In this document: positions 1 to 64,000 of the stretch, one piece after another | Layout of the letters: each line of letters starts with the position of its first letter | Position numbering within the stretch: position 1 is the first letter of the stretch | IMG/VR virus record: IMGVR_UViG_3300024520_000047 | Location: 1-64,000 of that record | Reading direction: 5' to 3' (one strand) | DNA length: 64,000 nt | Program-made: the position numbers and the translations under genes | The notes under the pieces: model-generated | What the model was told of the DNA's origin: nothing | Databases searched by the model: none | The model's input: the letters and a program-made list of their open reading frames with translations, nothing else

Positions 1-64
1 TATTGTATCTTTCGGCAATATCAGACATTACTTCTCCTATATGTTTTGGTTCTCTTTTACTCAT
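1..64 (-). CDS. hypothetical protein, 5' part only (runs off window)
   Basis: ATG at 62-64 inside a perfect junction element; reads MSKREPKHIGEVMSDIAE... open to the window edge. Confidence 0.5.
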   Translation of the reverse strand, partial: MSKREPKHIGEVMSDIAERYN

Positions 65-90
65 CTTTGTTTTGGTTTAGTTAATACTAT

Positions 91-200
91 AGTAGCTATT
101 TATATAACTACTGATTACCTTTTGTTACTGGAGTAGCTATTGATTTTGTAAACATATAAGTATACTTTTTTAGTTTTTTGTAAACGTATATGTATACTTT
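91..200. repeat. short direct repeats in intergenic gap
   Basis: ttttgtaaacRtataWgtatacttt at 144-168 and 176-200 (25 nt, 2 mismatches); agtagctatt at 91-100 and 132-141. Confidence 0.7.
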
Positions 201-444
201 AGTCTTCTTTGTTTTGGTTTAATAGTTTATTAAAATCTTCTACTATATTACTATAGGCTGTTTTTATTCCACCTTTTAATAACGAATCTCCTATCTGTTT
301 TATCTTAAAAACTTCTAAACAATTAATAACCATAGGAATGTTATTGTCTATTCTATATTGTATATCACCTTTATGTATTGGATCTTGATTAGGTTCCACA
401 TACAAACTTTCAGGATATTTTAATAAAAATTTATTTAATGTCAT
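199..444 (-). CDS. hypothetical protein
   Basis: 81-aa ORF starting in a junction element and ending LNQNKED in the next. Confidence 0.7.
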   Translation of the reverse strand: MTLNKFLLKYPESLYVEPNQDPIHKGDIQYRIDNNIPMVINCLEVFKIKQIGDSLLKGGIKTAYSNIVEDFNKLLNQNKED

Positions 445-620
445 CTTTGTTTTGGTTTAATAAAATTCCACAATTTCTTAAAGAAATCAAATATACGTCT
501 AAACAATGTTCTTTTTGGTGGTGTAACTAAATCATATGATAACAACGTATAATCAGTAATGTTACCATCCTTATCAATATTACCCATACCTCTACTTGCT
601 ATGTGTATTTTCTTACTCAT
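441..620 (-). CDS. hypothetical protein (59 aa, absent from ORF track)
   Basis: Hand-translated MSKKIHIASRGMGNIDKDG...WNFIKPKQR*; starts and stops in junction elements. Confidence 0.7.
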   Translation of the reverse strand: MSKKIHIASRGMGNIDKDGNITDYTLLSYDLVTPPKRTLFRRIFDFFKKLWNFIKPKQR

Positions 621-820
621 CTTTGTTTTGGTTTAAATTCTTCTTTTGGATTTGATAAACAAATATCTGACCATCCACGTTTCAATACTCCATGGTACAA
701 ATACACTTGTCTGATAGTTATAGTTTCTAACCAATACCATCCACCATCAAATCTTTTTGGAAACCACAAGAACTTAGTCTTGTATCTATATTCTCCATCT
801 TTTGGTCTATTAATTTTCAT
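617..820 (-). CDS. hypothetical protein
   Basis: 67 aa, ends KPKQR* in junction element. Confidence 0.7.
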   Translation of the reverse strand: MKINRPKDGEYRYKTKFLWFPKRFDGGWYWLETITIRQVYLYHGVLKRGWSDICLSNPKEEFKPKQR

Positions 821-1094
821 CTTTGTTTTGGTTTATTTCTTTAATAGTTAAATTAAACTGTTCTTTTGCGTGATTTAACCCATCTAAATGTATTTGAAAC
901 TCATTCTCGTCCAGCAATTTAGGGTTTATACACTCCACTCTACTTTCACCTTTGATGGGTATAAAATAGGATAAATGTTCTTCCTTATCAGAACTCATTT
1001 TTTTTACTACTTCTTCTATAAAAGTTGGTATCTCACTGTTAATCAAATTACCAGTGTCTATATAATGTACTAAAATTAATTTATCTTTACTCAT
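810..1094 (-). CDS. hypothetical protein
   Basis: 94 aa, ends INQNKDEN through junction element. Confidence 0.7.
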   Translation of the reverse strand: MSKDKLILVHYIDTGNLINSEIPTFIEEVVKKMSSDKEEHLSYFIPIKGESRVECINPKLLDENEFQIHLDGLNHAKEQFNLTIKEINQNKDEN

Positions 1095-1181
1095 CTTTTT
1101 TTTTCTTATTCTGTCTTTTTAAAAAAATCTCAAATCTATAATCCTCATCGGTTAGATATTTCCATATGTGTTTAATTACTC

Positions 1182-1583
1182 TCATCTTATTAATGTTACT
1201 GTTCCTGATTGGGATGTTTTTTTATCTATTTTAAGTTGGTAAACATAGGTTCCAATTGGGCTCGGTTTACCCCTATACGTTCCATCCCAAACTTCATTTA
1301 AATTTGGAGCGGTGAATACTTGTTGACCCCATCGATTATAAATTTCTATTGTGATATGGTTTAACCCCCTACCTATAACTTGAAATGTATCATTTATCCC
1401 ATCATAGTCAGGTGAAAAAACGTTTGGAACAAAAATTGCGTGTTCTTGAGGTACTTTAATGGTATTTGAAATTGAATGGACATGCATTTCATTACTATGA
1501 GCCACTACTCTATAAATGTCATAGTTTTGTCCTAATAAGTTTAAAGATAATAAGGTTAATAGTAGTGTTAATTTATTTTTCAT
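1182..1583 (-). CDS. signal peptide + T9SS type-B (gliding motility-associated, CHU_C-like) C-terminal domain protein
   Basis: Sec signal MKNKLTLLLTLLSLNLLG; C-terminal VPNVFSPDYDGINDTF...IEIYNRWGQQVF...WDG...GTYVY...GTVTLIR matches type-B CTD consensus. Confidence 0.9.
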   Translation of the reverse strand: MKNKLTLLLTLLSLNLLGQNYDIYRVVAHSNEMHVHSISNTIKVPQEHAIFVPNVFSPDYDGINDTFQVIGRGLNHITIEIYNRWGQQVFTAPNLNEVWDGTYRGKPSPIGTYVYQLKIDKKTSQSGTVTLIR

Positions 1584-1589
1584 TTTTGT

Positions 1590-2657
1590 TTAATTATTTA
1601 ATGGTGCTTTAATTGTTGGGTGTGATTGATAGTTTTCTATTTCAAACTGCTCAACCTCTAAATTTTTGAAACTCTCCATTCCTAAATCATCAACTAAATG
1701 AACAGTATATTTCAATGTTGGTAACTCCATAGGTTCTCTTGTCATCTGTTCCTTAGCTTGTTCAATATGATTCTTATATAAATGAACATCACCCAAAGTA
1801 CCAATCAACTCATCAGGAACCATATTAACTTCTTTAGCTATGATTTCAAGCAGTAAACCATAAGATGCTATGTTAAATGGTAAACCTAAGAATGTATCTA
1901 CTGAACGTTGATTCCACATTAGAGAGATTGCTCTGGTTGGGATGTTATGTTTATCACAATTTTCTTTATGTTTTTCTTCGCCATATCTTTCTATTGTTTG
2001 GGGTACAATGTTTTCTTTATACCCTAACAATTTTACCCTCTCTTCCAAACTCAACTCTCTTGTATAAAACTGAAAGAAGTTATGACAAGGTGGAAGTGTC
2101 ATTTGGTCTAACTCACCTACGTTCCAAGCTGATACAATATTTCTTCTAGAATCTGGGTCTGTTTTTAGTAGATTGATTGAGTTTTGGATTTGGTCTGTTT
2201 TTTCTATCCAAACAGCTGAATTGTCTTTTTTAAGCGTTTCCCAATCCCTCCATTGTTTACCATAGATAGGACCTAAATCACCCCACTTCTTAGCGAATTC
2301 ATCATCTGTTTTGATTTTTTCAATAAATGCCTCTTCCTTTGTTATAAATGGACCCCATTCAATTTCTCCGTTATGTTTTTCATAATTCTTTATGGCATCC
2401 CCATTCCAAATATGACAATTATTATCAACAAGGTATTTGATGTTTGTGTCACCACGTAAGAACCATAACAATTCTGTTACAATTCCCTTAAAATACATTT
2501 TCTTTGTTGTTAGTAGAGGATATCCTTCTGACATATCGTGTCTGATTTGTCTTCCAAACACAGATAATGTTCCAGTACCAGTTCGGTCTTGTTTCTCTAC
2601 TCCATTGTCAAGGATATCTTGTAATAGTTCTTGATATTGTTTATCTAGATTGTTCAT
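1590..2657 (-). CDS. thyA: thymidylate synthase
   Basis: DRTGTGT, ELLWFL, LGPIYGKQWR, PDSRR, LPPCH catalytic Cys, QRSVD..LGLPFNIASY, GDVHLY. Confidence 0.98.
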   Translation of the reverse strand: MNNLDKQYQELLQDILDNGVEKQDRTGTGTLSVFGRQIRHDMSEGYPLLTTKKMYFKGIVTELLWFLRGDTNIKYLVDNNCHIWNGDAIKNYEKHNGEIEWGPFITKEEAFIEKIKTDDEFAKKWGDLGPIYGKQWRDWETLKKDNSAVWIEKTDQIQNSINLLKTDPDSRRNIVSAWNVGELDQMTLPPCHNFFQFYTRELSLEERVKLLGYKENIVPQTIERYGEEKHKENCDKHNIPTRAISLMWNQRSVDTFLGLPFNIASYGLLLEIIAKEVNMVPDELIGTLGDVHLYKNHIEQAKEQMTREPMELPTLKYTVHLVDDLGMESFKNLEVEQFEIENYQSHPTIKAPLNN

Positions 2658-2857
2658 CTTTTATTTGGTTTGAGGTTAGTTCTATAAATTTGCCATGCTA
2701 GTTGTGTTGGTTCTATCCCAAATTCTTTTAATTCTTCTTTAAAAGTTATTAAATAAAATTTTAATTCTATTAATTGCCTTTCCCCTTGGAATTGTTGGAG
2801 GATGGTTTTTATTTGGTCTTGATTTATAATTTCGTTTAACTCACTTCTATTTTCCAT
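2654..2857 (-). CDS. hypothetical protein
   Basis: 67-aa ORF; ends KPNKR* in a degenerate junction element overlapping thyA ATG. Confidence 0.65.
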   Translation of the reverse strand: MENRSELNEIINQDQIKTILQQFQGERQLIELKFYLITFKEELKEFGIEPTQLAWQIYRTNLKPNKR

Positions 2858-2859
2858 AA

Positions 2860-3417
2860 TTATACTCTTTTAGAATGTCCAACTATTTGGTAAAAATCTC
2901 TTTTACCCCCACAATAATCTTTAACTAAACATAACAATCCTTTAAACATAAAAGCCCCTGTAGTTTGTTTTTCACATTTACTAAATAATTCTATCAATGT
3001 AGTTAACATTTTAATAGAATAATAACCTGAATTATCTAATTCTCCAAACATATCTACAGCTCGTGAAACATACGTTAAAGTATATGTTTGTCTTTCTTGT
3101 TGGGTCTGGAATGGTGTTATTACATCATACATATTTAATAAATATTCCATATAACTCTGTACTAACTCTTTATCGTATTCACATTTAACTAAAAGGTCTA
3201 CTATCCAATGTGTATGTGAAGGTGTTCTTAATCGTTTTCCTGGTGTTTTATATTTTACTATAAAATCTAAATCTGGTTTTTCCCCCCTATATCCTTGATA
3301 GATAGCTACAAGAGTATCGTCCTCCATTGTCCAATAACTTAGTGGGTAACTACGACGGTCTTCGTTTTTTATTTTATATGATAAATCCATAAAAGAAATA
3401 TAATAACTTTTTATCAA
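2860..3417 (-). CDS. hypothetical protein
   Basis: 185-aa ORF, no recognised motif. Confidence 0.7.
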   Translation of the reverse strand: MIKSYYISFMDLSYKIKNEDRRSYPLSYWTMEDDTLVAIYQGYRGEKPDLDFIVKYKTPGKRLRTPSHTHWIVDLLVKCEYDKELVQSYMEYLLNMYDVITPFQTQQERQTYTLTYVSRAVDMFGELDNSGYYSIKMLTTLIELFSKCEKQTTGAFMFKGLLCLVKDYCGGKRDFYQIVGHSKRV

Positions 3418-3426
3418 TAATTCAAA

Positions 3427-3458
3427 TTTGTTTATATAAAAAATTTTTATTATCTTTG
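3427..3458 (+). promoter_or_regulatory. Bacteroidota housekeeping-sigma promoter
   Basis: TTTG (3427-3430)-N20-TATCTTTG (3451-3458) upstream of 3481. Confidence 0.75.
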
Positions 3459-3480
3459 TAATAAGATAATACCTTCAACT

Positions 3481-3801
3481 ATGAAAAAATTAAAAGGGGA
3501 AAGTTTTAAAACAACTAATATAATAATAAAAATTAGTGCACTTAAATTATTAGTATGGTCAAAAATTCCTACTAAACGTAAACCAAGTCAGGTAGATATT
3601 GGAAATAGGGTGTGGATAGCTGGTGACACTTCTACCAAAAAAACTAAACTTTTAAGAGTCCATAAAAAAGGAGAACCACAATGGCCTAGGTTTGGTGGTT
3701 ATACGGTAATAACCGAAACTGGACTAATGAGAGATTTACATCAACGAGCTGTTAGACTTCATCCTAGTAATTTTATCAAGAAAAGAAAATCTAAACGTTA
3801 A
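3481..3801 (+). CDS. basic hypothetical protein
   Basis: 106-aa ORF downstream of host-type promoter. Confidence 0.65.
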   Translation: MKKLKGESFKTTNIIIKISALKLLVWSKIPTKRKPSQVDIGNRVWIAGDTSTKKTKLLRVHKKGEPQWPRFGGYTVITETGLMRDLHQRAVRLHPSNFIKKRKSKR

Positions 3802-3988
3802 AATATTTTTTCTTGATAAAATCAAAAGTTCTTTTACTAGCAACCAATGGCCACAACATTGCACTAAAAAAAGTTTCTAACACATTATTGTATTTATTTT
3901 TAAAAAAATACACATCGGCCACTACCCACAATAGCCCTTTCACAATGTAAGCCACACATAAGAATAATACCATCATTAAGATATCCAC
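3791..3988 (-). CDS. small membrane protein
   Basis: Hydrophobic N-terminus and WPL motif. Confidence 0.55.
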   Translation of the reverse strand: MDILMMVLFLCVAYIVKGLLWVVADVYFFKNKYNNVLETFFSAMLWPLVASKRTFDFIKKKYFNV

Positions 3989-4066
3989 AATTAATCTTTA
4001 TTTATTCGTCTATTGACATACATAAGTAATAGGCCTACCCCAAACAAAACAATAATTACAATTATA

Positions 4067-4243
4067 TTAACCATTTGATTTTAATATTCTACTATAGGCT
4101 TCTTCCCATTTATCCCTAATTTCTTTATGTGAAAATTCTTTTTCACTATCTAATTGTTTTAACATATTAAAAAATTCTTCCTTTTTATCTATACTATTAA
4201 TTTGTTCTGTAATTATAAAAAAAAAATCATCCCAATGTCCCAT
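4067..4243 (-). CDS. hypothetical protein (58 aa, absent from ORF track)
   Basis: Hand-translated MGHWDDFFFIITEQINSIDK...RILKSNG*; TAATG overlap with upstream ORF. Confidence 0.55.
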   Translation of the reverse strand: MGHWDDFFFIITEQINSIDKKEEFFNMLKQLDSEKEFSHKEIRDKWEEAYSRILKSNG

Positions 4244-4485
4244 TATTTTTTTTCTTTTTCACATTTTATTTCATAAGGATTTTTTAGTGGTTCTTGGGTT
4301 GGGATTGGGATTGATAAATCATGCATTCTTTTTACTACCGCCCCATCAAAAGGCTTTTCTACTTTTTTATCAAATTTAACCGTATTAAGTGTATCTTCTA
4401 TCATATCCCACGTTTTTTTGGTGGGTATGAATTGGGTGGAGTCTACTATTCCCTTTAACCAAAAAACAAATTCATTTGCCGTCAT
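4243..4485 (-). CDS. hypothetical protein
   Basis: MTANEFVFWLKG start, a style often seen in small phage proteins. Confidence 0.7.
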   Translation of the reverse strand: MTANEFVFWLKGIVDSTQFIPTKKTWDMIEDTLNTVKFDKKVEKPFDGAVVKRMHDLSIPIPTQEPLKNPYEIKCEKEKK

Positions 4486-4649
4486 ATCTTTAATTTTTTT
4501 AATAACGGTAACCCCATTATTGATTCATATAGTAATTGTATTGTTACCTTTATTATAATAAACGGTAATGAAATTCCTACAATAACTAAACATAAAACTA
4601 TCTGGATAAAAAAAGAAATTAATTCTAGTATAGCCTTTATTATTTTCAT
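4482..4649 (-). CDS. small membrane protein (55 aa, absent from ORF track)
   Basis: MKIIKAILELISFFIQIVLCLVIVGISLPFII...; ATGA overlaps at both ends. Confidence 0.55.
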   Translation of the reverse strand: MKIIKAILELISFFIQIVLCLVIVGISLPFIIIKVTIQLLYESIMGLPLLKKLKI

Positions 4650-4861
4650 CGTGGCAATATTCTAGTCACTTCTTCATTTATTTGATTTAAAATCTTATTA
4701 TAGTAGTCTACTTTTTTTTGATTTTTACTATCATACTTTATAAGTGTTGCCGATTTGGATTGTTCCTCTAGGGATATTTGAGGTAGAGCCTTAATATGTT
4801 GGGTCACAGTGTCATGTTTTTTCATCAACCATGTATAATATTCTGCTTTAGTTTTTTTCAT
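4646..4861 (-). CDS. hypothetical protein
   Basis: 71-aa ORF in coupled run. Confidence 0.6.
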   Translation of the reverse strand: MKKTKAEYYTWLMKKHDTVTQHIKALPQISLEEQSKSATLIKYDSKNQKKVDYYNKILNQINEEVTRILPR

Positions 4862-5334
4862 TTGTTACTTTTTAATTTATTAAATGGTTTATTAATTTTT
4901 AATTCTTTTTTTAATGTTTGGTTTTTTTTATTTATTTTAGTGATATATTCTGATATCTCAAATTCTGTTTTAGTTCTTAGTCGTGAATAAACTTTTATGT
5001 GGTCTAACGGTGTAAGAGAGGTAGCTAAAAAATATAATCTATGTGTACCATCTCTAATAATATATTCACTTTCACCCCACTCATTAATATCGTGTGTCTG
5101 GATTACCCTTATCTCTCTTACAATTCCTATTCTTTTAATTCTGGATTCTAATCGTTCCCACTTATAACCTTTTTCTTTTTCTTTAATATAACGTTCTTTT
5201 AATTTTTTTTTATTAAAATTTTTAATTTGTCTTAATCTAATTTTTTTAATTTTATATTTAAAATTAAAAAACATGTAAATTTTATAAAAAAATGCCCCAA
5301 TAATTATTAAACTGTCTTTTAAATACTCTAACAT
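4858..5334 (-). CDS. hypothetical protein, possible ParB/Srx-like domain
   Basis: YIIRDGTHRLYFLA resembles ParB/Srx DGxHR motif; basic low-complexity flanks. Confidence 0.4.
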   Translation of the reverse strand: MLEYLKDSLIIIGAFFYKIYMFFNFKYKIKKIRLRQIKNFNKKKLKERYIKEKEKGYKWERLESRIKRIGIVREIRVIQTHDINEWGESEYIIRDGTHRLYFLATSLTPLDHIKVYSRLRTKTEFEISEYITKINKKNQTLKKELKINKPFNKLKSNK

Positions 5335-5365
5335 TTTCTAAATATATAGAAGAAAAGAATTTTGT

Positions 5366-8300
5366 CTACTCTTCGTCCCATTCAATTTCGTCGGATTCTC
5401 TAGGCCAACTATAAGGAATATCGGTTCCCGGTCTAATATCCTGACTCCCATAAGAATCTTGTTGTCTTTTCCATGGATGTCCGGGGTCTCTATTAATAAC
5501 GGCATTCTCTAAACCAAATAATTTAGCTAATTCCTTCATTTCATCTTTTAGGGTATTAAATCTTTCTCTCCATGAAGTTTCATAAACCTTCCCATCTGGA
5601 TTAATATAATCCGAGTCTCTTCTATTATAGTCTTCAACTGCTTCAGGATGTAACTCTGCGAAGTCTTCCTCATACCTATAAAAGTCGGGCCATTTTGCAT
5701 GGTATCCTATATCTCTCATAGGTATTTCTTCCATGGAGTAAGGGTCATCCAACTTCCCCACTATATCATTCCCCCAATCATCATACTCCTCTTTTTTCTT
5801 ATAAAACTTTAAGATGTCCTTCCAAATATTATCCGCCGTTACACTATCGTCGAGTACTGGAACATAAACATCAATGCGTGCTTCGCCTGGCATATTCCCC
5901 GGCACCGTACTTAGATAATAATCAAACCCCAAAAAATTAAATGGAGAATTCTTCACCAAATAATTGTTCAATGCGGTCACTGGTTCCTGTGGTGTCGGGT
6001 CCACATTCATAGCATAATGTTGTTTACCTCTTCTAATGGACCATGGTGGTTCACCTTTGGGGTGGTCTAGTTCTTGCTTTTTGTTGTCTCTATTAAAGGG
6101 AAAATCCTGTTCATTCAATTCTTCTCTTCTAAAGGTGGGATTATAAATCCATGTATCAGTGGGGTATATTCTTTTCTCTCTTCCCATCCATTTGTTTACT
6201 GCTGTCCCAAACCTCTTATCTTCGTCGGTGAGGCCTATAGGTTCTATTTCATAATATTTTAAATCAGCATCAGGACCTTCCCAGTTTTCGGGTTGTCGAA
6301 ATTTAATAGCCGTAACCACATAAGGTTCATATAAGTCAGGTTTTCTTCCCCCTGTCGTATATTTTCTTCTCCACCCTATACTCTCTATTACCATTATCTC
6401 ATCTCCTATCATTAATTGTGGGTTTACTTTATCTTGAGATTGTTCATTTAATTCTTCTCCTCTAGAGTCTGGTCTTAACATCCATGTGTCGTTAGGATAA
6501 AGATGTGTCAATCTCCTCCATCCTCCACCCGCCCTTAAATCGGCTTGCATTTCTTCAGGGGTCAATTCTTTACGTTCTATTTCATAATGTACGTATTTGT
6601 CGTTAAAGGTATTGTTTTTTATTGATTCTTTGATTTTCACTACTACATAAGGGACATATATTTCTGGTGGGTTGAAACTTGCTCCTTCAGGTTGGTTGTG
6701 TTGAAGTACGAGTATCTCATCTCCTATCATTAATTGGGGATTAAGTTTATCTTTAGTATGTTCTTGTAATACTTCGGGGTCTTCTACTTTTACCCATTTA
6801 TCAAAATAGGGTGCAATCACTTTATAACCTACCCTTCTCCCTTCTGTGTATCTCAATAACTCGTCCTCATCTTTCTTATCCATTAACAACCATAATAGTT
6901 GGGTACCTTCATCTATGTCGAGACCAGACCCTTCATATCCTCTAGTCCAGCCATATCTGGGACTACCTCCACCTCTTCCCTCTGTACTCCACTTCATTTC
7001 CTCATTCTCATCTATTACAGTATAAGTGTGATATAACTTGGGGAATCTTTCAGAAGTAATAATCTGCATACCATTCATAAACTCCCGTCTTTGGTCACTA
7101 TCTTCATCTACATCTATAACCTTAATTTTATCACCCGGTTTTAAAGGAGGATTAACTTCTACTTTCTTACTATCTTGTTCTTGTAAAGATGGTGGTGTGG
7201 GGGACATAATGTACCTCACTTCATTAGGATACAACCAACGAAAATCGTACCCACCTTTTTTGTGTGACTTCTTCCACTTGTTAATTTCAGATAACGGTAA
7301 AAGAAGATATCTCTTCCCTCGTTCCTCCACTCTTTTTCCGTATGCCCGTTCCCTCCCGTGTTCCTCCGTTTCTGGCGTTTTTTGTATAATCCTATAAGGG
7401 ACGAATAAGTCTGGTTGTGTAGTATGGGTTTCTATGTCATCTCGATGGTACCAACCCCTTCCTTCGTGCCACTTAAACCCCATTAACTCTGCAGTCTCTT
7501 CATAATTATGCCAATCTCCTTGCAAGGTATCTTTGACTTCCTGATTCTCCATAAATTCCTTTATTTCGTCGTCCGTCATATATTCAACATCTGGGTCTTC
7601 ATATGCCACTACCGTTATCGTATCTCCCACATTTATGTAGGGATTAACTTTTTCTTGATGTTCTTGTAAAGATTTTGGGGTGGGGGGAGAAATGATGTAT
7701 TTTTCTTCCGAAGGGTACAGCCAACGATAATCTAATCCCTTCACTCGTCCAGAGGCCCATATCTCCCTCTTTTCGTCCTCATGTTCTTCCACTTCAGGTA
7801 GTGTTAAAAGAAGATATCTCATCACATCTCCTTCTTTCCATCCTATTTCTACTTTTTGTACAATCCTATAGGGTACGAATAAGTCTGGATTCTGGTCATT
7901 TAACTCCTTTTTATGATACCATCCCTTACCTGGCCATCGTGTATAGCCCATTAACTCTGCAGTCTCTTCAAAATTATGCCAATCTCCTTCCAATGTATCT
8001 TGGAGGTCCTGATTCTCCATAAATTCCTTTATTTCGTCGTCTGTCATATATTCAACATCTGGGTCTTCATGTGCAATTACAGTTACAGTGTCCCCTACAT
8101 CAATTGGGGGATTAACTTTTTCTTCCTGTTCTTGTAATATTTCTTCTTCCTTATTTACTATTATCCATTGGTAAGGGCCTGATGCCTTTAATTCTTCCTT
8201 TCCGTCCTTTTCCCACTCTTGCCTTCTCCCCCTCTTTCTTTCTTCTCTACTTATTCCATATCCCCATATATCTCCTTTTATTTCTCCTTTCCATGGGTCT

Positions 8301-11300
8301 CCTTGTATTCTCTTTCTTCCTGTTGGTGCCTCATTATTATATACTATATCCTCCACTACATAATTTACAAATAACTCTAACAATTCACCATCATTCAACA
8401 CATATCCATCATCATCCACTATCTGTTCATTCCTATTAGTCCAATAGGGTAGGACTTCACCAGATGCAGCGTTGTCTATAAGTTTTATTACATCCCCTAC
8501 CTTTAATGTAGGTCTACTTATCGGTTGGGATTCTTCATTTAAAATTTCTTCTTCCTCTCTTTTAAAACCAGGACGGAATATCCATTCATCTCCTACTTCA
8601 TAAATAATCTTAGTAGTCATTGTCCATAACCCCTTCCTTTTCCCTTTCTCATCCCAATTCTCCACTTCCCACCTTTCTTTCTCATCGTCCCAATAGGGAA
8701 ATCTACCACTCATAGGTTCAATGTGATAACTAAGTTTCCCTTTAGTGCGAGGTTCCCTAACTCTTTTTATTACCTTATAAGGTATAAAAGTCTCTGGTTC
8801 ATTCTCATGGGTACCATCTACATGTAAAACAATAATCTCATCTCCTTCTTCTAAGTCTGGACTAGGATTTTTTTGTCTTTCTTCCTGTAGGTGAGCAATG
8901 GATGGCTCGTACTTACCTATTTTTAACCACTTATGTCCATTTACTATCATATCCTGATGTAAATTGGCATCGTTAAAGTCTACAAGTAAATCGAGCCTCA
9001 TTACTACATACCCATATACTTGTCTCTTATCCCAGCCTTTATCCCCCTCACCTGTCACTATCCATCCTTCAGCACTTCCATCGTGCCATAATGGGGTTAA
9101 CACCACATACTCATCCCATAAGTTAAGATAACTATCCTTGTCTGTCTTCTCTATTATTTTAATCATATCTCCCGGTTCCAATGGGGGACTAATCTCTCGT
9201 TCCTCTTGTTCTTGTAATACATCACCCCTCAATTTACGTTTGGCGTTGTCTTTGTACTTCGCTCTTTCTTCATCAGATAATTCTACCTTTAACCATTGGT
9301 GGTCACGGTCACGACTTAAGACTTTTAAGTGACGATGGAGGTGACCTGGTAATCCTGGTGTGTCTTGGAACTTTTCCAAATACCCACTCTGTTGTAATTT
9401 ATACAGGTCCTCTATGGTAATAACAATATAATCTCCTTCTTTTTTTGGGGTCCCATATGAAGGATGCCATACCCAATACAATGCAAATGGTGTGGGCGTA
9501 CCGAAAGGCGTTTGTTCTTTTCTTTCTGGTATATCTATAGGTCGTATGATGTCTCCAGATTTTAAAACAGGACTCACTTCTTCTTCCCTTTGTTCCCGTA
9601 ATGTTTTCTTAATATCTTTATTTGTATCAGTTTTTACAATTTCTTTGAACTTATCCAAATAAACTATTCTATCCGAATCTACATTTATTAATTGAGTATT
9701 TGGGGTTAGGTATTTATCTTTAACTTTAATATAGTATACACCATCATCCTTTATACCCAAATCACTTATGAAACCATCAATATAATTTTCATCGTCTATG
9801 CTCTGAGACAATAACCCCTTTAACCCATTCTTAGTTAATTCAGTTGATGGGTCACCTTTGTTTTCATCAGGTTTTTCTTTTGTTGCCTCATACTTCTCTA
9901 AGTATTGGTCTAGTGCTTTAGTGGGCTCTCTCCAATCGGGGTCTTCTTTACCTACTTCATTTCTACCCACTATATTATTGATGAGCATATAGATGGGTGC
10001 ATGTAAAAGTATATTATGCTTAATATTTGGAACGTACTTCAAAATATCATTAGTGACATCATCAAAAATTACCTTATTCCACTTTCCAGTCTTAAACTCT
10101 TGTGCCATATACCAAGCAGCAGCGTTTGCATTAGGACCACCAACATACTCATTTTCTTTTGGGTTTGGTGGTACATCTTCGCCAGCTTTCCTATAGAGTC
10201 CAGATGTTATTCCAAAATCATGACCCTTTGCCCAATCCCTAATACTTGGTGGGTCAAACGCTAATCTTCTTTCTTCATTTTCAGGAGTGTAACCATTGAA
10301 ATCATCTGATGCAATAATAACCCATTGATTAGGGTCTGTAGCTTTATGAAAAGGTACCGCTTTTAATTCCTTACTTACCCATGATTTACCAGCAGATGAT
10401 GTTCCATCTATTAATATAGTAGATTTATCACTTAATCCTTGTTCTCTTTGTTCCCGTAATGTTTTCTTAATATCTACCCCATGCTTAGGTCCCAATGGTG
10501 GGTCCAATAAAAACTTCTGGTTAAGATAATCTCTTAACAAATTTTCCACAAACCAATCTGGAACTGGTTCATCATCTGGTTGGGCTGCAGCAACATCTGC
10601 AACATATCGTGCAAATTTAAGTTTGTATTTATCCCTAATCATTTCCAGTAATCCATCCGAGACAAAGAAAATTTTACTCAAGGGGTCATCACCCAATGCA
10701 ACATCAGGAATGTAATCCCCTTCAGCAATGTCCATGGCTTTGAGTACTACCTTCCCCCACCATCGTTTATATCCTTTGGTATCTTTAAGTGCTGGAGTAA
10801 CAATTTTATTTAATGCTCGGGTAGCGGTAATCCCCACCGCCGCAAATAAAACCTGAGGTAAAAAGAAAGGAATAATTCTCCATAATGATTTAAAAACCCC
10901 TCTACCGATATCGCTTGCTATTCTTTTATTGGTAGCTGCTTCCACCAATGCTTTAAGTTGACCAAAGGTAATAGGTCCTTGTGCTTTACAAAATCCTTTT
11001 ACATTACAAATATTTTCGGTTACGTCTCTTGATGGTGCAACAAAGCCTGATTCTGGGTCTGTCTCACTTCCTTCATATTCGTACTCATCTTCATAATCAG
11101 TTTCTTCATCGTCATCGGGAATCTCAATTTTTGCTACGTCTTCTTCCCATTCTTCTTCAGTATCATATGGTTGTAACTCTATTGGTTCTAATAGGCCTTG
11201 ACCAAACATATCGGCTGCTTCATGGATGTACTCCTTGGGTGGGAAGTGGTCTGGTCTAGTAGCGCCCTTTACGGTTACATAATTAACCCCTATACCTGTT

Positions 11301-14300
11301 GCATTTAAAAGGTCTGTTATATTCTCCTCTAAAACCTCCACTATCTCTTGTCGTACTTCCTCTTTCAACGCTTCATCTGGTTCATCACTAACGCGATTAG
11401 CACGTGTAAGGTCATCCTCTGACTCGTCCCGTACACTTCTACGTAAACCACATGTTCTACATTCTTCTTCATAGTCACCATCTGACCACCACTGGTGGTC
11501 ATGAAAAATGTCCCACAAAGTATAAGTGTCGTGTCCACCCAAAGCTAAATTGGCCATTCCACCACCATCTACTATTACAAATACCCCTATCTCATCCTCA
11601 ACACTCCACCCTCGTTCTTTCCGGACTTTCTTTTGGTCTACATTCCATGGTAGTTCTTTCTCATCAATAGAAGTAACTACATACTTAAAATCATATCCAC
11701 CATCCCAAACCTCCTGTATTCCTTTTAATTTTTCCTGAGCGACTTCGATGGCTTTCTCTCTCCCTCCATGCCATTCAACCAACCACTCATCTATTATCTT
11801 ATAAAGTCCTCTTTCTTTACGGGTATCTAATCCTAATAATTTAAGTATATGTGGGTCATTATGTGGTCCTTTATTATCCCAATAGTTAAAAAGTGATTCC
11901 TTAAAATGTGCATATATTTTTTTTAGCTGGTTGGGCGATTTCGCTGGGTTAATATTTGGAAAATCGGAGTCTTCATTAAACAACATTTTTTTATGCTCTT
12001 CTTCCTCTAATAATCCTTTAGTCAATGTTCTTTTTTTATCTTCATCAAGTCGGTCATTTTTTCCTGACGCCGTTATCTTACCTGCGTTACGTTTTTCTCT
12101 CCAAAAATTATCTACAACTATTTGGGCTTCATGCCATGTCAAACCCGCGATGTGGGTAATACTTCGTATTGCATCCGTGAACTGTCCTTCTCCAAAAGGA
12201 TAGTATTCATTAGGAACCACCGTAGGGAATTGGGTATCTAACCACTCATAAGCATTTTTAATATGTTCTTCCTTAGATAGGATATCCTCCAACAAGAGAT
12301 TTTGTACCCACTTAATGACAGTGGAATGCAAACTCATTCTTCCAAAAGGAGAACGGTCCCAGGGAATGTACCCATCTCCAGTATAGTCCCAGACATTAGA
12401 TTGACCTGTCCATTGGGGTATCCGCCTATTACTATATAAGATAAATTGAACTTCCTTTAGGAACTGTTTAATACTCGCATCACTAACTCCTCCCACCAGT
12501 TTTTCTCCATGTTCCTTTCCTAGAGTATAGAGGTTATATAATTTTAAAAATTTATCTTTGTAGTTATCATTTAAAAATTGAGTAATCTCTTCGTCAGTAC
12601 GTCTAGAAGAAGTGGATTCGGCTAAACCTTGATAGGTAACATCACTTATCTCACTATCTATTATCTCGTGTTCCCCGTAATCATAGGTATCCACTTCACC
12701 GTTCCAATCATAAAATTCATCACGACCTCTCTCATATGCATCATCTTCATCGAACGCCATAATCTCAACACTTCCTCTTCTATATTCAGTTTGGTCCACC
12801 GTTTCCTCATAGTCGACATTATACCATTTGGGTAACTCTTTGAAGGGAGCTTTTATTTTACTATAATCCCCTAAGTCTTCCGCGAAATCCCAATTATCAG
12901 AGGCCCATTTCGCATACTTGGAGGCGTCCACTCTCTGTTCCATCCCACGTGTACCGGGGCTGGTTTTGATACCAAATAATTTCATTAGGTCTACCCATCG
13001 TTTGGCTAACTGGTTACCCCCATAAGCAAAAGTATTAGTAGAAATATGGGATAACTCATTTCTGGTAAAGGTGGATTTAAGTGTATTTAATATTTTACTC
13101 TCTACGGGAGTAAAGGCACTTCTGTCCATTCCTTCTGCTTCTTCATCGGTCCAACTATCCTTATTTCTATCTTGTTCGGTAAGGGGTTGTTCTTTAATAA
13201 GTTTCTTAATCTCTTCTGCCAATCCTTTATACTCTGCACTGGTGGTCTCATGCTCAAATCTTTCAGAATCTCCATAATCATCTACATCAGTGTTACCACC
13301 CCAATCAAAGAATTCCCTGTTTCCTTTATTCAAGGCATCGTCTTCATCAAAGGCAATTAAATCTACATCTCCGCTTTTAAATTCTACTTGACTTACCGTT
13401 TCTTCATAATTTACATTATACCATTTGGGTAAGACTTTAATTGGTTTGGTTACCTTGGAATAATCCATTTCCCCATCCTCTCCTCTAATCTCCTCATCCC
13501 AATTGTCTAATGCCCATTTTGCGTATTTGGATGCTTCAGCTTTCGGTTCCATCTCTCCCCATCCCTCAGGCATCGTATGCCCGAATAACTTCATAGCATC
13601 TTTCCACCTCTTACCTATATTACCAGAATAAGGATATAAATCCGTACTTGTAGTTATTTGAATCAAGTCCTCTTTAGTAAAATTCTTTGCCAGAAAATTT
13701 AAAATAGCAATTTCTTTTTTGGTGAAAGGACTGTATGAAATGCCTTCGTCTTCTTCTTCCCATTGGTCATCTTCATGAACCTGTTCCTGCAGGGAAGTAC
13801 TTTCTTTACGTAGACTAAATGCTGTGGGGTCGGTTAAATTAGGCTCTTGTGGTTCGGGAATTTCTACATACCCACCAAATCCAACGAAAGCATCGGGTCT
13901 GTATTGTTGTGCAATATTTTCTAACCATTCATTTAATACATAAGGAACTGGTAATAAAACAGCATCTCTATTCCATTCTTTTCTATAATCTATTAATCCC
14001 AACTTAGTTAAACGATGGTCAAACTGAGTTAACTCGTGGTCAAATCCATCATACGGTGAACCGTGAGCATAAATCTCCTCATAGTCATCAGGGTCTTCTA
14101 TTCTTCCTGCCGCAATCTCCTCTGCTATTCCTTTGTAGAAAGATTCCAACTCTTCCAGATGGTTCTTGACGAATTTCTCCACTTCCGATTTTTCATGTCG
14201 GTCTAAATAGTGAATAAAAGTTTCTACAGGTACCTCCAATGCACGGTTGTTAGGTTCTGGGTTATGTTCGGGAGAATTTCTAAAGGATTGTGAATTGGGT

Positions 14301-14485
14301 TCTCTAGTAGGGAGGAGAGGTACCATTCCCTTCATGTGTTCCTTAAGGGTTGTTTTTGTTGGAGAATAGGTACGGTGGGGAAATAAGGGACCTATACTGT
14401 CTTCATATAAATGTAACTTTTTTCTTAAGTCAGTACCCATAAGACCTTGGTCTAATGCATCTTTTATTTCACTTAGTGTCGGCAT
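5366..14485 (-). CDS. giant acidic modular polyprotein P1 (3039 aa): 2 B-repeats, P-loop (CPT-like) kinase module, 9 A-repeats, other modules; LxE linkers
   Basis: Uninterrupted ORF; repeats and linkers visible in translation; IDGTSSAGKS Walker A at ~10380-10420. Confidence 0.9.
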   Translation of the reverse strand: MPTLSEIKDALDQGLMGTDLRKKLHLYEDSIGPLFPHRTYSPTKTTLKEHMKGMVPLLPTREPNSQSFRNSPEHNPEPNNRALEVPVETFIHYLDRHEKSEVEKFVKNHLEELESFYKGIAEEIAAGRIEDPDDYEEIYAHGSPYDGFDHELTQFDHRLTKLGLIDYRKEWNRDAVLLPVPYVLNEWLENIAQQYRPDAFVGFGGYVEIPEPQEPNLTDPTAFSLRKESTSLQEQVHEDDQWEEEDEGISYSPFTKKEIAILNFLAKNFTKEDLIQITTSTDLYPYSGNIGKRWKDAMKLFGHTMPEGWGEMEPKAEASKYAKWALDNWDEEIRGEDGEMDYSKVTKPIKVLPKWYNVNYEETVSQVEFKSGDVDLIAFDEDDALNKGNREFFDWGGNTDVDDYGDSERFEHETTSAEYKGLAEEIKKLIKEQPLTEQDRNKDSWTDEEAEGMDRSAFTPVESKILNTLKSTFTRNELSHISTNTFAYGGNQLAKRWVDLMKLFGIKTSPGTRGMEQRVDASKYAKWASDNWDFAEDLGDYSKIKAPFKELPKWYNVDYEETVDQTEYRRGSVEIMAFDEDDAYERGRDEFYDWNGEVDTYDYGEHEIIDSEISDVTYQGLAESTSSRRTDEEITQFLNDNYKDKFLKLYNLYTLGKEHGEKLVGGVSDASIKQFLKEVQFILYSNRRIPQWTGQSNVWDYTGDGYIPWDRSPFGRMSLHSTVIKWVQNLLLEDILSKEEHIKNAYEWLDTQFPTVVPNEYYPFGEGQFTDAIRSITHIAGLTWHEAQIVVDNFWREKRNAGKITASGKNDRLDEDKKRTLTKGLLEEEEHKKMLFNEDSDFPNINPAKSPNQLKKIYAHFKESLFNYWDNKGPHNDPHILKLLGLDTRKERGLYKIIDEWLVEWHGGREKAIEVAQEKLKGIQEVWDGGYDFKYVVTSIDEKELPWNVDQKKVRKERGWSVEDEIGVFVIVDGGGMANLALGGHDTYTLWDIFHDHQWWSDGDYEEECRTCGLRRSVRDESEDDLTRANRVSDEPDEALKEEVRQEIVEVLEENITDLLNATGIGVNYVTVKGATRPDHFPPKEYIHEAADMFGQGLLEPIELQPYDTEEEWEEDVAKIEIPDDDEETDYEDEYEYEGSETDPESGFVAPSRDVTENICNVKGFCKAQGPITFGQLKALVEAATNKRIASDIGRGVFKSLWRIIPFFLPQVLFAAVGITATRALNKIVTPALKDTKGYKRWWGKVVLKAMDIAEGDYIPDVALGDDPLSKIFFVSDGLLEMIRDKYKLKFARYVADVAAAQPDDEPVPDWFVENLLRDYLNQKFLLDPPLGPKHGVDIKKTLREQREQGLSDKSTILIDGTSSAGKSWVSKELKAVPFHKATDPNQWVIIASDDFNGYTPENEERRLAFDPPSIRDWAKGHDFGITSGLYRKAGEDVPPNPKENEYVGGPNANAAAWYMAQEFKTGKWNKVIFDDVTNDILKYVPNIKHNILLHAPIYMLINNIVGRNEVGKEDPDWREPTKALDQYLEKYEATKEKPDENKGDPSTELTKNGLKGLLSQSIDDENYIDGFISDLGIKDDGVYYIKVKDKYLTPNTQLINVDSDRIVYLDKFKEIVKTDTNKDIKKTLREQREEEVSPVLKSGDIIRPIDIPERKEQTPFGTPTPFALYWVWHPSYGTPKKEGDYIVITIEDLYKLQQSGYLEKFQDTPGLPGHLHRHLKVLSRDRDHQWLKVELSDEERAKYKDNAKRKLRGDVLQEQEEREISPPLEPGDMIKIIEKTDKDSYLNLWDEYVVLTPLWHDGSAEGWIVTGEGDKGWDKRQVYGYVVMRLDLLVDFNDANLHQDMIVNGHKWLKIGKYEPSIAHLQEERQKNPSPDLEEGDEIIVLHVDGTHENEPETFIPYKVIKRVREPRTKGKLSYHIEPMSGRFPYWDDEKERWEVENWDEKGKRKGLWTMTTKIIYEVGDEWIFRPGFKREEEEILNEESQPISRPTLKVGDVIKLIDNAASGEVLPYWTNRNEQIVDDDGYVLNDGELLELFVNYVVEDIVYNNEAPTGRKRIQGDPWKGEIKGDIWGYGISREERKRGRRQEWEKDGKEELKASGPYQWIIVNKEEEILQEQEEKVNPPIDVGDTVTVIAHEDPDVEYMTDDEIKEFMENQDLQDTLEGDWHNFEETAELMGYTRWPGKGWYHKKELNDQNPDLFVPYRIVQKVEIGWKEGDVMRYLLLTLPEVEEHEDEKREIWASGRVKGLDYRWLYPSEEKYIISPPTPKSLQEHQEKVNPYINVGDTITVVAYEDPDVEYMTDDEIKEFMENQEVKDTLQGDWHNYEETAELMGFKWHEGRGWYHRDDIETHTTQPDLFVPYRIIQKTPETEEHGRERAYGKRVEERGKRYLLLPLSEINKWKKSHKKGGYDFRWLYPNEVRYIMSPTPPSLQEQDSKKVEVNPPLKPGDKIKVIDVDEDSDQRREFMNGMQIITSERFPKLYHTYTVIDENEEMKWSTEGRGGGSPRYGWTRGYEGSGLDIDEGTQLLWLLMDKKDEDELLRYTEGRRVGYKVIAPYFDKWVKVEDPEVLQEHTKDKLNPQLMIGDEILVLQHNQPEGASFNPPEIYVPYVVVKIKESIKNNTFNDKYVHYEIERKELTPEEMQADLRAGGGWRRLTHLYPNDTWMLRPDSRGEELNEQSQDKVNPQLMIGDEIMVIESIGWRRKYTTGGRKPDLYEPYVVTAIKFRQPENWEGPDADLKYYEIEPIGLTDEDKRFGTAVNKWMGREKRIYPTDTWIYNPTFRREELNEQDFPFNRDNKKQELDHPKGEPPWSIRRGKQHYAMNVDPTPQEPVTALNNYLVKNSPFNFLGFDYYLSTVPGNMPGEARIDVYVPVLDDSVTADNIWKDILKFYKKKEEYDDWGNDIVGKLDDPYSMEEIPMRDIGYHAKWPDFYRYEEDFAELHPEAVEDYNRRDSDYINPDGKVYETSWRERFNTLKDEMKELAKLFGLENAVINRDPGHPWKRQQDSYGSQDIRPGTDIPYSWPRESDEIEWDEE
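6395..6736. repeat. 24-bp direct repeat at starts of A-repeats 8 and 9 (encodes QLMIGDEI)
   Basis: tatctcatctcctatcattaattg at 6395-6418 and 6713-6736. Confidence 0.85.
7380..8140. repeat. recent tandem duplication of A-repeats 5 and 6
   Basis: ~7480-7620 and ~7950-8090 near-identical; both encode EDPDVEYMTDDEIKEFMENQ...DTL.GDWHN.EETAELMG. Confidence 0.9.
9588..10475. repeat. perfect 30-bp direct repeat flanking the P-loop kinase module
   Basis: ctttgttcccgtaatgttttcttaatatct at 9588-9617 and 10446-10475; both lie in DIKKTLREQRE linkers. Confidence 0.95.
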
Positions 14486-15807
14486 TAAGAAGTATATTTA
14501 TCTAATGCCTCTTGTGCTTGACGGCCTCTTTTATTTTGGTTTACTCTACTTTGATTACTGGGTCTTTCAAAATTTACCATAAAAGAAGCGCCCGCATCTG
14601 ATGCATTGGTCGTTGTTAATAAAGCATTATATGCTTTTTTCTCTTTTCCTTGGAGTTCACTCCATAAATATTCTAATTGTGCGTCGGGGTCGGTAATAGG
14701 TTTTTGTTGTTTTTTCGCAAAGTCATTTAATCTATATAGTCTAGTGTCATGCCATTGTGCGAGCCCCATAGACGTTCCTCTGTCTCCAATAGTACCCGTC
14801 TTAAAATTAGACTCAGATTTCATATTACCCGCAATTCCCGCCGCTTGTTCGGGGGTCAAACCTTTATTAATAAAAAATTTAATGACGTGATTAGAATCTA
14901 TTTGTTGATTACCGGGGTATTTTTTCCCTTTCAAAGGTAATATAAAATTAGCGTCAGGTTCTATTACACCTTTTCTTTCTAATTTTTGTACTGTAGTGGG
15001 GTCATTTATCTCGGGATTGAGATTAATTTTCTTGGGGTCTTTCATCGCTCCCAACACATCAGGGGTTATCATATCAGTAATCTTAAAACCATAATCTTTC
15101 TGAAATGCATTCACCGCTGCTAAAGTTTCGGGACCAAATTTCCCATCTATGCCAAACTTAGGTAATATATAATTTCTCGCAATTAAATCTATTTGCATTT
15201 CTTTTACCTTATCCCTAACATTCCTTCTTCCCCTTCTCATTCCATCTGATAAAGTAAGATTACCTTGTGGTATATTTTGAATTTCTATTTTTTCTTTTGG
15301 TTTTCTTCCTATTCTTTTAATAGTTACACCATCTAAGTAAGGTACAGGGTCAGTAGTAGAACTCCCTTTAGCTTTATCATACACTTCATAATGTAGATGT
15401 GCTCCAGTAGATGAACCGGGACAGTAGTCTCTTTTTCCTCCTCCAGATAATCCAATAACTTGTCCTTTACTTACCGATTCACCTTTGTTAACCCGGATAT
15501 CTTTAATGTGACAATAACGTGTTTTCAATCCTGCACCATGGTCAATGTATATATTACCACCACACGCCCCCTTGGTACATTGAGCTTTAATAATCACACC
15601 ATCTGCTGGGGATAATACTTCGGTTCCACTTTTTGCGTTAATATCTACCCCATGGTGTTGTCTCGTTTTTTTAGTAATGGGATGCACTCTTATACCATAG
15701 GGACTGCTAATTTTAAGACGGCCAGCCAATGGTGGCCCTAAACTAACTTCTACCTCTTCATTTAATAGAATTCTATTTAATTGTTTTTCAGTTATTAATA
15801 TTTTCAT
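14485..15807 (-). CDS. M23 peptidase + peptidoglycan-binding domain + phage-tail-type lysozyme
   Basis: HHGVD (HxxxD) and HLH of M23; DGKFGPETLAAVNAFQ PG-binding; AAGIAGNMKSES...GLAQW tail-lysozyme motif; leader MKILITE...ILLNEE. Confidence 0.9.
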   Translation of the reverse strand: MKILITEKQLNRILLNEEVEVSLGPPLAGRLKISSPYGIRVHPITKKTRQHHGVDINAKSGTEVLSPADGVIIKAQCTKGACGGNIYIDHGAGLKTRYCHIKDIRVNKGESVSKGQVIGLSGGGKRDYCPGSSTGAHLHYEVYDKAKGSSTTDPVPYLDGVTIKRIGRKPKEKIEIQNIPQGNLTLSDGMRRGRRNVRDKVKEMQIDLIARNYILPKFGIDGKFGPETLAAVNAFQKDYGFKITDMITPDVLGAMKDPKKINLNPEINDPTTVQKLERKGVIEPDANFILPLKGKKYPGNQQIDSNHVIKFFINKGLTPEQAAGIAGNMKSESNFKTGTIGDRGTSMGLAQWHDTRLYRLNDFAKKQQKPITDPDAQLEYLWSELQGKEKKAYNALLTTTNASDAGASFMVNFERPSNQSRVNQNKRGRQAQEALDKYTS

Positions 15808-15817
15808 CTATTTTTTT

Positions 15818-17125
15818 TTAACACTCTCGACGCCTGGGGTTATATCTGTCGTCATTATATTGAGTTCCTCTATGGTCACTCCATACTAATTTTCCGTCTA
15901 TCCTAATCTCATCCCATTCTTCATCACCTAAATAATCAGTATCCGTCGTCTCTATATATTCCGTTTCTGGGTCATATTCCCACCAATTAGTCTCTGCGTC
16001 ACATATTGCAGATTGGAAATTGGTGTCCTCTATATTTATGGTACTTACTTTTAATACCGTATCCCGTTCAGTAAAAGTTCTACTAACCTGATAGTCAATA
16101 ATAGGTGGTAAGGTTTGACCAATATATTCTTCAAAGTGTGTAGGAATATTGTTATCCCAAATAAATTGGACATATTGTTTAGCTAAGTTCTCCGCCTCTA
16201 CACCTGAGATACCAAATAGTTTTAAAATTACATCTAACTCTAGTTCATCTGGGTGTAGGTGTAACATCTCCCTAATGCTATCGGGAGAATATTCTCTGAC
16301 AATTTGTCTCATTACTCGGGCATCTAACTCAGTGAGGGTGTTGTCTTTCCCTATTTTTTTATCCACCTCACTTTCCCTTAACAACTTTTGTTCCTCTGAC
16401 ATTTTGTCACTCTCCTGTAAAAAATGAATTTGTTTTTCAATCATTTTCTTTGCTACCTCCAAAGATTTAATCTCTGACAAGTTGACAGGTATGTTAAAGG
16501 GTCCCTTATGTAACGCAGGTTTTAATACAGTTTTCTTTAATTTATTTTTGTCAGGGGAATTGTAGGTTTCTTCTTCGTCTGGACTTCTATCAGATAAATG
16601 CACATTTCCAAATTTATGTACAAGGTCAAATCCATCACCCTTGAATAGGTCAGTGGTTCCTAGATTCTCAGAGCCCGCTAAACAAAAGTATTCACCATCT
16701 TCTGGGTCTTCACAAAAAGTACGGTCTTCGTTTTCATATATTTCTCTTCTGTCATACCCAAATTTCTTTACTAATTGTCCTGCGACTGCATTTGCTTCAT
16801 CTTCAATTTCTCCCCCAATGTCTTTGGGTAAATTATTTATATCAATTCGTCCATCCTCTAACTGTTTATGATGAACTAATTCATGTGCAATACTTCTTAA
16901 AATATCAGCTACAGCTCTATTTTTTCCGTATACTTTTACTGAATTGTCTTTTAAATTATAAGATGCTAGGGTAGTGAGGTCATTTCTATTGTCCACCACT
17001 TCACAATTGGTAGGCATAGAATATCCAAGTTCTTGTTTACAAAAGTCAACAAAATCTTGGACTACTTCGTCTCTATTAATATCTTTTAATTGTTCTTGAA
17101 TAATATTTTTAAGATTAATTTCCAT
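15818..17125 (-). CDS. HExxH zincin-like module + divergent B-repeat, LxE-delimited
   Basis: IAHELVHHKQ...EDEANA; linkers IIQEQ, IYENE, FLQES, LLRES. Confidence 0.75.
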   Translation of the reverse strand: MEINLKNIIQEQLKDINRDEVVQDFVDFCKQELGYSMPTNCEVVDNRNDLTTLASYNLKDNSVKVYGKNRAVADILRSIAHELVHHKQLEDGRIDINNLPKDIGGEIEDEANAVAGQLVKKFGYDRREIYENEDRTFCEDPEDGEYFCLAGSENLGTTDLFKGDGFDLVHKFGNVHLSDRSPDEEETYNSPDKNKLKKTVLKPALHKGPFNIPVNLSEIKSLEVAKKMIEKQIHFLQESDKMSEEQKLLRESEVDKKIGKDNTLTELDARVMRQIVREYSPDSIREMLHLHPDELELDVILKLFGISGVEAENLAKQYVQFIWDNNIPTHFEEYIGQTLPPIIDYQVSRTFTERDTVLKVSTINIEDTNFQSAICDAETNWWEYDPETEYIETTDTDYLGDEEWDEIRIDGKLVWSDHRGTQYNDDRYNPRRREC

Positions 17126-17129
17126 TATA

Positions 17130-17137
17130 TATAAATA
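17130..17137 (-). promoter_or_regulatory. TATTTAT motif (candidate phage late promoter), representative copy
   Basis: TATTTAT lies ~4-20 nt before starts at 17125, 27368, 27743, 42491, 48736, 49333, 50188, 50224, 54382, 55541, 56602, 58370; reverse complement of the T4 late TATAAATA. Confidence 0.5.
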
Positions 17138-17163
17138 CTATTCAATACAAGAATAGTGAAGTG

Positions 17164-17616
17164 TCATTTAACCTTATCATGAAACACTACCCCAATTTGA
17201 TTGTTTGGGTGTAGCATCATAAATGTAATATTCTCATCCATCATTATTACTATATCACTATGAGAAAAAATAGAATTATATTCGTACCTATATATTGTAC
17301 CTAAACTATCACTAATACTTTGGTGAGGGCCCTTTAATTTAAATACCCTATAACTAGATTCGTCAAAAAACTCTTGGTGTGAACTTGAAAACAATGTTAA
17401 GATTTTATCGTCTTGAGACGATATAATTAAAATACTGTCTAATAAAGTTATATGGGATTTAACATTCCATTTTTTTAAAGATTTTCCATCTATCGAGACC
17501 AGTTCCGCTACTTTCCACGTACGTTTTATTTGTGCGTTACTATCTAACGCACATAATAACGCTAACCCCATCATTAACATATACCAACACCAGATTTGCC
17601 ATTTAGGTCGCTCCAT
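17164..17616 (-). CDS. secreted/membrane-anchored hypothetical protein
   Basis: N-terminal hydrophobic stretch ending SNA-Q. Confidence 0.65.
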   Translation of the reverse strand: MERPKWQIWCWYMLMMGLALLCALDSNAQIKRTWKVAELVSIDGKSLKKWNVKSHITLLDSILIISSQDDKILTLFSSSHQEFFDESSYRVFKLKGPHQSISDSLGTIYRYEYNSIFSHSDIVIMMDENITFMMLHPNNQIGVVFHDKVK

Positions 17617-17827
17617 CTATTTCTTGTTTTTAGGTGTTTTAGACTGTGTGTCACCACCCAATAAAATATTTAATCCTATAAGAATTAATATACTTAATAT
17701 TATAAATTTAATTATTTTCATTTTTATTTTCTTATTTTATTCATCTTTATTTTGCCATTGTCGATTAACAATTATTGTTACAGTAAATGCAATGTAACAT
17801 AATAAAGTGATTTCTATTATTTCTATA

Positions 17828-18103
17828 TTACTCATCTTCGGTCATATCTTCAATACTTGCTCCAAAATTTGGTAAATCTAAAACTTCACCTTTATCTTTG
17901 GATAGTATAGTTTTTATTTGTGTCGTTAGAGCCTTTATTTCATCTTCGTTTTGGTTTAATACCCATTCTTTTATATGAGTTCTTTTTGTTCTACAATATA
18001 TGTCTATGTGGTTATCCAATAGATACTTCTCAATAAGGTCTGTTTGTTTGTATTGTTCAACCGTAAGTTTTACTGTCAATTCACTTTTCTTTTCTTTACT
18101 CAT
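17828..18103 (-). CDS. hypothetical protein (start moved to MSKEKK)
   Basis: ATG at 18101-18103 in junction element; track extension KTKTK is the element read in frame. Confidence 0.7.
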   Translation of the reverse strand: MSKEKKSELTVKLTVEQYKQTDLIEKYLLDNHIDIYCRTKRTHIKEWVLNQNEDEIKALTTQIKTILSKDKGEVLDLPNFGASIEDMTEDE

Positions 18104-18118
18104 CTTTGTTTTGGTTTT
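17940..18118 (-). repeat. gene-junction element cluster 2
   Basis: 18096-18117 at ORF boundary; 17940-17959 (TTAAACCAAAACGAAGATGA) inside ORF 17828. Confidence 0.8.
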
Positions 18119-18626
18119 TAAATTCTTCAAACAAATATCTATCTTTAATAAAATCTTCTATATCTGTATTGTCAAACTTTTTCTTTGTCTCTTCTAATTC
18201 TTTAATCCTTTTTCTTTTAGGTGTCATACCTTCTTCATATTCATCTAACGTATTACTTTTTTCGTATTTCCACTTAATATGATTTTCTCTAAAATTAATT
18301 GTATTACTAATTGAATATATTTCATTTTCAATATTCTCTTTAATTGATTGGTAATCTTCTAACCTATGTTCTCTATGTTTCTTTAATTGTTTATTAATTA
18401 TTTCTTCAGCGTTGTCAGGTAAATTCCTATCATCTATAAGTTTAAATAATAAATCTCTAACGACACACAAATCTTCTTCCATAGATTGTACATCATCCTC
18501 CAATTCACATATAGTAATTTCGTTTTTAGATTTTCTAACGGGTGTGTGTTGTGATTCTAAGTTTCTATAATCTTCTTCTGTCATTAGTCCCACTCCAGTC
18601 CCTTTTCCGTCTGCTCTACAAGGCAT
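18096..18626 (-). CDS. coiled-coil hypothetical protein
   Basis: 176 aa, ends KNQNKDE* in junction element. Confidence 0.7.
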   Translation of the reverse strand: MPCRADGKGTGVGLMTEEDYRNLESQHTPVRKSKNEITICELEDDVQSMEEDLCVVRDLLFKLIDDRNLPDNAEEIINKQLKKHREHRLEDYQSIKENIENEIYSISNTINFRENHIKWKYEKSNTLDEYEEGMTPKRKRIKELEETKKKFDNTDIEDFIKDRYLFEEFKNQNKDE

Positions 18627-18663
18627 AATTTGTGTTTTTTTAATTTATTAATCTTTATGTTGG

Positions 18664-18876
18664 TTAACTATCTGCTATACCAAACTTGGTCTTATACCAA
18701 ATTCTCTCATGAAAATAATAAAGTACCATTTTGGTTACTAATTCTGCTAACCCTACTTTTATTCCAATCATTGGGTTTCCACTAATTAACCAGCCTAATA
18801 ACATCGTATCCATAGTGCCCACTAATCTCCATGTGAGGGTCTTTGCAATGTGTCTTTTTCTTTTTACTATTGGCAT
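18664..18876 (-). CDS. DUF2061-like membrane protein
   Basis: RHIAKTLTWRLVGT.DT...LYYFHERIW. Confidence 0.85.
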   Translation of the reverse strand: MPIVKRKRHIAKTLTWRLVGTMDTMLLGWLISGNPMIGIKVGLAELVTKMVLYYFHERIWYKTKFGIADS

Positions 18877-18901
18877 TCTTCTTTTTTAGAATTAATTTAA
18901 A

Positions 18902-18985
18902 TCTAGAGCCCCTACCTGACACAATATCAGGTAGGTTATCTAGTCAGGCCGAATAAGAATTCAGCTCCACCACCCTTTCGGGTTA
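18902..18985 (-). ncRNA. candidate structured RNA directly 3' of tRNA-Gly
   Basis: Hairpins ACCC-GAAA-GGGT, CTGAAT-TCTT-ATTCGG and a 9-bp CCTACCTGA/TCAGGTAGG; possible closing GGAGCT/GGCTCT. Confidence 0.4.
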
Positions 18986-18989
18986 ATAG

Positions 18990-19062
18990 AGCGGAAGGAT
19001 AGGATTTGAACCTCCGTCCCCATACTGGTAGTATGGTGCTTTACCAATTAAGCTACTCCCGC
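18990..19062 (-). tRNA. tRNA-Gly, anticodon ACC (atypical; one-nt bulge in T-stem; CCA not encoded)
   Basis: GCGGGAG acceptor/CTTCCGC + U73; D-arm GCTT/AAGC; anticodon arm CCATA-CTACCAG-TATGG; T-loop TTCAAAT. Confidence 0.8.
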
Positions 19063-19066
19063 TTAT

Positions 19067-19309
19067 TTAATGATGTGTGACAGTCCATGTTCTATAGGTA
19101 CTATCCTGAAAATCGGTATATGTTTTCATGGCCTGAAGAATATCCACCGCATCAATACCTAATAATTTTATAGCATCTTTCTCACTAAGTCCATACTTCT
19201 GTATAATCGAAAATTTCTTTTCTCCGATTTGAGTTCGAAGGAAATGCATCGTCTGGTCCCAATGAAGGAATGCCCCCGTGTAAACACTATCTCTATTTTC
19301 ATTTTTCAT
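19067..19309 (-). CDS. hypothetical protein
   Basis: 80 aa; ATG 4 nt after promoter -7 box. Confidence 0.65.
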   Translation of the reverse strand: MKNENRDSVYTGAFLHWDQTMHFLRTQIGEKKFSIIQKYGLSEKDAIKLLGIDAVDILQAMKTYTDFQDSTYRTWTVTHH

Positions 19310-19313
19310 AAGG

Positions 19314-19344
19314 CAAAGATAAGAAAAAAATATTAATAAACAAA
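19314..19344 (-). promoter_or_regulatory. Bacteroidota sigma promoter
   Basis: TTTG-N19-TATCTTTG. Confidence 0.75.
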
Positions 19345-19430
19345 ATTTAAATTGATAAAATATTAATGGGGTAATTTATTTATTCCCCCTAATTTTATCT
19401 TATTATAAGAGTAGATAATAGTTCTTCTTA

Positions 19431-20000
19431 ATGAATCCCAACCGTATAAAATCTATCCGCCGCACCTATATTATATTTTCTATAATAGTAGGAATTGTTG
19501 CTCCTATTTTATGCTATTGGTTAATTCCTCATTTTGACATAAAACACGACCCTTTATCTAAATTTGGTATCTCCGAACCCACTTCCCATATCTGGTTAGT
19601 CTCATTAATGTTTATTGCCATTGGATTATGGTTAAATGGGGAATATCGGATTGGGGAAATGATTAAGAAAAAAAAATGGCGTCCTTTATTGAAGTGGTTA
19701 CTGAGAATTTCTACTTTTTCATTATTATTAATGGCAGTAATAGATATGAGTTGGCACTGGACACATAAAACTTTAGCTTTACTTTTTTTCTGTGGATATA
19801 ATGTTTTTGTGTTTGCCTTTGGTATTGTGCGTTCTTTAACTTATGTTAGAAGAGGAATGTTTTCAGTAATAATGGCTACGCTTATGTTATCCACATCTTT
19901 ATTAATTCTTCCATTTCCAAGTTATGGTGTTGCTGAAATATCATATATATTTCTGATAGTGCTGTGGAACACTAAAGTCTTATTTAGGAAAAAATTATAA
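19431..20000 (+). CDS. polytopic membrane protein (DUF998-like)
   Basis: ~6 hydrophobic helices; PLSKFG and H..LALLFF motifs resemble DUF998. Confidence 0.6.
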   Translation: MNPNRIKSIRRTYIIFSIIVGIVAPILCYWLIPHFDIKHDPLSKFGISEPTSHIWLVSLMFIAIGLWLNGEYRIGEMIKKKKWRPLLKWLLRISTFSLLLMAVIDMSWHWTHKTLALLFFCGYNVFVFAFGIVRSLTYVRRGMFSVIMATLMLSTSLLILPFPSYGVAEISYIFLIVLWNTKVLFRKKL

Positions 20001-23000
20001 GGTTTCTTTCCATAAATTTATTAATCGGTTAGCAGTTGGTATTATGTTGCGTTTGGCTTCTCTAAGAGTTACTTCTTTATTTTTATTTTTAAGAGAATGG
20101 ATGGTGGTATCCCAGATAAGGTTTTTAATTTTATCACCATCTTCACTTAAGAGTCCACTATCCTTTTTTAATACAGTAGAATAGGTATCAATCCAGTCTT
20201 TTCCACCAATTAAAAAGTGGGAATAAAAATTCTCATTTGTCATCTCTTTATTTTTAACTTCACTTAAAAAATCAAAAATTAGTTTTCTTTTTTCAACTAG
20301 TTGGGCTGTGGTTACGTGTTGGGAACGTACTTTAATAAAAGCAGTTAAATCCATTTTATCAAACGACTCAAAGAACCTCCTTTTTATTAAAAAATCCTTT
20401 TGGGCTGCTTGTAAATGTCTGTTAACCTCTTCTGTCATATCTCCACGCAACTTTCCTCCCATTGTAAGGGTGTAGTCCGACTTTTTCTCAAAGTCTCTTA
20501 AATCGAAGATATTAATTGTATCTCCAATTTGAAATGGGATATTACTTAGGTTACCACTCTTTGCAATATCAACTATTTTCCCAGTTGGTGTCATATAAAG
20601 TAAAAAGGTCTGAGAGTTTTTACCCCAACCACCTTTGTATTCAAATCTTCCAATGATTAATAATCGTCTAATATAATTAGGAATGTTAGGTCTTTCTTCT
20701 TCTGGTAATTGTGGAATAATGGCTTCCGTTAACGGAGTGTTCCTGATGATAATCCATTTATCTCTCCCTCCTCCATCATCAGCATAATAATCATAGTCTT
20801 CTACTCCTTGATATAATCCCAAGTGTCCATCGTAAGTATCTATCTCGTATTTAATTCCTCCTCTAAACATATCACCTCTCGGTTCTTCGGATGCATTGCC
20901 TTCATATACATGTACCACGATTCCTACAGTAGTATTGGGTATCGTCAGTGTTGTAGTTCCGGGAGGTGCGGGGTCCATTTCTAAGTCCCAAATAAAAATT
21001 TTATCTCCTACTTTAAGTGGTGGACTTATTTCCTCTTTGGGTATTTTGGTGGTATCGATTTTTTGTTCCTTTAAAGTATTGAAATGATAGGCATCCGTAA
21101 TCTCCCAATCATCCGATTCATAATCTCCATGCTCATAGGTATGCATTTCTCCGCCCCACCCATAAAAATCTTCCCTCGATTTCTCTTCCGCATCCGTTGC
21201 TCCAAACGCGGTGACGTTTGCGCTACCCCTTTTAAATACTTGTTCCCAACCACTTTCTTCTGCCTCTACTTCATATTCGGAGGGGTATTCTTTTCTTGCA
21301 TTTTTAATTTGTCCATAATCTCCATCGTCTGCTTCGTGTCTATTCTCTAGTGCCCAGCGTGCATATTTGCTTATTATTGTCCAGATTTGAGCACTTCCCT
21401 CTCCACTGTTGGGTTCACCAAATAGTTTCATTACATCCTCATATCTAGAAGTAACTTGCCGTTGTATATCAGTTTTAAAAGTTCTGGTGGCAATTGCTTT
21501 TAATTCATCGAACGTAAATTCTCTAACAATAGTATTTAATATTTTAACTTCGAGTGCGGTAAAAGGACCATACTCTACATATAAGTCATCATCCTCTAAT
21601 CCACTCTCGGCATCTTGTTCGTTCAATCTTCTGGATGTAATATTCTTGCCACTAGCATCAATTTCTTTTTGTCGTGCCTCTATCTCTTGGGGTATATTGG
21701 ATACATGTTTTTTCACCATAATCCACTTATCGTTAGTCGTAAGGATTCTATTTCCCCTATCCCATTCAATATTTTCTCCTGTTATTGGTAACATGTTCCA
21801 ATACAAATTACGGAAGGTGGGTTCATTTCCAAAAGTTATTTGTTCTGTATTCACGGGTTCGGGAGAAGTAACATAATAAGTCTCCATGATAGTAGGAAAA
21901 GTATCTTCCCCATGTAATTCACCTCTACTTCGCGTTCTATACATGCCAGAACCTGCAGATTGTTTATATCTGGTATCTTTATCTACATCTACCACTCTAA
22001 TAACGTCTCCAATATTTAAAGATGGATTAAGTTTTTCTTTCTGTTCAGTAATCGGTTTTTTATGAACCTTAATCCATTGGTATATCCAAGGGTATAATAG
22101 TTTTGCGGTACCTCTACCTACCATATAGTCCCCATTTAAATAATCTTGATGTTTGTCTGCTGGAAGAAGTGTATATCTCCAAGGCCACTGTGCTTTGTGC
22201 CCAGCAGACTCTTTTTCTACTACTATGTATGGTGTTAATATCTCAGGTCTTTCCGCTTCTCCTCGCCCTTTCATCCTCTCCCTCTCCCTGTCTATATCTA
22301 TTACTCGTATACTATCACCCACTTCTAACTCTGGACTTAATTGGGTTTCTTTTTGTTCTCTTAAAATATATGGTGTGTCACCACCCCATATTTCTACTTC
22401 CTTGCCTACCCCTTTATCATTTCCTTCCCACTCGCCTGTCAGTGCAACCAATTCCATGTTGTCTATCCTCTCTATTATTTGACGTGCCCAAGCTTTTACA
22501 ACAGGGTTGGGGGTTAATCCTCTTAAACGATTATAAGATATGAAATCTCTTTCATCTGGTGGACCAATATTCGTAGTATCAATTAATCCTAATTTATATA
22601 AATCTTCATTGATGGTACCCCATAAATCATATAATTCCATTTGAGCCGTTTCAATTTTATCCGCCAAAAGGCCTATCTCACCTCTTCCTCCTTCTCCTCC
22701 ACCGAATCCACCGTATTTAAAATTTCTTACTCCACCTTCAGTATATGAGTCCTCATAACTGGTGAGTAAAAGTTTAGCTGCTAGAGCTAATTTCTTATAT
22801 ATTCTGAAAACCTCTTGTGTATAATTCTGGTGTAAAAACTTCTTTAGGGGTAAATTCTCACTCTGTTCTTTTATGGTTTCCCGATGTGTAGTACTTTCTA
22901 TCTCCCACCCATCAGATTCCCAATCTCCATAATCATAGGTCTCCATCTCACCACCCCAGTCGTACCAATCAGCTGTAGCCCTATCAGTCACATCCTGTGA

Positions 23001-26000
23001 ACTAAATCCGGGTATATCAACAGAACCGTGTTTGAATATTTTTTCCCATCCGCTTTCTTCCGCCTCTACTTCAAAGTAAGAGGGATAAATTTTAACTGGA
23101 GTTTTAACCTGTGCATAATCTCTTTTTTCATCGACCTCACCTGCAGCTTCACCCCAGTTATCCACCGCCCATCTTGCATATTTGCTCGCTATTACCCAAT
23201 CCTCCATGGTACGAGCGGGTATCGAAAATAATTTCATTATATCATTATATCTCTCTTCTAAGGCACGGGGTAAATTAGCGGCATCACTCTCCCCAATCAT
23301 CTCTAAGTCCTCTGAGGTAAACTCTTGGGCTAACTTATTCAATAACTTGACTTCCATGTTGGTGAAGGGAGTAAAGTCATAGTATTGGTCGTCATCATAG
23401 AATCCTTTATCTTTACCAAATTCCATTTTTTCTTCGTCTAACTGTAAACCTCCACGGTCTATCTTGCTCAATGCATCTAAATTCCCAAAGGAAGGATGGT
23501 CGGTTATCTTATCTTTTTTACTTTGTCTCATTACATCCCATACTCTAGGCTTCATCTTCATGTGATTACTCACCATATACCCTATCTCTTCTGGGTCACC
23601 ACCTAAACTCTCAATGAATTCACTATACTCATTCACTAACTGGGTGGAAACTTTTTCATGACCATGTGCGGTAGGTTGTCCTGTTTTAGGATTTACACCT
23701 AATGTGGCTAACTTACCTAGGTCATGAAAATATGCTGACAAAATTAAATTTATATTCTCAGGTTGTTCAGCAAACGCTCGGTTGGTTACCGTAATAATAT
23801 GTTTAAGTACATTTCCTTCTGGATGCCATTCAGGATTTTGTTTGGCCTTCCATTGGTCCATTAATATTTGTTGTAATGGTCTGGGTGAAGCATTGTATAA
23901 TTCTTTAAAGTTAGTCACTGATTCCCCTAATAAATCGATGTCATCATCCCACATCCCTTTATTTTTCTCCACCAGAATCCATGTATCGGTGTCGGGCATT
24001 AGATATCTCATGATTGCCTTATTTGAAAGAACACCGGGGCGGTCGGGGTAAGACACATCTTTCATGGGTCTATTAATACCATACCAATATTGGTCCCGCT
24101 TGGGTGTAGTGGTAACCCTATAAGGGACAAACAGTTCAGGAACTTGGTCGGGTATTTCTCCTTCTTTATCTTTAACATCTATTACTATTATCTCATCTCC
24201 ACTTTCTAAGGGTGGGTTTACTTTTTGTTGGTCTATGTTCTCGGTGAGACTTGCTGGGTCTGTAGGTTTTGGTGGGCCGAAATTTCCCTCATCATCTTTT
24301 GCCGATGGTTCTTTACTTTGAGGGACCAATTCATACAAGTCATCATATAAGATGTCATTAAAATATTCTTCACTAATATCTGGGTACCAATAACCATCAA
24401 AGTATTTTCCATCTACCTCTAAGTGGTCTCCCCGTTTACCCTCATTATAGTCATCTCCTCGTCCAAACTCTTCTATCATAATCTCCCCAAAAAGTTGGTC
24501 TGGAGTAAGACGTGCCATGTCTCTCATTACATCTTCCAAAGGTCGACTAGCATAATCTTCATGAAACTGAAAGAAATCTGTATTATCCCAATCGTCATCA
24601 CTTATCCACCTTTTTAAGTCACTTTCTATTATCCACGAATAACTTCCATTATTATTATCTCTTACCCATTTTCCTGTTCCGTCGAACCAGTCCTCTATCT
24701 TATCCCGAATATCGTCAAAGATGGCACGTTTGGTTGCATCTTCCTGTTCTATACTATAGGCGCGGGTAATCTTATTTCTAATTTCATCTATCTCACTCTC
24801 TTTTTCGGCAGCAATATCATCCTCAAAATCATTGTCTACATGACCCTCCAATAGTCTGCCGGCCACTTCTTTATCTTTAATCCCAAGAATTTCCATAATC
24901 ATTTTCCAACTTCCATCATCGAGATTATCTAACATCCCCTCATAAAATTCGTTATGGTCATACCATCCATCCCAATCCCATGCGTCCTCACCACACAGAT
25001 ATTTCCGTATGAGTTCTTCATGATTGTCATCATCAAATAATCGAGCTAAATCATCACAATCCCATAATGATGTTACCGGAATGGGTGCTTGAGTATTCAT
25101 TATGTATCTTTTGAGTAACATGGTGACACCATCTCCTTGGATGCCTTGCATCCCTAACAGTTTAAGGTCTTCCCAACTTACCCCATCTTGGTCCCATTTT
25201 TTATAAAGATATTTAACTGCATTTTCAGGATAATCTTTCATTATCCATTCTTTGTCTTCATCTTCCATTACTGAATCAAAAGGCCATCCTCCATGAAATA
25301 AATCTAATTGTTGTTCTTCTTTAATAACTTCTACCGAAGTAGTATCGTTGAGGGTATCTCTGTCTGGATAAAGAGCATCATTAAGGAGTTCTAAGTGATA
25401 TTCCACCTCCGCATCGTGGTCTGCCCAATTAATAACCATACCCTCTTCATCAAAATCAAAATCACCTTCTAATTGGTACTCGGTGGTATCATAATATTGA
25501 CTCATTAATTCTACTGTCTCCTCATTTGCGTTCACGGTATCAGTTAACTCATCAATGGTATTAAGATATTCCAGTTCTACAGTACTCAAATATTCTGCTT
25601 GTAACTCTTCATAATAATACTGGTCTACATATTTATCTTCCATTTGGTCACAGTCACACTTTCCTTCATCTTTTTCATCCTCCGTACATTCCCTATACTC
25701 ATCTTTTTCATCATCATAAAACTCAGTCCACTGTATACATTCACAGTCCTCCTCACTTAATTCACCATAAAAATGACCCCCACTTTGGAGACACTCTTCT
25801 AATATTTCTTCTGACTCAGCCTCTTCAGCATAAAACTCTACAGTATAGTAATAGATATTCGGTAGAGGTTCCCATAATAAATTCGTTATATTCCAATCAC
25901 TAAAGCCCCCACCTTCTTTAATTATCAACCATAAGGTCGCAGCTATCTGTTTTCCATCACTACTACTAAAAATTCCCCCCACATCTAGATATTTCCGTAA

Positions 26001-27368
26001 AGTATTGTAAAAACTATCGAAGTGGTATAAACTTTCATTTAAACGATGAGCGGTTCTTATTAGAGAAATTATCTTTGGGGTTATCTCTCCCCCATCATTG
26101 TGAAATTCGTATTCTTCCTTTAAATATCTTTTAGGTGTGGTGTCTTTGGAATAAACCCATGTATAATTGCCGGGATACAAACTTTTGGGGTCTACATTTA
26201 ATTCGTAAAGAGTATCTAAAGTTATGTCATCCCAATTTTCAATTTTAATCCTTTCCTTCCCTACATCCTCATATTCTGTGGGGGTAAGAAGAGTATAGTA
26301 GGTGTTACGGTTTTCATCGACACTTACATTAACCACCATATAAGGGGTAAGTAATTCTGGTACGTCTTGCCACTCGATATCATCATCTCTATTATACCAT
26401 CCCATCTGACCTGCGTCCCACCTATATCCAGCATTCGCAGCGAGTTCCTCTAGACCACCACCTACTACATAACCCTGTGTTTCTAATACATCAGTTAGTT
26501 CTTCATCCGACAGGTAATGACTACGAAACCCTTTACGGTCAATAACCACTATCTTATCCCCTACTTCTAGTTTAGGGTTATGTCTCCATAATTGGTGTTG
26601 GTTTCTAATATTTTCTTCCTTTAGGGTTGGTGGTAGGGGGTCATTCGTTCCTAGGTCCAATAAAGCGTAATGACCATTCTTCATTCCCAAATTACTAATT
26701 CCTATATCCAACCATCGTCTTCCAGTTGCTTCAATTTCTTTACGAATATTAACAATGTCGTCATACACTTGTCGGCATTCGGGAGACCCATCTACTGGTG
26801 GGTGAATAAGAGCTTTTCCTGTAGGGTCCGAATAAAAATCTACATAAATAGGATTGTCTTCTCTACAACAACATCTAGTGAACATCTTTTCTTCAGGTGT
26901 GGTTGGGTGGGTTAGGAGTTCTAAAACAATAATATACGCTTGACTACTATCTGATGTATAATAAGGAGTCTTAAAAGGGGCGGTAGCAAATACATTTGCT
27001 ACATATTCATTTTGTTTACCTTTTAAACTTTGTGCTTGACGGTGTTCAGCTTCATCTCCAGTAATTTTAATTACTTTATCATCATCAAGAAGTGCAGCAA
27101 TACCATTTCCACCACTAATAATATCAATAACGTCACCTAAATTATTATCAGTAATGTAATCCTTTAAAACCTTCTTAGGGTCAGCACTAAATTTAACTTT
27201 TCCGTGTTCAGCGTCTATTATATATTCTTCCGTATCCGGTACATCAATAGACTGATAAATGTCTTTACGTAACTCAGGGTCATTTCTAAAAGACTGGTCT
27301 ATCGCAACCTGTAATCCCGGGTCTAATTGTTTGGGTGATTCTTGTAATATATTAGGAGATTGTCTCAT
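19995..27368 (-). CDS. giant acidic modular polyprotein P2 (2457 aa): protein-kinase-like, HD hydrolase, 5 A-repeats, 2 B-repeats, Cys-rich module; LxE linkers
   Basis: Kinase motifs SGGNG/VIK/DIGISN/DLG; HD motifs WHPEG...HDLGK...HGHE; repeats visible in translation. Confidence 0.9.
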   Translation of the reverse strand: MRQSPNILQESPKQLDPGLQVAIDQSFRNDPELRKDIYQSIDVPDTEEYIIDAEHGKVKFSADPKKVLKDYITDNNLGDVIDIISGGNGIAALLDDDKVIKITGDEAEHRQAQSLKGKQNEYVANVFATAPFKTPYYTSDSSQAYIIVLELLTHPTTPEEKMFTRCCCREDNPIYVDFYSDPTGKALIHPPVDGSPECRQVYDDIVNIRKEIEATGRRWLDIGISNLGMKNGHYALLDLGTNDPLPPTLKEENIRNQHQLWRHNPKLEVGDKIVVIDRKGFRSHYLSDEELTDVLETQGYVVGGGLEELAANAGYRWDAGQMGWYNRDDDIEWQDVPELLTPYMVVNVSVDENRNTYYTLLTPTEYEDVGKERIKIENWDDITLDTLYELNVDPKSLYPGNYTWVYSKDTTPKRYLKEEYEFHNDGGEITPKIISLIRTAHRLNESLYHFDSFYNTLRKYLDVGGIFSSSDGKQIAATLWLIIKEGGGFSDWNITNLLWEPLPNIYYYTVEFYAEEAESEEILEECLQSGGHFYGELSEEDCECIQWTEFYDDEKDEYRECTEDEKDEGKCDCDQMEDKYVDQYYYEELQAEYLSTVELEYLNTIDELTDTVNANEETVELMSQYYDTTEYQLEGDFDFDEEGMVINWADHDAEVEYHLELLNDALYPDRDTLNDTTSVEVIKEEQQLDLFHGGWPFDSVMEDEDKEWIMKDYPENAVKYLYKKWDQDGVSWEDLKLLGMQGIQGDGVTMLLKRYIMNTQAPIPVTSLWDCDDLARLFDDDNHEELIRKYLCGEDAWDWDGWYDHNEFYEGMLDNLDDGSWKMIMEILGIKDKEVAGRLLEGHVDNDFEDDIAAEKESEIDEIRNKITRAYSIEQEDATKRAIFDDIRDKIEDWFDGTGKWVRDNNNGSYSWIIESDLKRWISDDDWDNTDFFQFHEDYASRPLEDVMRDMARLTPDQLFGEIMIEEFGRGDDYNEGKRGDHLEVDGKYFDGYWYPDISEEYFNDILYDDLYELVPQSKEPSAKDDEGNFGPPKPTDPASLTENIDQQKVNPPLESGDEIIVIDVKDKEGEIPDQVPELFVPYRVTTTPKRDQYWYGINRPMKDVSYPDRPGVLSNKAIMRYLMPDTDTWILVEKNKGMWDDDIDLLGESVTNFKELYNASPRPLQQILMDQWKAKQNPEWHPEGNVLKHIITVTNRAFAEQPENINLILSAYFHDLGKLATLGVNPKTGQPTAHGHEKVSTQLVNEYSEFIESLGGDPEEIGYMVSNHMKMKPRVWDVMRQSKKDKITDHPSFGNLDALSKIDRGGLQLDEEKMEFGKDKGFYDDDQYYDFTPFTNMEVKLLNKLAQEFTSEDLEMIGESDAANLPRALEERYNDIMKLFSIPARTMEDWVIASKYARWAVDNWGEAAGEVDEKRDYAQVKTPVKIYPSYFEVEAEESGWEKIFKHGSVDIPGFSSQDVTDRATADWYDWGGEMETYDYGDWESDGWEIESTTHRETIKEQSENLPLKKFLHQNYTQEVFRIYKKLALAAKLLLTSYEDSYTEGGVRNFKYGGFGGGEGGRGEIGLLADKIETAQMELYDLWGTINEDLYKLGLIDTTNIGPPDERDFISYNRLRGLTPNPVVKAWARQIIERIDNMELVALTGEWEGNDKGVGKEVEIWGGDTPYILREQKETQLSPELEVGDSIRVIDIDRERERMKGRGEAERPEILTPYIVVEKESAGHKAQWPWRYTLLPADKHQDYLNGDYMVGRGTAKLLYPWIYQWIKVHKKPITEQKEKLNPSLNIGDVIRVVDVDKDTRYKQSAGSGMYRTRSRGELHGEDTFPTIMETYYVTSPEPVNTEQITFGNEPTFRNLYWNMLPITGENIEWDRGNRILTTNDKWIMVKKHVSNIPQEIEARQKEIDASGKNITSRRLNEQDAESGLEDDDLYVEYGPFTALEVKILNTIVREFTFDELKAIATRTFKTDIQRQVTSRYEDVMKLFGEPNSGEGSAQIWTIISKYARWALENRHEADDGDYGQIKNARKEYPSEYEVEAEESGWEQVFKRGSANVTAFGATDAEEKSREDFYGWGGEMHTYEHGDYESDDWEITDAYHFNTLKEQKIDTTKIPKEEISPPLKVGDKIFIWDLEMDPAPPGTTTLTIPNTTVGIVVHVYEGNASEEPRGDMFRGGIKYEIDTYDGHLGLYQGVEDYDYYADDGGGRDKWIIIRNTPLTEAIIPQLPEEERPNIPNYIRRLLIIGRFEYKGGWGKNSQTFLLYMTPTGKIVDIAKSGNLSNIPFQIGDTINIFDLRDFEKKSDYTLTMGGKLRGDMTEEVNRHLQAAQKDFLIKRRFFESFDKMDLTAFIKVRSQHVTTAQLVEKRKLIFDFLSEVKNKEMTNENFYSHFLIGGKDWIDTYSTVLKKDSGLLSEDGDKIKNLIWDTTIHSLKNKNKEVTLREAKRNIIPTANRLINLWKETL

Positions 27369-27387
27369 TATCCATAAATATCTGAGA

Positions 27388-27606
27388 CTACAGAAGATTT
27401 GCTCTATGGAAAAATTGTATTATTTTGTGTTTGTCGTTTTTGTTTTGGGTTTTTAAAATCTTTTCTTCAAATACTTCCCATAGAATTTCTTTTTGTAAGT
27501 GTGCATCAGTAATTCCAAATAATTTTAAATCATTCTTGCATTTAATTTTCTGGTGTGTAATACATTCATAAATTTTATCGATAATTTTATCATCAGCATT
27601 TTTCAT
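27388..27606 (-). CDS. hypothetical protein
   Basis: 72-aa ORF. Confidence 0.55.
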   Translation of the reverse strand: MKNADDKIIDKIYECITHQKIKCKNDLKLFGITDAHLQKEILWEVFEEKILKTQNKNDKHKIIQFFHRANLL

Positions 27607-27608
27607 GA

Positions 27609-27743
27609 TTAATAATACCCCTTTCTTTCCATGGAAAAAAAATATTCATCTATTCGCATAACACGTTTTTCTCCTGAAGGAAAACAAACCAGTACTCTCC
27701 CATTTGGGAATCTTTTAGCTATACGTGGTATGTCGGTTTTCAT
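27609..27743 (-). CDS. hypothetical protein (44 aa, absent from ORF track)
   Basis: MKTDIPRIAKRFPNGRVLVCF...; TATTTAT upstream. Confidence 0.45.
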   Translation of the reverse strand: MKTDIPRIAKRFPNGRVLVCFPSGEKRVMRIDEYFFSMERKGYY

Positions 27744-27941
27744 AATAATAAATATCTAATATAATTTATTATAATACGTAGTTAATAAATTTTGTATTGT
27801 AATTGCTTCAACATTCCATTTTTTTAAAAACAAAAAAATATATTTAGAGATATATCTTACATGTTTTTTTTTATTACGTGAATGAGATAATACTTTTTCT
27901 AATTTTAATAAATCTGAAGTTATACACATCTAATTGGTGAG

Positions 27942-28496
27942 TTATTTTTCTAATCGTTGTTTAACAAAAGCCTCATTATTAAGTATGTTTTCCTTTTGCA
28001 GTTTCTTTAGGTCTTCTAGTTTACTTTTTCTATTTTCTTCTCCTTTTTTTAATTCTACAGCTTGACGTTTTTGTCGTTCAATAATTCCTTTTCTAATTTT
28101 TTCACGGTCTTGGTGTTGTAATATCTTATCAAATTGAGTTTCTAATTTATATATTTTGTCGCCTAAACTCTTTAACATAAACATACTATTCTTTATTAAC
28201 TCCACAATCTCTATTAAACTGGTTTCTTGGCTTGGGAGGGATTCAATGTATTTTATGTAATTAACCCCCTCTTCTGGACTGTTAAAGTCTCTATTAGGTA
28301 TAATATATTCTTTTCCAATAACAAAAGTGGGAAATACACCACTTCTAGTTAAAGATTTAATTATATCCCATTCTTCAGAATACTCTTTATAATCCCGTTC
28401 AATATATTGTATCTTTTCTTTATCCAGTTCTTCTTTCATTTTTTTACAATATGCACAACTAGTCATAGTGTACATTAATATTTGTTGTTTTTCCAT
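27942..28496 (-). CDS. glutaredoxin-like protein with C-terminal coiled coil
   Basis: CAYC active site, FPTFVIG cis-Pro loop. Confidence 0.8.
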   Translation of the reverse strand: MEKQQILMYTMTSCAYCKKMKEELDKEKIQYIERDYKEYSEEWDIIKSLTRSGVFPTFVIGKEYIIPNRDFNSPEEGVNYIKYIESLPSQETSLIEIVELIKNSMFMLKSLGDKIYKLETQFDKILQHQDREKIRKGIIERQKRQAVELKKGEENRKSKLEDLKKLQKENILNNEAFVKQRLEK

Positions 28497-28499
28497 AAT

Positions 28500-28925
28500 T
28501 TATTCTTTTATAATAGAAAATTTATTTCCTTGTTTTATTTTATTAATTATATCTACCCCCTCCGTTATGTGTCCAAAACATGTATGTTTACCATCCAAAT
28601 GTTTTGTGTGGTGTCTATTATAACATATAAAAAACTGTGACCCACCAGTATTTTTACCTGCATGTGCCATCGATAAGACACCGGTATTGTGGTATTGATT
28701 ATTACCATCCACCTCACAATCAATGCTATAACCTGGTCCCCCACTACCATCCCCATTAGGGCATCCACCTTGTATTACAAATTGGGGTATTACCCTATGG
28801 AATATTAAGTTAGTGTAGAACCCGTCATCCACCAATTTATTAAAATTCTTAGTGGTGCTGGGGGCACCCTCATTATACAAAGTCACATTCATTTCTCCAT
28901 GTTCAGTTATTATTTTTATTCCCAT
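28500..28925 (-). CDS. cyclophilin-type peptidyl-prolyl cis-trans isomerase
   Basis: FHRVIPQFVIQGG, LSMAHAGKNTGGSQFFI, HLDGKHTCFG. Confidence 0.95.
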   Translation of the reverse strand: MGIKIITEHGEMNVTLYNEGAPSTTKNFNKLVDDGFYTNLIFHRVIPQFVIQGGCPNGDGSGGPGYSIDCEVDGNNQYHNTGVLSMAHAGKNTGGSQFFICYNRHHTKHLDGKHTCFGHITEGVDIINKIKQGNKFSIIKE

Positions 28926-28932
28926 TATTAAC

Positions 28933-29394
28933 TTATTTAAATTTATTTACTGAATATGTGTATATTTTTTTAATAATAAATTTATACAATTTATAAAAAA
29001 TGTAAAAAATGGATATAAATAATATTCCTTGGAATATACCCATTATGAGTGGAATTACCAAATCTTTAAAATAAACAGTAGTGAAAACATTTGTATACGG
29101 TACATAGTGTTTATTTTTATAAAATTCTGCTAGTTCTTCTATAGTATCAATATACTCCGGTAAATTATTTGCCTTGACATCATCACAATTTACAAAATGT
29201 CCTCTATCCCATACGCCATACATAGTAAGTAAAGAAATAACCAATAGATATACCAAAATTAATTTACCTTTATTATTTGTAATGTAATTAACTATTCCTT
29301 TTGTCATTAATAAATTACCTAAAAATTCAGATACCCTATCTAAAGCTGAAACATATTCATCTATAATCCTATTATCTTTTGTAGATTTTGACAT
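28933..29394 (-). CDS. membrane protein
   Basis: Two hydrophobic segments. Confidence 0.6.
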   Translation of the reverse strand: MSKSTKDNRIIDEYVSALDRVSEFLGNLLMTKGIVNYITNNKGKLILVYLLVISLLTMYGVWDRGHFVNCDDVKANNLPEYIDTIEELAEFYKNKHYVPYTNVFTTVYFKDLVIPLIMGIFQGILFISIFYIFYKLYKFIIKKIYTYSVNKFK

Positions 29395-29410
29395 TAATAT
29401 ATTATTTTTT

Positions 29411-30019
29411 TTAATCTAAAATTTTATCCACCAACCCATATTCTAAACATTTTTCAGCATTCCACCATAAATCATGTTTTAAAATTTCCTCTAATTTAGA
29501 AACAGGAACTTTAGTATATTCTTTATATAACTTATTAATCATTTCCATTAACTTTTTATTATTTTCCATATCATCTACTAATTCACTATATTTTCCCCAT
29601 GACGAAGAGCTTAACTGATGTATTAACATATAGGAATGTCGATGTATCCACCTTTCCTTGCCCACTACACTAATCATTGTTCCTGCACTAGCCGCACACC
29701 CCTCAATAATTGTAATGACCTCACAAGAGGTATTTCTAATTGTGTCCAGTGTGGATAAACCCGCAAAAATACTTCCACCATATGAGTTAATGTGTAAATA
29801 AATATATGGTAATGGTATCCCCATAGAAAGAGAATGTTTTTGTAAGTGAATGTCTAACTCTCTAATTGCTTTATTAAGTTCCAACATTTTAGACCGTTCC
29901 ACTTCAGAATAAAAATATATATGGTTATCTATTGCTGTAATTTGATTGTTGTCATTATTAGAATCTAAATTATCAGATTTTGTTTTTTCTTTTGTTTTGC
30001 CCCAATATGGTTCTCTCAT
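29411..30019 (-). CDS. ClpP-family serine protease (divergent)
   Basis: INSYGGS, AASAG (Ser), LIHQ (His), HDLWW (Asp). Confidence 0.9.
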   Translation of the reverse strand: MREPYWGKTKEKTKSDNLDSNNDNNQITAIDNHIYFYSEVERSKMLELNKAIRELDIHLQKHSLSMGIPLPYIYLHINSYGGSIFAGLSTLDTIRNTSCEVITIIEGCAASAGTMISVVGKERWIHRHSYMLIHQLSSSSWGKYSELVDDMENNKKLMEMINKLYKEYTKVPVSKLEEILKHDLWWNAEKCLEYGLVDKILD

Positions 30020-30258
30020 AAATTTTCTAATTTAATTGTATATTCATTTATTGTTTGTAGCTTAACTGATGGGTAACAAACTTGCCCATAATTATAATGT
30101 GGTATTGTAATTGTTGTGGTATCATAATCTATAAAGCTATATTGTGGACATTGGTTACATGGTTTTGCTTTTTTAGTTGTAGAACACGAACCAAGTACCA
30201 TGGATAATACACACATAATAGTTCCTAAAATTAATAAAAATTTTAATAAATCTTTCAT
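30016..30258 (-). CDS. small lipoprotein
   Basis: Signal peptide with lipobox LGS-C. Confidence 0.65.
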   Translation of the reverse strand: MKDLLKFLLILGTIMCVLSMVLGSCSTTKKAKPCNQCPQYSFIDYDTTTITIPHYNYGQVCYPSVKLQTINEYTIKLENL

Positions 30259-30917
30259 TTTCTTTTTCCTATAATTTCATCTATTACACCATAGTCTAAT
30301 GCCGCTTCTGCGTCTAACCATAAATCTCTCTGGGCATCTTTCTCCACTCTTTTTGGTGTTTTACCACAACACTTTCCTAATATTTCAAAAAGAAGTTTAT
30401 TAGTTTTTTCCCATTCCTCCATAGTTATTCTAGCATCTTGTATATTTCCGATTGCCCCACCACTAGATTGGTGTAACATGGTCTGACTATACCTTAAAGA
30501 ATTTCTTTTACCCTTAGTACCTGCAGCCAATAATACGGACCCCATGGAAGCCGCCATACCGGTATTGACTGTTCTAATGTCACATTTAATATAATCCATA
30601 ACATCTATTATACCTAACCCCGCTTTAACAGAACCTCCCGGTGAATCAATATATAAAGTAATATCATCGTTATTTACAGTATCTAAAAACATAAGTTGGG
30701 ATTGTAAAACATGTCCAGTCATGGATGTAATCGGTCCAGCTACCCAAATAATTCTTTCCATCATCAATCTAGAAAAAATATCCATTTGTGTTACTCTCAA
30801 TTCTCTTTCTTCCAATATATAAGGTGTCATGCTATTTTCATACCCCTGTAAATCTCCCTTATTAACACCATAATGTTGGGTAGCATATTTCTGAAATTCT
30901 TTATAATCTATATTCAT
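30255..30917 (-). CDS. clpP: ATP-dependent Clp protease proteolytic subunit
   Basis: MDIFSRLMMERII, DSPGGSV, AASMG, MLHQ, RDLWL. Confidence 0.95.
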   Translation of the reverse strand: MNIDYKEFQKYATQHYGVNKGDLQGYENSMTPYILEERELRVTQMDIFSRLMMERIIWVAGPITSMTGHVLQSQLMFLDTVNNDDITLYIDSPGGSVKAGLGIIDVMDYIKCDIRTVNTGMAASMGSVLLAAGTKGKRNSLRYSQTMLHQSSGGAIGNIQDARITMEEWEKTNKLLFEILGKCCGKTPKRVEKDAQRDLWLDAEAALDYGVIDEIIGKRK

Positions 30918-31177
30918 CTATTTTTTTTTAATTTATTAGTAATTTTCCCCCACCAAGATATTTTTTTCTTCCCATAAGTCGTCTCGGGGACAATCGGTAA
31001 GACATCGTCTAAAAATTGTTTATACCTTTCTGGTTGTATCAAATTCATTATATAAGTATGGGTCCTCCCTAAGCTACGTAAGCTTCGATAAAAATTTCTA
31101 TTAATTTTAGTAGATGGTGAAGTTATTTTTATTTTCATTGGGGGTAAATTATGTCTACTGTAATATGGTATTTTCAC
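30914..31177 (-). CDS. basic hypothetical protein
   Basis: 87-aa ORF in coupled run. Confidence 0.55.
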   Translation of the reverse strand: MKIPYYSRHNLPPMKIKITSPSTKINRNFYRSLRSLGRTHTYIMNLIQPERYKQFLDDVLPIVPETTYGKKKISWWGKITNKLKKNR

Positions 31178-31179
31178 AA

Positions 31180-31509
31180 TTAATTATTTATATATTGTTT
31201 ATGATATTTTGTTCCTATAGTTACCAAGGAATCATGTTTTTGATAATATTCTTCTAAAGTTTCAAATCCGTAAATTTCTTTTACATCTTCTAATAAAATA
31301 CTGTCTTTGAAAGCCTTTCTTTCTGCATCTAAAATAGAATCACACGCATCATCTTCATATGTTGATTCCTTTACATGTTGTATTTCTATAACTTCTTTTT
31401 CTATTGGGGTTCCTGAGTCAAAAAAATATATATAACATATGACATATATAATTCCTACCCACCCAAAAAAATAAAATATTAACGAATCTTTACGTTGGTG
31501 TTTTTTCAT
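31180..31509 (-). CDS. membrane-anchored hypothetical protein
   Basis: Single N-terminal TM helix. Confidence 0.6.
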   Translation of the reverse strand: MKKHQRKDSLIFYFFGWVGIIYVICYIYFFDSGTPIEKEVIEIQHVKESTYEDDACDSILDAERKAFKDSILLEDVKEIYGFETLEEYYQKHDSLVTIGTKYHKQYINN

Positions 31510-31585
31510 AAATAAAAAATAAGAAAATTTAAGAAAGAAGACAAGAGTATTTTATTAAAACTATATTAATCTTAGGTAGTTAGTA

Positions 31586-32365
31586 TTACCTTGGGGTTCT
31601 CTTAGTTGGTTTGTGAAAATTTGTAGTGGTTGGTTTACTACGAGAAGGTGTGTAATTTGTTCTTACATTATTTGCTTTATAATGTGTTTGTTTTGTAGGT
31701 TTATATGAATGTGTTTTTACTGGTGGTCGTGAAACATTATTCCTAACAATCGGTTTGGGTTTAGAGTAATTGTACGTTTTAACTACGTTATTACTTGGTT
31801 TTGGTCTTTGGTATGTGGTTATTGCCTTTACGGGTTTATTACGATTTACATCTTTTTTTATGTAATCTTTTCCTTTCTCTATTGGTTTAGGTTTGATATT
31901 GATGTTTGAAGTTTGTGTAGTTTTTCTATTATTGGAGGACATACTTTTTCTATGTCCGTAATAATAGTTATTTGGGTAATAATTACTATAACAATAATAG
32001 TTTGAATAGTAACTGGGCCATGAGTACCAATAAGCGTAGTTATTATAGGGATACCCGTACCAACCATAATAACTGTTATATCCCCAATAAAATGAAAAAT
32101 TATTATAATAACTATAAGAATACCAGTAGGGATTATAATATGACCAATAAGATGCGTAATATGACCTCCTATGAAATCTATTAATTCTTGAACTATAATT
32201 AGTGTAATAATTATTAGTCACATATACCGATTTCTCTAATGTATCAGATTCTAAAGTATCTAAAAGTTCATAATCATCTACGGTATAATATACATCATCA
32301 TAATATTCTTGTGAATAAGTAGATAATGTAATTACAATAAAAAAAATCCCTAATAATTTTTTCAT
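31586..32365 (-). CDS. secreted Tyr/Asn/Ser-rich low-complexity protein with basic Pro-rich tail (start moved to MKKLLG)
   Basis: Signal peptide MKKLLGIFFIVITLSTYS, then YYDDVYY, Y/W/N/S-rich tract, K/R/P/T-rich tail. Confidence 0.75.
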   Translation of the reverse strand: MKKLLGIFFIVITLSTYSQEYYDDVYYTVDDYELLDTLESDTLEKSVYVTNNYYTNYSSRINRFHRRSYYASYWSYYNPYWYSYSYYNNFSFYWGYNSYYGWYGYPYNNYAYWYSWPSYYSNYYCYSNYYPNNYYYGHRKSMSSNNRKTTQTSNINIKPKPIEKGKDYIKKDVNRNKPVKAITTYQRPKPSNNVVKTYNYSKPKPIVRNNVSRPPVKTHSYKPTKQTHYKANNVRTNYTPSRSKPTTTNFHKPTKRTPR

Positions 32366-32396
32366 ACTATTAGGGATTATACAATAATCGTACCAC

Positions 32397-32657
32397 TTAT
32401 TCTTCGTACTCTCTTTCTCTTTCGTATTCACAAATATCTTCTTCCCATAAAGGAAGGATACTGTCACAACATTCAAAAATAAAATCAGTAATGTCTACAT
32501 CTTTTCCATCATTACAAATTAAGACTTTTTCTATCTCTATTTCAGTATGTGGGGGAGTACCACTGCCATCTGGATGATACCGCACACCCGGGTCATAGTC
32601 ATAACTATACTCTATAGTTACTGTATTGTCCCCATAATCTTTTTCTAATATTCCCAT
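32397..32657 (-). CDS. acidic hypothetical protein
   Basis: 86-aa ORF. Confidence 0.65.
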   Translation of the reverse strand: MGILEKDYGDNTVTIEYSYDYDPGVRYHPDGSGTPPHTEIEIEKVLICNDGKDVDITDFIFECCDSILPLWEEDICEYEREREYEE

Positions 32658-32660
32658 TTT

Positions 32661-33023
32661 TTATAGTTTTATATACTCATCTTTGTTTTGGTTTATATAT
32701 GTTAGATATAATTCCCATAGGCTATATCGTTCACCTTTCTTACCCATATCATATGAAAGTTCCATTAATCTACAAACATCATCTTTACCTAATAGTGGAT
32801 ATTTATTTTTTTCTTTATACAATATCTTTTTGACGTTTTCCATTTTCATCAGATGTTCATCGTACCAATTAAGTGATAACGAAGCCCATATAGTTGTAAT
32901 TACAGTTACCGATAATGGACATACTAAATTTAGGTACCAACTTTCAGATATTTCATATACACCAACACCTAAAATTACCATAAGTGGGATATAAATTAAT
33001 GTTGTTATTAAAATCTTATTCAT
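32661..33023 (-). CDS. membrane protein
   Basis: Two TM segments; starts in a junction element and reads through another as INQNKDE. Confidence 0.7.
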   Translation of the reverse strand: MNKILITTLIYIPLMVILGVGVYEISESWYLNLVCPLSVTVITTIWASLSLNWYDEHLMKMENVKKILYKEKNKYPLLGKDDVCRLMELSYDMGKKGERYSLWELYLTYINQNKDEYIKL

Positions 33024-33160
33024 CTTTGTTTTGGTTTAATAAATGGTTAAACGCAGTCTGTCTTCTGGTGTTTTCATCGGTACGACTACGTGAGTTAATC
33101 CGATGGTTTTAATTTTTCCGCACAACCATTTTTATAGCTTTATCTACTTTTTTTACCATA

Positions 33161-33319
33161 TTAAATATTCCATACATTGTTGGTCTCTTTGTCCCTACAT
33201 CTGATTCTTTTGACAGAATCTAGAATACTCAAAATGAAGTTATCCATTTCTTGTTCGGTGGCAAACTCTCGTGAGTTTAATTTACCATCTTGGTTTATAT
33301 ATGCTACTCGGTATCTCAT
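33161..33319 (-). CDS. hypothetical protein (52 aa, absent from ORF track)
   Basis: MRYRVAYINQDGKLNSREF...; ATG 4 nt after TATATTTG. Confidence 0.6.
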   Translation of the reverse strand: MRYRVAYINQDGKLNSREFATEQEMDNFILSILDSVKRIRCRDKETNNVWNI

Positions 33320-33323
33320 AATA

Positions 33324-33354
33324 CAAATATAGGTATTTTTTTTAGTTTTACAAA
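33324..33354 (-). promoter_or_regulatory. Bacteroidota sigma promoter
   Basis: TTTG-N19-TATATTTG. Confidence 0.75.
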
Positions 33355-33360
33355 ATTAAT

Positions 33361-33750
33361 TTAAATTTTTTTCCATCTACCATCGGTAAGAAGTATAAAA
33401 GTCCCAACATAAGTTTGAGTCCATTGAGTAGGTCCAATTAAACTCAGAAAAAAAGTAGTAGAAGTTCTTTCATATAAATAATAAGGTTCATTAATCAAAG
33501 GATGAAAATTATAATCTGCATTGTAAATTATTTGAGTCCAGTGATATTCTTCCAATAAAGATTCATACTCCTTTTTAAATTCCGCAAACTTCCCCTCAAA
33601 AAAATTATGTGCTTTATAACTACCTTCCCTTCCCTTTGTTAAAGGAACAAAAGGAGGGGACCCTAAAGAAGTGGGGTAAGGTTTGGTGTGGCTGTCAAAA
33701 CAGTCTTCTTTAGCATTATAAACTACATTATCTGGAATTTCTTTACCCAT
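33361..33750 (-). CDS. DUF2452-like protein
   Basis: PYPTSLGSPPF...IYNADYNFHP...YYLY...FLSLIGP.QW. Confidence 0.75.
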   Translation of the reverse strand: MGKEIPDNVVYNAKEDCFDSHTKPYPTSLGSPPFVPLTKGREGSYKAHNFFEGKFAEFKKEYESLLEEYHWTQIIYNADYNFHPLINEPYYLYERTSTTFFLSLIGPTQWTQTYVGTFILLTDGRWKKI

Positions 33751-33981
33751 TTATTCAAAAATTAATGTTAACAAATGGGTGTAGGAACTATATGGTGTTT
33801 CATCATAAAACCCATCCGAGAAATAACTTTGGGTGTGTGTTACATTTAATTCATATTTATGGTGTATGTATTGTCCAAATCTTAAATGATGTTTATCTCT
33901 TCCATTACCATATTCGTGAATCCAGAATAAATATTCCTTTTCTAACCTCTTTAATGTAAGTTTATTTTCCGCTTTACTCAT
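33751..33981 (-). CDS. hypothetical protein
   Basis: 76-aa ORF with LRFGQ motif. Confidence 0.6.
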   Translation of the reverse strand: MSKAENKLTLKRLEKEYLFWIHEYGNGRDKHHLRFGQYIHHKYELNVTHTQSYFSDGFYDETPYSSYTHLLTLIFE

Positions 33982-34264
33982 CTTTTTTTCTATTTCTTAT
34001 TATTAAATTTCCATCCATTATCACTCTAATTTGAGAATAGGGGTATTCACATTGAAGCCAATCACCACATCCGTATTCATGTTTTAAAGAAATACAAAAC
34101 CTTAATCCTCTTTCATATAAGGGTAACGCTTCTTTATATTTTCTTTGGTAGAAGAGTGTGTCTGCAACATTTATTATTCTGGTGTATTGTTTCACCTCAT
34201 CTAATGATTGTGCAGATGTATTAAATATACCCACCAAAAATAATATAAAACTAATTTTTTTCAT
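33974..34264 (-). CDS. secreted protein with TPR-like helix
   Basis: Signal peptide MKKISFILFLVGIFNTSA-Q; ADTLFYQRKYKEALPLYERG. Confidence 0.6.
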   Translation of the reverse strand: MKKISFILFLVGIFNTSAQSLDEVKQYTRIINVADTLFYQRKYKEALPLYERGLRFCISLKHEYGCGDWLQCEYPYSQIRVIMDGNLIIRNRKKDE

Positions 34265-34276
34265 CTTTGTTTTGGT

Positions 34277-34444
34277 TTAATTGAGTCTTTCTTTAGTTAT
34301 TGTTGTTATAAATCTTATAAAGTCACTAGCTAACCATAAATCTAATCTATTCTCCCCACATATCCTCATTGAAGTTTTAGTTCGTTTTAAAAACCGTTCA
34401 CCTCTAGTATTCTTTACAAATGTTTCAAATTCTTCTTTACTCAT
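34277..34444 (-). CDS. hypothetical protein (55 aa, absent from ORF track)
   Basis: MSKEEFETFVK...KERLN*; stops at the first TAA of a junction element. Confidence 0.65.
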   Translation of the reverse strand: MSKEEFETFVKNTRGERFLKRTKTSMRICGENRLDLWLASDFIRFITTITKERLN

Positions 34445-34688
34445 CTTCTTTTTGGTTTAATTCTAATTCTCTGAATCTAAATTGTTTACTTGGGTAATCA
34501 TCTAATTCTACCCAATTAAATCTACCATTAAAATACAACCATCCTTTCTTACCAATATACTGTTCATCATGTTCGGTTACATCATCGTTAATGGTTACAC
34601 GTTTTCTCATTTTGTATATTGGTTTCATCACAACATCAAGGACTTCCCATCCGTTTTGTGTTATATCACCTTTTTTGTAATTACTCAT
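34437..34688 (-). CDS. hypothetical protein
   Basis: 83 aa, ends LNQKEDE* in junction element. Confidence 0.7.
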   Translation of the reverse strand: MSNYKKGDITQNGWEVLDVVMKPIYKMRKRVTINDDVTEHDEQYIGKKGWLYFNGRFNWVELDDYPSKQFRFRELELNQKEDE

Positions 34689-34860
34689 CTTTGTTTTGGT
34701 TTAATTCTTCTACAACTTTATTATAGAATTCATTATCTGATTCTATTTTCTGTTTGAACTCATCAAATGAATGTAAGTAAGTTCCTGGTGGTGTTGCTGG
34801 TAACCAATTGAATCCCCATTTCATTAATGCCTGTTCATATAGTTTTTCTAATTTACTCAT
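34681..34860 (-). CDS. hypothetical protein (59 aa, absent from ORF track)
   Basis: MSKLEKLYEQALMKWG...EELNQNKDE*; junction elements at both ends. Confidence 0.7.
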   Translation of the reverse strand: MSKLEKLYEQALMKWGFNWLPATPPGTYLHSFDEFKQKIESDNEFYNKVVEELNQNKDE

Positions 34861-34880
34861 CTTCTTTTGGTTTTAATGGT

Positions 34881-35447
34881 TTAACATTCTAGAATATATT
34901 TAAACTTACCGAATGCGTTTTTAATGTGGGATTTAGGTACCCAAAACTCTAGTTCCCCAATTTCATCAATCTTTTCTTTAAGGTGTTTGTTGAACTCTGC
35001 GATGTCTGCTTGAGTAGTTGGTCTTTTGATTCCCATATATTTTGCACATACAGGGCCAATTCCACTGGCTTTGGAAACCCAATCAGTTAGGTCTTTACCA
35101 CAACACCTACAACATCCCACATCTGTGAATGTCATCTTACCTTTTACTTTTACTGCTCTTTGAGTCAGTCCCACCACTTGGTGGATAGTAACAGTAATAG
35201 GGGTTATCTTTTCCAACCCATACTCTTCCGAGATTCCACGTGCCACATATCTTTTTAACACCACATCTATATTAACAGTGATGGGTTTGAAGACATCTTT
35301 TTTCTTTGGGGTGAAGAATTTCTTAATGGCATCCATTTGTCTAGGAGTTAAACTTCCCCATTTAGTGTAACCTGCTTTAACAGAATTAACAAATCCGTTA
35401 GGTCCTTCGTAGGAAGTCAATTTTTGTATGGTTTGTTGGTCAGTCAT
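34881..35447 (-). CDS. DUF6011-like zinc-finger protein
   Basis: CRCCGKDLTDWVSKASGIGPVC. Confidence 0.75.
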   Translation of the reverse strand: MTDQQTIQKLTSYEGPNGFVNSVKAGYTKWGSLTPRQMDAIKKFFTPKKKDVFKPITVNIDVVLKRYVARGISEEYGLEKITPITVTIHQVVGLTQRAVKVKGKMTFTDVGCCRCCGKDLTDWVSKASGIGPVCAKYMGIKRPTTQADIAEFNKHLKEKIDEIGELEFWVPKSHIKNAFGKFKYILEC

Positions 35448-35479
35448 GATTATCTATTTTTAAGTGTTATTGTATAATA

Positions 35480-35511
35480 CAAAGATAAGTAAAAATAATT
35501 GAAACTACAAA
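35480..35511 (-). promoter_or_regulatory. Bacteroidota sigma promoter
   Basis: TTTG-N20-TATCTTTG. Confidence 0.75.
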
Positions 35512-35516
35512 CTTAA

Positions 35517-35900
35517 TTAAACATTTTTTACTTTAGAAAATGTTAACCTCTTAATAAAAATTTTCTGCTTAGAAATCCCCAATAATTTGATTTCGTGGTG
35601 TAGAATATTACGGGCGATACTCCACTTAAACTGATTCTTTTTTTTATTTTGTTCGTAAAGAGTATCGTAATGACTTCTTAACTCCTCATCTAAAGTTCTG
35701 TCATAAAATCTGCCATCCCCTACAATACTTATATTAATGTATATAGACCCCCACGTCTTAACTTGTAATGAAGTAACTTTCAAGGTAACTTTATTATCTT
35801 TAAAATGTGGCGACTCTATGTTTTCTCTCCATTCTAAGATAGTTCCTTTTCCTATCAGACTTTCTATTAATGTATTATATTTGGGATGGTCTCTATTCAT
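35517..35900 (-). CDS. hypothetical protein
   Basis: 127 aa; ATG 4 nt after -7 box. Confidence 0.65.
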   Translation of the reverse strand: MNRDHPKYNTLIESLIGKGTILEWRENIESPHFKDNKVTLKVTSLQVKTWGSIYINISIVGDGRFYDRTLDEELRSHYDTLYEQNKKKNQFKWSIARNILHHEIKLLGISKQKIFIKRLTFSKVKNV

Positions 35901-35904
35901 AATA

Positions 35905-35936
35905 CAAAGATAATAAAATTATTATTAACCACCAAA
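35905..35936 (-). promoter_or_regulatory. Bacteroidota sigma promoter
   Basis: TTTG-N20-TATCTTTG. Confidence 0.7.
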
Positions 35937-36407
35937 ATAAATTAGATTTATTAAATAATAAATCATATAAATAGAAAATACTAATTTAAGAAAAGTTCCC
36001 AAAATAAACCCTAAAAATGCACCTATAGCAATTTTCAAAGCTTTACTGTCTTCACCAACCTCAGTACGAGCACCTATAAAAGCACCTATAAAAGCACCAA
36101 GTAAAATACCTATAGGGGTAAAAAATATCCCAATTAAAATACCAACAATTGTACCTTTAATAGCCGCCTTACCACCCCCCATTTTTTTAACACCCCATAT
36201 TTGGATATAATAATCCAATAAAAATATGGTTACGGTAATACCACCCATAACCCACATATCTGTAGGTAAAAATGGTGTATCTGTCATCCAGTAAAGTACT
36301 AATGCTCCACAATATGTTAAAAGTGGACCCGGAATAATGGGTATAAGGGAACCAATTACCCCACCCAATAATAAAATAGCTGATAATATATATGCAATTT
36401 CATCCAT
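35925..36407 (-). CDS. DUF456-family membrane protein
   Basis: GSLIPIIPGPLL, KKMGGGKAAIKG, Gly-rich GAFIGAFIG helices. Confidence 0.85.
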   Translation of the reverse strand: MDEIAYILSAILLLGGVIGSLIPIIPGPLLTYCGALVLYWMTDTPFLPTDMWVMGGITVTIFLLDYYIQIWGVKKMGGGKAAIKGTIVGILIGIFFTPIGILLGAFIGAFIGARTEVGEDSKALKIAIGAFLGFILGTFLKLVFSIYMIYYLINLIYFGG

Positions 36408-36467
36408 ACCCTAATGTAAGAAATATTTATTAATAAAAAAAGTAAAGAAAAAAATATATTTTACAAT

Positions 36468-36917
36468 ATGCGAAAGTTAATCTATAATATTAAAATGTTA
36501 AAAATAATACAAGAAATGGTAGAACTAGAAGAAAAACAATATGCTGGAGTACTAATAAAAGTAAAAAATAAATTTCTATTATGTAAAAGGTCCCCAAATG
36601 CTGGAAAATACCCGAACATCTGGTCTATACCTTCAGGACATGTAGACTCAGGTGAAAGAACTAAAGAAGCCGCAATAAGAGAATTAGCGGAAGAAACCGA
36701 AATAAAAATAAAAGATTGTACACTATTAAGTATTGCAAGAGATGCTGGTAGAAAAAATGGTAAACCCGGAAATATGTTTATTTATCTGAAAGAATTGAAT
36801 AGTGAGGTGGAACCAGTAATAGACCAAGAACATAGTGAATGGGGTTACTTCACTAAAAATAACCTTCCATCACCTATGTGGGATGAAATTTCTAAATTAG
36901 TAATTAATTTAAGTTAG
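36468..36917 (+). CDS. NUDIX hydrolase
   Basis: Nudix box GHVDSGERTKEAAIRELAEETEI. Confidence 0.9.
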   Translation: MRKLIYNIKMLKIIQEMVELEEKQYAGVLIKVKNKFLLCKRSPNAGKYPNIWSIPSGHVDSGERTKEAAIRELAEETEIKIKDCTLLSIARDAGRKNGKPGNMFIYLKELNSEVEPVIDQEHSEWGYFTKNNLPSPMWDEISKLVINLS

Positions 36918-37389
36918 CGTATAAATCTATAAGTAAATTTAAAGTATGGTTATATACCCACGATTGATTGTGGTTACTGCTACTAAAACTATGTGCTGTA
37001 TCAAATCCAACTACCCAGTATTTACCACTAGGTAAGTCCCATTCATTTACCCCTAATTCATTTGCCCATTGACTGTATGTAACCCCACCCGGCACTGCAC
37101 CAGTATCACTCAACTGTATATCATTATATGGAATACCATATAAAGGATGATTGTCAGTTAAAAATACATACCCATTTCCCCACCCATGAGTATCACCCGA
37201 TGGTAACCACGTATTCTTTACTAAAGAAATGGGAAGTTCTACAATTCCTTCGGATTCAGCTTTTTTTAATATGCTTTTAATTTGAATATTATCGGTGATT
37301 CCCAATAATTTGAAATATGCGAGTCCATTAATTCCTTTCTCTTTAAGAAAAGAGAATGCTTTTTCTATTGTAGAGTTATACTTCTTCAT
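36904..37389 (-). CDS. phage hypothetical protein
   Basis: GWGNGYV...HPLYG...GGVTY...GFDTAH motif string. Confidence 0.7.
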   Translation of the reverse strand: MKKYNSTIEKAFSFLKEKGINGLAYFKLLGITDNIQIKSILKKAESEGIVELPISLVKNTWLPSGDTHGWGNGYVFLTDNHPLYGIPYNDIQLSDTGAVPGGVTYSQWANELGVNEWDLPSGKYWVVGFDTAHSFSSSNHNQSWVYNHTLNLLIDLYANLN

Positions 37390-37741
37390 TACGTGGCACT
37401 AAATAAATAGTCTTTAGTTGGAGATTTTTTCTTCCATTAATTCCCCACAGTTTTACCCATGATTCTACTTCCTGTCGAATACCTGTATTTCCTCTACGTA
37501 AAAAATTACGAATGGCACGTGGTCCGTATTCATGTAGGTCTAACCAAACCCCATCTCTAGATTGGACTTCTGATTTAACCCTAATGACTACATCATACTC
37601 TGCCATCCACCCTGCTCGTTCTCGACTTGGTGGGGTTACTCTCATTACTCTCACTTCTGTATTCCTAATAAAATTTTCTTCTCTATCTTTAGGTTTAAGG
37701 ACTCGTGCTTTTAATTTTTTATTTAGTTCTCTGTTTGTCAT
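37376..37741 (-). CDS. hypothetical protein
   Basis: 121 aa; ATG 4 nt after -7 box. Confidence 0.65.
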   Translation of the reverse strand: MTNRELNKKLKARVLKPKDREENFIRNTEVRVMRVTPPSRERAGWMAEYDVVIRVKSEVQSRDGVWLDLHEYGPRAIRNFLRRGNTGIRQEVESWVKLWGINGRKNLQLKTIYLVPRNEEV

Positions 37742-37745
37742 AGTA

Positions 37746-37777
37746 CAAAGATAATAAAAAATATTAAGTTTACCAAA
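37746..37777 (-). promoter_or_regulatory. Bacteroidota sigma promoter
   Basis: TTTG-N20-TATCTTTG. Confidence 0.75.
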
Positions 37778-38533
37778 TTATTTTTCAGCTCTTTTTGGGT
37801 AGGGTTTTATTAAATGACTAATTTGTTTCTCTAAATATTTCTTGTTAGTTTTACTTCCACGGAAATAAAAATATCTGTGTTTATTATATTGGGGTATAAA
37901 CTCCGCTTCAGGAAAAGCTTTTAAAATGTCTTCCTTTTTCTGAGACCCTAATTTACTTCTCATCGCGCGAGCACCATATATCTTCCCATTAATCTTAACA
38001 CCAAACCTGTCTTTAGGTTTACTTTTAACTTTAGGGTTGGACTCCCTCATACTACCAATATAAGTAAAATTACATGACTGGTATATTGTTCCAATCTCTC
38101 CTGCCGCTGGGTCAATTGTGGCAGTTATAACATCATAGTGGAATGGAAGTTGTTTAATGCTTTCCATAATTAATTTACTACCACTATGTGGATGTGCCCA
38201 ATGAACACAGACACCTCTACTAAGAAGTATAATTCTTCCAGTATAGTTATATTTGTCCCATTTACCCAAATTCTCAATGTAGTCTTTGGAAAATACAGTT
38301 ACTCCCGCACACACCCCATCATAAAAAATACCAAAAAAATAAAGAGAAATAGCAGGCATACAACCCAACCATTCATACTCTTCTACTATCTGAGTAGCTA
38401 ATTTTCTATCTATAGGTTTAACAATAGCATTAGAGATGTCTCTATTAATTGGTGGTATTTCCCCCTCTAATTCTTTCTGCTCCCTAATCTTTCGTTGGTG
38501 GGCTTTTCCTATGGGCAATATAATATTAGACAT
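37778..38533 (-). CDS. Mom-like GNAT-fold putative DNA-modification protein
   Basis: ILLSRGVC..., DPAAGEIGTIYQSCNFTYIG, KHRYFYF resemble Mu Mom D...G.G.VYQASNF.Y.G and HRY. Confidence 0.7.
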   Translation of the reverse strand: MSNIILPIGKAHQRKIREQKELEGEIPPINRDISNAIVKPIDRKLATQIVEEYEWLGCMPAISLYFFGIFYDGVCAGVTVFSKDYIENLGKWDKYNYTGRIILLSRGVCVHWAHPHSGSKLIMESIKQLPFHYDVITATIDPAAGEIGTIYQSCNFTYIGSMRESNPKVKSKPKDRFGVKINGKIYGARAMRSKLGSQKKEDILKAFPEAEFIPQYNKHRYFYFRGSKTNKKYLEKQISHLIKPYPKRAEK

Positions 38534-38906
38534 TGTTTTTACTGAGAACTTTTTTAAGGTACTTATGTTTACCTACAAATTTAATATAAGGAATTTTCCA
38601 TTCGTTACTAGTGTCACATCTACAAACATTTTCCCATATACTCCGCACTATACTACTCCTTCTATCATCCAACCCCCAGATATTTTTCATTTGTAATAAA
38701 TGATTCATTCCTTCTTGGTACAAATAACTCCCCCCATCTTTCCATATTACATCCTTGGATGGTTCCTTATCCTTCAGTTGGTAAAGTTTATTGGTGACAT
38801 AATTGAAAAGGATTTCATTACGGTGAAACGTATCATAGTTAGCGGTATCATATTCACCACCCTGATTAGGATAATTTTTATAGGGATTAAGGATTTTTAA
38901 TTGCAT
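38526..38906 (-). CDS. hypothetical protein
   Basis: 126-aa ORF. Confidence 0.55.
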   Translation of the reverse strand: MQLKILNPYKNYPNQGGEYDTANYDTFHRNEILFNYVTNKLYQLKDKEPSKDVIWKDGGSYLYQEGMNHLLQMKNIWGLDDRRSSIVRSIWENVCRCDTSNEWKIPYIKFVGKHKYLKKVLSKNNV

Positions 38907-38935
38907 AATACCAATTATACGAAATTTTAAGTAAT

Positions 38936-38965
38936 AAAAAAACCCCTAACCGAAATTAGGGGTTT
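38936..38965 (-). terminator. intrinsic terminator
   Basis: AAACCCCTAA-TTTCGG-TTAGGGGTTT followed by T-run on minus strand. Confidence 0.85.
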
Positions 38966-38970
38966 AAGAC

Positions 38971-39209
38971 TGGAAGGGGGTCGTTTTACATTTGATTGTT
39001 TGTATAAAGAGTGCTGTAGCCTTCCATTTTCTTTCAATATAATAAGTATCGGAATCAATGTTCCATCCTTTTATTTACTTAGAGGTGGGAACTAAGAAGT
39101 TTTTTACTAGTCCTTACGCTAGAAGTCTCTCAATTTTATTTGTTCATAAAGGTGTTTTAACTCCGTGTTTCACCTCTCTCTTTTATATAAAGAGTGCCGT
39201 AACGATTCC
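38971..39209 (-). ncRNA. two candidate stem-closed small RNAs downstream of TROVE/vWA-like gene
   Basis: Closing stems GGAATCG/TGATTCC (39051-39209) and TGGAAGG/CCTTCCA (38971-39026), each followed by TACRGCACTCTTTATA. Confidence 0.55.
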
Positions 39210-39221
39210 TTGGTTACTTAA

Positions 39222-40655
39222 TTATATTGTGATGGCTTCATATCGAGGTGAGTCGATAGTCTCCATCATTACTTCATAAGGTGTAATATTCTTACAACTT
39301 AAAATGCTCCTCATGATTGAAGGGGAGAAACCTGACACAAGTGCCGTTCCGCTCTCGTCGAAACGAGTTGGACAATTATCGTTCCTACTCTGGATATTCC
39401 AGTAAACGATATCGGGTATTGTGTACCCAGCTTTCTCATACATTCCTTTAATCATTTGTTGTGCAGTTGGGTTCCACTCAGAGACAGAGTCCCAGTGAGA
39501 GGAGGTTGCTTCGTCAAACTCCATGTCCGAAAGAATAAGAAGTTTGGTAGGCATTTCATCCACAGGAACGTCATGTTTAACTGCTTGGTCTAGAATGAGT
39601 TTAAAGGCCTTTTGAAGGTCAGTACTCATTGCCCAGTCTGCACTTTTCAGTTGACTTAACCTGTCAACTAGAGGTCCGTTTAATACCTGTAGACTAGGAT
39701 TACTGGAGAAAGTAAGGAACGTATCTTTAAATACACCTTCATTTCTTTCAGAAATATACAGTCCCAAAGAGACTGCTACATCCATACAAGTAAGATTGGG
39801 GTTGTTCCCCGCACTACATCCCATGGACCCAGATACATCTACTATAGGTAGTATACGGTCGGTTGAATCTTCCATATAATTAGGAAGAGACTCCCACTGT
39901 GCTTGTGACACAGTATTATCACCATTGAACTGAAGAGATTTAACCACATCATAAGGGTAGAGAGCTCCAGCGTTAACTGTAGTTTCTCCGTTCTCAAGAG
40001 CTAGTTTGAATTCCTCATACCTTTTGGTATCATTCTTTAAGAATGCTCGTTGGTACCTAGATGAGGCCAAGGATGGTAGTTTCGAATAATCGATACTAGA
40101 CCAATCCTTAGAACACATAGGTGTTTCCACCACATTGGTTAACCTAACCAATAACTTTCGATATTGTTTAGGTGTAACCCCTAAGTACTTACGAATGATA
40201 TTAGCTTTCACACCTTTACGTGGCATCCATTTTGCACATAACCCATCTTCGTTAAGAAGAGCGAGACGTACACATTCTAAAGCTACTTCCCAGCAGGTTG
40301 TAGACTTTGCTAATGTCAGAATATCATCCCATCTCCCATATTCACTAATTAAGTGAACATTTTTTTTCAGGGTGGTAGGATGTGTTTCTGCTAACCATGT
40401 AATGATATCCCTAAAGATTTGTCTTTCCCCGGCACCTCCACGGACATCACGTGCCCAGAAGAGAATTTTCATAGCGGTAAGACTATCTTCAGTGAAAGCC
40501 TTGGAAAACTTGGAAATTAATCTTTGTTTATCCTGTCCTCGTAATGCTCCAACTTGGAAAAACAGATTAACACACTCATTCAATGTAGTAGAATTTGTGG
40601 TCATTCCGTTCTCGGTTAGAGTATCTTGGGTTTGTATGGCTTCAACTAAATTCAT
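39222..40655 (-). CDS. DUF2828-family TROVE-like + vWA domain protein
   Basis: TENG, LFWARDVRGGAGER, EYGRWDD, AKWMPRK, MIDAS DVSGSM, LILSDMEFD, YWN. Confidence 0.9.
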   Translation of the reverse strand: MNLVEAIQTQDTLTENGMTTNSTTLNECVNLFFQVGALRGQDKQRLISKFSKAFTEDSLTAMKILFWARDVRGGAGERQIFRDIITWLAETHPTTLKKNVHLISEYGRWDDILTLAKSTTCWEVALECVRLALLNEDGLCAKWMPRKGVKANIIRKYLGVTPKQYRKLLVRLTNVVETPMCSKDWSSIDYSKLPSLASSRYQRAFLKNDTKRYEEFKLALENGETTVNAGALYPYDVVKSLQFNGDNTVSQAQWESLPNYMEDSTDRILPIVDVSGSMGCSAGNNPNLTCMDVAVSLGLYISERNEGVFKDTFLTFSSNPSLQVLNGPLVDRLSQLKSADWAMSTDLQKAFKLILDQAVKHDVPVDEMPTKLLILSDMEFDEATSSHWDSVSEWNPTAQQMIKGMYEKAGYTIPDIVYWNIQSRNDNCPTRFDESGTALVSGFSPSIMRSILSCKNITPYEVMMETIDSPRYEAITI

Positions 40656-40733
40656 AGGTAATAATATTTTTAATTTCTTTTAATTTTTAAAACGTTCTTA
40701 AAGTATACGAAAAAAAGTGGGGATGTCAACACC

Positions 40734-40967
40734 CTATACCAACTTTTTTTTATTTTGTGTTTCATAATCTCCAAAATGTGTAAAGAGATTATCTAATTTA
40801 TCTGTCGCACTTGATAATTTTTCTAGAGCGGTCATTGCTTCTTCAACCTGTTGGGGATGTTCACCTATCCCTACACTATTGGTCATATAATTATTAATTG
40901 TAAAAAGAGCTTCTGCCTTTTCTGCTTCACATTGTGTCTTCAATGCATTATACATTAATTTTTCCAT
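40734..40967 (-). CDS. phage hypothetical protein
   Basis: NSVGIGEHP motif, helical. Confidence 0.75.
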   Translation of the reverse strand: MEKLMYNALKTQCEAEKAEALFTINNYMTNSVGIGEHPQQVEEAMTALEKLSSATDKLDNLFTHFGDYETQNKKKLV

Positions 40968-40982
40968 TTTTTTTATTTTACT

Positions 40983-41342
40983 TTAGTTCGGTAAACCCAC
41001 TCTTTCCCAGTCAAATTTTTCAAATCCTTCATTACGTTTTAGTGAGACTGAATGTGCTTTAAGTTTATTTTCTTCATCGTTAATAAGAACTCTTCCAGTA
41101 TCAGCATACCCCATAAGTAAAATATCAAATGGAATACCTAGACGTGTAAGTTCCCTTTCGGTTGTCTCTCTTAAGTTTTCTCTTCGTCCTGTTATTAGAA
41201 TAATTCTACACCCCATAGTCTCCCACTTATTAAGTTTTTCGACTACTCCGGGTAATATATCATGAGAGGCGGCAACTATACCCGCGGTATCTCTTTTATA
41301 AAAAACTATAGTCCCATCTATATCACAAATTATTGTCTTCAT
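40983..41342 (-). CDS. HAD-superfamily phosphatase-like protein
   Basis: ICDIDGT (DxD), ITGR, LINDE. Confidence 0.85.
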   Translation of the reverse strand: MKTIICDIDGTIVFYKRDTAGIVAASHDILPGVVEKLNKWETMGCRIILITGRRENLRETTERELTRLGIPFDILLMGYADTGRVLINDEENKLKAHSVSLKRNEGFEKFDWERVGLPN

Positions 41343-41347
41343 ATAAT

Positions 41348-41563
41348 TTATTTAATGTATTGGGTAATTTTTTCTTTCAAGGAATTCTGCATTCGACCTG
41401 TTTTATTTAAAAATTCATATACCGGGTAAGAATATTCCTTACAAATATTCTCAGGTAAACAATTTACTTCATATATGGTTTCACCATCCTCGCTAATATA
41501 ATATTCCACAATACTCATAGGATAGTGTATGGCTGATAAAAAGGTACGAGAGTTTTTTTTCAT
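41348..41563 (-). CDS. hypothetical protein
   Basis: 71-aa ORF. Confidence 0.5.
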   Translation of the reverse strand: MKKNSRTFLSAIHYPMSIVEYYISEDGETIYEVNCLPENICKEYSYPVYEFLNKTGRMQNSLKEKITQYIK

Positions 41564-41643
41564 GTTATTTAATTTTTTTTAAGTTATTAACAAATTAATT
41601 GTAAGTAAAAAAAATTAAATAAACAATATAAATGAAAAAATAA

Positions 41644-42219
41644 TTAATGAAAAATTACCATGCCACCTTTACGTGCTTGGTTGAAGGCTTCTTTCCACTC
41701 TTGGTATTTTGCTTGGAACCACTTTAAATCCTCTACTCCATATTCTTTATCGGGGTCTATTTTTAAAAACCATTTGTCTATAGTGTCCATTACGGTGTCT
41801 TCATACTGGACAAAATCTTGATATAATTTTTCACTCACTACTGGACCAATATATCCCTCAGCGTCAGAAAAATTAATTAATTCCATAAATGGGGGGCCGT
41901 AGTGTTCACCTTCTTCCCACGCTCCTTGTGCTCCACTTAACCAACCTATGGCCATAGCCAAATCATTTCTCCACTCATTATATCCACCATAAGAACCCGC
42001 ACGAAAACCTCTAGTAGTTCCCACATCATAATACCAAGTATCTTCTTCTAAACCATCAGTATGGTTGGGCCACCACTGTTGGTGGTATACCCACCTTAGA
42101 GGGTATGGGGACTTTTCCTCCCAACGATAATAATCGTCAGTGTATCCTTTTACCCCAGAAGGCACATCTTCTATAGGCACTTTCTGTAATTCATCCGTAT
42201 AAGAAATATCTAAACCCAT
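41644..42219 (-). CDS. phage hypothetical protein
   Basis: FRAGSYGGYNEWR...FMELINFSDAEG. Confidence 0.75.
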   Translation of the reverse strand: MGLDISYTDELQKVPIEDVPSGVKGYTDDYYRWEEKSPYPLRWVYHQQWWPNHTDGLEEDTWYYDVGTTRGFRAGSYGGYNEWRNDLAMAIGWLSGAQGAWEEGEHYGPPFMELINFSDAEGYIGPVVSEKLYQDFVQYEDTVMDTIDKWFLKIDPDKEYGVEDLKWFQAKYQEWKEAFNQARKGGMVIFH

Positions 42220-42491
42220 TAGGACATTAAAATTTTAACTTTTTCTACAGCTTCCTCTATTTCATCAAAATCCGTGTCGGGCGCTAAATAAGTTTTAGTT
42301 TTATTTGTGTGGTCTACAATACATAAAGTAGGAATATATTCAGTATTTATCTCCTCACTAATCCTCTCCCATTCTTTACTATATCGGTCTATATCTCTTA
42401 CTAAATATTTTATACCACTTTTTTTCAAATCCTCCTTAATCTTAGAACACCAAGGACATCCTTCTTCGGAATATATTAGTAATGTTTTCAT
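42219..42491 (-). CDS. glutaredoxin
   Basis: CPWC, YIPTL. Confidence 0.85.
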   Translation of the reverse strand: MKTLLIYSEEGCPWCSKIKEDLKKSGIKYLVRDIDRYSKEWERISEEINTEYIPTLCIVDHTNKTKTYLAPDTDFDEIEEAVEKVKILMS

Positions 42492-42503
42492 AATTAATAA
42501 ATA

Positions 42504-42776
42504 TTATAATAAATTTTTAAGTTTTTCTAAACCTTCTGTTTCATTTTCAAAATCTCTACCAGCGGATAAAAATTTTCTAGTTTTTTCTAAATAAGATTCT
42601 ACACATAAAGTAGGTGTAAATTTAAGATTGTCTTCTTCCTTCTGAACTGTTTTCCATAATGGTGTATGTTTTATAACATCTATAACTTTATAGGTTATAT
42701 TTTCTTTATCCAAAACTTCTTTTAATTTATGACATGCTTTACAACCATCATGTGAAAATAAAGTAATTTTTTTCAT
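42504..42776 (-). CDS. glutaredoxin
   Basis: CKAC, FTPTL; paralogous to neighbour. Confidence 0.85.
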   Translation of the reverse strand: MKKITLFSHDGCKACHKLKEVLDKENITYKVIDVIKHTPLWKTVQKEEDNLKFTPTLCVESYLEKTRKFLSAGRDFENETEGLEKLKNLL

Positions 42777-42777
42777 A

Positions 42778-43854
42778 TCAAACTTCTATCGTTCTAAATT
42801 TCTTCTCCACATTAACTAAACTTTCAAATATGATGTGGGTTAATTGGTAAGGGTCTGCGTTACTGGCAGGTCTTCGGTCTTCCAAATATCCTTTCCATTC
42901 GTTAGTAACTGTCGAAACTGGTATTCTAATACTTGCACCTCTATCGGAAACACCGTAACTAAAGGTATCGATATGTTGAGTTTCATGGGCACCTGTCAAT
43001 CTTTTATTATTTCCTGAACCATAAACTTCAATATGCTTTTGATGTTTTTTACCAAAATCTTCACAAATAGAATAAAATAAATTTTTACCACCCAATTCTC
43101 TCATCAAATCACTAGAAAAATTTACATGTAACCCAGAACCGTTCCAATCTCCTTCAATGGGTTTAGGTGTCAAGTCTACAATTACATCATATCTTTCTGT
43201 TATTCTATATAATAGAAATCTAGACAACCATAATTCATCCGCTGCTTTTTTTGCTCCTTCTGCAAATAATTGATACTCCCATTGTCCAATCATTACTTCT
43301 GCATTTACACCCGTTATATTGAGGCCAGCTTCCAAGCATACTTGTAAATGTTCTTCTACTATATCTCTCCCTGACACATTTTTAGACCCTATACCACAAT
43401 AATACTCACCTTGTGGAGAGGGATAACCCTCCGTGGGGAACCCCAAAGGTGTACCTTTTGTTGTTAAAACATATTCTTGTTCTAGTCCAAACCAATATTG
43501 GTTATCATCATTTAAAAAATGTCTTTTATTTGTTTTGTGTGGAGTACCATCAGAATTTAAAACCTCACACATTACCAAAAAAGCATCTACCCTTTGCGGG
43601 TCCATTATTGCTCTTACTGGTTGTAATAAACAATCAGAATGGTTACCTTCAGCTTGTAGGGTAGAACTACCATCAAAACTCCAAATAGGTAATTCACTAG
43701 GTGTAGGAATAATTCTACCGTTAGTGGCAATCGTTCTTTTACTCTGTATAGTAGGACTTTCAAGGGGGTCATACTCCCAAATCTTAGTTTTACTACGTAG
43801 ACTCGGTTCTGGTGTTGTACCATCCAACCAAATATACTCTAATTTTACTTTCAT
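42778..43854 (-). CDS. glnII: glutamine synthetase type II
   Basis: EYIWLDG...LRSKT, WSFDGSST.QAEG..SD, FGLEQEY, NAEVMIGQWEYQ, DWNGSGLHVNFS, DRGASIRIP, YLEDRRPASNADPY. Confidence 0.92.
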   Translation of the reverse strand: MKVKLEYIWLDGTTPEPSLRSKTKIWEYDPLESPTIQSKRTIATNGRIIPTPSELPIWSFDGSSTLQAEGNHSDCLLQPVRAIMDPQRVDAFLVMCEVLNSDGTPHKTNKRHFLNDDNQYWFGLEQEYVLTTKGTPLGFPTEGYPSPQGEYYCGIGSKNVSGRDIVEEHLQVCLEAGLNITGVNAEVMIGQWEYQLFAEGAKKAADELWLSRFLLYRITERYDVIVDLTPKPIEGDWNGSGLHVNFSSDLMRELGGKNLFYSICEDFGKKHQKHIEVYGSGNNKRLTGAHETQHIDTFSYGVSDRGASIRIPVSTVTNEWKGYLEDRRPASNADPYQLTHIIFESLVNVEKKFRTIEV

Positions 43855-43909
43855 TTAAAATTTAATTTTAATATAATTTATTTAGTTGTTACAATTATAA
43901 TTACAATAA

Positions 43910-45829
43910 TTAAAAAGGTAAGTCATCTAACGCATAATTTTCTCTTTTCATTTCTTCAGACACAAACCCATTTTCTTCATTCCACACCAACTTTTCTTTT
44001 TTTCCACTAACTTTATTAGAAATATGAATAATAGGATAAGCATATGGATTATGTTCTACATATTCCATCAACCGTCTTATTAATATCTTTTGTACAGATT
44101 GCCAGTCTTCACTTGGTGGTTGGTTAAATTTCATTTGACTTTGGATGTGGACAAAGGAGTTAGAAGAAGGGGAAATAACAAAACCCAACGAAGTAGCCCC
44201 ATTTGGAGCAAATTCCGAAGTCATTCTCTCTTCCCCCTTTCTTATGGAAATAATTAAACTTTTATAACGGTCTACATAACTTCTTACACAGTGGTGTTGG
44301 TGTTGTCCTTCATCAAAATAATCTAAGTCACTTTTAAGAATTTTAACTTCGTAGTTTTGTGTGGGTTTACCCACCCTTTTCCCTATACGAATATTTTGCT
44401 CTATAGCAGTCACAAACTCTTTTTCATACTGGTACACAGTTTCCTTATTTCTTTCACAGAGATGAATAAGATTAGACCACTCTAGGTGTTCATCCTCAAA
44501 TTGTTTTAAAGTTTTGGCTTTAATTCGTTTTTTAATTCCAAACCCCCATAATTTATTTTTAATCCTAAAATGGTCATACAATTGGTTTAAAAAAGAACTA
44601 TTACTTACATGCTTTAATACTTTGATTAAATTAAGTTTTTCATAATTAGTTAAAGTATAGTCGTACATTTCCTCAACCCCCACTATAGATGACTCATATT
44701 TTATATCGATATTCGCATTGGTAGTCTTAATAAAAGATAAGGGTAGTTGTTTAACATGTCTTTCACCGAATATTTCTTCTAACTCTTTTAAGTCAGTTAA
44801 ATTTAATGTACCACACGTATTTAAGAGTTTTATATAATATTTTCCTTTTAATTTTTTTTTATGAAGAATAGTTCTAACTAAATTCATATTACACTTACGT
44901 AGATATCTAATGCCGGGATAATGAGCGATAAGGTATTGATAATAATCGTTAGGGACTTTAATTTTCCATTGTTTTATAAACCACTTCATTAATGCGTCAC
45001 CTAATCCTGTCCCAAATCCTTTTTTAAAGGATATGTTTACTTGGAGTTCTTCTTTTAATTTTTGTTGTAAGTTAATTAAGAAAAGTTTTAAATCTTCACT
45101 GAATGTATCGGGTGCCATCGTACCCCCATCAAACCACGTTAATTTATTTAAAATATTAACATCAGTCAAAGGATTTAAAGTAGAAACAATTTTTTGAAAA
45201 TCATTTTTAGTTGTAGTTGTATTCCTTTTTCTACTACCAAATTTTGAGGTAGTAATAAAAAAATTCTTAGTTTTAAAATTAAAGGTAATGTGGATATCTT
45301 TACTATGTTTAGCAAAATATCTATGACCGACCTGTCTACTTTTAGCAAATTTAAAAATAGATAATTTAAGTTTATCTTTATTTTTTTCTAATACAATAGT
45401 AGTTCTATTAACTGAAGTGCTGTTGAAGACGTTTACACCTTCTTTAAGCCACGTTTCTTCATCTACTATTTGGGGGTTTAATATATTTCTATTGGGTGTA
45501 AAATAACCAACTTCAACATGTTTAGTATTAAAATCAGTCTTAGAACTAGGAATTTTTTCTATATAAGGTGTAGCCGTTCTTCCCTCATGTTTTTTATTGT
45601 CTAACGTTAAAAAATCAAACGGGTCATTCTCTTCAGTTTCTTCTGGAAGTATTGGATTGATTTCATTATAATTATGATGCTCTTTCAGGTCAAAAACCTC
45701 CATTTTATATTTTAAAATTAGGTCCCACTCTCTTTTTTTATCACTCTTTTTCTTCTTCATACCACAAAAATAACAAAAAAATAAAATAAAAACAACTAAT
45801 TTATTGTCGTATATTGTTCTTTTTTCCAC
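43910..45829 (-). CDS. PcfJ-like domain protein (true start probably MKKKKS)
   Basis: C-terminal DYFDEGQHQHHCVRSY...ISIRKGEERMTSEF. Confidence 0.7.
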   Translation of the reverse strand: MEKRTIYDNKLVVFILFFCYFCGMKKKKSDKKREWDLILKYKMEVFDLKEHHNYNEINPILPEETEENDPFDFLTLDNKKHEGRTATPYIEKIPSSKTDFNTKHVEVGYFTPNRNILNPQIVDEETWLKEGVNVFNSTSVNRTTIVLEKNKDKLKLSIFKFAKSRQVGHRYFAKHSKDIHITFNFKTKNFFITTSKFGSRKRNTTTTKNDFQKIVSTLNPLTDVNILNKLTWFDGGTMAPDTFSEDLKLFLINLQQKLKEELQVNISFKKGFGTGLGDALMKWFIKQWKIKVPNDYYQYLIAHYPGIRYLRKCNMNLVRTILHKKKLKGKYYIKLLNTCGTLNLTDLKELEEIFGERHVKQLPLSFIKTTNANIDIKYESSIVGVEEMYDYTLTNYEKLNLIKVLKHVSNSSFLNQLYDHFRIKNKLWGFGIKKRIKAKTLKQFEDEHLEWSNLIHLCERNKETVYQYEKEFVTAIEQNIRIGKRVGKPTQNYEVKILKSDLDYFDEGQHQHHCVRSYVDRYKSLIISIRKGEERMTSEFAPNGATSLGFVISPSSNSFVHIQSQMKFNQPPSEDWQSVQKILIRRLMEYVEHNPYAYPIIHISNKVSGKKEKLVWNEENGFVSEEMKRENYALDDLPF

Positions 45830-46008
45830 CCATATTAATTTTTATTTTAATTAATATTTCAGGAATGTTAGTTTATTTCCCATAATTTTTCCCATTTTTT
45901 AAAAAAATACGATAAAAATCAAATTATAACAAAACGTTTTTTATTATTTATGTTTTCTAATTATGGTCAGTGATTTCACATCATAAACCGTTAAAAAAAA
46001 ATGAAAAT

Positions 46009-46410
46009 ATGAAAAAATTAATTTTAACATTTGCGATTTCTGTTACAACTTTACTGAGTTTTTCACAAACTAAAGGAACAACTCAATTAAGTGCCTTACA
46101 TATATCGTCATCAGATGTTTCTATCAATGTTTCTTCACCTTCAGTAACCCATTACTTTATTGACAATATGGGTCTTACTTTAGGTATTGCAAATTTTGAA
46201 GATATAAATCTAGGTGCTCGATATTATGTAAAAAATAATAATTTCGCTTACGCTGGTTATGGAACAGGTTCTGAATCTTTAGATGTTGGTCTAGGTAAGA
46301 CCTACGATTGGGGAGATTATGTACAAATAGAGCCAAGACTTAACTTCACTGATATTATTAGTGATGATAGGAACTTGGGTTTAAGTGTACATTTGAATCT
46401 TATATTTTAA
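46009..46410 (+). CDS. outer-membrane beta-barrel-like protein (start moved to MKKLIL)
   Basis: Signal peptide MKKLILTFAISVTTLLSFS-Q; alternating strands (LGARYY, IEPRLNF); C-terminal VHLNLIF. Confidence 0.75.
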   Translation: MKKLILTFAISVTTLLSFSQTKGTTQLSALHISSSDVSINVSSPSVTHYFIDNMGLTLGIANFEDINLGARYYVKNNNFAYAGYGTGSESLDVGLGKTYDWGDYVQIEPRLNFTDIISDDRNLGLSVHLNLIF

Positions 46411-46462
46411 ACTATAACTTAATTCGTACTACAGTACATAAACCATTTAAAAATAAGAAAAC

Positions 46463-46687
46463 ATGAAAGATATTTTTGGAAATATTACTAGTTTCTTTAA
46501 TGGAGTTGTCGATTTACTAATGACTTTTTTGTCAGTAGGAATTTTAGTTCAAGTACTTTTCGGAGGAGCAGTATTTGGTATGGATGTTGTAGGCAACGTA
46601 ACTTCACTTATTGAATCTTTAGGTAACTCTGGATTTGTAGGGTTGTTAGCTGTTATAGTTCTAGTAAAAATACTAGATAAAAAATAA
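46463..46687 (+). CDS. small membrane protein
   Basis: 74 aa, two hydrophobic helices, GFVGLLA. Confidence 0.75.
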   Translation: MKDIFGNITSFFNGVVDLLMTFLSVGILVQVLFGGAVFGMDVVGNVTSLIESLGNSGFVGLLAVIVLVKILDKK

Positions 46688-46701
46688 CATAGCTTAAAAA
46701 T

Positions 46702-46730
46702 AAAAACCCCGGTCAAAACCGGGGTTTTTT
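46702..46730 (+). terminator. intrinsic terminator, probably bidirectional
   Basis: AAAAACCCCGGT-CAAA-ACCGGGGTTTTTT between convergent units. Confidence 0.9.
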
Positions 46731-46884
46731 AATATGTAAGAAATACCTTAGTCCTTGAAAAGTTTCAGCTATGGGAAGTGTATCAATATTCAAGATTTTT
46801 TACAATTCCGTCATTACTCGTCTTAGTACGCCACTGTTACCTTATAAACTAAGTTAATAAATCAAATCAATGATTTAAGATATC

Positions 46885-47664
46885 TTATACATATTCTTCA
46901 GCGAGAGTCCAAAGTTTTTTATTGACATTTAATCTTTGGTCAATATTTGTAAGTTCCCTTACTGTTTGTTGTCTTCCTGAAGCTAAATTATAAGTAATCC
47001 CACCAGTTAAGATTTTCTCTTGGACAACATTGAAAACATTCCAAAGTTGATTTCCCTTATCGTCTTGACGAATAGGTGAAAGTAAGTCTTCTAAAGGAAG
47101 AAATTCTTGACCGTTTTTCCATCGAGCTAAAATAGCTTTCTTAGCAAACTCTCTCTTAGCTTCCTCACTTAAAACTGTTTTCTTAAAATCGTCTACACAC
47201 CCCATTATTGTTGGAATGGAGGTCACTACTTTGTCAGTAATCTCCTGTACATCTTTCAATTCATACCACTGATGTTTAATTTTTACTTTCTCAAAAGTTT
47301 GGTCCGCGATTACCAAACCATTAGAACACACTAAACGAAAAAGTCCCGCGTGAAGATTAAAAGCGTTTCTTCCATCATGAGAATTAGTCAATACAATCTC
47401 AGGAATAATATCATCAATCATTGCAATATCATCATTTCTAAACCTTAACATGTGTTTAGTAAATAAACCACCATCACTTCTTGAATTACGTTGTGTAGCG
47501 TCATAAACTTGCCACCCACCTTTTCCTAAATCATCCATAATTGTAGTTGTGGGGATAAAGGTATATTTGGATGAAACATTAGTTGAAGGTCTGTTGGAAT
47601 AAACAGAAGGTGCATTTAATTGGATTTCTTCTTTACTTAAGGGTTGGTTGAATACGTTTCTCAT
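46885..47664 (-). CDS. DUF932/DUF945-family protein
   Basis: KYTFIPT, TKHMLRFR, LTNSHDGRNAF...GLFRLVCSNGL, NQLWNVFNVVQE. Confidence 0.9.
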   Translation of the reverse strand: MRNVFNQPLSKEEIQLNAPSVYSNRPSTNVSSKYTFIPTTTIMDDLGKGGWQVYDATQRNSRSDGGLFTKHMLRFRNDDIAMIDDIIPEIVLTNSHDGRNAFNLHAGLFRLVCSNGLVIADQTFEKVKIKHQWYELKDVQEITDKVVTSIPTIMGCVDDFKKTVLSEEAKREFAKKAILARWKNGQEFLPLEDLLSPIRQDDKGNQLWNVFNVVQEKILTGGITYNLASGRQQTVRELTNIDQRLNVNKKLWTLAEEYV

Positions 47665-47704
47665 TATTATTTATTTTAAATGTTTTATAATTAACTTTCT
47701 AATA

Positions 47705-47735
47705 CAAATATAGAAAAAATTTTTGGTACTACAAA
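47705..47735 (-). promoter_or_regulatory. Bacteroidota sigma promoter
   Basis: TTTG-N19-TATATTTG. Confidence 0.75.
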
Positions 47736-47761
47736 GTAATTAAAGAAAAAAATTAATAAAA

Positions 47762-47986
47762 ATGGGATTTAATAAAAAATGGTTAACTAATGAGTTAATA
47801 CACACCACCTATAATAACTCGGGATTACTAGGAATTAAAAAAAATATAGAAACCGCAGACGCATTAATATGTGAAGAGGGTTTATCTTCAGAGATAATGG
47901 ACTTACTATTGGAAGATAATGACAATACCGCTCATGTGTGGGATAAAATACTACAACTTATAATAAAAGATAAAAATGGACAATAA
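47762..47986 (+). CDS. hypothetical protein
   Basis: MGFNKKWL start; coupled to next ORF. Confidence 0.65.
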   Translation: MGFNKKWLTNELIHTTYNNSGLLGIKKNIETADALICEEGLSSEIMDLLLEDNDNTAHVWDKILQLIIKDKNGQ

Positions 47987-48302
47987 AGAAATTTTACAAA
48001 ACCTACAAAATTTAATAGAAAAAAAATATGAACCTATCCTAGTGGTGCAACTATTAAGAGTGCCACCACAAAAAGAACTAACTGCATTTGCACAAAAGCT
48101 TGTTTCCGACTTTGGGTATAAAGTATTAGTATTGCCGGGAGATATAGAAACAAAAGTAGAATTAATCAGTGTAATGAAAAGTGAGGTTATAAAAATTGAT
48201 TCTTTACAAGAAAAAGTTTTCAATTTAATAAGTGAATTAGAAAAAGAACATGAAAATTCTCTCCAACCAGTAGGGATTGCGTATAGTGGTGATGAAAGTT
48301 AA
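47976..48302 (+). CDS. hypothetical protein
   Basis: 108-aa ORF. Confidence 0.65.
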   Translation: MDNKEILQNLQNLIEKKYEPILVVQLLRVPPQKELTAFAQKLVSDFGYKVLVLPGDIETKVELISVMKSEVIKIDSLQEKVFNLISELEKEHENSLQPVGIAYSGDES

Positions 48303-48711
48303 AAACCCATATAACGGTTATTACTTTATAGGTGTTATACTATATCTGGTATTATTGTCTTCTATTTATTCCCAAACCCAGCAAGAAGTATTATCAGAAC
48401 TACAAAAACAAGAAGTGTTATTTCCCGAAATTGTATTAGCTCAATCTATTTTAGAAACTGGGTGGTATAAATGTAAGAATTGTTCTATGGATAAGAATAA
48501 CTTATTCGGTCTATGGAATCATAGACAACAAACTTATTATCAATTTAAAACATGGCAACTATCAGTCACTGCCTACAAAAATTATATTCAATATAAATGG
48601 TATAAAAAAGACTATGAAGATTATTATCAGTTTTTAACTGAGATAGGATATGCCACAGATATAAATTATATTTCCAAAATAAAACAAATAGTAAATAAAA
48701 TTACCCCCTAG
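48277..48711 (+). CDS. glucosaminidase (GH73-like) peptidoglycan hydrolase
   Basis: LAQSILETGW, NNLFGL, GYATD..Y; N-terminal hydrophobic segment. Confidence 0.85.
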   Translation: MRIVVMKVKNPYNGYYFIGVILYLVLLSSIYSQTQQEVLSELQKQEVLFPEIVLAQSILETGWYKCKNCSMDKNNLFGLWNHRQQTYYQFKTWQLSVTAYKNYIQYKWYKKDYEDYYQFLTEIGYATDINYISKIKQIVNKITP

Positions 48712-48735
48712 TAGAGCCATATAATATTTATAGGT

Positions 48736-49317
48736 ATGAAATTAATGGACCAGTTATCATATCTAATAGAAGATGTTAGTGGTACGGAAGAAACTCCCAC
48801 TACCTATTCTGATAAACTTATTACTTTTTTAACTGATGATGAGGGTGTGGGTGGTGAACCACTTCTATACACCTATGATGACGGTTACTATAATGACCCC
48901 CCTATAAAATATGATAGTAGTAGATATAAAGGTGGTAAACCTAAAGGCACATTAACAATAGGTTATGGTCATACAGGTAAAGAAGCTTATGAGGGTAATG
49001 TAATTAAAAAAGAAAAAGCTTTAGAATTACTCAAAGAGGATTTAGTGTGGTTTGTGGATGGGATGAATACAATATTATCTTCCTGGTCTAAAGCAGAATT
49101 ATCGGGAGCAAAACTAAATCAATGCCAGTATGATGCATTAGTTTCATTAATGTTTAATGGTGGAAGACAAGCTTTACGTATGTCGAACTGGATTCAAGAT
49201 ATTAAATATGGAAGATTCGATAAAGCCTCTGAAAAAATTAAGTCTTGGAATTGTCCTCTAGGTGTATGTAATAGAAGAATAAGAGAATCCAATCTATTTT
49301 CTAATTGTGTATATTGA
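48736..49317 (+). CDS. GH24-type phage lysozyme with N-terminal leader
   Basis: EG...D...TIGYGH, QYDALVSLMFNGG, RRIRESNLF. Confidence 0.85.
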   Translation: MKLMDQLSYLIEDVSGTEETPTTYSDKLITFLTDDEGVGGEPLLYTYDDGYYNDPPIKYDSSRYKGGKPKGTLTIGYGHTGKEAYEGNVIKKEKALELLKEDLVWFVDGMNTILSSWSKAELSGAKLNQCQYDALVSLMFNGGRQALRMSNWIQDIKYGRFDKASEKIKSWNCPLGVCNRRIRESNLFSNCVY

Positions 49318-49332
49318 CACTATTTATATTAA

Positions 49333-49860
49333 ATGAAATTACTTAAACATTTATCTAATATTATTTCTGAATACGCTATAAGCGATACTTTGGGGGATTT
49401 AGGTGCCGCAGCAATTGGTGCTACCGGATTTGTAGGAATGCCAGCAATGGTAGCATTAATCGCGAAGAATGTAAATGAAATTACAAATGGTTCTGATATT
49501 TTACAATCTGAAATGGATAAATTTATAAATGAACCAACGATAGAAAGTTTTAAAACTATTAAAAATAATATGGATACAGTCACAACCGATTTATTAGATT
49601 TAAGTTCTCGTTTAGTTCAATTAGTTCCAGACCCGACTGCTTTATCTGATATGGGTGCTTTTGCTGGTGAACAACTTTTACAATTAGGGTTAACTGAAGA
49701 ATTACCAGCAATACTCGACAAAACACATAAGATTATTGATGCCGTTCCATTTGTGGGAAAAACTGAGGTTGTAAAAGCAATGGATATAGTTGGGTCCGCA
49801 CATGAACTACTACAGACAGTAGGTGAAGCTTTTGAAGATTTTAAAGAATCTACACAATAG
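49333..49860 (+). CDS. helical hypothetical protein with leader (MKLLKHLSNIISE)
   Basis: 175 aa; hydrophobic Gly/Ala segment after leader. Confidence 0.7.
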   Translation: MKLLKHLSNIISEYAISDTLGDLGAAAIGATGFVGMPAMVALIAKNVNEITNGSDILQSEMDKFINEPTIESFKTIKNNMDTVTTDLLDLSSRLVQLVPDPTALSDMGAFAGEQLLQLGLTEELPAILDKTHKIIDAVPFVGKTEVVKAMDIVGSAHELLQTVGEAFEDFKESTQ

Positions 49861-50188
49861 ATACTTCATCACCAATATTAAGCCCTATTCTATCTACCAT
49901 TCCACTTTTTAACTCTAATACCTTATTTCCTATACCCGTATAACGTTCACACTCACTTAAACAAGGCACAGCGTTCTTCACAATATTAGTTACTGTATTA
50001 TTTTGGATAAAAATTATATCTAAGGGAATTAAACAATTTTTCATCCAAAAAGATAGTTCCTGTACATCCGGAAATATAAATAACATGCCACCATTTAAAT
50101 TTTTTCTACCCATCATTCCTTGAGAACGTTTATTTGGGGTATCCATAACCTCCAAAGGAATTTCATGTCGTTTATATTGTAATTTCAT
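49850..50188 (-). CDS. DUF192-family protein
   Basis: RSQGMMGR, GMLFIF, FWMKNCLIPLDIIFI, VLELKSG. Confidence 0.9.
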   Translation of the reverse strand: MKLQYKRHEIPLEVMDTPNKRSQGMMGRKNLNGGMLFIFPDVQELSFWMKNCLIPLDIIFIQNNTVTNIVKNAVPCLSECERYTGIGNKVLELKSGMVDRIGLNIGDEVSIV

Positions 50189-50223
50189 ACCTATAAATAC
50201 CTTCTACATTATATTTATTATAA

Positions 50224-52431
50224 ATGACAACTCAATCTTACCTAATAAATGAAACTACCCAATATCAGGGAACTACTTCTCAGATAGTAAAAGATATCTT
50301 TAAAGTAATAAAACAAAATATTACTGAAGAGGAACAGAAAACTTACTACCTTCCTGAGGAGTTAGATTTAGATAAAATGTTTTATGATGCATCATATGGG
50401 AGTGGAGTAAGTGTGGAATTAACCATCAAACGTGATACGGAAATGACAGAACCGTTTTTAGTGGATGCCATGTATGTTCCTGAAGAAGAAATACTAGAAA
50501 TAACAATTCAACTTAATCCTTTTGAGGAACCTAAAAGTTACGCTCCTCTATACCAGTACTTAATTGAATATGTAAGACATGAATTGGAACACTTTGACCA
50601 AGAATATAAAGGAACTTTACCAGATGCAGAAGAAGGTCTTAGTACAATGGAATATTATTCCCAACCTCATGAGGTACAAGCACAAAGTGCTGGATTAAAT
50701 CTTAAGGCCAAAAAAACCAGACAAGGATATGAAAAAGTTGTGGGTGATTCCATTGAACTTACCAAACAACGATATGGTTTAAGTGATGAAGAAGGTAATG
50801 ACCTTTATAACCTAATTGTGGGAGATATAGAAGAAAGATATGGAAAGAAAGAATTAAATAAAGAGAGGAGATTTCCGGGAACATTCTTAACGGAACAGGA
50901 TGAGTCTTTTACCCCTAGGGGCCATACTATCTTCGATGATGATGAATACAAAGTATGGGCAGCCTTAGATAAGAAATCTTTTTGTGAATTTGCAAAAGGT
51001 ACTAAATGGTGTGTAGAAAAATCACATATGTGGGATAGACTGGGGTATAGTAAGGGTGGTGGGGGTGGCACCTATTACTTTGTCAAAGATAAAAAAACGG
51101 GTGACTTAAATCTAGTATCCGATTATAGTAGAATACCATTACTTAGAGACGGAGATATCCGTCAGGTATTTAATGAAGATGGGATACCAATGGACAAATT
51201 TAAGTTTTTCTCACAGAAGACCGAACTCCGAAAACTATTTGATATTAAGTATACTTTACCACAACGCATTAGGTTGGATATGCCCTTTACTCCTGAAGAA
51301 CAGGACAAGTGGTATAAAGAAAATATCACCCCTCTGAGTACAGTTGTATATGCCTTAGCCCAAGGAAAAGAGGTGGAGAAAAATATGGCCCTACTCGAGG
51401 ACCTAGTAGGGCCCGACCTTACGGTTATCGATGGGTATCGCTATCGTTCTCCCATCCGAGGGGATGATTATGGTCAGATTGAGATAATGAAGGATGGAAT
51501 TCTGGTATATCTGGAGGAAGATAAATATACTCAGGATATTCTATGTATTCATGAAGATGACATATATTATTATAATCGTGCATATGATTCTTACGGTGAC
51601 GATTACGAGGAGATGGATTCCGACGAATTAAATTACATGGCTTGTTGGTTTAGTGGTGAAGTAATGCAACGAGTGTATGGGTTAATGGAAAAATTAGATG
51701 CAGATTTTGATAAAGCAGCCTGTAGTGATTTTGATGATGGGGAGTTTACTGAATTTTTTGAAGGGCATTTCCCCCGACTGTGGGATGTTGTTACTGATGA
51801 ATTACTTAATCATCTAGGCTATGGTATAGGTGAGAGTAGACGGGTAGAGATGCGAGAATTTTTAGAGGCGGAAATTATTATTCCTTTTACTTCTGAAGGT
51901 AGTGGTGAGGTAAGTATTTTTATTCCTTATGTTCAATTACTCTTCCATGTTACTAACCATAATATGAAAACCCTTTCCCCTCTTTTATCAGATGAGACTT
52001 GTATAGGAGAAGTAGATGGGGGTCTTTCCGATATATGGTATGATGCGTGGGATTGGCCCCAACATACTCATGAAGAAATGGATTATACTATGAATGACTT
52101 TTTAGATAAGATAGACGAAGCAGATGTATCGGTAGCAGATAGAAAAGCGGGGGTGGATAAATATAAAAAAACTATGAAAGATTTAAACTTTAAACCAATA
52201 AATTCATGGGGTACACAATATGAATTTAAACAACCTTGGGAGGGTGGTAACACTATTAAAGTAAGACATTATAATGTAGAAGATGATACGGTAGACCTCT
52301 ATATTAACACTCCTGAGATGATATATAGAAATATACCAGTTCCTGGTATACCACTCGATGAGTTGGTTAAGTTTACACAACCTACATTATTTGATGATGT
52401 ATGGAAAGAAATAGGAAAAGGGTATAATTAA
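50224..52431 (+). CDS. modular acidic protein: HExxH module + GTKWC module + acidic module
   Basis: VRHELEH...HEVQA; linker FLTEQ; FCEFAKGTKWCV; leader MTTQSYLINE. Confidence 0.8.
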   Translation: MTTQSYLINETTQYQGTTSQIVKDIFKVIKQNITEEEQKTYYLPEELDLDKMFYDASYGSGVSVELTIKRDTEMTEPFLVDAMYVPEEEILEITIQLNPFEEPKSYAPLYQYLIEYVRHELEHFDQEYKGTLPDAEEGLSTMEYYSQPHEVQAQSAGLNLKAKKTRQGYEKVVGDSIELTKQRYGLSDEEGNDLYNLIVGDIEERYGKKELNKERRFPGTFLTEQDESFTPRGHTIFDDDEYKVWAALDKKSFCEFAKGTKWCVEKSHMWDRLGYSKGGGGGTYYFVKDKKTGDLNLVSDYSRIPLLRDGDIRQVFNEDGIPMDKFKFFSQKTELRKLFDIKYTLPQRIRLDMPFTPEEQDKWYKENITPLSTVVYALAQGKEVEKNMALLEDLVGPDLTVIDGYRYRSPIRGDDYGQIEIMKDGILVYLEEDKYTQDILCIHEDDIYYYNRAYDSYGDDYEEMDSDELNYMACWFSGEVMQRVYGLMEKLDADFDKAACSDFDDGEFTEFFEGHFPRLWDVVTDELLNHLGYGIGESRRVEMREFLEAEIIIPFTSEGSGEVSIFIPYVQLLFHVTNHNMKTLSPLLSDETCIGEVDGGLSDIWYDAWDWPQHTHEEMDYTMNDFLDKIDEADVSVADRKAGVDKYKKTMKDLNFKPINSWGTQYEFKQPWEGGNTIKVRHYNVEDDTVDLYINTPEMIYRNIPVPGIPLDELVKFTQPTLFDDVWKEIGKGYN

Positions 52432-52619
52432 TACTCCTCTTCATCCTTTTTTTTCTGGACGTATTCAGCTTTAAGGATTTCCTCTCTTCTTTTAACTGAT
52501 GGTTTGGTGAATTGTTTGTTGTCTCTTAATTGTTTAATAAGTTGGGTATTAATAACTTTTCTACGTAACTCTTTAATAGCACGTTCAATATTATCTTTTT
52601 TAACTTCAACTTTTAACAT
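52428..52619 (-). CDS. rpsU: 30S ribosomal protein bS21
   Basis: NIERAIKELRRKV...LRDNKQFTKPSVKRREEILKAEY. Confidence 0.9.
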   Translation of the reverse strand: MLKVEVKKDNIERAIKELRRKVINTQLIKQLRDNKQFTKPSVKRREEILKAEYVQKKKDEEEY

Positions 52620-52646
52620 TTATATTTTTATTTGTTTTTAGATAAA

Positions 52647-52677
52647 CAAAGATAAAACAATTATTTACAAAAACAAA
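52647..52677 (-). promoter_or_regulatory. Bacteroidota sigma promoter upstream of bS21
   Basis: TTTG-N19-TATCTTTG, 27 nt before ATG. Confidence 0.7.
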
Positions 52678-52688
52678 TAGATTTTCAT

Positions 52689-52913
52689 TTATGTTTCCAA
52701 CCATTCTTTAATTTCTGATGGGGAAGGAATTCCTTTAAGTGCTCCACATTCTACACAAAACCATCGTGGAAACCCATTAGAGTGGGAACTATTTTGGTCT
52801 ACAAATTTAATGCTTTTCTTTTTATGTAAACAACTATTTCTAATATCGTTTACCTCTTTTTCTAATTTTTTTATCTGAAAAAGTAGAGACTCAATACGTT
52901 TTTTTGTTTCCAT
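52689..52913 (-). CDS. small protein with possible Zn ribbon
   Basis: C.H...CVEC. Confidence 0.6.
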   Translation of the reverse strand: METKKRIESLLFQIKKLEKEVNDIRNSCLHKKKSIKFVDQNSSHSNGFPRWFCVECGALKGIPSPSEIKEWLET

Positions 52914-53101
52914 TAAACATCTCTCAGTCGTATATAAATATCGTATGGTATTCTAACTTCTACTGTTTCTCTAATTATATTTGTAGCGGGTGGTTGTGTT
53001 AAGGTATATGTAAACCCCTCTATAAGTTCCTCTTCTTCCAGAGTAAACTTATGAAAATTCTCTAAAAATTTATTTTCAATCCAAATGGTAATATACATCA
53101 A
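52913..53101 (-). CDS. hypothetical protein
   Basis: 62-aa ORF coupled to next. Confidence 0.5.
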   Translation of the reverse strand: MMYITIWIENKFLENFHKFTLEEEELIEGFTYTLTQPPATNIIRETVEVRIPYDIYIRLRDV

Positions 53102-53117
53102 TAATCTATATTTTTAA

Positions 53118-53297
53118 CTAATTGTCATCTAACCTAAACCCATCTTTTTTTGCGTTCTCAATCATTTTATCCTTATTTTCATTCCACAATTCATTCATTT
53201 CTCTTAAATATTGGTTAATTAATTTTTTATTACCTTCTTCTTGTGCATTTTTAAGATTATAGAGTATGTGGTCTAATTCTTCTAATATTTTACTCAT
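53118..53297 (-). CDS. hypothetical protein (59 aa, absent from ORF track)
   Basis: MSKILEELDHILYNLK...GFRLDDN*. Confidence 0.55.
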   Translation of the reverse strand: MSKILEELDHILYNLKNAQEEGNKKLINQYLREMNELWNENKDKMIENAKKDGFRLDDN

Positions 53298-53298
53298 A

Positions 53299-53505
53299 TT
53301 ATTCTACTATTGAGAAGCCTGTGTTATGTATAACTAAGGGTGTTTTATGTTTTATGGAAAGTGCGGTGGATACTTTAATCTTATCTTCATTATCTGAAGC
53401 TAAATGGCTCTCTAGGGGTGCTCCGGTATCATCTATTAAATTTACCAGATAAATCATCTCTCCAGTTCTTTTTTTAAATTTGTGTGTAACTATCTTCATC
53501 ATCAA
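53299..53505 (-). CDS. hypothetical protein
   Basis: 68-aa ORF. Confidence 0.5.
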   Translation of the reverse strand: MMMKIVTHKFKKRTGEMIYLVNLIDDTGAPLESHLASDNEDKIKVSTALSIKHKTPLVIHNTGFSIVE

Positions 53506-53545
53506 TTTTTTATAAATTTACAAAATTGATTACTAAGCGTAAACC

Positions 53546-54382
53546 TTATAAGGTGCTTAACATTTCCACCAATTTCGGTTGTGGTGATAAATCATATTTA
53601 TCTTTTCTCACATTAGTGTGTGTCCACACCCCCTCTGCACCAACTAAGGCTTGTTTATTAACTAAAAAGGCGTTACCATCACTATCTTCATTAAAAGAAT
53701 CTATAGCGTAATCAGTATTGCCACCAACTAGACCATCTTCTACTAATTTTTTTCCATTACTGCCTAAATAACCATGTAAATTTAACCATTGTTGTTTACC
53801 TAATGTATCTAAATTTATAGGTATCTTTAAAGATTTATTAATAATGCGTTTCATCCCTTTTGCTAAATCTATATCAAATTTTTCACCTAAACTTCTTATA
53901 AGTTGTTTAGTAGATTCTATTTGGGAGTCCGTATAAGTATGATAATAACGGTACCCTTTATATTCAAATCCTAAATCCACTACATCGGTGGAGGGTACCT
54001 TACTGTTAACATAATTGTAATAGGTGTCACCTTTCTTATGGAGAGGACCGTAATTACAAATCTCAATCCCAATACTTTCTTGATTTAATTTTTTATTGTT
54101 ACGAGCCTTTATGCCTAAATGGTGAGCCCATTTTTCAGGGGGGTGACATTCTACTACCACACCATCCCAATCAATATTACCGTCTCTGGTGGATTTACCA
54201 CCAATAATATAAGATGTAGCTATATGTCTTACACCACCCGATTTAGTTTTATCTCTGTCCCAACTCGCTACAGTCCAATCTGCACGATGACTACCAGCAG
54301 TGTGGTGAAGGTAAATTGTCTTTTTAGGTATGATGTCGTGATAGTACTCATCTTCTTCTAGGTAAATTTTTTTTAGTATCAT
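53546..54382 (-). CDS. N-acetylmuramoyl-L-alanine amidase (start moved to MILKK)
   Basis: YLHHTAG, SIGIEICN, YTDSQI, WTHTNVRKDKYDLSP; TATTTAT upstream of 54382. Confidence 0.88.
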   Translation of the reverse strand: MILKKIYLEEDEYYHDIIPKKTIYLHHTAGSHRADWTVASWDRDKTKSGGVRHIATSYIIGGKSTRDGNIDWDGVVVECHPPEKWAHHLGIKARNNKKLNQESIGIEICNYGPLHKKGDTYYNYVNSKVPSTDVVDLGFEYKGYRYYHTYTDSQIESTKQLIRSLGEKFDIDLAKGMKRIINKSLKIPINLDTLGKQQWLNLHGYLGSNGKKLVEDGLVGGNTDYAIDSFNEDSDGNAFLVNKQALVGAEGVWTHTNVRKDKYDLSPQPKLVEMLSTL

Positions 54383-54398
54383 GTTAATAGATTTTTCT

Positions 54399-55541
54399 TT
54401 ATAAATAGTCTTGAAGACGTTCATTAAATAGTTCAGTAACTTCATCATCATCGTGTGGGTATTCATCTACATTAGGACATAATGGAAAAGTAGAATCACT
54501 GTGTTTCATTATCTCAGCAAAATTACTATTGTCTATGTCACCGGTCTGGTCAATATATTGTAAGAGAGTACGTTCAGCGTGTGGGGTCACATCATAAAAA
54601 GACACTTTCACATCTATGGGTCTATATTTAGCCTCGCTTGAATTATATACGAATTTCTTTACTGTTCCCCTGCCCATAGATGTCCCCACATTCTCATAAA
54701 ACTCATCGTAATATGTGGTATAATAATTATCCATAATGCCTTGATTCCACGCATCTCCCCATGCCCACTTTATTTCATTTTTAACATCGTCTAATTCGTC
54801 TGCACTCTCCAATAGGACTGCGAGATTATATGGGTCTAGTCGTCTCACTCTCTCGGGATAAAGGAAAAAAGCATTATCATCTTCTCCAATCTGGTCTTCT
54901 TCTTTATAACCGTTGAATTCTTCTCTAAAGGTGCTTACCACTGCATTGGTATATTCATTCACCAAAAGATGTTTCAAGGCCTCTATGTTTTCCTCTGTCA
55001 TTTCATTTTCTAGAAGGTAGTCCAACTCGACATTAGTGTCATAGGGTTCCCAACTCAGTCCTTCCTCACCCCAAATCTCTTCCGCTACTGCATGACAATC
55101 TACATCATTACGGGTACTGTCATCATAAAAATCTGCTTCCTCACCGGGTTCCAAGCTCAGTATATATTTTCCATCTTTATAAGTGAGATTAGTTATTAGG
55201 TCTAGAGCCTCTGGTATTATGTACTTATGAAGTAAGTCTTTATCAGGATTATATGCCCCACCAATTGCATCTAAAACAACAGATAACGGATTCGCACTTT
55301 CATCCCAATGGGTTATAATATTAGTTAAAAATTTGTCACCAAGACCTTTATGTTCTAAAGCTTGATATAATTGTTGTAAGGAATTAAAATGGCCCTCTCC
55401 TCTATGACCCCATATATCTCCTCCTCCACCAAAGAGCTTTAAAAGGTCTGCTAAATCTTCCATGTCTTCCGAAGCCAAAGCAACTTCATACCATGGACGG
55501 CTATCTTCTACTAATATGGATAATTGGGTAATGAGTCTCAT
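54399..55541 (-). CDS. acidic protein with leader (MRLITQLSILVED)
   Basis: 380 aa, D/E/Y-rich; TATTTAT 5 nt upstream. Confidence 0.75.
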   Translation of the reverse strand: MRLITQLSILVEDSRPWYEVALASEDMEDLADLLKLFGGGGDIWGHRGEGHFNSLQQLYQALEHKGLGDKFLTNIITHWDESANPLSVVLDAIGGAYNPDKDLLHKYIIPEALDLITNLTYKDGKYILSLEPGEEADFYDDSTRNDVDCHAVAEEIWGEEGLSWEPYDTNVELDYLLENEMTEENIEALKHLLVNEYTNAVVSTFREEFNGYKEEDQIGEDDNAFFLYPERVRRLDPYNLAVLLESADELDDVKNEIKWAWGDAWNQGIMDNYYTTYYDEFYENVGTSMGRGTVKKFVYNSSEAKYRPIDVKVSFYDVTPHAERTLLQYIDQTGDIDNSNFAEIMKHSDSTFPLCPNVDEYPHDDDEVTELFNERLQDYL

Positions 55542-55554
55542 TCCCTATAAATAC

Positions 55555-55704
55555 TTACTGGGGTGTCTTTGGCGGAGTGGTTCCCTTTTGAATTTGTTCT
55601 ACGATTTTTTGACGAATAAGAGCCTGCATATCTTTACTATTAAAATCAGTAGAGGATTTTTTTTCTTTCTCTTTACTACCTTTTTTTTTACATCCACACG
55701 CCAT
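55555..55704 (-). CDS. small MACGCKK-type protein (49 aa, absent from ORF track)
   Basis: MACGCKKKGSKEKEKK...TPPKTPQ*; abuts upstream stop. Confidence 0.65.
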   Translation of the reverse strand: MACGCKKKGSKEKEKKSSTDFNSKDMQALIRQKIVEQIQKGTTPPKTPQ

Positions 55705-55926
55705 CTACTTTAAATATTTATCAAATGTGCCGGCTTTTATTTCTTCCATTAAAAGAAAAAACTGTTCTTTAGTAAATGTGGTATAACCTTCTTCTTTACC
55801 ACCTAGTACCACGTGTTCACTCTCAGTATCGATATCTACGGAAGGACATTTACAGCTTCCTTTTCCACATAAGGTAATTTCTAGATGGTTATTAGTTTCA
55901 ATAAAAGGTAAATGGGTATTAAGCAT
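55705..55926 (-). CDS. hypothetical protein
   Basis: LCGKGSCKCPSV. Confidence 0.65.
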   Translation of the reverse strand: MLNTHLPFIETNNHLEITLCGKGSCKCPSVDIDTESEHVVLGGKEEGYTTFTKEQFFLLMEEIKAGTFDKYLK

Positions 55927-55975
55927 ATTAATGTATTTTTTTATAATATAATGGTGTTCTACTAATTAATAAATA

Positions 55976-56572
55976 TTAATTTTTAGAAACTTTTGTAATA
56001 ATATATGGATATGGGTCAATTTTTTTTTCACCCACACTTATCTCATAATGTAAATGTTGGCCTGTACTGGACCCAGTATTACCTACAGTTCCAATCGCTT
56101 GCCCATCACATATGGTGTCTTCTTCTTTTACAAATACCTTATTAAGGTGCGCATAAGTACTTTGGTATTCCCATCCATGATATATCTCAATGCACCTCCC
56201 ATATCCTCCACACCATCCTGAATGTAAAACTACACCATCCCCTGTCGCGTATACCGTATCTAAGTAAGTACCCTTTAAATCTATTCCTTGATGACGTTGC
56301 CATCGTTTACTGATGGGGTTACGCCTTACTCCAAAGGGGCTACTTACCTTTACACTATCAAGAGGTGCTCCCAAAGGAATAGCTTGTAATGGATTGGTAG
56401 ATTCAAATGTTTTTACATGGAGAGTATGAAGAAGAGAATCAATATATACTTCTTTATTCTTTATCTCTTTTTGATGCCTACTATTCACTACCCCAATAAT
56501 AATAATAGATAAAATTAAGAGAAGAAAAAAATAGACTATGATAAGTTTACAGTTCTCCATAACATACTTCAT
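55976..56572 (-). CDS. membrane-anchored M23 peptidase (start moved to MKYVMENC)
   Basis: TM helix; HQGID, YAHL, STGQHLHYE. Confidence 0.9.
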   Translation of the reverse strand: MKYVMENCKLIIVYFFLLLILSIIIIGVVNSRHQKEIKNKEVYIDSLLHTLHVKTFESTNPLQAIPLGAPLDSVKVSSPFGVRRNPISKRWQRHQGIDLKGTYLDTVYATGDGVVLHSGWCGGYGRCIEIYHGWEYQSTYAHLNKVFVKEEDTICDGQAIGTVGNTGSSTGQHLHYEISVGEKKIDPYPYIITKVSKN

Positions 56573-56601
56573 CTTATAAGTATTTATTGTAAAACTAATA
56601 G

Positions 56602-58368
56602 ATGCTCTTAACAGAAGACCGAGTCTCACAAATAAAAGAAAAGTACCAAATTTCTGCCGATATCTGGCCTGAATTAATCAGTGGTAGTCAAGCTATTGCT
56701 CCTAATCATAAATACTTGGGTTGGATGGCAAACCTTATCCAGAGAATGGGTGGAAGTGAGGTGGGGTTTTCTCACGGTGCTTTAATTACCATTCTGGAAG
56801 CAGTCTCCCAGTTTGAAAAATGGAAATCTCACCTTCCTCAAAAAGACCTTTATCAATATAAGAGCTTAGAAGAGGTAGAGGAAGCGTTGGAAAATTATAA
56901 AAAAGAAAAAACTAGAAATATAAAAACCCATGACGAATCCGAAGTCGTATATGAAGATGACCGCTTTAAAGTGGTAGTTCCAAGGTCTCATGATGCTTCG
57001 TGTTATTATGGTGCAGGTACCAAATGGTGTACTGCAACTAAGGGGAATGATAATCACTTTAGTTCCTATGATAAAGAAGGGAAATTATTTTATATTTTAG
57101 ATAAGCAGACCCCCACATCTAATCCCAATTATAAGGTAGCTCTTAATAAAACCTATAAAGGGGGTGAGTCATGGTGGAATGCGTTAGACAAATCTATGTT
57201 TCCTAGTGAGGTAGGACATATTGTTAATCACCCTAAGTTACTAAAAACTATAGAAGATTATTTTCAATTTACATATGCGGAAGATATCGCAAAAATAAGT
57301 GAAGAAGAAAAACAACAAGAATTAGAAAGAATAGCCCGAGAACAGGAGTGGGCCCAACGAAGAAGAGAAGCTCTTGCACGTGCTAATGCAAGTGCAGAAG
57401 AAAGAAGAGCGGGTGATGTGTGGAATCCAGAAGATACGGATAGTGAAGGAATGGCAGCCAATGCTCTCATGGAATGGTTAAAAGATAATGGAGACTGGAA
57501 CGAGGATAGTGAAGTGGAAGAGATAGAATCCCAAATCAGCGAGATGCGTCTCGAGATGGAAGACGACCCAGAAGTAATTGATGACCCTAGTGGGGAACGT
57601 GCCCAAGAATATGGTGAAGACCTCAATGACTTAGAAGAAGAGTTAGAATTGGCACGTATGGAGGTACACGACGTGTATAATATCTTTTTAGAACCCTATG
57701 ACCATTATGGTTTATATACTTTTGCATATGACGGAGCGGAATATGCGGTAGGAGATGATGATACTGCAGACGAGGCCGCATTCGAACAAGTTAAATCTTT
57801 AATAGATGACATAGGCATTGAGGGTTTCGGTGACTGGGTAATTGAAAATAATCTAGATGGTGATGATGTTGCGGATGAGTTTAGATATAGTCTTGAGGAT
57901 GATATACGGGATTCTCCTGAATCTTATCTGGATGAAGATTATGATAAGGTATTAAGTTATGAAGGCAAACAACACCAAAATAAACTAGAAGAACAAATAG
58001 CGGACCTACAGGACCAATTAAGCGATGAAGATATGAAGGAAGAATGGGAAGATATGGAAACTCTTATCGAAGACCTAGAAAATGAACTAGAGGACATAGA
58101 AGAGGATGAAGATTGGATGGAATGGGATGAAGAAAAAATGGATGAGTGGGTAGAAGGAAGACTACAAGAAATACGTGATAATCCTTTAGAGGAATTACAA
58201 CATTGGGGCTACGAAGGGGACCAAATCCTTAGATTTGTAGATGAAGATGGGGTAGCAAATGATGTGATAGAAGCGGATGGAAGAGGTAACGGGTTATCTG
58301 GTTATGATGGAGATGAAAATGAAGTACATTTTGACGACGAATGGTGGTATATTTATAGAATAAATTAA
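56602..58368 (+). CDS. acidic protein with CYYGAGTKWC module and leader MLLTE
   Basis: KDLYQYKS, YEDDRF.VV.PRSHDASCYYGAGTKWC; very acidic C-half. Confidence 0.8.
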   Translation: MLLTEDRVSQIKEKYQISADIWPELISGSQAIAPNHKYLGWMANLIQRMGGSEVGFSHGALITILEAVSQFEKWKSHLPQKDLYQYKSLEEVEEALENYKKEKTRNIKTHDESEVVYEDDRFKVVVPRSHDASCYYGAGTKWCTATKGNDNHFSSYDKEGKLFYILDKQTPTSNPNYKVALNKTYKGGESWWNALDKSMFPSEVGHIVNHPKLLKTIEDYFQFTYAEDIAKISEEEKQQELERIAREQEWAQRRREALARANASAEERRAGDVWNPEDTDSEGMAANALMEWLKDNGDWNEDSEVEEIESQISEMRLEMEDDPEVIDDPSGERAQEYGEDLNDLEEELELARMEVHDVYNIFLEPYDHYGLYTFAYDGAEYAVGDDDTADEAAFEQVKSLIDDIGIEGFGDWVIENNLDGDDVADEFRYSLEDDIRDSPESYLDEDYDKVLSYEGKQHQNKLEEQIADLQDQLSDEDMKEEWEDMETLIEDLENELEDIEEDEDWMEWDEEKMDEWVEGRLQEIRDNPLEELQHWGYEGDQILRFVDEDGVANDVIEADGRGNGLSGYDGDENEVHFDDEWWYIYRIN

Positions 58369-58369
58369 G

Positions 58370-58549
58370 ATGAAGATAACTTATAAAAAAGGAAAGTTGA
58401 TAATCCCCATTGAAGAGGGGGATACTATGTTGGTGGGGAGATTTAAAAATAAATCTGTTAAAGTTAAAAAGATTGAATTTGATGAAATTGGTCAGCCTCT
58501 GGTAAATGGCTCTCCTATTTTAAAATGTAAGTTACCAAAAACAATGTAA
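58370..58549 (+). CDS. small beta-rich protein (59 aa, absent from ORF track)
   Basis: MKITYKKGKLIIPIEEGDTMLVGRFKNKSVKVKKI...GQPLVNG. Confidence 0.7.
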   Translation: MKITYKKGKLIIPIEEGDTMLVGRFKNKSVKVKKIEFDEIGQPLVNGSPILKCKLPKTM

Positions 58550-58554
58550 TAAGG

Positions 58555-61452
58555 ATGGAAAAGATTTTAATTGAAAGTGGCATACGAGATATAAATAAAT
58601 TAGCTGAAAGGTACCCTAAAGCTGAGATTTATTTTCATCAAGATTTAGATGGTGTTGTCTCTGCAATTGCCATGAAAGAATATCTGGAAAAGTATGGTAT
58701 TGATGTTATTGATACTCATGTGATACAATATGGTGATAAAGAATTTTCAGTTCAAAAACCCAAAGCAACGGGAGACGTAATGCCTGTATTAGTAGATTTT
58801 GCACACGGTAAACCCATTTTTACTATCCATACTGACCATCACGACACTCAAATAGGTGTGGAAGACGATACCTCTACCCAATTTAGAGGTGCGCGTTCTA
58901 ACGTGGAAACTATTTCTCAAATAGTTAGTCCTCAAGATATTTTTCCCACAGATGACATCACGATGATTTCTACGGTGGATAGTGCAGATTACGCAAAACA
59001 TGGTCTCACTCCTGATGACGTAATGAATTACATTTATAAATTTGAGAAGGACGGTTCTTTACCAGACAATAAGTGGTTGTTGGGGTTATTAACCAATAAA
59101 CTTCTTTTAGCATATAAAAATAAACCTGACTTTCTGGAAGAACTGGTTAGGTCTTCATCACCATCCCTACTTAATATCTTTCAAAATATTAACCGTATTG
59201 GGGGAGAGAGAGATTTTGCCACACCAGAACAAATGAATATCAATCAACAACGTTATGTAAAATCCCAAGAAGAAAGTGAAAATTTATATTTAGATGGGGA
59301 AATTATAGTACAGTATGGTGGTGGTAAATTATTTAAACCCGGTTCATATGACCGTTATACACCATTCAAAATATATCCAGAAGCAGATTTTTTAATAATA
59401 GCATGGCCGTTGGGGTTAGTTCAAGCGTCTTGTAATCCTTTTAAAGAAGAACGTGCACTAAAAGGGATAAATCTTGGGGATATCGCACAAGAAGTATTAT
59501 TAGAATTTAAAGAGGAATTAGAAAACTATATTGTTCCCTTTTCGGTATTAAAAAGAATTAGTGAAGCTAAGGTAAATGAAGAAAGTATTGGATTTAAATA
59601 TACAGATTTAGAAGCTTTATATGGTGATAAAATTATTAATATGCCACCACCTGAAAGTGGGTTTGGTAAAATGGTTAGAAGTATTTTAAATATTCAATGG
59701 CCTAAATTAAGTGAGAAACAAAAAGCAATATTAGACAAATTAGGTGTTAGTGCGTGGGATGTGATTATCTCAAATTCTGGAGGACATAAATGTATTACTA
59801 ATATTTCAGGTTTAAATTTCTATAAAAGAGGAAAACGTGACCCCCAAAGAAGAACATATGGTGGAAATAATGGAGATACACCATATGTAGATTTAATAAA
59901 AAGAATTCAAGCGGCTTTTGTTAAAAAATTAAAAGAAAAAATTAATAGTGGGTCATCATTACAAGAAACCTATCTCGTAGAAGCGATGGTGGATGATTTA
60001 ATCCAAAAATACCCCACTGAAGAAAATATTATTCAAACCTTAAATGATGAATCTCAAAATATTGCAGGGTCTAACAAATATCTACCGTGGATGGTCAAAC
60101 AATGGATGGATGCTCACGCTGATGAGCGTGCAGAAGATGTCTTGGAAGAGATTATTAACGCCACCAGTTCTTTTCATCAAGCCCTACCTAGAATAAATAG
60201 AGAAAGTGTAACAGAACTAATTGGGGTTAATGACTTCCCTAGTGTGAGTACCTACACCCGAATTGTTAATTCACCTAAAGATATCCATTCCTACCCTAAC
60301 GCGGAGATACTGCGAGATATATCCATGCAAATATTAAGTGAACTCTCACGGGGAGATAAAGAAAAGTTTGCAAAGAGTGGAGCCGAAAAATTATACGAAG
60401 ACGATAGATGGTTTTTAGTTAAACCTAAAACTCAAGAAGCCTCCTGTTATTATGGTGCAGGCACTCAGTGGTGTACTTCTGCAACCAAAAGTAATGCGTT
60501 TGGTCACTATAATAAAAATGGTAATTTATATTATCTAATTGATAAAAGTAGGCAGTTAGGTCCATATTATAAACTTGCTATCTATAGAAGTTATAATGGT
60601 AATACTGATAGTATCCATACTGAACGAGATAGGGCTCTCTCTCTAGAACAAACAGACCTCCTACGTAATATTCTTCCTCCACAAATATTTGCTTTAATTA
60701 AGGAGGATATGACTGTTCCAGCTCCACCACCCCAATATTATGAACTACCGGAATTTACAAAAAAATTAACTGACTATGTAGCAACTCTCACTCGTCCTCG
60801 TCAATTTGGTTCGGATAGTGGTACGTGGACTTTAAGAATAGAAGATGAGTATGGTTGGGTTCTGGAGAGTAAAGAATCAGGCATCATTCTACAAGCTAAC
60901 CCATTCTTTGAGGGTCAGTATTATATTCCTGTAGATAGTTGGGAGATTGAAGAAAAACTTAATAAGGCTTGGCATATGGAGGTTGGCTCTCCACCGCTTC
61001 CTCCTTATGGAGACTTTAGGGAAAGCTATATGGAAATGGAAGATGATGAAAATTTATTTAACCGTAAATTAGGGTGGGTACTCAATCTCTATCAACGGAT
61101 TATGCAACACCAAGTATTAAATGATGAGACTATAAAGAAAGTAGTGGGGATAGATTTTACCACATGGTCAGCTAATAGATGGCAAAATACAATGACATTT
61201 AAATATCCCCCTAAAGAGGGGTCTCTTACCCAACGATTTGTAGATTTTGTTAAAAAGAATCCGGGTAAAACTAGAAAAGAATTCTATGACTCTATCGGTA
61301 GGGAATACGCTCCTGGTCATAATAGTAGTTTCTTTGCTGCTATAAAAGATGCTGGAATTGTAGAGTTAACACGTAAGGGAAGACAATTTGTCTATACTAT
61401 TGGCCCTAACCATCAGGCATGGATTGACGGAAGATTAAAATTAATTAAATAA
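58555..61452 (+). CDS. DHH phosphoesterase + CYYGAGTQWC module + C-terminal winged-helix-like domain, LxE-delimited
   Basis: HQDLDG, VDF, TDHH; linker SLQETYLVEA; leader MEKILIE. Confidence 0.85.
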   Translation: MEKILIESGIRDINKLAERYPKAEIYFHQDLDGVVSAIAMKEYLEKYGIDVIDTHVIQYGDKEFSVQKPKATGDVMPVLVDFAHGKPIFTIHTDHHDTQIGVEDDTSTQFRGARSNVETISQIVSPQDIFPTDDITMISTVDSADYAKHGLTPDDVMNYIYKFEKDGSLPDNKWLLGLLTNKLLLAYKNKPDFLEELVRSSSPSLLNIFQNINRIGGERDFATPEQMNINQQRYVKSQEESENLYLDGEIIVQYGGGKLFKPGSYDRYTPFKIYPEADFLIIAWPLGLVQASCNPFKEERALKGINLGDIAQEVLLEFKEELENYIVPFSVLKRISEAKVNEESIGFKYTDLEALYGDKIINMPPPESGFGKMVRSILNIQWPKLSEKQKAILDKLGVSAWDVIISNSGGHKCITNISGLNFYKRGKRDPQRRTYGGNNGDTPYVDLIKRIQAAFVKKLKEKINSGSSLQETYLVEAMVDDLIQKYPTEENIIQTLNDESQNIAGSNKYLPWMVKQWMDAHADERAEDVLEEIINATSSFHQALPRINRESVTELIGVNDFPSVSTYTRIVNSPKDIHSYPNAEILRDISMQILSELSRGDKEKFAKSGAEKLYEDDRWFLVKPKTQEASCYYGAGTQWCTSATKSNAFGHYNKNGNLYYLIDKSRQLGPYYKLAIYRSYNGNTDSIHTERDRALSLEQTDLLRNILPPQIFALIKEDMTVPAPPPQYYELPEFTKKLTDYVATLTRPRQFGSDSGTWTLRIEDEYGWVLESKESGIILQANPFFEGQYYIPVDSWEIEEKLNKAWHMEVGSPPLPPYGDFRESYMEMEDDENLFNRKLGWVLNLYQRIMQHQVLNDETIKKVVGIDFTTWSANRWQNTMTFKYPPKEGSLTQRFVDFVKKNPGKTRKEFYDSIGREYAPGHNSSFFAAIKDAGIVELTRKGRQFVYTIGPNHQAWIDGRLKLIK

Positions 61453-63953
61453 TGGCACACGGTTGTCCCCCAGGAAGTTATTGTTATCAAGCTAAACAGC
61501 TTAGCAAAAAATACGCTAAACAAGGACTACTGGATGGTCAACAATACTTAGATTGTATTGACCCCGTTTACCTCCCTTCTAGTATTGTTTGTAGTGCGAT
61601 AACCCAATGTTTAAGTGGTAGTGGCAGTATCAATACTTTTGTAACAGGAACAACTTTCACCAGTAATCAATTTACTACAACAAGAAATGATGGTGTAGAC
61701 GTATTAAAATTTAGTGGGGGGACTAATGTAACACTATCCAACCCATCTTCAAATCAAATTAAAATAGATGCAGAACAATCAATTGATACTGGAAATGTTC
61801 TTTGGGTTGATAACATATTTGGAAATGACAGTACCGCTTTAGTAGATAGGCAAGACAAACCTTGGGCTAGTATCGCAACGGCTATTGGTAATGCGGTTAC
61901 AAATGATACCATTATGGTTAGACCTGGTGAGTATGTAGAACCTGATTTTACCTTAGTACCAAGTACTTCATTAATAAGTCAAGGTGGGGCTAAAGTAACA
62001 TTTATTAGTGCATCCACACCAACAGGAAATTTTATAACAGTATCAGGTTCTTCTTATATGGAAGGATTTACAGTTTATACACCAACAGATGATTCAGCGG
62101 CATTATATTTTAATGACTCAACTGCGGGAATTGTAACATCATTTCACAATGTACACTTTAAAGGTTCTAGCGTTTCTGGTGGTACTGGTGTTACATTAGG
62201 GAAAGGACTTGTGATGGACAGTGGATTAGGTAGTGGACCACCTCCAGCTAAAATTATTTATACTGAATTAAGATATGGTGGTGGTAATTTAGATAGGTTA
62301 GTTGAGGTTAATAAGGGGATTTTTGCATTAGATGGAATGCACGTACCAGGTGGTGGTACAATTAATAAGGGAATTCAAGTAAATGGTGGTAGAGCACAAA
62401 TGATTAATGTAAATATTGGTAACCCTGGTTGTGGTATAGCATTAAGTGTTAGTGGTACATCTTCAAACAAACCAACAGTTGCTGGATTTGGTTTTAATAT
62501 ATTTAATGTCCCAACAGGGATAGAAATAACATCAGATGATTATGATGTTGAGGTTCAACAAGGTAGATTAGATGCTGGAACTACAAACATATTAGTGTCA
62601 AGTGGTGTAACGGGGTCAAATGGTAAATTAAATCTAACTGCGTTTTCAATGGATTCAACAAAGTTGTCTATTCCATATGGTTGGGTTAATTCACCACATA
62701 CATTTCAATTTTCAGATATTGGTGAGTCACAAAATTTATCACCAATATTACGAAGTTGGTCAAACTTTGAAGTTGGACACGCAAATAAGGGGTTTGAAAC
62801 TAATCTTGGTCGTGGTTCTGAATATCAGAATGGGGTGCATGTTATAACAAGTGGTGCTAGTGGTCCCGTGGTTGTTACCACAACAGCAAAAACAGAAGGT
62901 GATTTATTTTCATTCCAATCATTAACTGCTGGAGAACAAATATATTTGGGTAGTTCTCAAAGGTATCCTAGTGGTGATTATCTTAATTTTAATGGTTTTG
63001 AGGTTGAGTATACGGGGTCAACTGGTGGAACATATACAATAGAGTATTATTCTGGTGGTACATGGGTAGATATAAAATATCAAGTTGTACACCATAATTT
63101 AGGGTATAATTATGCAAACACATTATTTTCAAGAAATGTTGGTACTTTGGAGGATATTAGATTTGGTGTAGAGGAAAATAATGGTTGGTCGACCACTACA
63201 ATTGATGGTCAAGAGGGTAAATGGATTAGAATAACAATGGTTACACCACCCGCATCTTTACCACAAATTGATTTAGTGTGGTTGGAACCATCACATACAG
63301 AAGTTAATGATAATGGTATATTAAATTTTTATGGTAACGCACTTTATAAAGATAGTTTAATTTCTGCAGGTAATATATTTGGGGAGTCTGGTGGGGTAGT
63401 AACGGGACTATTCGATGTTGGTACTCCTATACCTAGTACAACTGGGTGGGAACATACAGCAAAAAACTCTGAATTAAATCAAAGTGGAGATGCAATATAC
63501 ATGCAAGCAATATTACCCAGAGGGCTCTGTACAGCATATCCACTAACCATAAAACCTTATTATATTTTAGAAGGGAGTGCTCCCATCAATACTACACCAA
63601 CACTAATAACCTCTTTTATAACACGTGAAGTGTCCAGTGTAAAAATTACTGACCCAACGGGAGGAATTATTAATACACCCCGAACAGTAGCGAATACCCA
63701 TACATTAACATCTAATGCCGCCGTCGCAATAACTTCTGACTTAGTTAGTGGTGTACCAACTAGTGATTATTCAGATAAAGCTCACACCCTCAATAATATA
63801 TCATTTGATATTGATGAATACTACGAAGGGGATGCAATATTCATTAGATTAGAATTAGATGATGATGGTCAACCAAATCAAAATGTTATTATTTATGCAG
63901 TAGAAGTAGAAGTAGTAAAATGGGCATTAGGTGAAAGAATTAGAGTTGAATAA
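61452..63953 (+). CDS. probable virion structural/tail protein with beta-helix-like region
   Basis: G/T/S/N-rich; GNDSTA...KPWASIATAI...DTIMVRPGEY typical of beta-helix N-cap. Confidence 0.7.
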   Translation: MAHGCPPGSYCYQAKQLSKKYAKQGLLDGQQYLDCIDPVYLPSSIVCSAITQCLSGSGSINTFVTGTTFTSNQFTTTRNDGVDVLKFSGGTNVTLSNPSSNQIKIDAEQSIDTGNVLWVDNIFGNDSTALVDRQDKPWASIATAIGNAVTNDTIMVRPGEYVEPDFTLVPSTSLISQGGAKVTFISASTPTGNFITVSGSSYMEGFTVYTPTDDSAALYFNDSTAGIVTSFHNVHFKGSSVSGGTGVTLGKGLVMDSGLGSGPPPAKIIYTELRYGGGNLDRLVEVNKGIFALDGMHVPGGGTINKGIQVNGGRAQMINVNIGNPGCGIALSVSGTSSNKPTVAGFGFNIFNVPTGIEITSDDYDVEVQQGRLDAGTTNILVSSGVTGSNGKLNLTAFSMDSTKLSIPYGWVNSPHTFQFSDIGESQNLSPILRSWSNFEVGHANKGFETNLGRGSEYQNGVHVITSGASGPVVVTTTAKTEGDLFSFQSLTAGEQIYLGSSQRYPSGDYLNFNGFEVEYTGSTGGTYTIEYYSGGTWVDIKYQVVHHNLGYNYANTLFSRNVGTLEDIRFGVEENNGWSTTTIDGQEGKWIRITMVTPPASLPQIDLVWLEPSHTEVNDNGILNFYGNALYKDSLISAGNIFGESGGVVTGLFDVGTPIPSTTGWEHTAKNSELNQSGDAIYMQAILPRGLCTAYPLTIKPYYILEGSAPINTTPTLITSFITREVSSVKITDPTGGIINTPRTVANTHTLTSNAAVAITSDLVSGVPTSDYSDKAHTLNNISFDIDEYYEGDAIFIRLELDDDGQPNQNVIIYAVEVEVVKWALGERIRVE

Positions 63954-63964
63954 CATTATAAAAA

Positions 63965-64000
63965 ATGGCAGTAGCAAACTTATTATTATACGAAACAGGA
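63965..64000 (+). CDS. start of next gene (partial)
   Basis: ATG at 63965, MAVANLLLYETG open to window edge. Confidence 0.45.
   Translation, partial: MAVANLLLYETG

Follow-up and report, generated by a model that had tools for sequence, protein, structure and literature searches.

The first 64,000 nucleotides of a 246-kb uncultured jumbo phage (IMG/VR record IMGVR_UViG_3300024520_000047; hereafter the window) contain 13 copies of the 23-nt sequence TAAACCAAAACAAAGATGAGTAA, all on the minus strand, together with a degenerate copy in front of thyA, against none expected. The 23-mer with up to 3 mismatches gave 10 hits (0 in shuffled sequence), whereas the 16-mer AACCAAAACAAAGATG is exact 9 times and has 4 more copies with 1 or 2 mismatches. 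The initial annotation had claimed a 19-nt core that is exact in 8 copies, and this holds for TAAACCAAAACAAAGATGA, while the alternative 19-mer ACCAAAACAAAGATGAGTA is exact only 5 times. The copies lie in three clusters of small open reading frames (ORFs) at 57-835, 17936-18118 and 32673-34876. The element places a TAA in frame with the ATG, 15 nt upstream of it, a TGA overlapping the ATG, and a further TAA at +6, so that stops are present in all three frames. Stops in all three frames occur in 1.2% of random 23-mers of this strand and at 4% of the other gene starts in the window.

In the first cluster, an exact 23-mer at 57-79 provides the ATG (64-62) of an ORF that runs off the start of the window. 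The copy at 199-221 is a variant longer by 3 nt in which the ATG has been lost (AAGACT); its last TAA ends ORF 199-444, and it is followed by noncoding DNA at 80-198. The TGA of the copy at 437-459 ends ORF 441-620 and its ATG starts ORF 199-444, and the TGA of the exact copy at 613-635 ends ORF 617-820 and its ATG starts ORF 441-620. The copy at 813-835 starts ORF 617-820, but here the upstream ORF (810-1094) ends at a TAA at +9. The degenerate element (AACCAAATAAAAGATG) at 2650-2672 precedes thyA (1590-2657; Pfam Thymidylat_synt), a gene that is also preceded by the element in 7 other contigs. In the second cluster, the copy at 17936-17958 is vestigial; it lies inside ORF 17828-18103, starts only a 2-codon mini-ORF and has lost its frame-2 stop, so that two cassettes are fused. 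The copy at 18096-18118 lacks the in-frame TAA, but its last TAA ends ORF 18096-18626 and its ATG starts ORF 17828-18103.

In the third cluster, the copy at 32673-32695, at the 3' edge of cassette 32661-33023, is likewise vestigial and starts a 3-codon mini-ORF, whereas the copy at 33016-33038 starts the cassette ORF 32661-33023 itself and is preceded by a 120-nt intergenic stretch. At 34257-34279, the first TAA ends ORF 34277-34444 and the ATG starts ORF 33974-34264. At 34437-34459 (2 mismatches), the last TAA ends ORF 34437-34688 and the ATG starts ORF 34277-34444, and at 34681-34703 (an exact 23-mer) the last TAA ends ORF 34681-34860 and the ATG starts ORF 34437-34688. The 13th copy, at 34853-34876, is an indel variant, TAAAACCAAAAGAAGATGAGTAAA, that starts ORF 34681-34860. 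Two minus-strand matches to the Bacteroidota-type promoter (TTTG-N-TAnnTTTG) were found at the heads of the array, one at 35480-35511, upstream of backbone gene 34881-35447 and the cassettes behind it, and one at 33324-33354, directly before the ATG at 33319, which heads the second part of the array. The observation of a repeated connector whose three stops are all in use is confirmed, with the vestigial and variant copies as corrections and the end of ORF 199-444 as an additional use of the last TAA.

The element is not a feature of this genome alone. The exact 18-mer occurs in more than 120 other IMG/VR loci (a lower bound), on contigs of 4-380 kb, but in 596 Gb of cellular genomes (185,579 species genomes) it was found at only 49 loci, mostly single and at about the level of chance, with no prophage copies among them, and it was absent from GenBank phages. 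In 210 independent viral copies, the downstream ORF (median, 60 codons) is at least 40 codons long in 173, against a median of 16 codons for the cellular hits, indicating that the element marks real starts. When clustered, 227 downstream ORFs fell into 162 unrelated clusters, which include ThyA, a C5 methylase, UvdE and a PD-(D/E)XK nuclease, and the element is restricted to nonstructural early/replication regions. The upstream ORF ends at one of the three built-in stops in 154 of the 210 junctions (73%): 38 at the TAA at -15, 45 at the TGA at +2 and 71 at the stop at +6 (TAA, TGA or TAG). Stops that are not used are nevertheless kept, with A at +4 in about 99% of copies and a stop at +6 in 55-61%, against 12% at other starts, and spacer variants differ by 3 nt, which keeps the TAA in frame. 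A second sequence "dialect" (dialect B), AAACAATAGAAAGTTATGA[AG]TAAA, has the same layout and occurs in more than 117 loci, providing an independent replicate; ATGARTAAA is common to both dialects, which can sit side by side in single arrays.

The absence of indel breakpoints at the element in related phages had been named in advance as grounds for rejecting the idea, together with a level of identity among copies no greater than convergent selection for strong translation initiation would produce; when related contigs were compared, this test did not refute the idea. Cassettes 84-99% identical are shared with otherwise unrelated contigs, with homology ending inside the element. The cassette ORF at 617-820 (67 amino acids, phrog_11031) is 97-99% identical to one in an unrelated 44.6-kb contig (L171), with homology bounded by the element at both ends. 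In total, L171 shares three window cassettes (97%, 96% and 84% identical), each bounded by the element and in a different order, and nothing else. Another contig, L112, has one cassette that is 91% identical to its counterpart in the window, at a different position, while the backbone is only 67-76% identical. Conversely, close relatives of the window phage (L296, L297 and L180) lack the arrays altogether, and one breakpoint lies exactly at the element's TAA. A block of six cassette ORFs on the minus strand (33371-34874) is absent from L296 and L297, and the whole stretch 30918-34880 is replaced by about 540 nt in L180. The left breakpoint of a 1.5-kb insertion relative to L296 and L297 lies at the variant element 34853-34876, directly after the TAA stop of backbone gene 34881-35447, and homology to these relatives resumes just 3' of the vestigial copy at 32673-32695. 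However, the right end of the insertion is at a promoter rather than at an element. Across the collected loci, 36% of homology ends fall in the element, against 2% at random, and 54% of motif junctions are homology breakpoints, against 7% of other gene starts, although these statistics are biased because the loci were collected by the motif, which is itself shared sequence. Of 117 evaluable shared segments, 15 are bounded by the element at both ends and 53 have neither end in it.

The translational context of the element was also examined, and no hairpin forms at the element. Folding of six copies with 90 nt of context left the element unpaired in 5 of 6, with 5 of 6 z-scores near 0, and the 15 nt upstream of the ATG (UAAACCAAAACAAAG) hold a single U and a single G, so they cannot pair with themselves. 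The element is more unpaired than other ORF starts (0.64 against 0.57; P = 1e-7). The host is a Bacteroidota lacking Shine-Dalgarno (SD) recognition, as supported by a T9SS sorting domain and by the SD-free gene starts of the phage, although the specific host was not identified. The initial annotation noted that the element has A at -3, -6, -12 and -13; this is correct, and these are the positions named for Flavobacterium johnsoniae (PMC6847099). As an argument that the element is simply an optimal Kozak-like initiation region it is weak, because the C residues at -5, -10 and -11 are atypical of the other starts of this phage and dialect B has A at only two of the four positions.

We consider it somewhat more likely than not that the element is a standardized intercistronic junction carried by accessory-gene cassettes of virulent phages that infect Bacteroidota, comprising an in-frame stop, an unstructured spacer of 12-15 nt made only of A, C and G, and an ATG overlapped by TGA with a further stop at +6. 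In this view, on a polycistronic mRNA made from host-type promoters, a ribosome finishing the upstream small ORF in any frame would terminate within 15 nt of the next ATG and restart there without an SD sequence. As the same 23-26 nt sit at hundreds of junctions, within a genome and across coinfecting phages, they would also act as the patch of homology at which cassettes are inserted, deleted and exchanged, and every such crossover would yield a translatable joint whatever the frames. The anatomy of the element, its virus-specific distribution, the frame-independent use of its stops and the mosaic breakpoints are established by our comparisons, whereas reinitiation, and crossover within the element itself, are inferred from pattern and geometry; no expression or ribosome data were available, and dependence of downstream translation on the upstream ORF was not measured. 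A homology of 23-26 nt is short for homologous recombination, no recombinase was identified in the window, of which not every ORF was scanned, and the occurrence of both dialects in single arrays means that not every joint can have arisen by crossover between identical elements. The proposal of the initial annotation, that the element is a recombination and translational-coupling module allowing any ORF to be dropped into an operon regardless of frame, is therefore supported only in part.

Two alternative hypotheses are unlikely but survive about equally well. First, the element could be the binding site of a sequence-specific trans-acting factor, either an RNA-binding translational operator of the T4 RegA type or a DNA-binding regulator of the stoperator type, that switches a whole class of early accessory genes on or off, with the stops and mosaic boundaries as by-products of tight gene packing. 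The exact conservation over 16-26 nt includes bases that play no part as stops (CC at -11/-10, C at -5, G at -1) and that are atypical of the phage's other starts; the element is also asymmetric, in one orientation, confined to nonstructural regions and at about chance level in cellular genomes, and the same unresolved idea was raised for start-associated sequences (PMC3203893). In contrast, no protein family is shared by more than 14 of 116 motif-bearing contigs in the DNA seen, the element occurs in very different backbones while close relatives of this phage lack it, and with two dialects in one array a single specificity would not cover an operon. Second, the element could be only a very good SD-independent translation start that travels with each gene, its identity across phages reflecting common descent and purifying selection, with recombination occurring anywhere and selection merely keeping joints at gene borders. 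The favored A residues, the unstructured region, the ATGARTAAA common to both dialects and the general tendency of phage mosaic joints to lie at gene borders are consistent with this. However, cellular genomes, including Bacteroidota, essentially never use the element, and its atypical C residues, the divergence of dialect B, the retention of unused stops far above background and the excess of breakpoints at motif junctions (with the bias noted above) argue against it.

Less likely still, the element could be a promoter for a phage-encoded or phage-modified RNA polymerase, giving each cassette its own leaderless or near-leaderless transcript, like the repeated promoter cassettes of T4-type phages or halovirus HF2. 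A conserved block running from about 15 nt upstream to 8 nt downstream of a fixed point is promoter sized, repeated intergenic sequences in viruses are often promoters (PMC2839356, PMC8707807), and this phage does use leaderless-type host promoters, with TAnnTTTG 4 nt before the ATG. Yet the element has no host -33/-7 boxes, the arrays already sit behind host-type promoters, 3-nt spacer variants would shift the transcription start relative to the ATG, and two dialects occur in one array; no RNA polymerase was recognized among the window proteins searched, although only about a quarter of the genome was seen. Finally, although all sequences are metagenome assemblies in which repeats shared between co-occurring phages can cause misjoins, chimeric assembly is very unlikely to explain the mosaic pattern, as the element is shorter than reads and the usual final k-mers, shared cassettes come from different samples and are 84-99% rather than 100% identical, and the anatomy is coherent in more than 200 copies.

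Of known systems, the element resembles the promoter-early stem-loop (PeSL) cassettes of T4-type phages (Arbiol et al. 2010, PMC2839356; PMC4122927), in which short conserved regulatory sequences flank small ORFans in hyperplastic regions, indels and replacements between relatives map to them, and they are proposed to supply homology for modular shuffling while bringing expression signals along. PeSLs, however, are intergenic, span about 50-100 bp and consist of a sigma70-type promoter and a stem-loop terminator, so that each ORFan is its own transcription unit; excised minicircles, formed by recombination between flanking PeSLs, were not looked for here. Our element contains neither promoter boxes (TTTG/TAnnTTTG) nor a stem-loop terminator, overlaps the stop of one gene and the start of the next, would work, if at all, at the level of translation, and is shared across unrelated phage backbones. 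Start-associated sequences of Cluster K mycobacteriophages (Pope et al. 2011, PMC3203893) are likewise short asymmetric repeats in one orientation that abut the start codons (mostly ATG) of nonstructural genes from unrelated families, sometimes contain the upstream stop, are absent from host genomes and have an unproven function suspected to lie in translation initiation. They are 13 bp long, lie 3-7 bp upstream of the start, contain the SD core and are confined to one phage cluster, with no cassette exchange described, whereas our element has no GGAG-like run, extends through the ATG to +9, has stops in all three frames and is spread over many unrelated contigs.

Like integron cassettes, the arrays comprise promoterless, co-oriented, mostly small ORFs of unrelated function, separated by a recognizable repeated site and read from an upstream promoter, with host-type promoters occurring only at the array heads. 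attC sites are imperfect palindromes of 57-141 nt that are recombined as folded single strands by an IntI integrase; in contrast, the element has no inverted repeat and is part of the coding and initiation sequence. No integrase turned up among about 50 window proteins scanned, but as not every ORF was scanned and most of the genome was not seen, this does not settle whether an IntI with attI and Pc lies nearby. [quoted passage not shown] The same geometry is seen in termination-reinitiation signals such as the calicivirus TURBS, which works by pairing to 18S rRNA; complementarity of the element to rRNA was not examined. Stoperators of Cluster A mycobacteriophages (PMC9283540) are also numerous short asymmetric sites at gene ends, oriented with transcription, but they are 13-bp DNA sites bound by the phage's own immunity repressor, blocking elongation, and specific to an immunity group. 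Here, no repressor is known and binding was not assayed, the phages appear virulent, and the site is shared across groups.

We tentatively speculate that virulent phages of aquatic Bacteroidota, jumbo phages included, may share an open gene-cassette market that needs no recombinase, in which standardized stop/start junctions, in at least two dialects with the same three-frame-stop layout, would act at once as universal translational adaptors and as recombination sites. ORFans and auxiliary genes could then circulate between unrelated phage lineages and be expressed on arrival, a translation-level counterpart of the integron. A junction of this kind would extend the PeSL idea from transcription signals to translation signals and from one phage family to a cross-lineage exchange community. 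It would provide a sequence tag for finding accessory genes, including possible antidefense genes, in viromes, and would offer a compact portable junction for building polycistronic constructs in Flavobacteriia and Bacteroides. It would also give a concrete, testable mechanism for how the huge pool of small phage ORFans is shuffled and immediately expressed in hosts that lack SD recognition and would explain the mosaic, hyperplastic regions of uncultured Bacteroidota phages.

The recurrence of the motif described in the initial annotation held up, and it lies far beyond chance. The 23-mer TAAACCAAAACAAAGATGAGTAA with up to 3 mismatches occurs 10 times, and the 16-mer AACCAAAACAAAGATG is exact 9 times, with four more copies at 1-2 mismatches. 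Every copy is on the minus strand, which is the coding strand of these regions. A comparison of copy number with chance expectation had been named at the outset as a check, and dinucleotide-preserving shuffles gave 0 occurrences of the 23-mer. The 19-nt core said in the initial annotation to be exact in 8 copies is TAAACCAAAACAAAGATGA, and that count is correct. Likewise, the three stops are used exactly as claimed there, with the first TAA ending ORF 34277-34444, the TGA ending ORFs 441-620 and 617-820, and the last TAA ending ORFs 18096-18626, 34437-34688 and 34681-34860. Stops in all three frames occur in only 1.2% of random 23-mers of this strand and at 4% of the other gene starts. Some copies are decayed: copy 199-221 has lost its ATG, copies 32673-32695 and 17936-17958 start 3- and 2-codon mini-ORFs, respectively, copy 18096-18118 lacks the in-frame TAA, and copy 34853-34876 is an indel variant. 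Flanks upstream of the element are unrelated coding sequence. Two intergenic stretches within the arrays carry further repeats. The first, a non-coding stretch at 80-198 (minus strand) between two copies of the element, has two 25-nt direct repeats (144-168 and 176-200, with a GTATAC palindrome) and two 19-nt repeats (85-103 and 126-144). Its segment of about 65 nt that ends in AGCTACTATAGTATTA, just before the element, is conserved in six other contigs (L068, L044, L062, L113, L037 and L028) and contains the palindrome TACTATAGTA, which resembles the ACTATAG core of T7/SP6 promoters; it may be a promoter or an operator. The second, a 120-nt intergenic stretch at 33039-33160 (minus strand) before copy 33016-33038, contains the inverted repeat CATCGG...CCGATG, which may be a terminator or an RNA structure inside the array.

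The window covers positions 1-64000 of the 245,874-bp record IMGVR_UViG_3300024520_000047, and the same 188-aa gene and array layout recur on a 293-kb metagenome contig that is apparently the same phage. Megablast of 40 kb of the window returned no match to any GenBank phage. The window encodes ThyA, a tail lysozyme/M23 protein and two giant ORFs of 3039 and 2457 aa (5366-14485 and 19995-27368, both minus strand) with no informative family match; in PHROGs, the only hit was a short one of unknown function in the second ORF. Two ClpP-like protease genes (29411-30019 and 30255-30917, minus strand) lie 240 nt apart, separated by an 80-aa ORF, next to thioredoxin-, NUDIX-, Mom-, glutaredoxin-, HAD- and glutamine-synthetase-like genes. 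A tRNA-Gly at 18991-19063 (minus strand), which ARAGORN reads with anticodon ACC, unusual for tRNA-Gly, lies next to the second cassette cluster. The host is inferred to be Bacteroidota on three grounds. [quoted passage not shown] Second, the Bacteroidota promoter pattern TTTG-N17-23-TAnnTTTG is enriched (14 against 4.5 expected) and sits before gene starts. At the minus-strand gene starts at 19309, 33319, 35900, 37741 and 45760, a TAnnTTTG box lies only 4 nt before the ATG (e.g., TTATTATCTTTGTATTATG), with TTTG about 20 nt upstream; these look like host-type promoters that would give leaderless or nearly leaderless mRNAs. Third, ORF 1182-1583 (minus strand) encodes a 133-aa protein with a CHU_C type IX secretion sorting domain (E=5e-21), which points both to a Bacteroidota host and to a phage protein exported by the host T9SS. 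Host prediction by CRISPR spacers was not carried out.

The element is shared by many phages and is virus specific. The exact 18-mer TAAACCAAAACAAAGATG occurs in more than 120 IMG/VR loci, a minimum count, on contigs that range from 4 to 380 kb, and copies are often clustered. One 242-kb contig (L087; IMGVR_UViG_3300025770_000870, positions 1-6529) begins with 28 copies in 6.2 kb, and the ORFs between them are only about 35-130 codons long. In contrast, 596 Gb of bacterial and archaeal genomes hold only 49 loci, where a uniform random expectation is, by our calculation, about 17. Most of these are single copies inside long ORFs, with a median downstream ORF of 16 codons and no conserved +4 base, and the few multicopy cases are MAG contigs of inconsistent taxonomy that look misbinned. 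Distant and short-query BLAST searches found no GenBank phage with the cassettes or the element. The element is therefore not a host-type initiation region, and no prophage-like copies that might have assigned a host turned up in the species genomes scanned.

Across 210 independent viral copies, only the element is conserved: T at -16 (64%), then the fixed 18-mer, then A at +4 (97%) and G/T/A/A/A at 60-76%. A longer repeat hidden in the flanks was ruled out, as there is no conservation upstream of -3 in 202 copies. The ATG opens an ORF of at least 40 codons in 173 of 210 copies (median, 60). The 227 downstream ORFs form 162 unrelated clusters with no within-locus paralogy, which rules out paralogous expansion as the source of the repeat. 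The larger ones are accessory enzymes, namely ThyA, a C5 methylase, UvdE, a PD-(D/E)XK nuclease and an SPL-like protein. A PHROGs search of the cassette proteins for function gave only two hits, both of unknown function. One cassette family (ORF 617-820) is under purifying selection, with dN/dS of about 0.3, so these are real genes. Upstream ORFs end at TAA -15 in 38 copies, at the overlapping TGA in 45 and at the +6 stop in 71 (TAA, 46; TGA, 19; TAG, 6), which together account for 73% of all junctions. Stops that the local upstream ORF does not need are still kept, with A at +4 in about 99% and the +6 stop in 55-61% against 12% at other starts. A common variant has 3 extra nt (…CAAAGAAGATG, 24 copies), and another reads TAAAACCAAAAGAAGATG; both keep the TAA in frame.

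Homologues of ORF 617-820 in six other contigs are joined by a different repeat, AAACAATAGAAAGTTATGA[AG]TAAA, which constitutes a second "dialect" with the same layout of in-frame stop, ATGA and RTAA. It too occurs in more than 117 IMG/VR loci, again a minimum (observed in loci L172-L177 and L181-L258 as well as L083, L101 and L217). This repeat has an in-frame TAG at -9, ATGA (A at +4 in 97%) and [A/G]TAA at +5 to +8 (about 80%), and upstream ORFs end at the +6 stop (62), at TAG -9 (22) or at TGA (5). It has A at only two of the four "Kozak-like" positions, so what the two dialects share is the stop/start geometry and ATGARTAAA, not an optimal upstream sequence. In the three loci L083, L101 and L217, both dialects occur side by side in single arrays.

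A lack of indel breakpoints at the element among related phages had been put forward in the initial annotation as evidence that would overturn its recombination reading, and such breakpoints were found. L171, a 44.6-kb contig from another sample, shares exactly three segments with the whole 64-kb window. These are the cassettes 617-820 (96.9%), 34681-34860 (96.0%) and 34277-34444 (83.9%); each is bounded by the element, and they lie in a different order and neighborhood. In the contig L112, the 34681-34860 cassette is 91% identical, against 67-76% for the backbone, and it sits between different backbone genes. Among segments of at least 80 nt and 80% identity between different contigs, 36% of ends fall in the element, against 2% of random positions. 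Among 117 evaluable segments at 85% identity or more, 15 are bounded by the element at both ends (125-529 nt; 89-99% identity) and 49 at one end. While 54% of motif junctions, against 7% of other gene starts, are homology breakpoints, this comparison is biased by how the loci were collected. Contigs L296 and L297 are close relatives of the window phage (95-97% in the flanking gene, about 85% backbone) with no copy of the element. Compared with them, the window carries a 1.5-kb block of six cassettes whose left breakpoint is exactly after the TAA of gene 34881-35447, although its right breakpoint is at a promoter, not at an element. The window also has a replaced slot holding cassette 32661-33023, where homology resumes just 3' of the vestigial copy. 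L180, a contig with 70-81% backbone identity, has about 540 nt where the window has the whole 4-kb array. Crossover points within the element were not mapped at nucleotide resolution, and presence of the element was not set against a backbone phylogeny.

In the way it would work, the element resembles PeSL cassettes (PMC2839356), and in appearance it resembles start-associated sequences (PMC3203893), but it lacks defining features of both: it has no promoter, stem-loop or SD, and it is not confined to one cluster. It also lacks those of attC, as there is no palindrome. In the searchable literature, we found no description of the sequence or of such a junction in Bacteroidota phages. We regard the junction as real, widespread, apparently undescribed and directly testable, with precedents in the systems named here but without their promoter, stem-loop or SD.

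Alternative hypotheses are that the element is an operator for a trans-acting factor, that it is purely an initiation region, that it is a phage promoter or that the mosaic pattern is an assembly artifact. A search for a protein family shared by all motif-bearing contigs, as a candidate trans factor, found none present in more than 14 of 116 contigs within the DNA examined. A purely initiating role is likewise possible but doubtful. The promoter hypothesis is less likely still, and one form of it, an early promoter of a crAss-like virion RNA polymerase, was rejected, as the giant ORFs lack the DFD[IV]D motif and the phi14:2 study reports no common motif at early transcripts. An assembly artifact is the least likely of the four.

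The interpretation offered in the initial annotation, a recombination and translational-coupling module, is partly supported. No hairpin or other RNA or DNA structure was found at the element, and an Rfam search for known RNA families found only the tRNA. The region from -18 to +9 is more unpaired than other ORF starts (0.64 against 0.57; p=1e-7); complementarity to 16S rRNA was not examined. The arrays lie downstream of host-type promoters, and in other contigs they sit among replication and repair genes, including AAA_24 (Pfam PF13479) ATPases. The most economical reading is a junction that terminates any frame and reinitiates the next cistron without SD pairing and that doubles as the homology patch for cassette exchange. 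While the anatomy of the junction, its distribution and the mosaic breakpoints were observed directly, reinitiation and crossover within the 23 nt are inferences from them. In this view, the design makes every crossover productive, which would explain why unused stops and the 3-nt spacing are preserved in these phages.

Follow-up and report, generated by a model that had tools for sequence, protein, structure and literature searches.

Cargo proteins of the T9SS are thought to carry their C-terminal sorting domain (CTD) in cis. Published work shows that type B CTDs (TIGR04131; CHU_C in Pfam) pair specifically with cognate PorP/SprF shuttles, remain bound to them, and determine the final destination of the cargo, that is, whether it is loaded on the gliding track or anchored statically (PMC9143113, PMC12618676); examples are SprB-SprF, Fjoh_3952-Fjoh_3951 and PG1035-PorP, although orphan type B cargoes also exist (PMC12618676). 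Very small proteins made of little more than a signal peptide and a T9SS CTD, such as PorA of P. gingivalis (246 aa) and Fjoh_0547 (112 aa), show that proteins of this kind can have roles other than carrying cargo (PMC7712824). Phage-encoded T9SS cargo has been reported only for type A CTDs, in the 'Cryophage' of Bacteroidota (PMC7468147). We describe here a gene of a marine jumbo phage, of bacterial host origin, which encodes a tiny protein, predicted to be exported, that combines a type B CTD with two predicted beta-strands missing from a giant surface adhesin of marine Flavobacteriales; it is inferred, from sequence and models alone, that the phage protein can enter the export or anchoring pathway of that adhesin.

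The gene was identified in the first 64 kb (the window, 64,000 nucleotides) of IMG/VR virus record IMGVR_UViG_3300024520_000047, a 245,874-bp record rated 77% complete by CheckV; it holds only this one CHU_C gene. An ATG-started ORF of 133 aa plus stop lies at 1182-1583 on the minus strand. By inspection of the sequence, residues 1-18 (1530-1583, minus strand; MKNK, 13 hydrophobic residues, then LLG|Q) read as a Sec/SPase I signal peptide with predicted cleavage before Q19, a residue conserved in at least 90% of 115 family members, in agreement with the Bacteroidota habit of Gln at +1 of SPase I substrates. Residues 51-130 matched Pfam CHU_C (PF13585) over profile positions 2-85 of 86 (E 4.9e-21, 75 bits against a cut-off of 27), and residues 52-133, up to the last residue of the protein, matched TIGR04131 over positions 3-85 of 85 (E 1.1e-17, 64 bits against a cut-off of 35), whereas the type A model TIGR04183 remained below its cut-off (19.9 bits against 23). 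The CTD thus occupies residues 51-133 (1185-1433, minus strand) and ends in the family's GTV.LIR tail. An AF2 model of the protein (pLDDT 84 overall, above 90 over the CTD and about 70 over residues 20-50) predicted a beta-sandwich CTD, for which Foldseek matches included solved T9SS CTDs (8glk_D, 5m11, 6za2, 4ief), among them the NucA CTD in the translocon (8glk_D, TMt 0.68), PorZ, PorU and RgpB. The sequence-only reading of this ORF, namely a signal peptide, about 30 further residues and a complete type B CTD, is therefore confirmed, the intervening stretch being 32 residues long.

The phage nature of the record is supported by PHROG hits, and the region was found in at least six seawater metagenome runs; in that search, which was not directed at RNA, only DNA runs were listed. 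The nearest cultured relatives by thyA are Flavobacterium myophages. A thymidylate synthase gene (1590-2657, minus strand) ends 6 nt upstream of the ORF on the same strand, with no terminator-like site in between, so that the two are probably co-transcribed. Elsewhere in the window, a 440-aa protein (14485-15807, minus strand) contains an M23-type metallopeptidase part (residues ~30-165) and a part (~305-440) that matches tape-measure and endolysin PHROGs, and may be a virion-associated cell-wall hydrolase. A tRNA-Gly(ACC) gene (18991-19063, minus strand) and an ORF (39222-40655, minus strand) matching phrog_850, labelled 'RNA-binding protein' (E 2e-149) and read here as RtcB-like, together hint at a tRNA-repair or tRNA-supply module. 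Two giant ORFs, of 3,039 aa (5366-14485, minus strand) and 2,457 aa (19995-27368, minus strand), are also present, the first of which contains many repeats of a module of about 100 aa (LQEQ..V.P.L..GD.I.V ...) and very acidic stretches.

To examine whether the 32 residues between signal peptide and CTD (residues 19-50; 1434-1529, minus strand) are merely filler, we searched for homologues among proteins of similar length. This search returned 230 homologues of 130-160 aa, the closest at 80-88% identity over the full length, placing the ORF far beyond chance; identity to bacterial members was 46-54%. In an alignment of 28 of them, comprising phage and bacterial members, Y24, R25, S37 and N40 were invariant and A28 and S39 nearly so, defining the motif YR..A.SN ... 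S.SNTI.V (YR..A.[SK]N ... S.SN for the family as a whole; YRVVAHSN ... SISNTIKV in the phage protein). Over 115 members, pairwise identity within the phage-like clade was 0.60 for residues 19-50, 0.69 for the CTD and only 0.41 for the signal peptide. The protein is not 'cargo-less': these residues carry a conserved motif, almost as conserved as the CTD. The data also bear on the possibility that the gene is a non-functional scrap of host DNA, for which its differing position among related phages and the absence of any matching PHROG family could be cited: the frame is intact, with a signal peptide, in about 50 clusters (90% identity) of the phage-like clade, the domains are more conserved than the signal peptide, and the gene occurs in several jumbo-phage contigs and in many metagenomes. 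We consider this possibility very unlikely.

The bacterial homologues, of about 150 aa, are found in marine Flavobacteriales MAGs (Crocinitomicaceae, 'MED-G20' and others), on chromosomal contigs, where they form part of a cassette. The gene order is a hypothetical protein of about 170 aa, a PKD-repeat protein of about 1,950 aa with a signal peptide, the small CHU_C protein with its own signal peptide, in some genomes a LytTR response regulator, and PorP/SprF; the small gene is thus next to, or one gene away from, a PorP/SprF gene. The first of these, a conserved protein of about 170-190 aa with a signal peptide and no Pfam or NCBIfam hit, always precedes the giant gene (L003 1509-2042, L006 1558-2061, L082 922-1506 and L083 1470-1979, where L numbers denote individual loci or contigs) and may be a further component of the system. 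In one bacterial sub-lineage the CheY-LytTR response-regulator gene is inserted between the small CTD gene and PorP/SprF (L077 8471-9238, L078 3954-4721, L079 2119-2883), which suggests that the cassette is under two-component control. In a 358-kb MAG contig (L002, 2141-7964) the giant adhesin and PorP genes are broken into several ORFs, reflecting either a pseudogenised cassette or errors of a long-read assembly.

The giant proteins carry no T9SS sorting domain by Pfam or NCBIfam, and in 11 aligned genomes, in which they are only 33-94% identical, they all end at the same point, '..N..IID[PQE]*'. To understand this common end, a profile of the last 64 aa of the giant was used as a query; it hit ordinary, unsplit type B proteins 138-153 residues before their C-terminus, which is about the length of a mature small subunit. 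The giant C-terminus followed by the mature small protein aligned collinearly with these proteins, the junction falling in a loop (the E-F loop) just before the YR..A strand. An AF2 model of one unsplit relative (pLDDT 86) showed a seven-stranded sandwich in which the motif forms the last two strands (80-89 and 94-103), directly followed by the CTD, and the best PDB matches of this model were tandem FN3 pairs. The term 'FN3-like' rests on this model and on Foldseek, as Pfam gave only a weak fn3 match to the unsplit C-termini (E 0.046, in L131). A profile-profile comparison (hhalign) of the small family against the last 160 aa of the giant yielded no signal, the hairpin being too short for that test. 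Residues 19-50 of the phage protein accordingly correspond to the predicted strands F-G of an FN3-like domain, strands A-E of which are encoded, in bacteria, at the end of the separate giant gene.

A natural control was provided by the GTDB family of the L077 genome, in which 26 of 61 species genomes hold the giant's terminal module. One of these (L158, on a 4.4-Mb contig) encodes the unsplit orthologue, a single 2,182-aa ORF with half-domain, hairpin and CTD in a row, followed by PorP, whereas in two others (L159 and L160) the giant lies on the opposite strand, head-to-head with the small gene and PorP. The alignment of all forms is collinear through the junction. We also considered whether the split could be a sequencing or recoding artefact. 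This was rejected, since the spacing between the two genes varies from 8 to 98 nt, each small ORF has its own signal peptide, and the head-to-head arrangement excludes read-through or frameshifting. The split is therefore a real, old and stable two-gene state derived from a normal type B adhesin, and not an assembly error.

The short family occurs in several large viral contigs (L009-L015 and L004), at different genome positions, and the neighbours of the gene are not conserved among phages, so that context gives no functional clue beyond thyA in this genome. In a weakly resolved tree (11 of 25 inner branches open), six viral copies form one clade (support 85/86), while one further viral copy groups with the bacterial copies of the L077 type (92/88), suggesting at least two captures. 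Profiles of the giant's end and of PorP found no homologue in the 246-kb phage record or in the flanks of the related viral loci; the phage copy is thus an orphan of the family, without an adjacent shuttle gene, and its partners must be host proteins. Many other viral contigs (L016-L076) encode larger type B CTD proteins, each with a signal peptide, in families of about 187-190 aa, 302-309 aa, 400 aa, 660-830 aa (N-terminus ...YSQYCP.LGPDQ.LPCGV) and up to about 1,030 aa; phage-encoded type B cargo appears common, although some of these contigs may be misassigned bacterial DNA. Two uncultured huge phages, LR756502.1 (642 kb) and LR745206.1 (635 kb), each hold 3-4 places that match the CHU_C protein, and each also matches the thyA region.

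Taken together, the analysis establishes the architecture of the protein, its homology, the synteny of the bacterial cassette, the split point and the conservation, whereas strand complementation, passage through the T9SS and its dependence on a shuttle, and any effect in infected cells are inferred. In the proposed host mechanism, both proteins reach the periplasm by Sec; a sandwich lacking strands F-G cannot be a finished domain, a Sec-exported adhesin without a CTD has no known route through the T9SS, and the neighbouring gene supplies exactly the missing strands fused to the missing signal. The simplest reading is that the small subunit completes the half-domain by beta-strand complementation, and thereby lends the adhesin its type B signal and its PorP/SprF anchor in trans. 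This idea is supported only indirectly, by the collinear alignments and by the model of an unsplit relative. A single complex prediction of the L077 giant C-terminus, L077 PorP and the phage protein gave scores of 0.80-0.83, with 0.00 and 0.11 for controls in which the partner was replaced and 0.80 for the control in which PorP was replaced; it is not counted here for or against the model.

The phage, having captured only the small subunit, with a mature part of about 115 aa, would express it probably with early or middle genes, as it lies directly downstream of thyA, and the protein would enter the same pathway, where it may compete with, or replace, the host subunit at the adhesin's open C-terminus and at the cognate shuttle. 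In this view the phage would decide whether, and where, the giant adhesin is displayed on the infected cell. The phage subunit could act as a competitor that uncouples the adhesin from the shuttle or re-routes it, and could equally act as a working spare part. We hold this explanation to be somewhat more likely than not. The direction of the effect is a guess that cannot be read from sequence; we lean, tentatively, towards interference (less display or re-routing) over maintenance of display. The phage protein keeps every family-invariant residue, but lacks about 6 residues of the E-F loop present in the bacterial subunits and has a 5-residue deletion in the last CTD hairpin, and may therefore bind one partner and not the other.

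One alternative is a pure decoy, along the lines of the sequence-only reading, in which the CTD is the only working part and occupies the PorP/SprF shuttle or the SprA translocon one-to-one, blocking export of host type B cargo, while the hairpin is only a folding cap. The complete CTD, the requirement of type B cargo for a shuttle to which it stays attached, and the absence of partner genes from the phage are in line with this model, and competition for a shuttle is mechanistically plausible. However, a mere cap would be free to drift, whereas the hairpin is nearly as conserved as the CTD in the phage-like clade, with the same invariant residues as in the bacterial subunits, which argues that binding the adhesin matters; furthermore, phages kept exactly the bacterial split-subunit architecture rather than an arbitrary CTD fragment. 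We regard a pure decoy as unlikely. That earlier interpretation is thus supported in part: its link to PorP/SprF is real, but the likely target is the giant adhesin and its own shuttle in marine Crocinitomicaceae-like hosts, not SprB and gliding of Flavobacterium johnsoniae, and none of the present findings bears on phage susceptibility.

Another possibility is that the phage copy is a fully working substitute, an auxiliary gene which keeps the adhesin on the surface (for particle attachment or aggregation) while host gene expression is shut down. Retention of the invariant residues of the hairpin and the CTD, the location with nucleotide-metabolism genes, as is typical of auxiliary genes, and the probable repeated capture favor it; the shortened loop and CTD deletion in the phage protein's clade speak against it, the benefit of more adhesin within one lytic cycle is unclear, and nothing shows that the host subunit is limiting. 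This scenario also appears unlikely.

A conserved two-gene arrangement in which the CTD and the last two strands of the passenger's final domain are a separate secreted protein would be the first trans-acting T9SS signal; literature searches for trans, 'piggyback' or phage-encoded type B T9SS cargo found nothing relevant. It offers a case of strand complementation in the periplasm of Bacteroidota that can be tested directly, and suggests a practical tool, a short portable tag pair (half-FN3 plus hairpin-CTD) for loading proteins onto the T9SS in trans. Capture of just this piece points to a new way for phages to manipulate the surface of abundant but poorly studied marine Flavobacteriales, by supplying the 'address label' of a host adhesin. 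In its boldest form, which we consider possible but doubtful, a whole group of marine Flavobacteriales would export a giant CTD-less adhesin by snapping on such a label, and during infection the phage label would outcompete the host's on the open half-domain, swapping or removing the adhesin's destination, for example by releasing or stripping a receptor or attachment factor.

When compared to described systems, the protein belongs to the type B CTD family by sequence and predicted fold, and its bacterial homologues share the adjacent PorP/SprF gene, which is frequent in the family but not obligatory; in the known cargoes, however, passenger and CTD form one polypeptide, whereas here the CTD and the last two strands of the preceding domain form a separate 115-aa protein. 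The 'Cryophage' proteins (Bellas et al. 2020, PMC7468147) likewise have T9SS sorting domains and presumably use the host's secretion system, but these are type A CTDs on full enzymes or PA14 proteins, that is, real passengers, while the present protein is type B with only a half-domain and derives from a host adaptor-like subunit. The CTD of PorA binds PorV, the type A shuttle, and PorA has a complete FimH-like N-terminal domain (PMC7712824); neither PorA nor Fjoh_0547 is described in that paper as the split-off end of a neighbouring adhesin. By analogy only, and without homology, donor-strand complementation in chaperone-usher and type V pili also completes an incomplete Ig-like sandwich with strands supplied by another protein in the periplasm, but here two strands (F and G) are missing rather than one, there is no chaperone or usher, and the donor carries a secretion signal rather than being the next pilus subunit. 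Again by analogy only, in Tat 'hitchhiker' co-export (e.g. of NiFe hydrogenase subunits) a subunit without an export signal is carried by a partner that has one, through a system that moves folded proteins; that machine and membrane are different, and its partners are complete folded subunits, not two pieces of one domain.

What the first reader, a model, noticed from the sequence alone, without database searches (positions are those of the whole stretch)
5366..27368. Two giant LxE-punctuated polyproteins: candidate capsid-packaged, protease-processed effector system
Seen: P1 (3039 aa) and P2 (2457 aa) are chains of discrete modules, and module boundaries carry [L/I]-x-E-[Q/E/H/S/N/A]. P1: TLSE, SLQEQ, PLTEQ, GLAES, GLLEE, YIHEA, TLREQ x2, VLQEQ, HLQEE, ILNEE, ILQEQ, SLQEH, SLQEQ, VLQEH, ELNEQ x2. 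P2: ILQES, TLKEE, YLKEE, VIKEE, SLTEN, LLGES, QLDEE, TIKEQ, ILREQ, PITEQ, RLNEQ, TLKEQ, PLTEA, TLREA. All 14 A-repeats have the motif ~5-14 residues before their start. Known: T4 prohead protease gp21 cuts after E in (I/L)-x-E, and phiKZ/SPN3US head proteases process internal head proteins at x-x-E sites. Inference: each gene yields ~15-17 separate small proteins inside the maturing head, which are then ejected into the host. The cargo includes a protein kinase, a P-loop kinase, an HD hydrolase and repeat binder domains. I know of no described system with enzyme payload polyproteins on this scale. Caveat: LxE is common in acidic proteins, so the fixed position is the signal.
Basis: partly seen in the sequence, partly recalled or inferred. 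Interest (0 to 1): 0.92.

Follow-up and report, generated by a model that had tools for sequence, protein, structure and literature searches.

The report
Phage polyproteins with head-protease cut sites
Two giant genes of an uncultured T4-like jumbo phage encode chains of about 15 to 19 modules joined by the short motif that T4-type head proteases cut, so they probably make dozens of capsid-packaged proteins from two genes; no experiment has yet shown the cutting.

Summary
Plain [LI]xE is not over-represented in P1 (3039 aa) or P2 (2457 aa). What stands out is where the motif sits, and the narrower form [LI]xE[Q/H].

Evidence that the motif marks module junctions:
- 17 of 30 independently defined homology breakpoints lie within 8 residues of a site (4.2 expected).
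- The motif L and E are the most conserved columns of the 14 A repeats.
- The motif flanks the same modules in more than 50 shuffled metagenomic relatives.
- It falls in low-confidence linkers of an AlphaFold model.

The window is bases 1-64000 of a 245,874-bp contig. At 209.8-217.6 kb that contig carries a T4-type head module: a gp20-like portal, a gp21-like Peptidase_S77 protease with its His and Ser motifs intact, a motif-rich scaffold-like protein and a gp23-like capsid protein.

P1, P2 and many neighbouring proteins begin with 6-13-residue leaders ending in [LI]xE, like T4 capsid-targeting sequences.

Cleavage, packaging and ejection remain inferred. A zincin peptidase gene between P1 and P2 is a rival protease. 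The claimed protein kinase was not found. The idea resembles the "polyvalent proteins" described in 2017, so this is a new variant of a known kind.

The parts
5366..14485 (-). P1, 3039-aa polyprotein. Order of parts: 6-residue leader (MPTLSE|), N-terminal module, two B modules, two unknown modules, C module, P-loop kinase-like module, nine A repeats, C-terminal module. 18 candidate sites give fragments of 47-286 aa.
   Evidence: [LI]xE[QH] 13 observed vs 2.4 expected, z 7.5.
19995..27368 (-). P2, 2457-aa polyprotein. 10-residue leader (MRQSPNILQE|S), five A repeats, two B modules, an HD-domain module (residues 1150-1312) and unknown modules. 14 candidate sites.
6110..9592 (-). Array of nine A repeats in P1 (residues 1632-2792). 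Each is preceded by L-x-E-[Q/E/H] in a polar linker.
   Evidence: Alignment A1. AlphaFold model: core blocks mostly pLDDT 84-91, both linkers 52-57. Weak, non-significant similarity to SH3/Tudor-like barrels.
10451..11218 (-). C module of P1 (residues 1090-1345). Helical, function unknown. Flanked by IHE|A and LRE|Q.
   Evidence: Flanked by [LIV]xE on both sides in all representative homologues shown, with two minor exceptions. 112 representative-cluster hits, many of them stand-alone proteins of 200-400 aa with their own [LIV]xE leaders. Model; no PDB match.
9593..10450 (-). P-loop kinase-like module of P1 (residues 1346-1631, Walker A GTSSAGKS). Bounded by identical DIKKTLRE|Q sites.
   Evidence: Sub-threshold Pfam CPT hit. 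Homologous giants carry PF13671.
23433..23921 (-). HD-domain module of P2 (H...HD motif, HPEG...FHDLGK).
   Evidence: Pfam HD 20.8 bits, cutoff 22. phrog_6931. tblastn hit to the tRNA nucleotidyltransferase of a phage, E 4e-8. Motif seen.
15818..17125 (-). 435-aa protein with a zincin HExxH peptidase motif (IAHELVHH...GGEIEDEAN). Leader MEINLKNIIQE|Q, and internal junction sites IYE131| and LSE218|. Either a rival processing protease or a cargo module.
   Evidence: The same module is embedded in 13 of 52 giant homologues, and its leader site projects onto their junction motifs.
14485..15807 (-). 440-aa peptidoglycan hydrolase (M23 peptidase + PG-binding + phage tail lysozyme) with leader sites ITE7| and LNE17|. 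Likely a co-packaged wall-degrading protein.
48736..49317 (+). 193-aa lysozyme-like protein with leader MKLMDQLSYLIE|D. One of three otherwise unrelated window proteins that share a 12-residue leader.
49333..49860 (+). 175-aa protein with leader MKLLKHLSNIISE|Y.
54399..55541 (-). 380-aa protein with leader MRLITQLSILVE|D.
50224..52431 (+). 735-aa protein with leader MTTQSYLINE|T. It shares a module with the giant homologue P0030; the shared stretch begins near residue 211, close to the LTE224|Q site.

Best explanation
P1 and P2 are capsid-targeted polyproteins of a T4-like jumbo myovirus whose predicted host is a Bacteroidetes/Flavobacteria species.

Proposed mechanism:
- Each giant starts with a short leader that resembles a T4 capsid-targeting sequence.
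- Each consists of 15-19 independently folding modules joined by polar, flexible linkers. Every linker carries one hydrophobic-x-Glu motif, [L/I]-x-E followed mostly by Q, H, E or S.
- During prohead maturation the phage's gp21-type serine protease (Peptidase_S77, record 213471-214181) cuts after the Glu. T4 gp21 does the same at (L/I)xE in internal proteins, Alt, scaffold and capsid protein.
- The cuts remove the leader and separate the modules inside the head. The modules are ejected with the DNA.
- The cargo includes an HD hydrolase, a P-loop kinase-like module, SH3-like barrels, a helical C module and, from neighbouring genes, peptidoglycan hydrolases and a zincin peptidase.
- Modules are exchanged between phages as cassettes bounded by the motif, and can exist as separate genes with the same leader.

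Shown: the anatomy, the motif positions and their conservation, linker flexibility in one model, and the presence and catalytic motifs of the protease.
Inferred: protease specificity, cleavage, packaging, ejection and effector roles.
For: - Motif enriched and positioned at independently defined breakpoints.
- Motif L and E are the best-conserved columns of the A repeats.
- 93 of 103 A-repeat starts in 54 non-redundant giants have [LI]xE within 25 residues upstream (background 32%). The modal spacing is 6 and P1' is Q or H in 76 cases.
- The C module is flanked by the motif on both sides, next to unrelated sequence, in about 50 proteins.
- Junction sites have more polar flanks than other [LI]xE sites (p about 1e-6) and lie in low-pLDDT linkers.
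- Codons at the motif vary, so selection acts on the protein.
- A gp21-like protease, a gp20-like portal and a gp23-like capsid protein are in the same contig.
- The scaffold-like 560-aa protein has 18 [LI]xE (8.6 expected) and the neighbouring 243-aa protein has 10 (3.9 expected). The capsid protein has INE|A near residue 60, compared with T4 gp23 LTE65|A.
- 12 of 33 window ORFs of at least 150 aa have a leader, against 13 of 106 elsewhere in the genome (p 0.0035).
- The leader site of the stand-alone 435-aa gene coincides with junction motifs where that module is embedded in giants.
- Other giant proteins of the same genome (3101, 2176 and 1696 aa) lack the pattern.
- T4 precedent: a 10-residue capsid-targeting sequence, with processing residues 8 and 10 (PMC9026906); all related proteases cut after Glu (PMC5694885).
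Against: - There are no proteomic or biochemical data.
- The specificity of this particular protease is unknown. Relatives in phiKZ and SPN3US prefer A/S/G at P3.
- The motif at the N side of the C module, and often before A repeats, sits at a fixed distance from the domain. It could therefore be part of the fold or of a docking element.
- The C-terminal site of the C module is modelled in a helix of moderate confidence.
- P1 and P2 show no homology to any protein proven to be in a virion.
- A zincin peptidase gene lies between the two giants.
- The 71 homologues were retrieved with a query containing the C module, so the universality of that module is by construction.
- Repeats share ancestry, which inflates raw motif counts.
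Confidence: 0.62

Rival explanations
1. The polyproteins are processed by the zincin-like metallopeptidase encoded between them (435 aa, HELVHH...EDEAN), not by the head protease. This follows the proposal that polyvalent proteins are released by embedded peptidase domains. The cut could then fall before the hydrophobic residue rather than after Glu, and could happen in the head or after entry into the host.
For: The peptidase gene lies between P2 and P1, and the same module is embedded in 13 of 52 giant homologues. Iyer et al. 2017 predicted such autoprocessing.
Against: The same leader and motif occur on many stand-alone proteins, and on stand-alone C-domain proteins in other genomes. They also occur on the scaffold and capsid protein of the head module, which are classic head-protease substrates. 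The invariant Glu fits the P1 preference of the gp21 family. The peptidase itself carries the leader and internal junction sites, as any other cargo module does. A cyanophage homologue is a small protein in a replication module and has no leader.
Confidence: 0.12
2. The motif is not a cleavage site. It is a conserved linker or docking element, for example repeated capsid-targeting or scaffold-binding signals, or an N-terminal cap of each domain. P1 and P2 then stay intact as beads-on-a-string polyvalent proteins, as the N4 virion RNA polymerase does.
For: The motif often sits at a fixed distance from the following domain. Some giant virion proteins are packaged uncut. In T4 the targeting and processing functions of the leader are separable.
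Against: Spacing to the domain varies from 4 to 14 residues and the flanks are polar and modelled as flexible. The motif marks both the N and the C sides of modules. It is equivalent to the leader site of stand-alone genes. The genome encodes a protease of the family that recognises this kind of motif.
Confidence: 0.14
3. P1 and P2 are cut by the head protease but are disposable assembly or core material, like the T4 scaffold or the phiKZ inner body, rather than a set of ejected effectors. The fragments are largely expelled or serve DNA packing.
For: The phage's own scaffold-like proteins are rich in the same motif. The giants are very acidic, with 20% D+E. Most modules have no recognisable enzymatic fold.
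Against: Enzyme-like modules (HD, P-loop kinase-like) are present. Peptidoglycan hydrolases and a peptidase belong to the same module pool. Rapid cassette shuffling and modules that vary between relatives (PAP2, AAA_33, DUF192, lysozyme) fit a conflict-driven cargo better than a scaffold.
Confidence: 0.09
4. The motif is a footprint of recombination: short conserved junction sequences at the DNA level promote cassette exchange, with no role in the protein.
For: Homology breakpoints coincide with the motif. GAA is used for 29 of 32 motif Glu codons, against 69% overall.
Against: Leu is encoded by six different codons and the middle codon is free. Shared DNA is therefore at most a few bases, and conservation is at the amino-acid level. 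The motif is also kept at the N-termini of stand-alone proteins.
Confidence: 0.03

Closest known systems
T4 internal proteins IPI/IPII/IPIII and Alt, with their capsid-targeting sequence, processed by the gp21 prohead protease
   Same: Short N-terminal leader of about 6-13 residues ending in (L/I)-x-E. A gp21-family (S77) protease in the genome. Variable cargo with a conserved leader. An enzyme cargo (Alt) is ejected with the DNA. Scaffold and capsid protein carry the same motif.
   Different: T4 cargo proteins are separate small genes, each cut only at its termini. Here up to about 19 modules are concatenated in one 2457-3039-aa chain with a site in every linker. There is no sequence homology to the T4 proteins, and P1' is mostly Q or H.
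Polyvalent proteins of phages and conjugative elements (Iyer, Burroughs, Anand, de Souza, Aravind 2017, PMC5512222)
   Same: Giant multi-domain proteins with shuffled effector-type domains. A zincin peptidase and lysozyme or M23 domains lie in the same chain or next door. They were predicted to travel with the DNA and were compared to viral polyproteins.
   Different: That work proposed release by embedded peptidases and described no linker motif. Here a defined inter-domain motif matches the head-maturation protease. Most modules here (A, B, C) are not among the described domains, and no Pfam polyvalent-protein family reaches threshold.
Processed ejection and inner-body proteins of phiKZ, 201phi2-1 and SPN3US
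   Same: Jumbo myoviruses with a gp21-related protease that cuts after Glu. Many head-internal proteins, some cut at several sites, are ejected into the host.
   Different: The motif there is A/S/G-x-E, which is at chance at the boundaries here. Cuts there mainly remove long N-terminal propeptides rather than separate many domains. There is no homology.
Polyproteins of eukaryotic RNA viruses
   Same: One translation product is cut at linker motifs by a viral protease into many functional proteins.
   Different: Unrelated proteases and domains. Here the proposed cutting takes place inside a DNA phage capsid and the products are a delivered cargo, not the replication machinery.

Membership tests
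Substrates of a T4-type (gp21, MEROPS S77) prohead protease / CTS-bearing head-internal proteins | The genome encodes a gp21-family protease with catalytic His and Ser | tested here: met
   L166:17474-18184 (-), record 213471-214181. phmmer vs T4 gp21 E 6.8e-21, 34% identity, ELNHP and SSRG motifs kept. Pfam Peptidase_S77 82.6 bits, cutoff 27.
Substrates of a T4-type (gp21, MEROPS S77) prohead protease / CTS-bearing head-internal proteins | N-terminal propeptide of about 7-20 residues ending in (L/I)-x-E | tested here: met
   P1 MPTLSE6, P2 ...ILQE10. Giant homologues have E mostly at residue 8 or 11. 12 of 33 window ORFs of at least 150 aa, p 3e-4.
Substrates of a T4-type (gp21, MEROPS S77) prohead protease / CTS-bearing head-internal proteins | Cleavage after the motif Glu demonstrated by N-terminal sequencing or semi-tryptic peptides | not testable with these tools
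   No proteomic data are available for this uncultured phage.
Substrates of a T4-type (gp21, MEROPS S77) prohead protease / CTS-bearing head-internal proteins | Physical presence in proheads or virions and ejection into the host | not testable with these tools
   Only context is available: neighbours are peptidoglycan hydrolases with the same leader.
Polyvalent proteins (Iyer et al. 2017) | Phage or plasmid protein combining many disparate domains in one chain, with mosaic architectures among relatives | tested here: met
   15-19 modules. Relatives of 1700-3190 aa share modules in different orders and carry PAP2, AAA_33 and DUF192.
Polyvalent proteins (Iyer et al. 2017) | Hallmark domains such as the zincin-like MPTase and lysozyme in the chain or neighbourhood, recognised by the family models | tested here: inconclusive
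   An HExxH...EDEAN module is next door and is embedded in 13 of 52 homologues. Only a sub-threshold Peptidase_M78 hit was found (E 0.03), and no Pfam polyvalent-protein family hit.
phiKZ/SPN3US-type processed ejection proteins | Cleavage motif A/S/G-x-E at processing sites | tested here: not met
   [ASG]xE lies near 6 of 30 breakpoints, with 7.2 expected. It is not enriched overall.
ClpP-type (S14) head-maturation protease system | ClpP-fold protease encoded in the head module next to portal and capsid genes | tested here: not met
   Two ClpP paralogues with intact Ser-His-Asp lie 2-3.5 kb upstream of P2. Their neighbours are small unknown ORFs and a glutaredoxin. The portal and capsid genes lie 180 kb away beside the S77 protease.

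The most novel reading that the evidence does not exclude
A widespread clade of uncultured T4-like jumbo phages of Bacteroidetes uses a true polyprotein strategy for its ejected proteome. Two genes give about 30 capsid-delivered proteins, cut apart by the head-maturation protease at a simple leader-and-linker grammar (M-x5-10-[LI]xE, and [LI]xE[QH] in every linker). The same grammar lets modules move freely between a stand-alone gene and a position in a chain. If so, the complete injected arsenal of uncultured phages could be predicted from sequence alone.
Probability: 0.5. Interest if true: 0.82.

Novelty: new variant of a known kind. Interest (0 to 1): 0.74.

Why it matters
If cleavage is confirmed, this would be the first phage system in which the head-maturation protease works as a polyprotein-processing enzyme for a large, modular, rapidly shuffled cargo.

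It would link two fields: T4 head-assembly biochemistry and the computationally defined polyvalent proteins. It would also give a sequence rule, leader plus linker motif, for reading out which proteins an uncultured phage injects into its host.

Most of the modules (A, B and C and several unique ones) have no known fold or function. They are therefore a defined pool of candidate early-acting host-takeover or anti-defence proteins.

The capsid-targeting leader and cut site might also be reusable for packaging foreign proteins, as was done with T4.

Tried and rejected
- Whole-length search of P1 against the 5.8-billion-protein set timed out. A regional search worked.
- Pfam, PHROGs and PDB sequence searches of P1, P2 and their individual modules gave almost nothing, apart from a weak HD hit and sub-threshold CPT and M78 hits.
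- Foldseek of the A-repeat and C-module models gave no significant PDB match.
- No eukaryote-type protein-kinase motifs were found.
- The ClpP pair upstream of P2 was considered as the maturation protease and set aside. They look like full-length ClpP proteins, they are not in a head-gene context, and a genuine S77 protease exists elsewhere in the genome.
- A ribosomal protein S21 gene suggested that head genes might lie beside it, as in published S21-encoding phages. They do not.
- T4 head proteins found nothing in the window or in the next 20 kb. The contig had to be walked for about 150 kb, using 12 look-ups and then 6 viral-contig scans.
- The T4 late-promoter consensus TATAAATA is not enriched.
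- A DNA-level recombination signal at junctions was examined and judged weak.
- The 735-aa ORF beside the S21 gene was considered as a capsid protein. It is instead a module shared with a giant homologue.
Full report
**What is there.** The two ORFs are as described: P1 at 5366-14485 (-), 3039 aa, and P2 at 19995-27368 (-), 2457 aa. Both are uninterrupted. They are acidic (about 20% D+E) and have a higher G+C (0.37-0.39) than their surroundings (about 0.30). Standard libraries recognise almost nothing in them:
- a near-threshold HD domain in P2, residues 1190-1289 (Pfam 20.8 bits, phrog_6931, and a tblastn hit to a phage tRNA nucleotidyltransferase), with a clear H...HD motif;
- a Walker A motif in P1.

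No protein-kinase signature was found.

Self-comparison shows two repeat families. The first is a B module of about 190 aa (P1 235-437 and 438-623; P2 1313-1501 and 1918-2101). The second is an A repeat of 105-160 aa, with nine copies in P1 and five in P2.

**Checking the motif.** Plain [LI]xE is not over-represented (53 vs 44.8 in P1; 40 vs 36.4 in P2). [LI]xEQ is (10 vs 1.4; 5 vs 1.3).

I defined boundaries independently of the motif, using a regional search that returned 71 metagenomic giant proteins of 1700-3190 aa. Their similarity to P1 and P2 comes in sharply bounded blocks.
- The block ends give 30 merged breakpoints. 17 lie within 8 residues of an [LI]xE[QEHSNA] site, against 4.2 expected. 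None of 2000 random placements reach this.
- The controls [ASG]xE, [LI]xD and [LI]xK are at chance.
- In the alignment of the 14 A repeats (26% mean identity), the invariant columns are the motif Glu at each end and three core residues. The motif Leu is at least 90% conserved.
- The residues between the motif and the domain start vary from 6 to 14 and are polar.

**Conservation in relatives.** The following holds across the related giants.
- Among 54 non-redundant giants, 93 of 103 A-repeat starts have [LI]xE within 25 residues upstream (background 32%). The modal gap is 6, and Q or H follows in 76 cases.
- The C module (P1 1090-1345) is preceded by [LIV]xE and followed, after 5-9 variable residues, by another [LIV]xE in essentially every representative. 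The sequence beyond these sites is unrelated between proteins. All 71 proteins contain this module because the query did, so its universality carries no information.
- The module also exists as stand-alone proteins of 200-400 aa (112 representative clusters). Their N-termini again read M-x6-10-[LIV]xE.
- Many giants start with M-x4-8-[LI]xE-Q, with the Glu at residue 8 or 11.

**Linkers.** Junction sites have markedly more polar flanks than the other [LI]xE sites in the same proteins (p about 1e-6). An AlphaFold model of one A repeat with both linkers has a confident beta-rich core (blocks mostly pLDDT 84-91). Both motif-bearing ends are low-confidence (52-57; residues 11-15 are below 50). Foldseek gives only weak, non-significant resemblance to SH3/Tudor-type barrels. 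The C module models as helical with one 60-residue helix and has no PDB match. Its N-side motif is disordered, and its C-side motif lies in a moderately confident helix. Codons at the motif differ (six Leu codons, a free middle codon), so the constraint is on the protein. GAA is somewhat preferred for the Glu.

**Neighbourhood.** Directly upstream of P1 lies a 440-aa M23 peptidase + PG-binding + phage lysozyme protein. Upstream of that, between it and P2, lies a 435-aa protein with a zincin motif (IAHELVHH...GGEIEDEAN). This module is embedded in 13 of 52 giant relatives.

Where that module is embedded, the position equivalent to the stand-alone protein's leader site (IQE11|Q) is a junction motif of the type [LI]NE|. 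The 435-aa protein also has internal sites at its own homology breakpoints, IYE131 and LSE218. The 735-aa ORF at 50224-52431 shares a module with giant P0030; the shared stretch begins near residue 211, close to its LTE224|Q site.

Three otherwise unrelated proteins (starting at 48736, 49333 and 54399) share a 12-residue leader, M[KR]L..QLS.L[IV]E. Overall, 12 of 33 window ORFs of at least 150 aa have [LI]xE with the Glu at residues 5-13 (4 expected, p 3e-4).

Two ClpP paralogues with intact triads lie upstream of P2.

**The protease.** The window is bases 1-64000 of a 245,874-bp contig (JGI Ga0255047_10000002, which is IMG/VR UViG_3300024520_000047). I walked the contig by exact-protein look-ups and then viral-contig scans. 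In order, it holds:
- a baseplate and fibre module with a gp25-like protein and a 3101-aa fibre-like giant;
- T4-type gp32, a RecA-like protein and a DnaB-like helicase;
- a hub module with giants of 2176 and 1696 aa;
- a sheath and a T4 gp13-like neck protein;
- a glycan-synthesis cluster;
- at 209.8-217.6 kb, a T4-type head module.

In that head module, phmmer with T4 proteins gives portal E 1e-28, gp21 E 6.8e-21 and gp23 E 1.3e-29. Pfam confirms Portal_T4 (269 bits), Peptidase_S77 (82.6 bits, cutoff 27) and Gp23 (252 bits).

The 236-aa protease is 34% identical to T4 gp21 and keeps the ELNHP and SSRG motifs. Like T4 gp21, it has an LIE near its N-terminus. The adjacent 560-aa coiled-coil, scaffold-like protein has 18 [LI]xE (8.6 expected) and a 243-aa neighbour has 10 (3.9 expected). 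The portal is depleted in the motif. The capsid protein has INE|A near residue 60, compared with T4 gp23 LTE65|A.

Across the 217 kb read, only P1 (z 7.5) and P2 (z 2.6) among 37 proteins of at least 500 aa show meaningful [LI]xE[QH] enrichment. One 836-aa protein reaches z 3.4, but on only two sites. Leader-bearing proteins are concentrated in the window (12 of 33 vs 13 of 106, p 0.0035). The other giant proteins of this genome therefore serve as internal negative controls.

**Interpretation.** T4 gp21 cuts after Glu in (L/I)xE. The 10-residue capsid-targeting sequence of the internal proteins is enough for packaging, and its residues 8 and 10 govern processing. Alt is an ejected enzyme trimmed at both ends (PMC9026906; PMC5694885). 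The phiKZ and SPN3US proteases of the same family cut after A/S/G-x-E (PMC10052503).

The anatomy here is the T4 design extended. The same kind of leader is present, the same kind of protease is in the genome, the scaffold is rich in the motif, and the motif is repeated in every flexible linker of two giant chains. The most likely mechanism is therefore head-protease processing of capsid-targeted polyproteins into about 19 and 15 pieces (predicted sizes). The pieces would be delivered with the DNA together with wall-degrading enzymes.

This remains an inference: nothing here shows cleavage, packaging or ejection. The main rivals are:
- processing by the zincin peptidase, as proposed in general for polyvalent proteins (PMC5512222);
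- an uncut chain in which the motif is a docking or linker element;
- a disposable scaffold-like role.

**Comparison and novelty.** The general idea of giant multi-domain proteins delivered with phage DNA, and the analogy to viral polyproteins, was published in 2017. Single-protein leaders cut by gp21 are classic T4 biology. I found no description of a defined inter-domain motif matching the head protease, conserved across a large family of shuffled giants and interchangeable with the leader of stand-alone genes. I therefore rate it a new variant of a known kind, of high interest, and directly testable by a simple co-expression assay.

The nearest cultured relatives by capsid protein are Flavobacterium phage vB_FspM_immuto, Microcystis phage Mel-JY01 and T4-like cyanophages. 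Several published huge phages share the capsid protein, a structural protein or the C module. None of the cultured phages has a P1- or P2-like gene.

Noticed in passing
window 29411-30019 (-) and 30255-30917 (-): Two adjacent ClpP paralogues (202 and 220 aa, 33% identical), both with the Ser-His-Asp triad, separated by an 80-aa ORF. They look like auxiliary proteostasis genes rather than a head protease. A DnaJ homologue lies at about record 69.8-70.8 kb.
   Followed up: partly
window 52428-52619 (-): A 63-aa ribosomal protein S21 gene (Pfam PF01165), as in published S21-encoding Bacteroidetes phages. Unlike in those phages, it is not next to the terminase, portal, protease or capsid genes here.
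   Followed up: partly
window 48736-49317 (+), 49333-49860 (+), 54399-55541 (-); also record 184852-185214: Otherwise unrelated proteins share a nearly identical 12-residue N-terminal leader (M[KR]L..QLS.L[IV]E), reminiscent of the shared targeting peptide of the T4 internal proteins.
   Followed up: partly
window 5366-14485 and 19995-27368: The two giant genes have a G+C of 0.37-0.39 against about 0.30 for flanking genes. The cause is not resolved (amino-acid composition or a separate origin).
   Followed up: no
L009:10001-19306 (record 103211-112516); L012:3403-9933 (record 134924-141454); record 141876-146966: Three more giant genes in the same genome (3101, 2176 and 1696 aa), in the tail, baseplate and hub modules. 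They are T/N/G/S-rich, have no homology to P1 or P2 and no motif punctuation. The 2176-aa protein has a weak amidase hit.
   Followed up: partly
window 37778-38533, 39222-40655, 42778-43854, 43910-45829, 46885-47664: A run of accessory genes: Mom-like DNA modification, a DUF2828/DUF7788 (PHROG 'RNA-binding') protein, a glutamine-synthetase-like protein, a PcfJ-like protein and DUF932.
   Followed up: no
L080 and L086, record about 189-203 kb: A cluster of sugar-nucleotide dehydratase/epimerase-like genes (the first judged from its sequence motif, the last from its many close homologues) followed by further ORFs that I read by eye as glycosyl-, methyl- and sulfo-transferase-like; none of the cluster was scanned against Pfam or PHROGs. 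Together they suggest glycan synthesis or modification by the phage.
   Followed up: no
L050:3728-6652 (record about 174.6-177.5 kb): Four tandem paralogues (225-260 aa) of a 'virion structural protein' family (phrog_8510).
   Followed up: no
window 56602-58368 (+) and 58555-61452 (+): The 588-aa and 965-aa proteins share a domain of about 200 aa. This domain is weakly similar to a structural protein of Pseudomonas jumbo phage PA5oct. The N-terminal half of the 965-aa protein is 36-39% identical to proteins of two 630-640-kb huge phages.
   Followed up: partly

What the first reader, a model, noticed from the sequence alone, without database searches (positions are those of the whole stretch)
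6120..26610. A-repeat: 14 copies of an (N/S)PxLxxGDxIxV...PxLxxPYxV domain with hypervariable inserts
Seen: nine tandem copies in P1 (~9590 to 6120) and five dispersed in P2 (~26610, 24235, 22350, 22035, 21060). The ends are conserved (e.g. VNPPLKPGDKIKVIDVD; PDLFVPYRIV; terminal W) while the central insert varies from ~5 to ~60 aa. The insert of the first P2 copy (YLSDEELTDVLETQG...EELAANAGYRWDAGQMGWY) resembles P1 copies 5/6 (YMTDDEIKEFMENQ...EETAELMGYTRWPGKGWY), suggesting exchange between genes. GDxIxV recalls KOW/SH3-like barrels. Inference: a small scaffold diversified into a library of binders, possibly anti-defence proteins.
Basis: partly seen in the sequence, partly recalled or inferred. 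Interest (0 to 1): 0.7.

Follow-up and report, generated by a model that had tools for sequence, protein, structure and literature searches.

The report
Bead-string effector proteins of a marine jumbo phage
Two giant genes of an uncultured marine T4-type jumbo phage string together 14 copies of a new small barrel domain and several enzymes. Every joint carries the short signal that T4-type capsid proteases cut, so the giants are probably diced inside the capsid into many small proteins injected into the host.

Summary
P1 (5366-14485, minus strand, 3039 aa) holds nine tandem A copies and P2 (19995-27368, minus strand, 2457 aa) holds five, at the stated places. Profiles built from one protein's copies find the other (E 1e-28 and 1e-34), and no other copy exists in the 246-kb genome.

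- **The domain:** about 100 aa. It models as an SH3/KOW/Tudor-like five-strand barrel plus one helix (pLDDT 79). The first loop varies from 8 to 64 aa.
- **Rarity:** no Pfam, PHROG or PDB sequence relative, and only 69 clusters among 1.84 billion proteins.
- **Main new point:** almost every module boundary carries (L/I)-x-E-(H/Q). This holds for A copies and for unrelated modules alike, and it is the T4 gp21 cleavage motif.
- **Supporting context:** the genome encodes a T4-type prohead protease with its catalytic triad, and a gp23 capsid protein. Module content and order differ between relatives. A 33-nt linker repeat flanks one inserted module. A cell-wall hydrolase gene is a conserved neighbour.

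Best reading (about 0.45): these are capsid-packaged polyproteins cut into injected effector and binder units. Cleavage, packaging and the A domain's targets are all untested.

The parts
5366..14485 (-). P1, giant ORF of 3039 aa. Order: N-terminal region, two B repeats, unknown region, hydrophobic core, P-loop module, nine A copies, C-terminal domain. Acidic (pI 4.8).
19995..27368 (-). P2, giant ORF of 2457 aa. Order: kinase-like domain, A1, unknown region with a Cys-rich acidic stretch, A2, HD, B, unknown, A3, A4, B, A5, basic C-terminal domain. Overall pI 4.5.
9206..9580 (-). P1 A copy 1 (aa 1636-1760)
8882..9196 (-). P1 A copy 2 (aa 1764-1868)
8531..8869 (-). P1 A copy 3 (aa 1873-1985)
8132..8521 (-). 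P1 A copy 4 (aa 1989-2118)
7670..8119 (-). P1 A copy 5 (aa 2123-2272), with a 62-aa insert
7178..7651 (-). P1 A copy 6 (aa 2279-2436), a recent tandem duplicate of copy 5 (54% aa identity; 79% nt identity over about 270 nt)
6761..7159 (-). P1 A copy 7 (aa 2443-2575)
6440..6748 (-). P1 A copy 8 (aa 2580-2682), the copy that was modelled
6116..6430 (-). P1 A copy 9 (aa 2686-2790)
26169..26585 (-). P2 A copy 1 (aa 262-400), with a 60-aa insert of the same subtype as P1 copies 5/6
23889..24224 (-). P2 A copy 2 (aa 1049-1160)
22044..22343 (-). P2 A copy 3 (aa 1676-1775)
21669..22034 (-). P2 A copy 4 (aa 1779-1900)
20724..21032 (-). P2 A copy 5 (aa 2113-2215), the most divergent copy. It is conserved in the P2-like protein of relative G001.
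6110..6118 (-). Example of the inter-module linker signal: L-N-E (aa 2790-2792) followed by Q, between A copy 9 and the C-terminal domain. The same (L/I)xE(Q/E/H/N) occurs 22 times in P1 and 14 times in P2, mostly at module boundaries.
10442..10474 (-). 33-nt linker repeat, copy 1 (encodes DIKKTLREQRE), upstream of the P-loop module
9584..9616 (-). 33-nt linker repeat, copy 2 (32 of 33 bases identical), downstream of the P-loop module. Ortholog P0001 has one copy and no module.
9593..10450 (-). P-loop (Walker A, GTSSAGKS) module, aa 1346-1631. Only a weak resemblance to chloramphenicol-phosphotransferase-like kinases.
26616..27338 (-). P2 N-terminal module resembling phage protein kinases
23436..23843 (-). 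P2 HD-domain module (Pfam HD 20.8 bits, just under the cut-off of 22; PHROG 6931; tblastn hit to a phage 'tRNA nucleotidyltransferase')
14485..15807 (-). Neighbour gene: M23 peptidase + PG_binding_1 + Phage_lysozyme2 (440 aa). Its stop overlaps the P1 start. The pairing is conserved in relatives.
15818..17125 (-). Neighbour gene: 435-aa protein with a zincin-like HELVHH...EDEAN motif. The same module lies inside the giant proteins of relatives P0002 and G002.

Best explanation
P1 and P2 are cargo polyproteins of a T4-type marine jumbo phage.

**Shown**
- Each is a string of independently folding modules: 14 copies of a new SH3-like barrel, four copies of a second repeat (B), and kinase-like, HD and P-loop enzyme modules.
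- The modules are joined by short linkers that model with low confidence. Nearly all linkers carry (L/I)-x-E followed by H or Q.
- The genome encodes a T4 gp21-type prohead protease with its catalytic His/Ser/Asp, next to scaffold-like and gp23-type capsid genes.
- Module number, order and fusion state differ freely between relatives.
- One module in P1 is flanked by a near-identical 33-nt linker repeat.

**Inferred**
- The giants are incorporated into the prohead core.
- The prohead protease cuts after the Glu of each linker, releasing roughly 20 pieces from P1 and 15 from P2.
- These pieces leave the capsid with the DNA, helped by the neighbouring cell-wall hydrolase.
- They then act in the host cell before any phage gene is expressed.
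- The A barrels would be small acidic binding units that use their variable loops to hold host targets (defence or takeover targets). The linker DNA would also serve as a recombination site for swapping cassettes.
For: - **Repeat family is real.** It is cross-validated between the two proteins.
- **Linker signal at A copies.** (L/I)xE lies just upstream of 147 of 162 A domains across 70-odd family proteins, against 22% of random windows. The Glu is at least 90% conserved in 108 instances, as conserved as core residues.
- **Linker signal at other modules.** The same motif also bounds unrelated modules: P-loop, B, HD, SET and the C-terminal domain.
- **Motif statistics.** (L/I)xE(Q/E/H/N) occurs 22 times in P1 against 9.5 +/- 2.9 expected, and 14 times in P2 against 7.3 +/- 2.6. 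Inside A-domain bodies (L/I)xE is depleted: 105 against 153.8 +/- 10.8.
- **Linker flexibility.** Linkers model as low-confidence coil (pLDDT 51-53) while the barrel core scores 81-94.
- **Protease and capsid genes.** Peptidase_S77 scores 82 bits, and the catalytic H/S/D align with T4 gp21 structure 5JBL. gp23 scores 215 bits. The capsid protein has I-N-E|A just before the conserved N-terminal core.
- **Published specificity.** T4 gp21 cuts after L/I-X-E, and short N-terminal targeting peptides end in that motif (PMC9026906).
- **Co-occurrence.** A second jumbo record (G002) has both the S77 protease and A-domain proteins.
- **Modularity.** P1 has 9 A copies, its ortholog P0001 has 5, and the P1-like protein of G001 has none. 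The kinase-like, zincin and P-loop modules sit in different orders or in separate genes. A 33-nt repeat flanks the P-loop module, which is absent from P0001.
- **Conserved neighbour.** An M23/lysozyme gene sits nearby in relatives.
- **Intracellular-type enzymes.** Kinase-like and HD modules here, and SET and PAP2 in relatives.
Against: - No direct evidence exists of packaging or cleavage. The phage is uncultured and no proteomics was available.
- The specificity of this distant gp21 homologue is unknown. The phiKZ-type homologues use S/A-x-E instead.
- The Glu sits at a fixed distance, 6 residues before (N/S)P in 70 of 113 cases. The motif could therefore be an N-terminal structural extension of the A domain.
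- The depletion of (L/I)xE inside domains is partly mirrored by (L/I)xK (89 against 112). Strand periodicity may contribute.
- N-terminal targeting-like peptides are not statistically distinctive: 21 of 209 ORFs have one.
- P1 and P2 lie about 190 kb from the head genes on this incomplete record.
- T4 internal proteins are basic, whereas these modules are acidic.
- The protease-plus-linker co-fold gave no answer.
- Only one A copy was modelled.
Confidence: 0.45

Rival explanations
1. [quoted passage not shown] They would tether enzyme modules, or help the chain thread through the tail and envelope. The (L/I)xE(H/Q) stretch would be a conserved linker or domain cap.
For: - The architecture fits the polyvalent-protein class: many unrelated domains in one phage polypeptide, peptidase and lysin association, and predicted injection (PMC5512222).
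- A zincin-like HELVHH module is adjacent here and fused inside relatives.
- P1 has a hydrophobic segment in a core conserved in huge phages.
- The linker Glu keeps a fixed register relative to the A domain.
Against: - The motif also bounds non-A modules.
- It matches the T4 protease motif in a genome that has that protease.
- Free permutation of module order fits independent units at least as well.
- The zincin module gives only a weak, sub-threshold Pfam hit (M78, E 0.03).
Confidence: 0.27
2. P1 and P2 are not virion proteins at all. They would be giant host-takeover or anti-defence proteins made inside the infected cell, and the A arrays would be multivalent binding scaffolds.
For: - Neighbours include nucleotide-metabolism and other non-structural genes.
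- The locus is far from the head gene cluster on the record.
- No PHROG structural family matches.
Against: - A virion-type cell-wall hydrolase (M23 + lysozyme, with relatives in tape-measure and minor head proteins) is a conserved neighbour.
- The protease-type motif at every joint would have no explanation.
- A 9-kb gene is a slow way to make early effectors.
Confidence: 0.15
3. The A arrays are external structural repeats, such as a fibre, whisker or capsid decoration, whose variable loops bind host surfaces.
For: - Tandem small beta domains with variable loops are typical of decoration and adhesin proteins.
- Copy number varies between relatives.
Against: - The same chains carry kinase-like, HD, P-loop, SET and PAP2 modules that act on intracellular substrates.
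- No Ig, collagen, beta-helix or known fibre repeat matched.
- The proteins are very acidic and Trp-rich.
- The relative G001 has the P1 core with no A copies.
Confidence: 0.06

Closest known systems
T4 internal proteins (IPI, IPII, IPIII) and Alt: capsid-targeted, gp21-processed, injected with the DNA
   Same: - The genome has the T4-type protease and a capsid protein in the T4 gene order, with a scaffold-like gene between them.
- The cut signal is L/I-x-E.
- The predicted products are small proteins or enzymes delivered with the DNA.
- T4 IPI* is an anti-restriction protein (PMC3012670, PMC9026906).
   Different: - Here dozens of units are concatenated in two ORFs instead of one gene each.
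- The units are acidic, not basic.
- There is no sequence similarity.
- Packaging and cleavage are not shown.
Polyvalent proteins of phages and conjugative elements (Iyer et al. 2017, PMC5512222)
   Same: - Giant polypeptides combine many unrelated effector domains.
- They are associated with peptidase and cell-wall hydrolase modules.
- They are predicted to be injected and processed into functional units.
   Different: - In the passages searched, that paper does not mention SH3, SET or PAP2 domains. The A and B domains have no Pfam family, so they were probably not among the domains it describes.
- Processing there is attributed to an internal zincin-like peptidase. Here the joints carry the prohead-protease motif.
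Inner-body and ejection protein paralogue families of phiKZ, 201phi2-1 and SPN3US
   Same: Families of paralogous head-internal proteins are cut C-terminal to Glu by a gp21-related protease and ejected into the host (PMC5694885, PMC9026906).
   Different: - Those are separate genes with long propeptides.
- Their motif is S/A-x-E.
- They have no sequence relation to the A domain.
SH3-like small beta-barrels (KOW, Tudor, EF-P N-domain, CarD/Mfd RID, DUF4314)
   Same: - The predicted five-strand barrel topology is shared, with Z 5-5.5 and TM 0.45-0.53.
- The variable loops sit where SH3-type domains bind ligands.
   Different: - There is no sequence-level match to any of them.
- The A domain has an extra helix between strands 3 and 4.
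- The fold scores are in the range of generic resemblance.

Membership tests
Substrates of a T4-type (gp21, Peptidase_S77) prohead protease | The genome encodes the protease with its catalytic His/Ser/Asp | tested here: met
   PF03420 scores 82.4 bits at 213609-214082. The alignment to 5JBL shows the ELNHP His, SSRG Ser and FDLV Asp at the catalytic positions.
Substrates of a T4-type (gp21, Peptidase_S77) prohead protease | An L/I-x-E motif lies in an accessible segment | tested here: met
   147 of 162 A-domain upstream windows carry it. The linkers model at pLDDT 51-53. The motif definition comes from PMC9026906.
Substrates of a T4-type (gp21, Peptidase_S77) prohead protease | An N-terminal capsid-targeting peptide of 10-20 aa ends in the motif | tested here: inconclusive
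   P2 starts MRQSPNILQE and the 435-aa neighbour starts MEINLKNIIQE. However, 21 of 209 ORFs show such a pattern, and the early LSE of P1 is not kept in its ortholog.
Substrates of a T4-type (gp21, Peptidase_S77) prohead protease | The protein is present in the head and observed to be cleaved | not testable with these tools
   This needs virion mass spectrometry or an in-vitro protease assay.
Polyvalent proteins (Iyer et al. 2017) | Two to fifteen unrelated domains sit in one phage or plasmid polypeptide, including enzymatic effectors | tested here: met
   P1 and P2 hold A, B, kinase-like, HD and P-loop modules. Relatives hold SET and PAP2 above the Pfam cut-offs.
Polyvalent proteins (Iyer et al. 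2017) | Association with a zincin-like processing peptidase (MPTase) | tested here: inconclusive
   An HELVHH...EDEAN module is adjacent here and fused in relatives. Its only Pfam hit is a weak one to M78 (E 0.03, below the cut-off).
Polyvalent proteins (Iyer et al. 2017) | Genomic context of virion or entry genes | tested here: met
   An M23 + PG-binding + lysozyme or SLT gene is a conserved neighbour.
KOW / SH3-like small barrel | Five-strand barrel fold | tested here: met
   The AlphaFold model has pLDDT 79 and all five models agree. VIA gives Z 5-5.5 to EF-P, Tudor, KOW and SH3. This rests on a prediction for one copy only.
KOW / SH3-like small barrel | Sequence membership of a curated family (KOW, SH3, Tudor, DUF4314) | tested here: not met
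   None of these families appeared among the sub-threshold Pfam matches of the 108 instances (best E 0.0041). No PDB sequence matched at a meaningful level.
Structural fibre or decoration repeats | Match to a known fibre, Ig-like, collagen or beta-helix repeat | tested here: not met
   No such match in Pfam, PHROGs or the fold searches.

The most novel reading that the evidence does not exclude
A tailed dsDNA phage uses a true polyprotein strategy. Two giant ORFs would be diced by the prohead protease inside the capsid into about 35 separate injectable proteins. The conserved linker would serve both as the cut site and, at the DNA level, as the recombination joint. That joint would let barrel-binder and enzyme cassettes be gained, lost and reordered, giving a shuffling library of pre-made injected effectors.
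Probability: 0.35. Interest if true: 0.8.

Novelty: new variant of a known kind. Interest (0 to 1): 0.62.

Why it matters
**If the polyprotein reading holds**
- It would show a new way for large phages to pre-load many small effectors into the capsid from one gene, extending the T4 internal-protein and 'polyvalent protein' concepts.
- It would give a simple sequence rule, (L/I)xE(H/Q) linkers plus an S77 protease, for finding injected cargo in uncultured phages.
- The linker-delimited cassettes would make anti-defence and host-takeover factors of marine phages directly minable and testable one module at a time. The host here is probably a member of the Bacteroidota.

**Independently of that reading**
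- The A domain is an undescribed, compact scaffold that tolerates loop variation. It could interest structural biologists and binder engineers.

Tried and rejected
- **Co-fold of the protease with a 24-aa linker peptide.** It gave no answer, with score 0.00 and the partner unfolded. It counts neither way.
- **T4 late-promoter motif TATAAATA.** It is not enriched in the window (17 found against 16 expected) and is not placed upstream of P1 or P2, so it says nothing about timing.
- **N-terminal targeting peptides as evidence.** I dropped this because 10% of all ORFs show the pattern.
- **DNA search of the phage collection with P1.** No match.
- **Protein search of the phage collection with P2.** Only the HD module matched, so no cultured phage carries the A domain at that sensitivity.
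- **P1 C-terminal domain against the phage collection.** No match.
- **The search for related loci with the 108-row alignment.** It failed for lack of a conserved stretch.
- **Relative G001.** It has no detectable S77 protease or gp23, but it is only 60% complete, so this is uninformative.
- **ESM Atlas look-alikes of the A domain.** The best score was 0.77, below a useful level.
- **Diversity-generating mechanism.** I rejected this. Paralogues differ by indels and old divergence, and the four population samples show few variants in the array.
- **Recent gene-to-gene exchange of the long insert.** I rejected this because there is no nucleotide similarity.
Full report
**Setting**

The window is the first 64 kb of a 245,874-bp IMG/VR virus record, estimated 77% complete. 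Several independent seawater metagenomes hold the studied stretch at 99% identity or more. The genome has a T4-type prohead protease (Peptidase_S77, 82 bits). Beside it lie a scaffold-like gene and a gp23-type major capsid protein (215 bits), in the T4 gene order.

The nearest capsid relatives are uncultured huge phages, Microcystis phage Mel-JY01, Flavobacterium phage immuto and Rhodothermus RM378, at about 37-43% identity. A relative's contig carries CHU_C and DUF1573 genes. I infer a marine Bacteroidota host, but this is not shown.

**The observation**

P1 (5366-14485, minus strand, 3039 aa) and P2 (19995-27368, minus strand, 2457 aa) are intact ORFs.

- A profile of the P1 copies alone finds P2 at E 1.8e-28. 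A profile of the P2 copies alone finds P1 at E 1.8e-34.
- Nothing else in the genome matches.
- P2 copy 5 is the most divergent. It is nevertheless conserved in the P2-like protein of a relative.
- The first loop ranges from 8 to 64 aa, and two later regions also vary.
- P1 copies 5 and 6 are a recent tandem duplicate (54% aa identity; 79% nt identity over about 270 nt).
- P2 copy 1 shares their long insert at 30-33% identity, with no DNA similarity. That makes it an old shared subtype, not a recent exchange.

**The domain**

With 108 family instances as the alignment, all five AlphaFold models agree at pLDDT 74-79. The structure has five strands plus one helix between strands 3 and 4. The core scores 81-94 and both flanking linkers score about 51-53.

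- Fold searches give only generic small-barrel matches. These include EF-P N-domain, Tudor, NusG/Spt5 KOW, CarD, UvrD/PcrA Tudor, SH3, PWWP/chromo and DUF4314, at Z 5-5.5, TM 0.45-0.53 and Foldseek E of 0.005 or worse.
- Pfam gave only scattered sub-threshold matches. PDB sequences gave nothing at E below 0.88. PHROGs matched P1 and P2 only at the HD module.
- A profile search of 1.84 billion representative proteins found 69 clusters, all from metagenomes, with 1-6 copies each. P1's nine copies are the most seen.
- The copies are mostly acidic, with pI 4.3-5.7 and two near 7.

So the fold guess (KOW/SH3-like) is supported at the level of a prediction for one copy. The family itself is undescribed.

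**The linkers**

Every A copy is preceded by (L/I)-x-E-(Q/E/H), except P2 copy 1, where the nearest one (LKE) lies 14 residues further upstream.

- Across the family, 147 of 162 A domains have (L/I)xE in the 18 residues before the domain, against 22% of random windows in the same proteins. The instances are related, so the tiny p-value overstates independence.
- The Glu is at least 90% conserved in 108 instances.
- The residue pattern is L or I at P3, N/S/T/Q at P2, and H or Q after the Glu. The Glu lies 6 residues before (N/S)P in 70 of 113 cases.
- The same motif also bounds unrelated modules. In P1 and P2 these are the P-loop module, both ends of the B repeats, the HD module and the C-terminal domain. 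In relatives they are the SET, core, zincin and P-loop modules.
- (L/I)xE(Q/E/H/N) occurs 22 times in P1 (9.5 +/- 2.9 expected) and 14 times in P2 (7.3 +/- 2.6 expected).
- Inside the A-domain bodies (L/I)xE is depleted, 105 against 153.8 +/- 10.8. The control (L/I)xK is also somewhat low, at 89 against 112.

T4 gp21 cuts after L/I-X-E, and T4 internal proteins carry a 10-aa targeting peptide ending in that motif (PMC9026906). The protease here keeps the catalytic His, Ser and Asp of T4 gp21. The capsid protein has I-N-E|A just ahead of its conserved N-terminal core.

**Modularity**

- P1 and its ortholog P0001 are 76% identical over the first 1352 aa and 53% over the C-terminal part. Yet P1 has nine A copies and P0001 five, only partly corresponding.
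- The P-loop module of P1 (aa 1346-1631) is absent from P0001. In P1 it is flanked by a 33-nt direct repeat with 32 of 33 bases identical, encoding the linker DIKKTLREQRE.
- In record G001 the P1-like protein (938 aa) has a B repeat, PAP2, the hydrophobic core and the C-terminal domain, but no A copy. Its P2-like protein has one A copy. The gene order P2 - zincin - M23 - P1 appears to be kept.
- In record G002, which also has the S77 protease (88.7 bits), A domains sit in four ORFs. There the kinase-like module is C-terminal, and the zincin and P-loop modules are fused to the P1-like protein.
- A cell-wall hydrolase gene (M23 + PG-binding + lysozyme or SLT) is a conserved neighbour.
- Other modules are of intracellular type. 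P2 has a phage-kinase-like N-terminus and an HD domain. Relatives have SET and PAP2.

**Interpretation**

The best-supported reading is that P1 and P2 are capsid-packaged cargo polyproteins. The prohead protease would cut them at each linker into about 35 small units that enter the host with the DNA. The A barrels would be binder-type units with variable loops.

What is shown:
- the repeat family and the predicted barrel;
- the linker motif and its independence of domain type;
- the presence of an apparently intact protease;
- the cassette behaviour and the conserved lysin neighbour.

What is inferred: packaging, cleavage, injection and binding function. I put this reading at about 0.45.

The main rival (0.27) is an intact or zincin-processed polyvalent protein in the sense of Iyer et al. 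2017 (PMC5512222). Lesser rivals are an intracellular non-virion protein (0.15) and an external structural repeat (0.06).

**Comparison and novelty**

Functionally the system resembles three known things: T4 internal proteins and Alt, polyvalent proteins, and the processed inner-body or ejection paralogue families of phiKZ-like phages (PMC5694885). It differs in three ways:
- dozens of units are concatenated in two ORFs;
- a prohead-protease-type signal sits at every joint;
- the domain repertoire is built around a new barrel family.

I found no paper describing this. I rate it a new variant of a known kind.

**Limits**

- Only one A copy was modelled.
- The protease's specificity is assumed from T4.
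- The co-fold test gave no answer.
- All relatives are metagenomic fragments.

Noticed in passing
window 13268-13726, 12671-13114 (P1); 22923-23366, 21123-21563 (P2); a possible degenerate copy in 15818-17125: A second repeat family ('B', about 150 aa) runs from FTxxExxILN to W(G/N)GExxxYDYG(D/E). It occurs twice in each giant protein and recurs in relatives P0001, P0003, G001 and G002. It is always preceded by an acidic stretch and followed about 18 aa later by (L/I)xE(Q/E). No family match was found.
   Followed up: partly
window 10442-10474 and 9584-9616: A 33-nt direct repeat (32 of 33 bases identical) encodes the linker DIKKTLREQRE and brackets the P-loop module. The ortholog P0001 has one copy and no module, which looks like a cassette insertion or deletion joint.
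   Followed up: yes
window 7538-8007: One low-depth contig from a seawater run (X6) joins 7538 to 8007 and skips 468 nt. That is exactly one A5/A6 unit, with 35 nt shared at the joint. It is either a real one-copy variant or an assembly collapse at the repeat.
   Followed up: partly
window 48736-49317 (+), 49333-49860 (+), 54399-55541 (-); genome 184852-185214 (+): Four ORFs share an N-terminus of the form M(K/R)Lxxx(L)(S/H)x(L/I)(I/V/L)(S/L/-)E, for example MKLMDQLSYLIED and MKLLKHLSNIISE. The first has an endolysin-type domain. They are possible capsid-targeting peptides of separate packaged proteins.
   Followed up: partly
window 10451-11098, with the hydrophobic segment at 10823-10882: The conserved core of P1 (ICNVKGFC...WRIIPFFLPQVLF...DPLSKIFF...) has 30-33% identical homologues in the largest known uncultured phages (LR756501/2/3 and LR745206, 634-735 kb). 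In LR756501 it is a stand-alone ORF of about 237 aa. It may be a membrane-active entry module.
   Followed up: partly
window 25572-25796 (P2 aa 525-599): A very acidic Cys-rich stretch (ECLQSGG...DCECIQW...RECTEDE...CDCDQ) is also present in the P2-like protein of G001, and a similar stretch lies in a giant protein of G002. It may bind metal.
   Followed up: no
window 19998-20696 (P2 aa 2224-2457): The C-terminal module of P2 is the only strongly basic piece (pI 9.5) in two otherwise acidic giants. It is conserved in G001.
   Followed up: no
window 1590-2657, 39222-40655, 42778-43854, 43910-45829: Other genes in the window are a thymidylate synthase about 90 aa longer than the Pfam profile, a DUF2828 + DUF7788 protein, a glutamine-synthetase-like protein and a PcfJ-like protein.
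   Followed up: no
L013 (record G002) 13612-18975: The P1-like protein of G002 starts with three further short GD/DD-type barrel-like units (IGDRIQILE, KGDFIMVEN, VDDKVQILHV) that the A profile did not score. The barrel family may be wider than the 69 clusters found.
   Followed up: no
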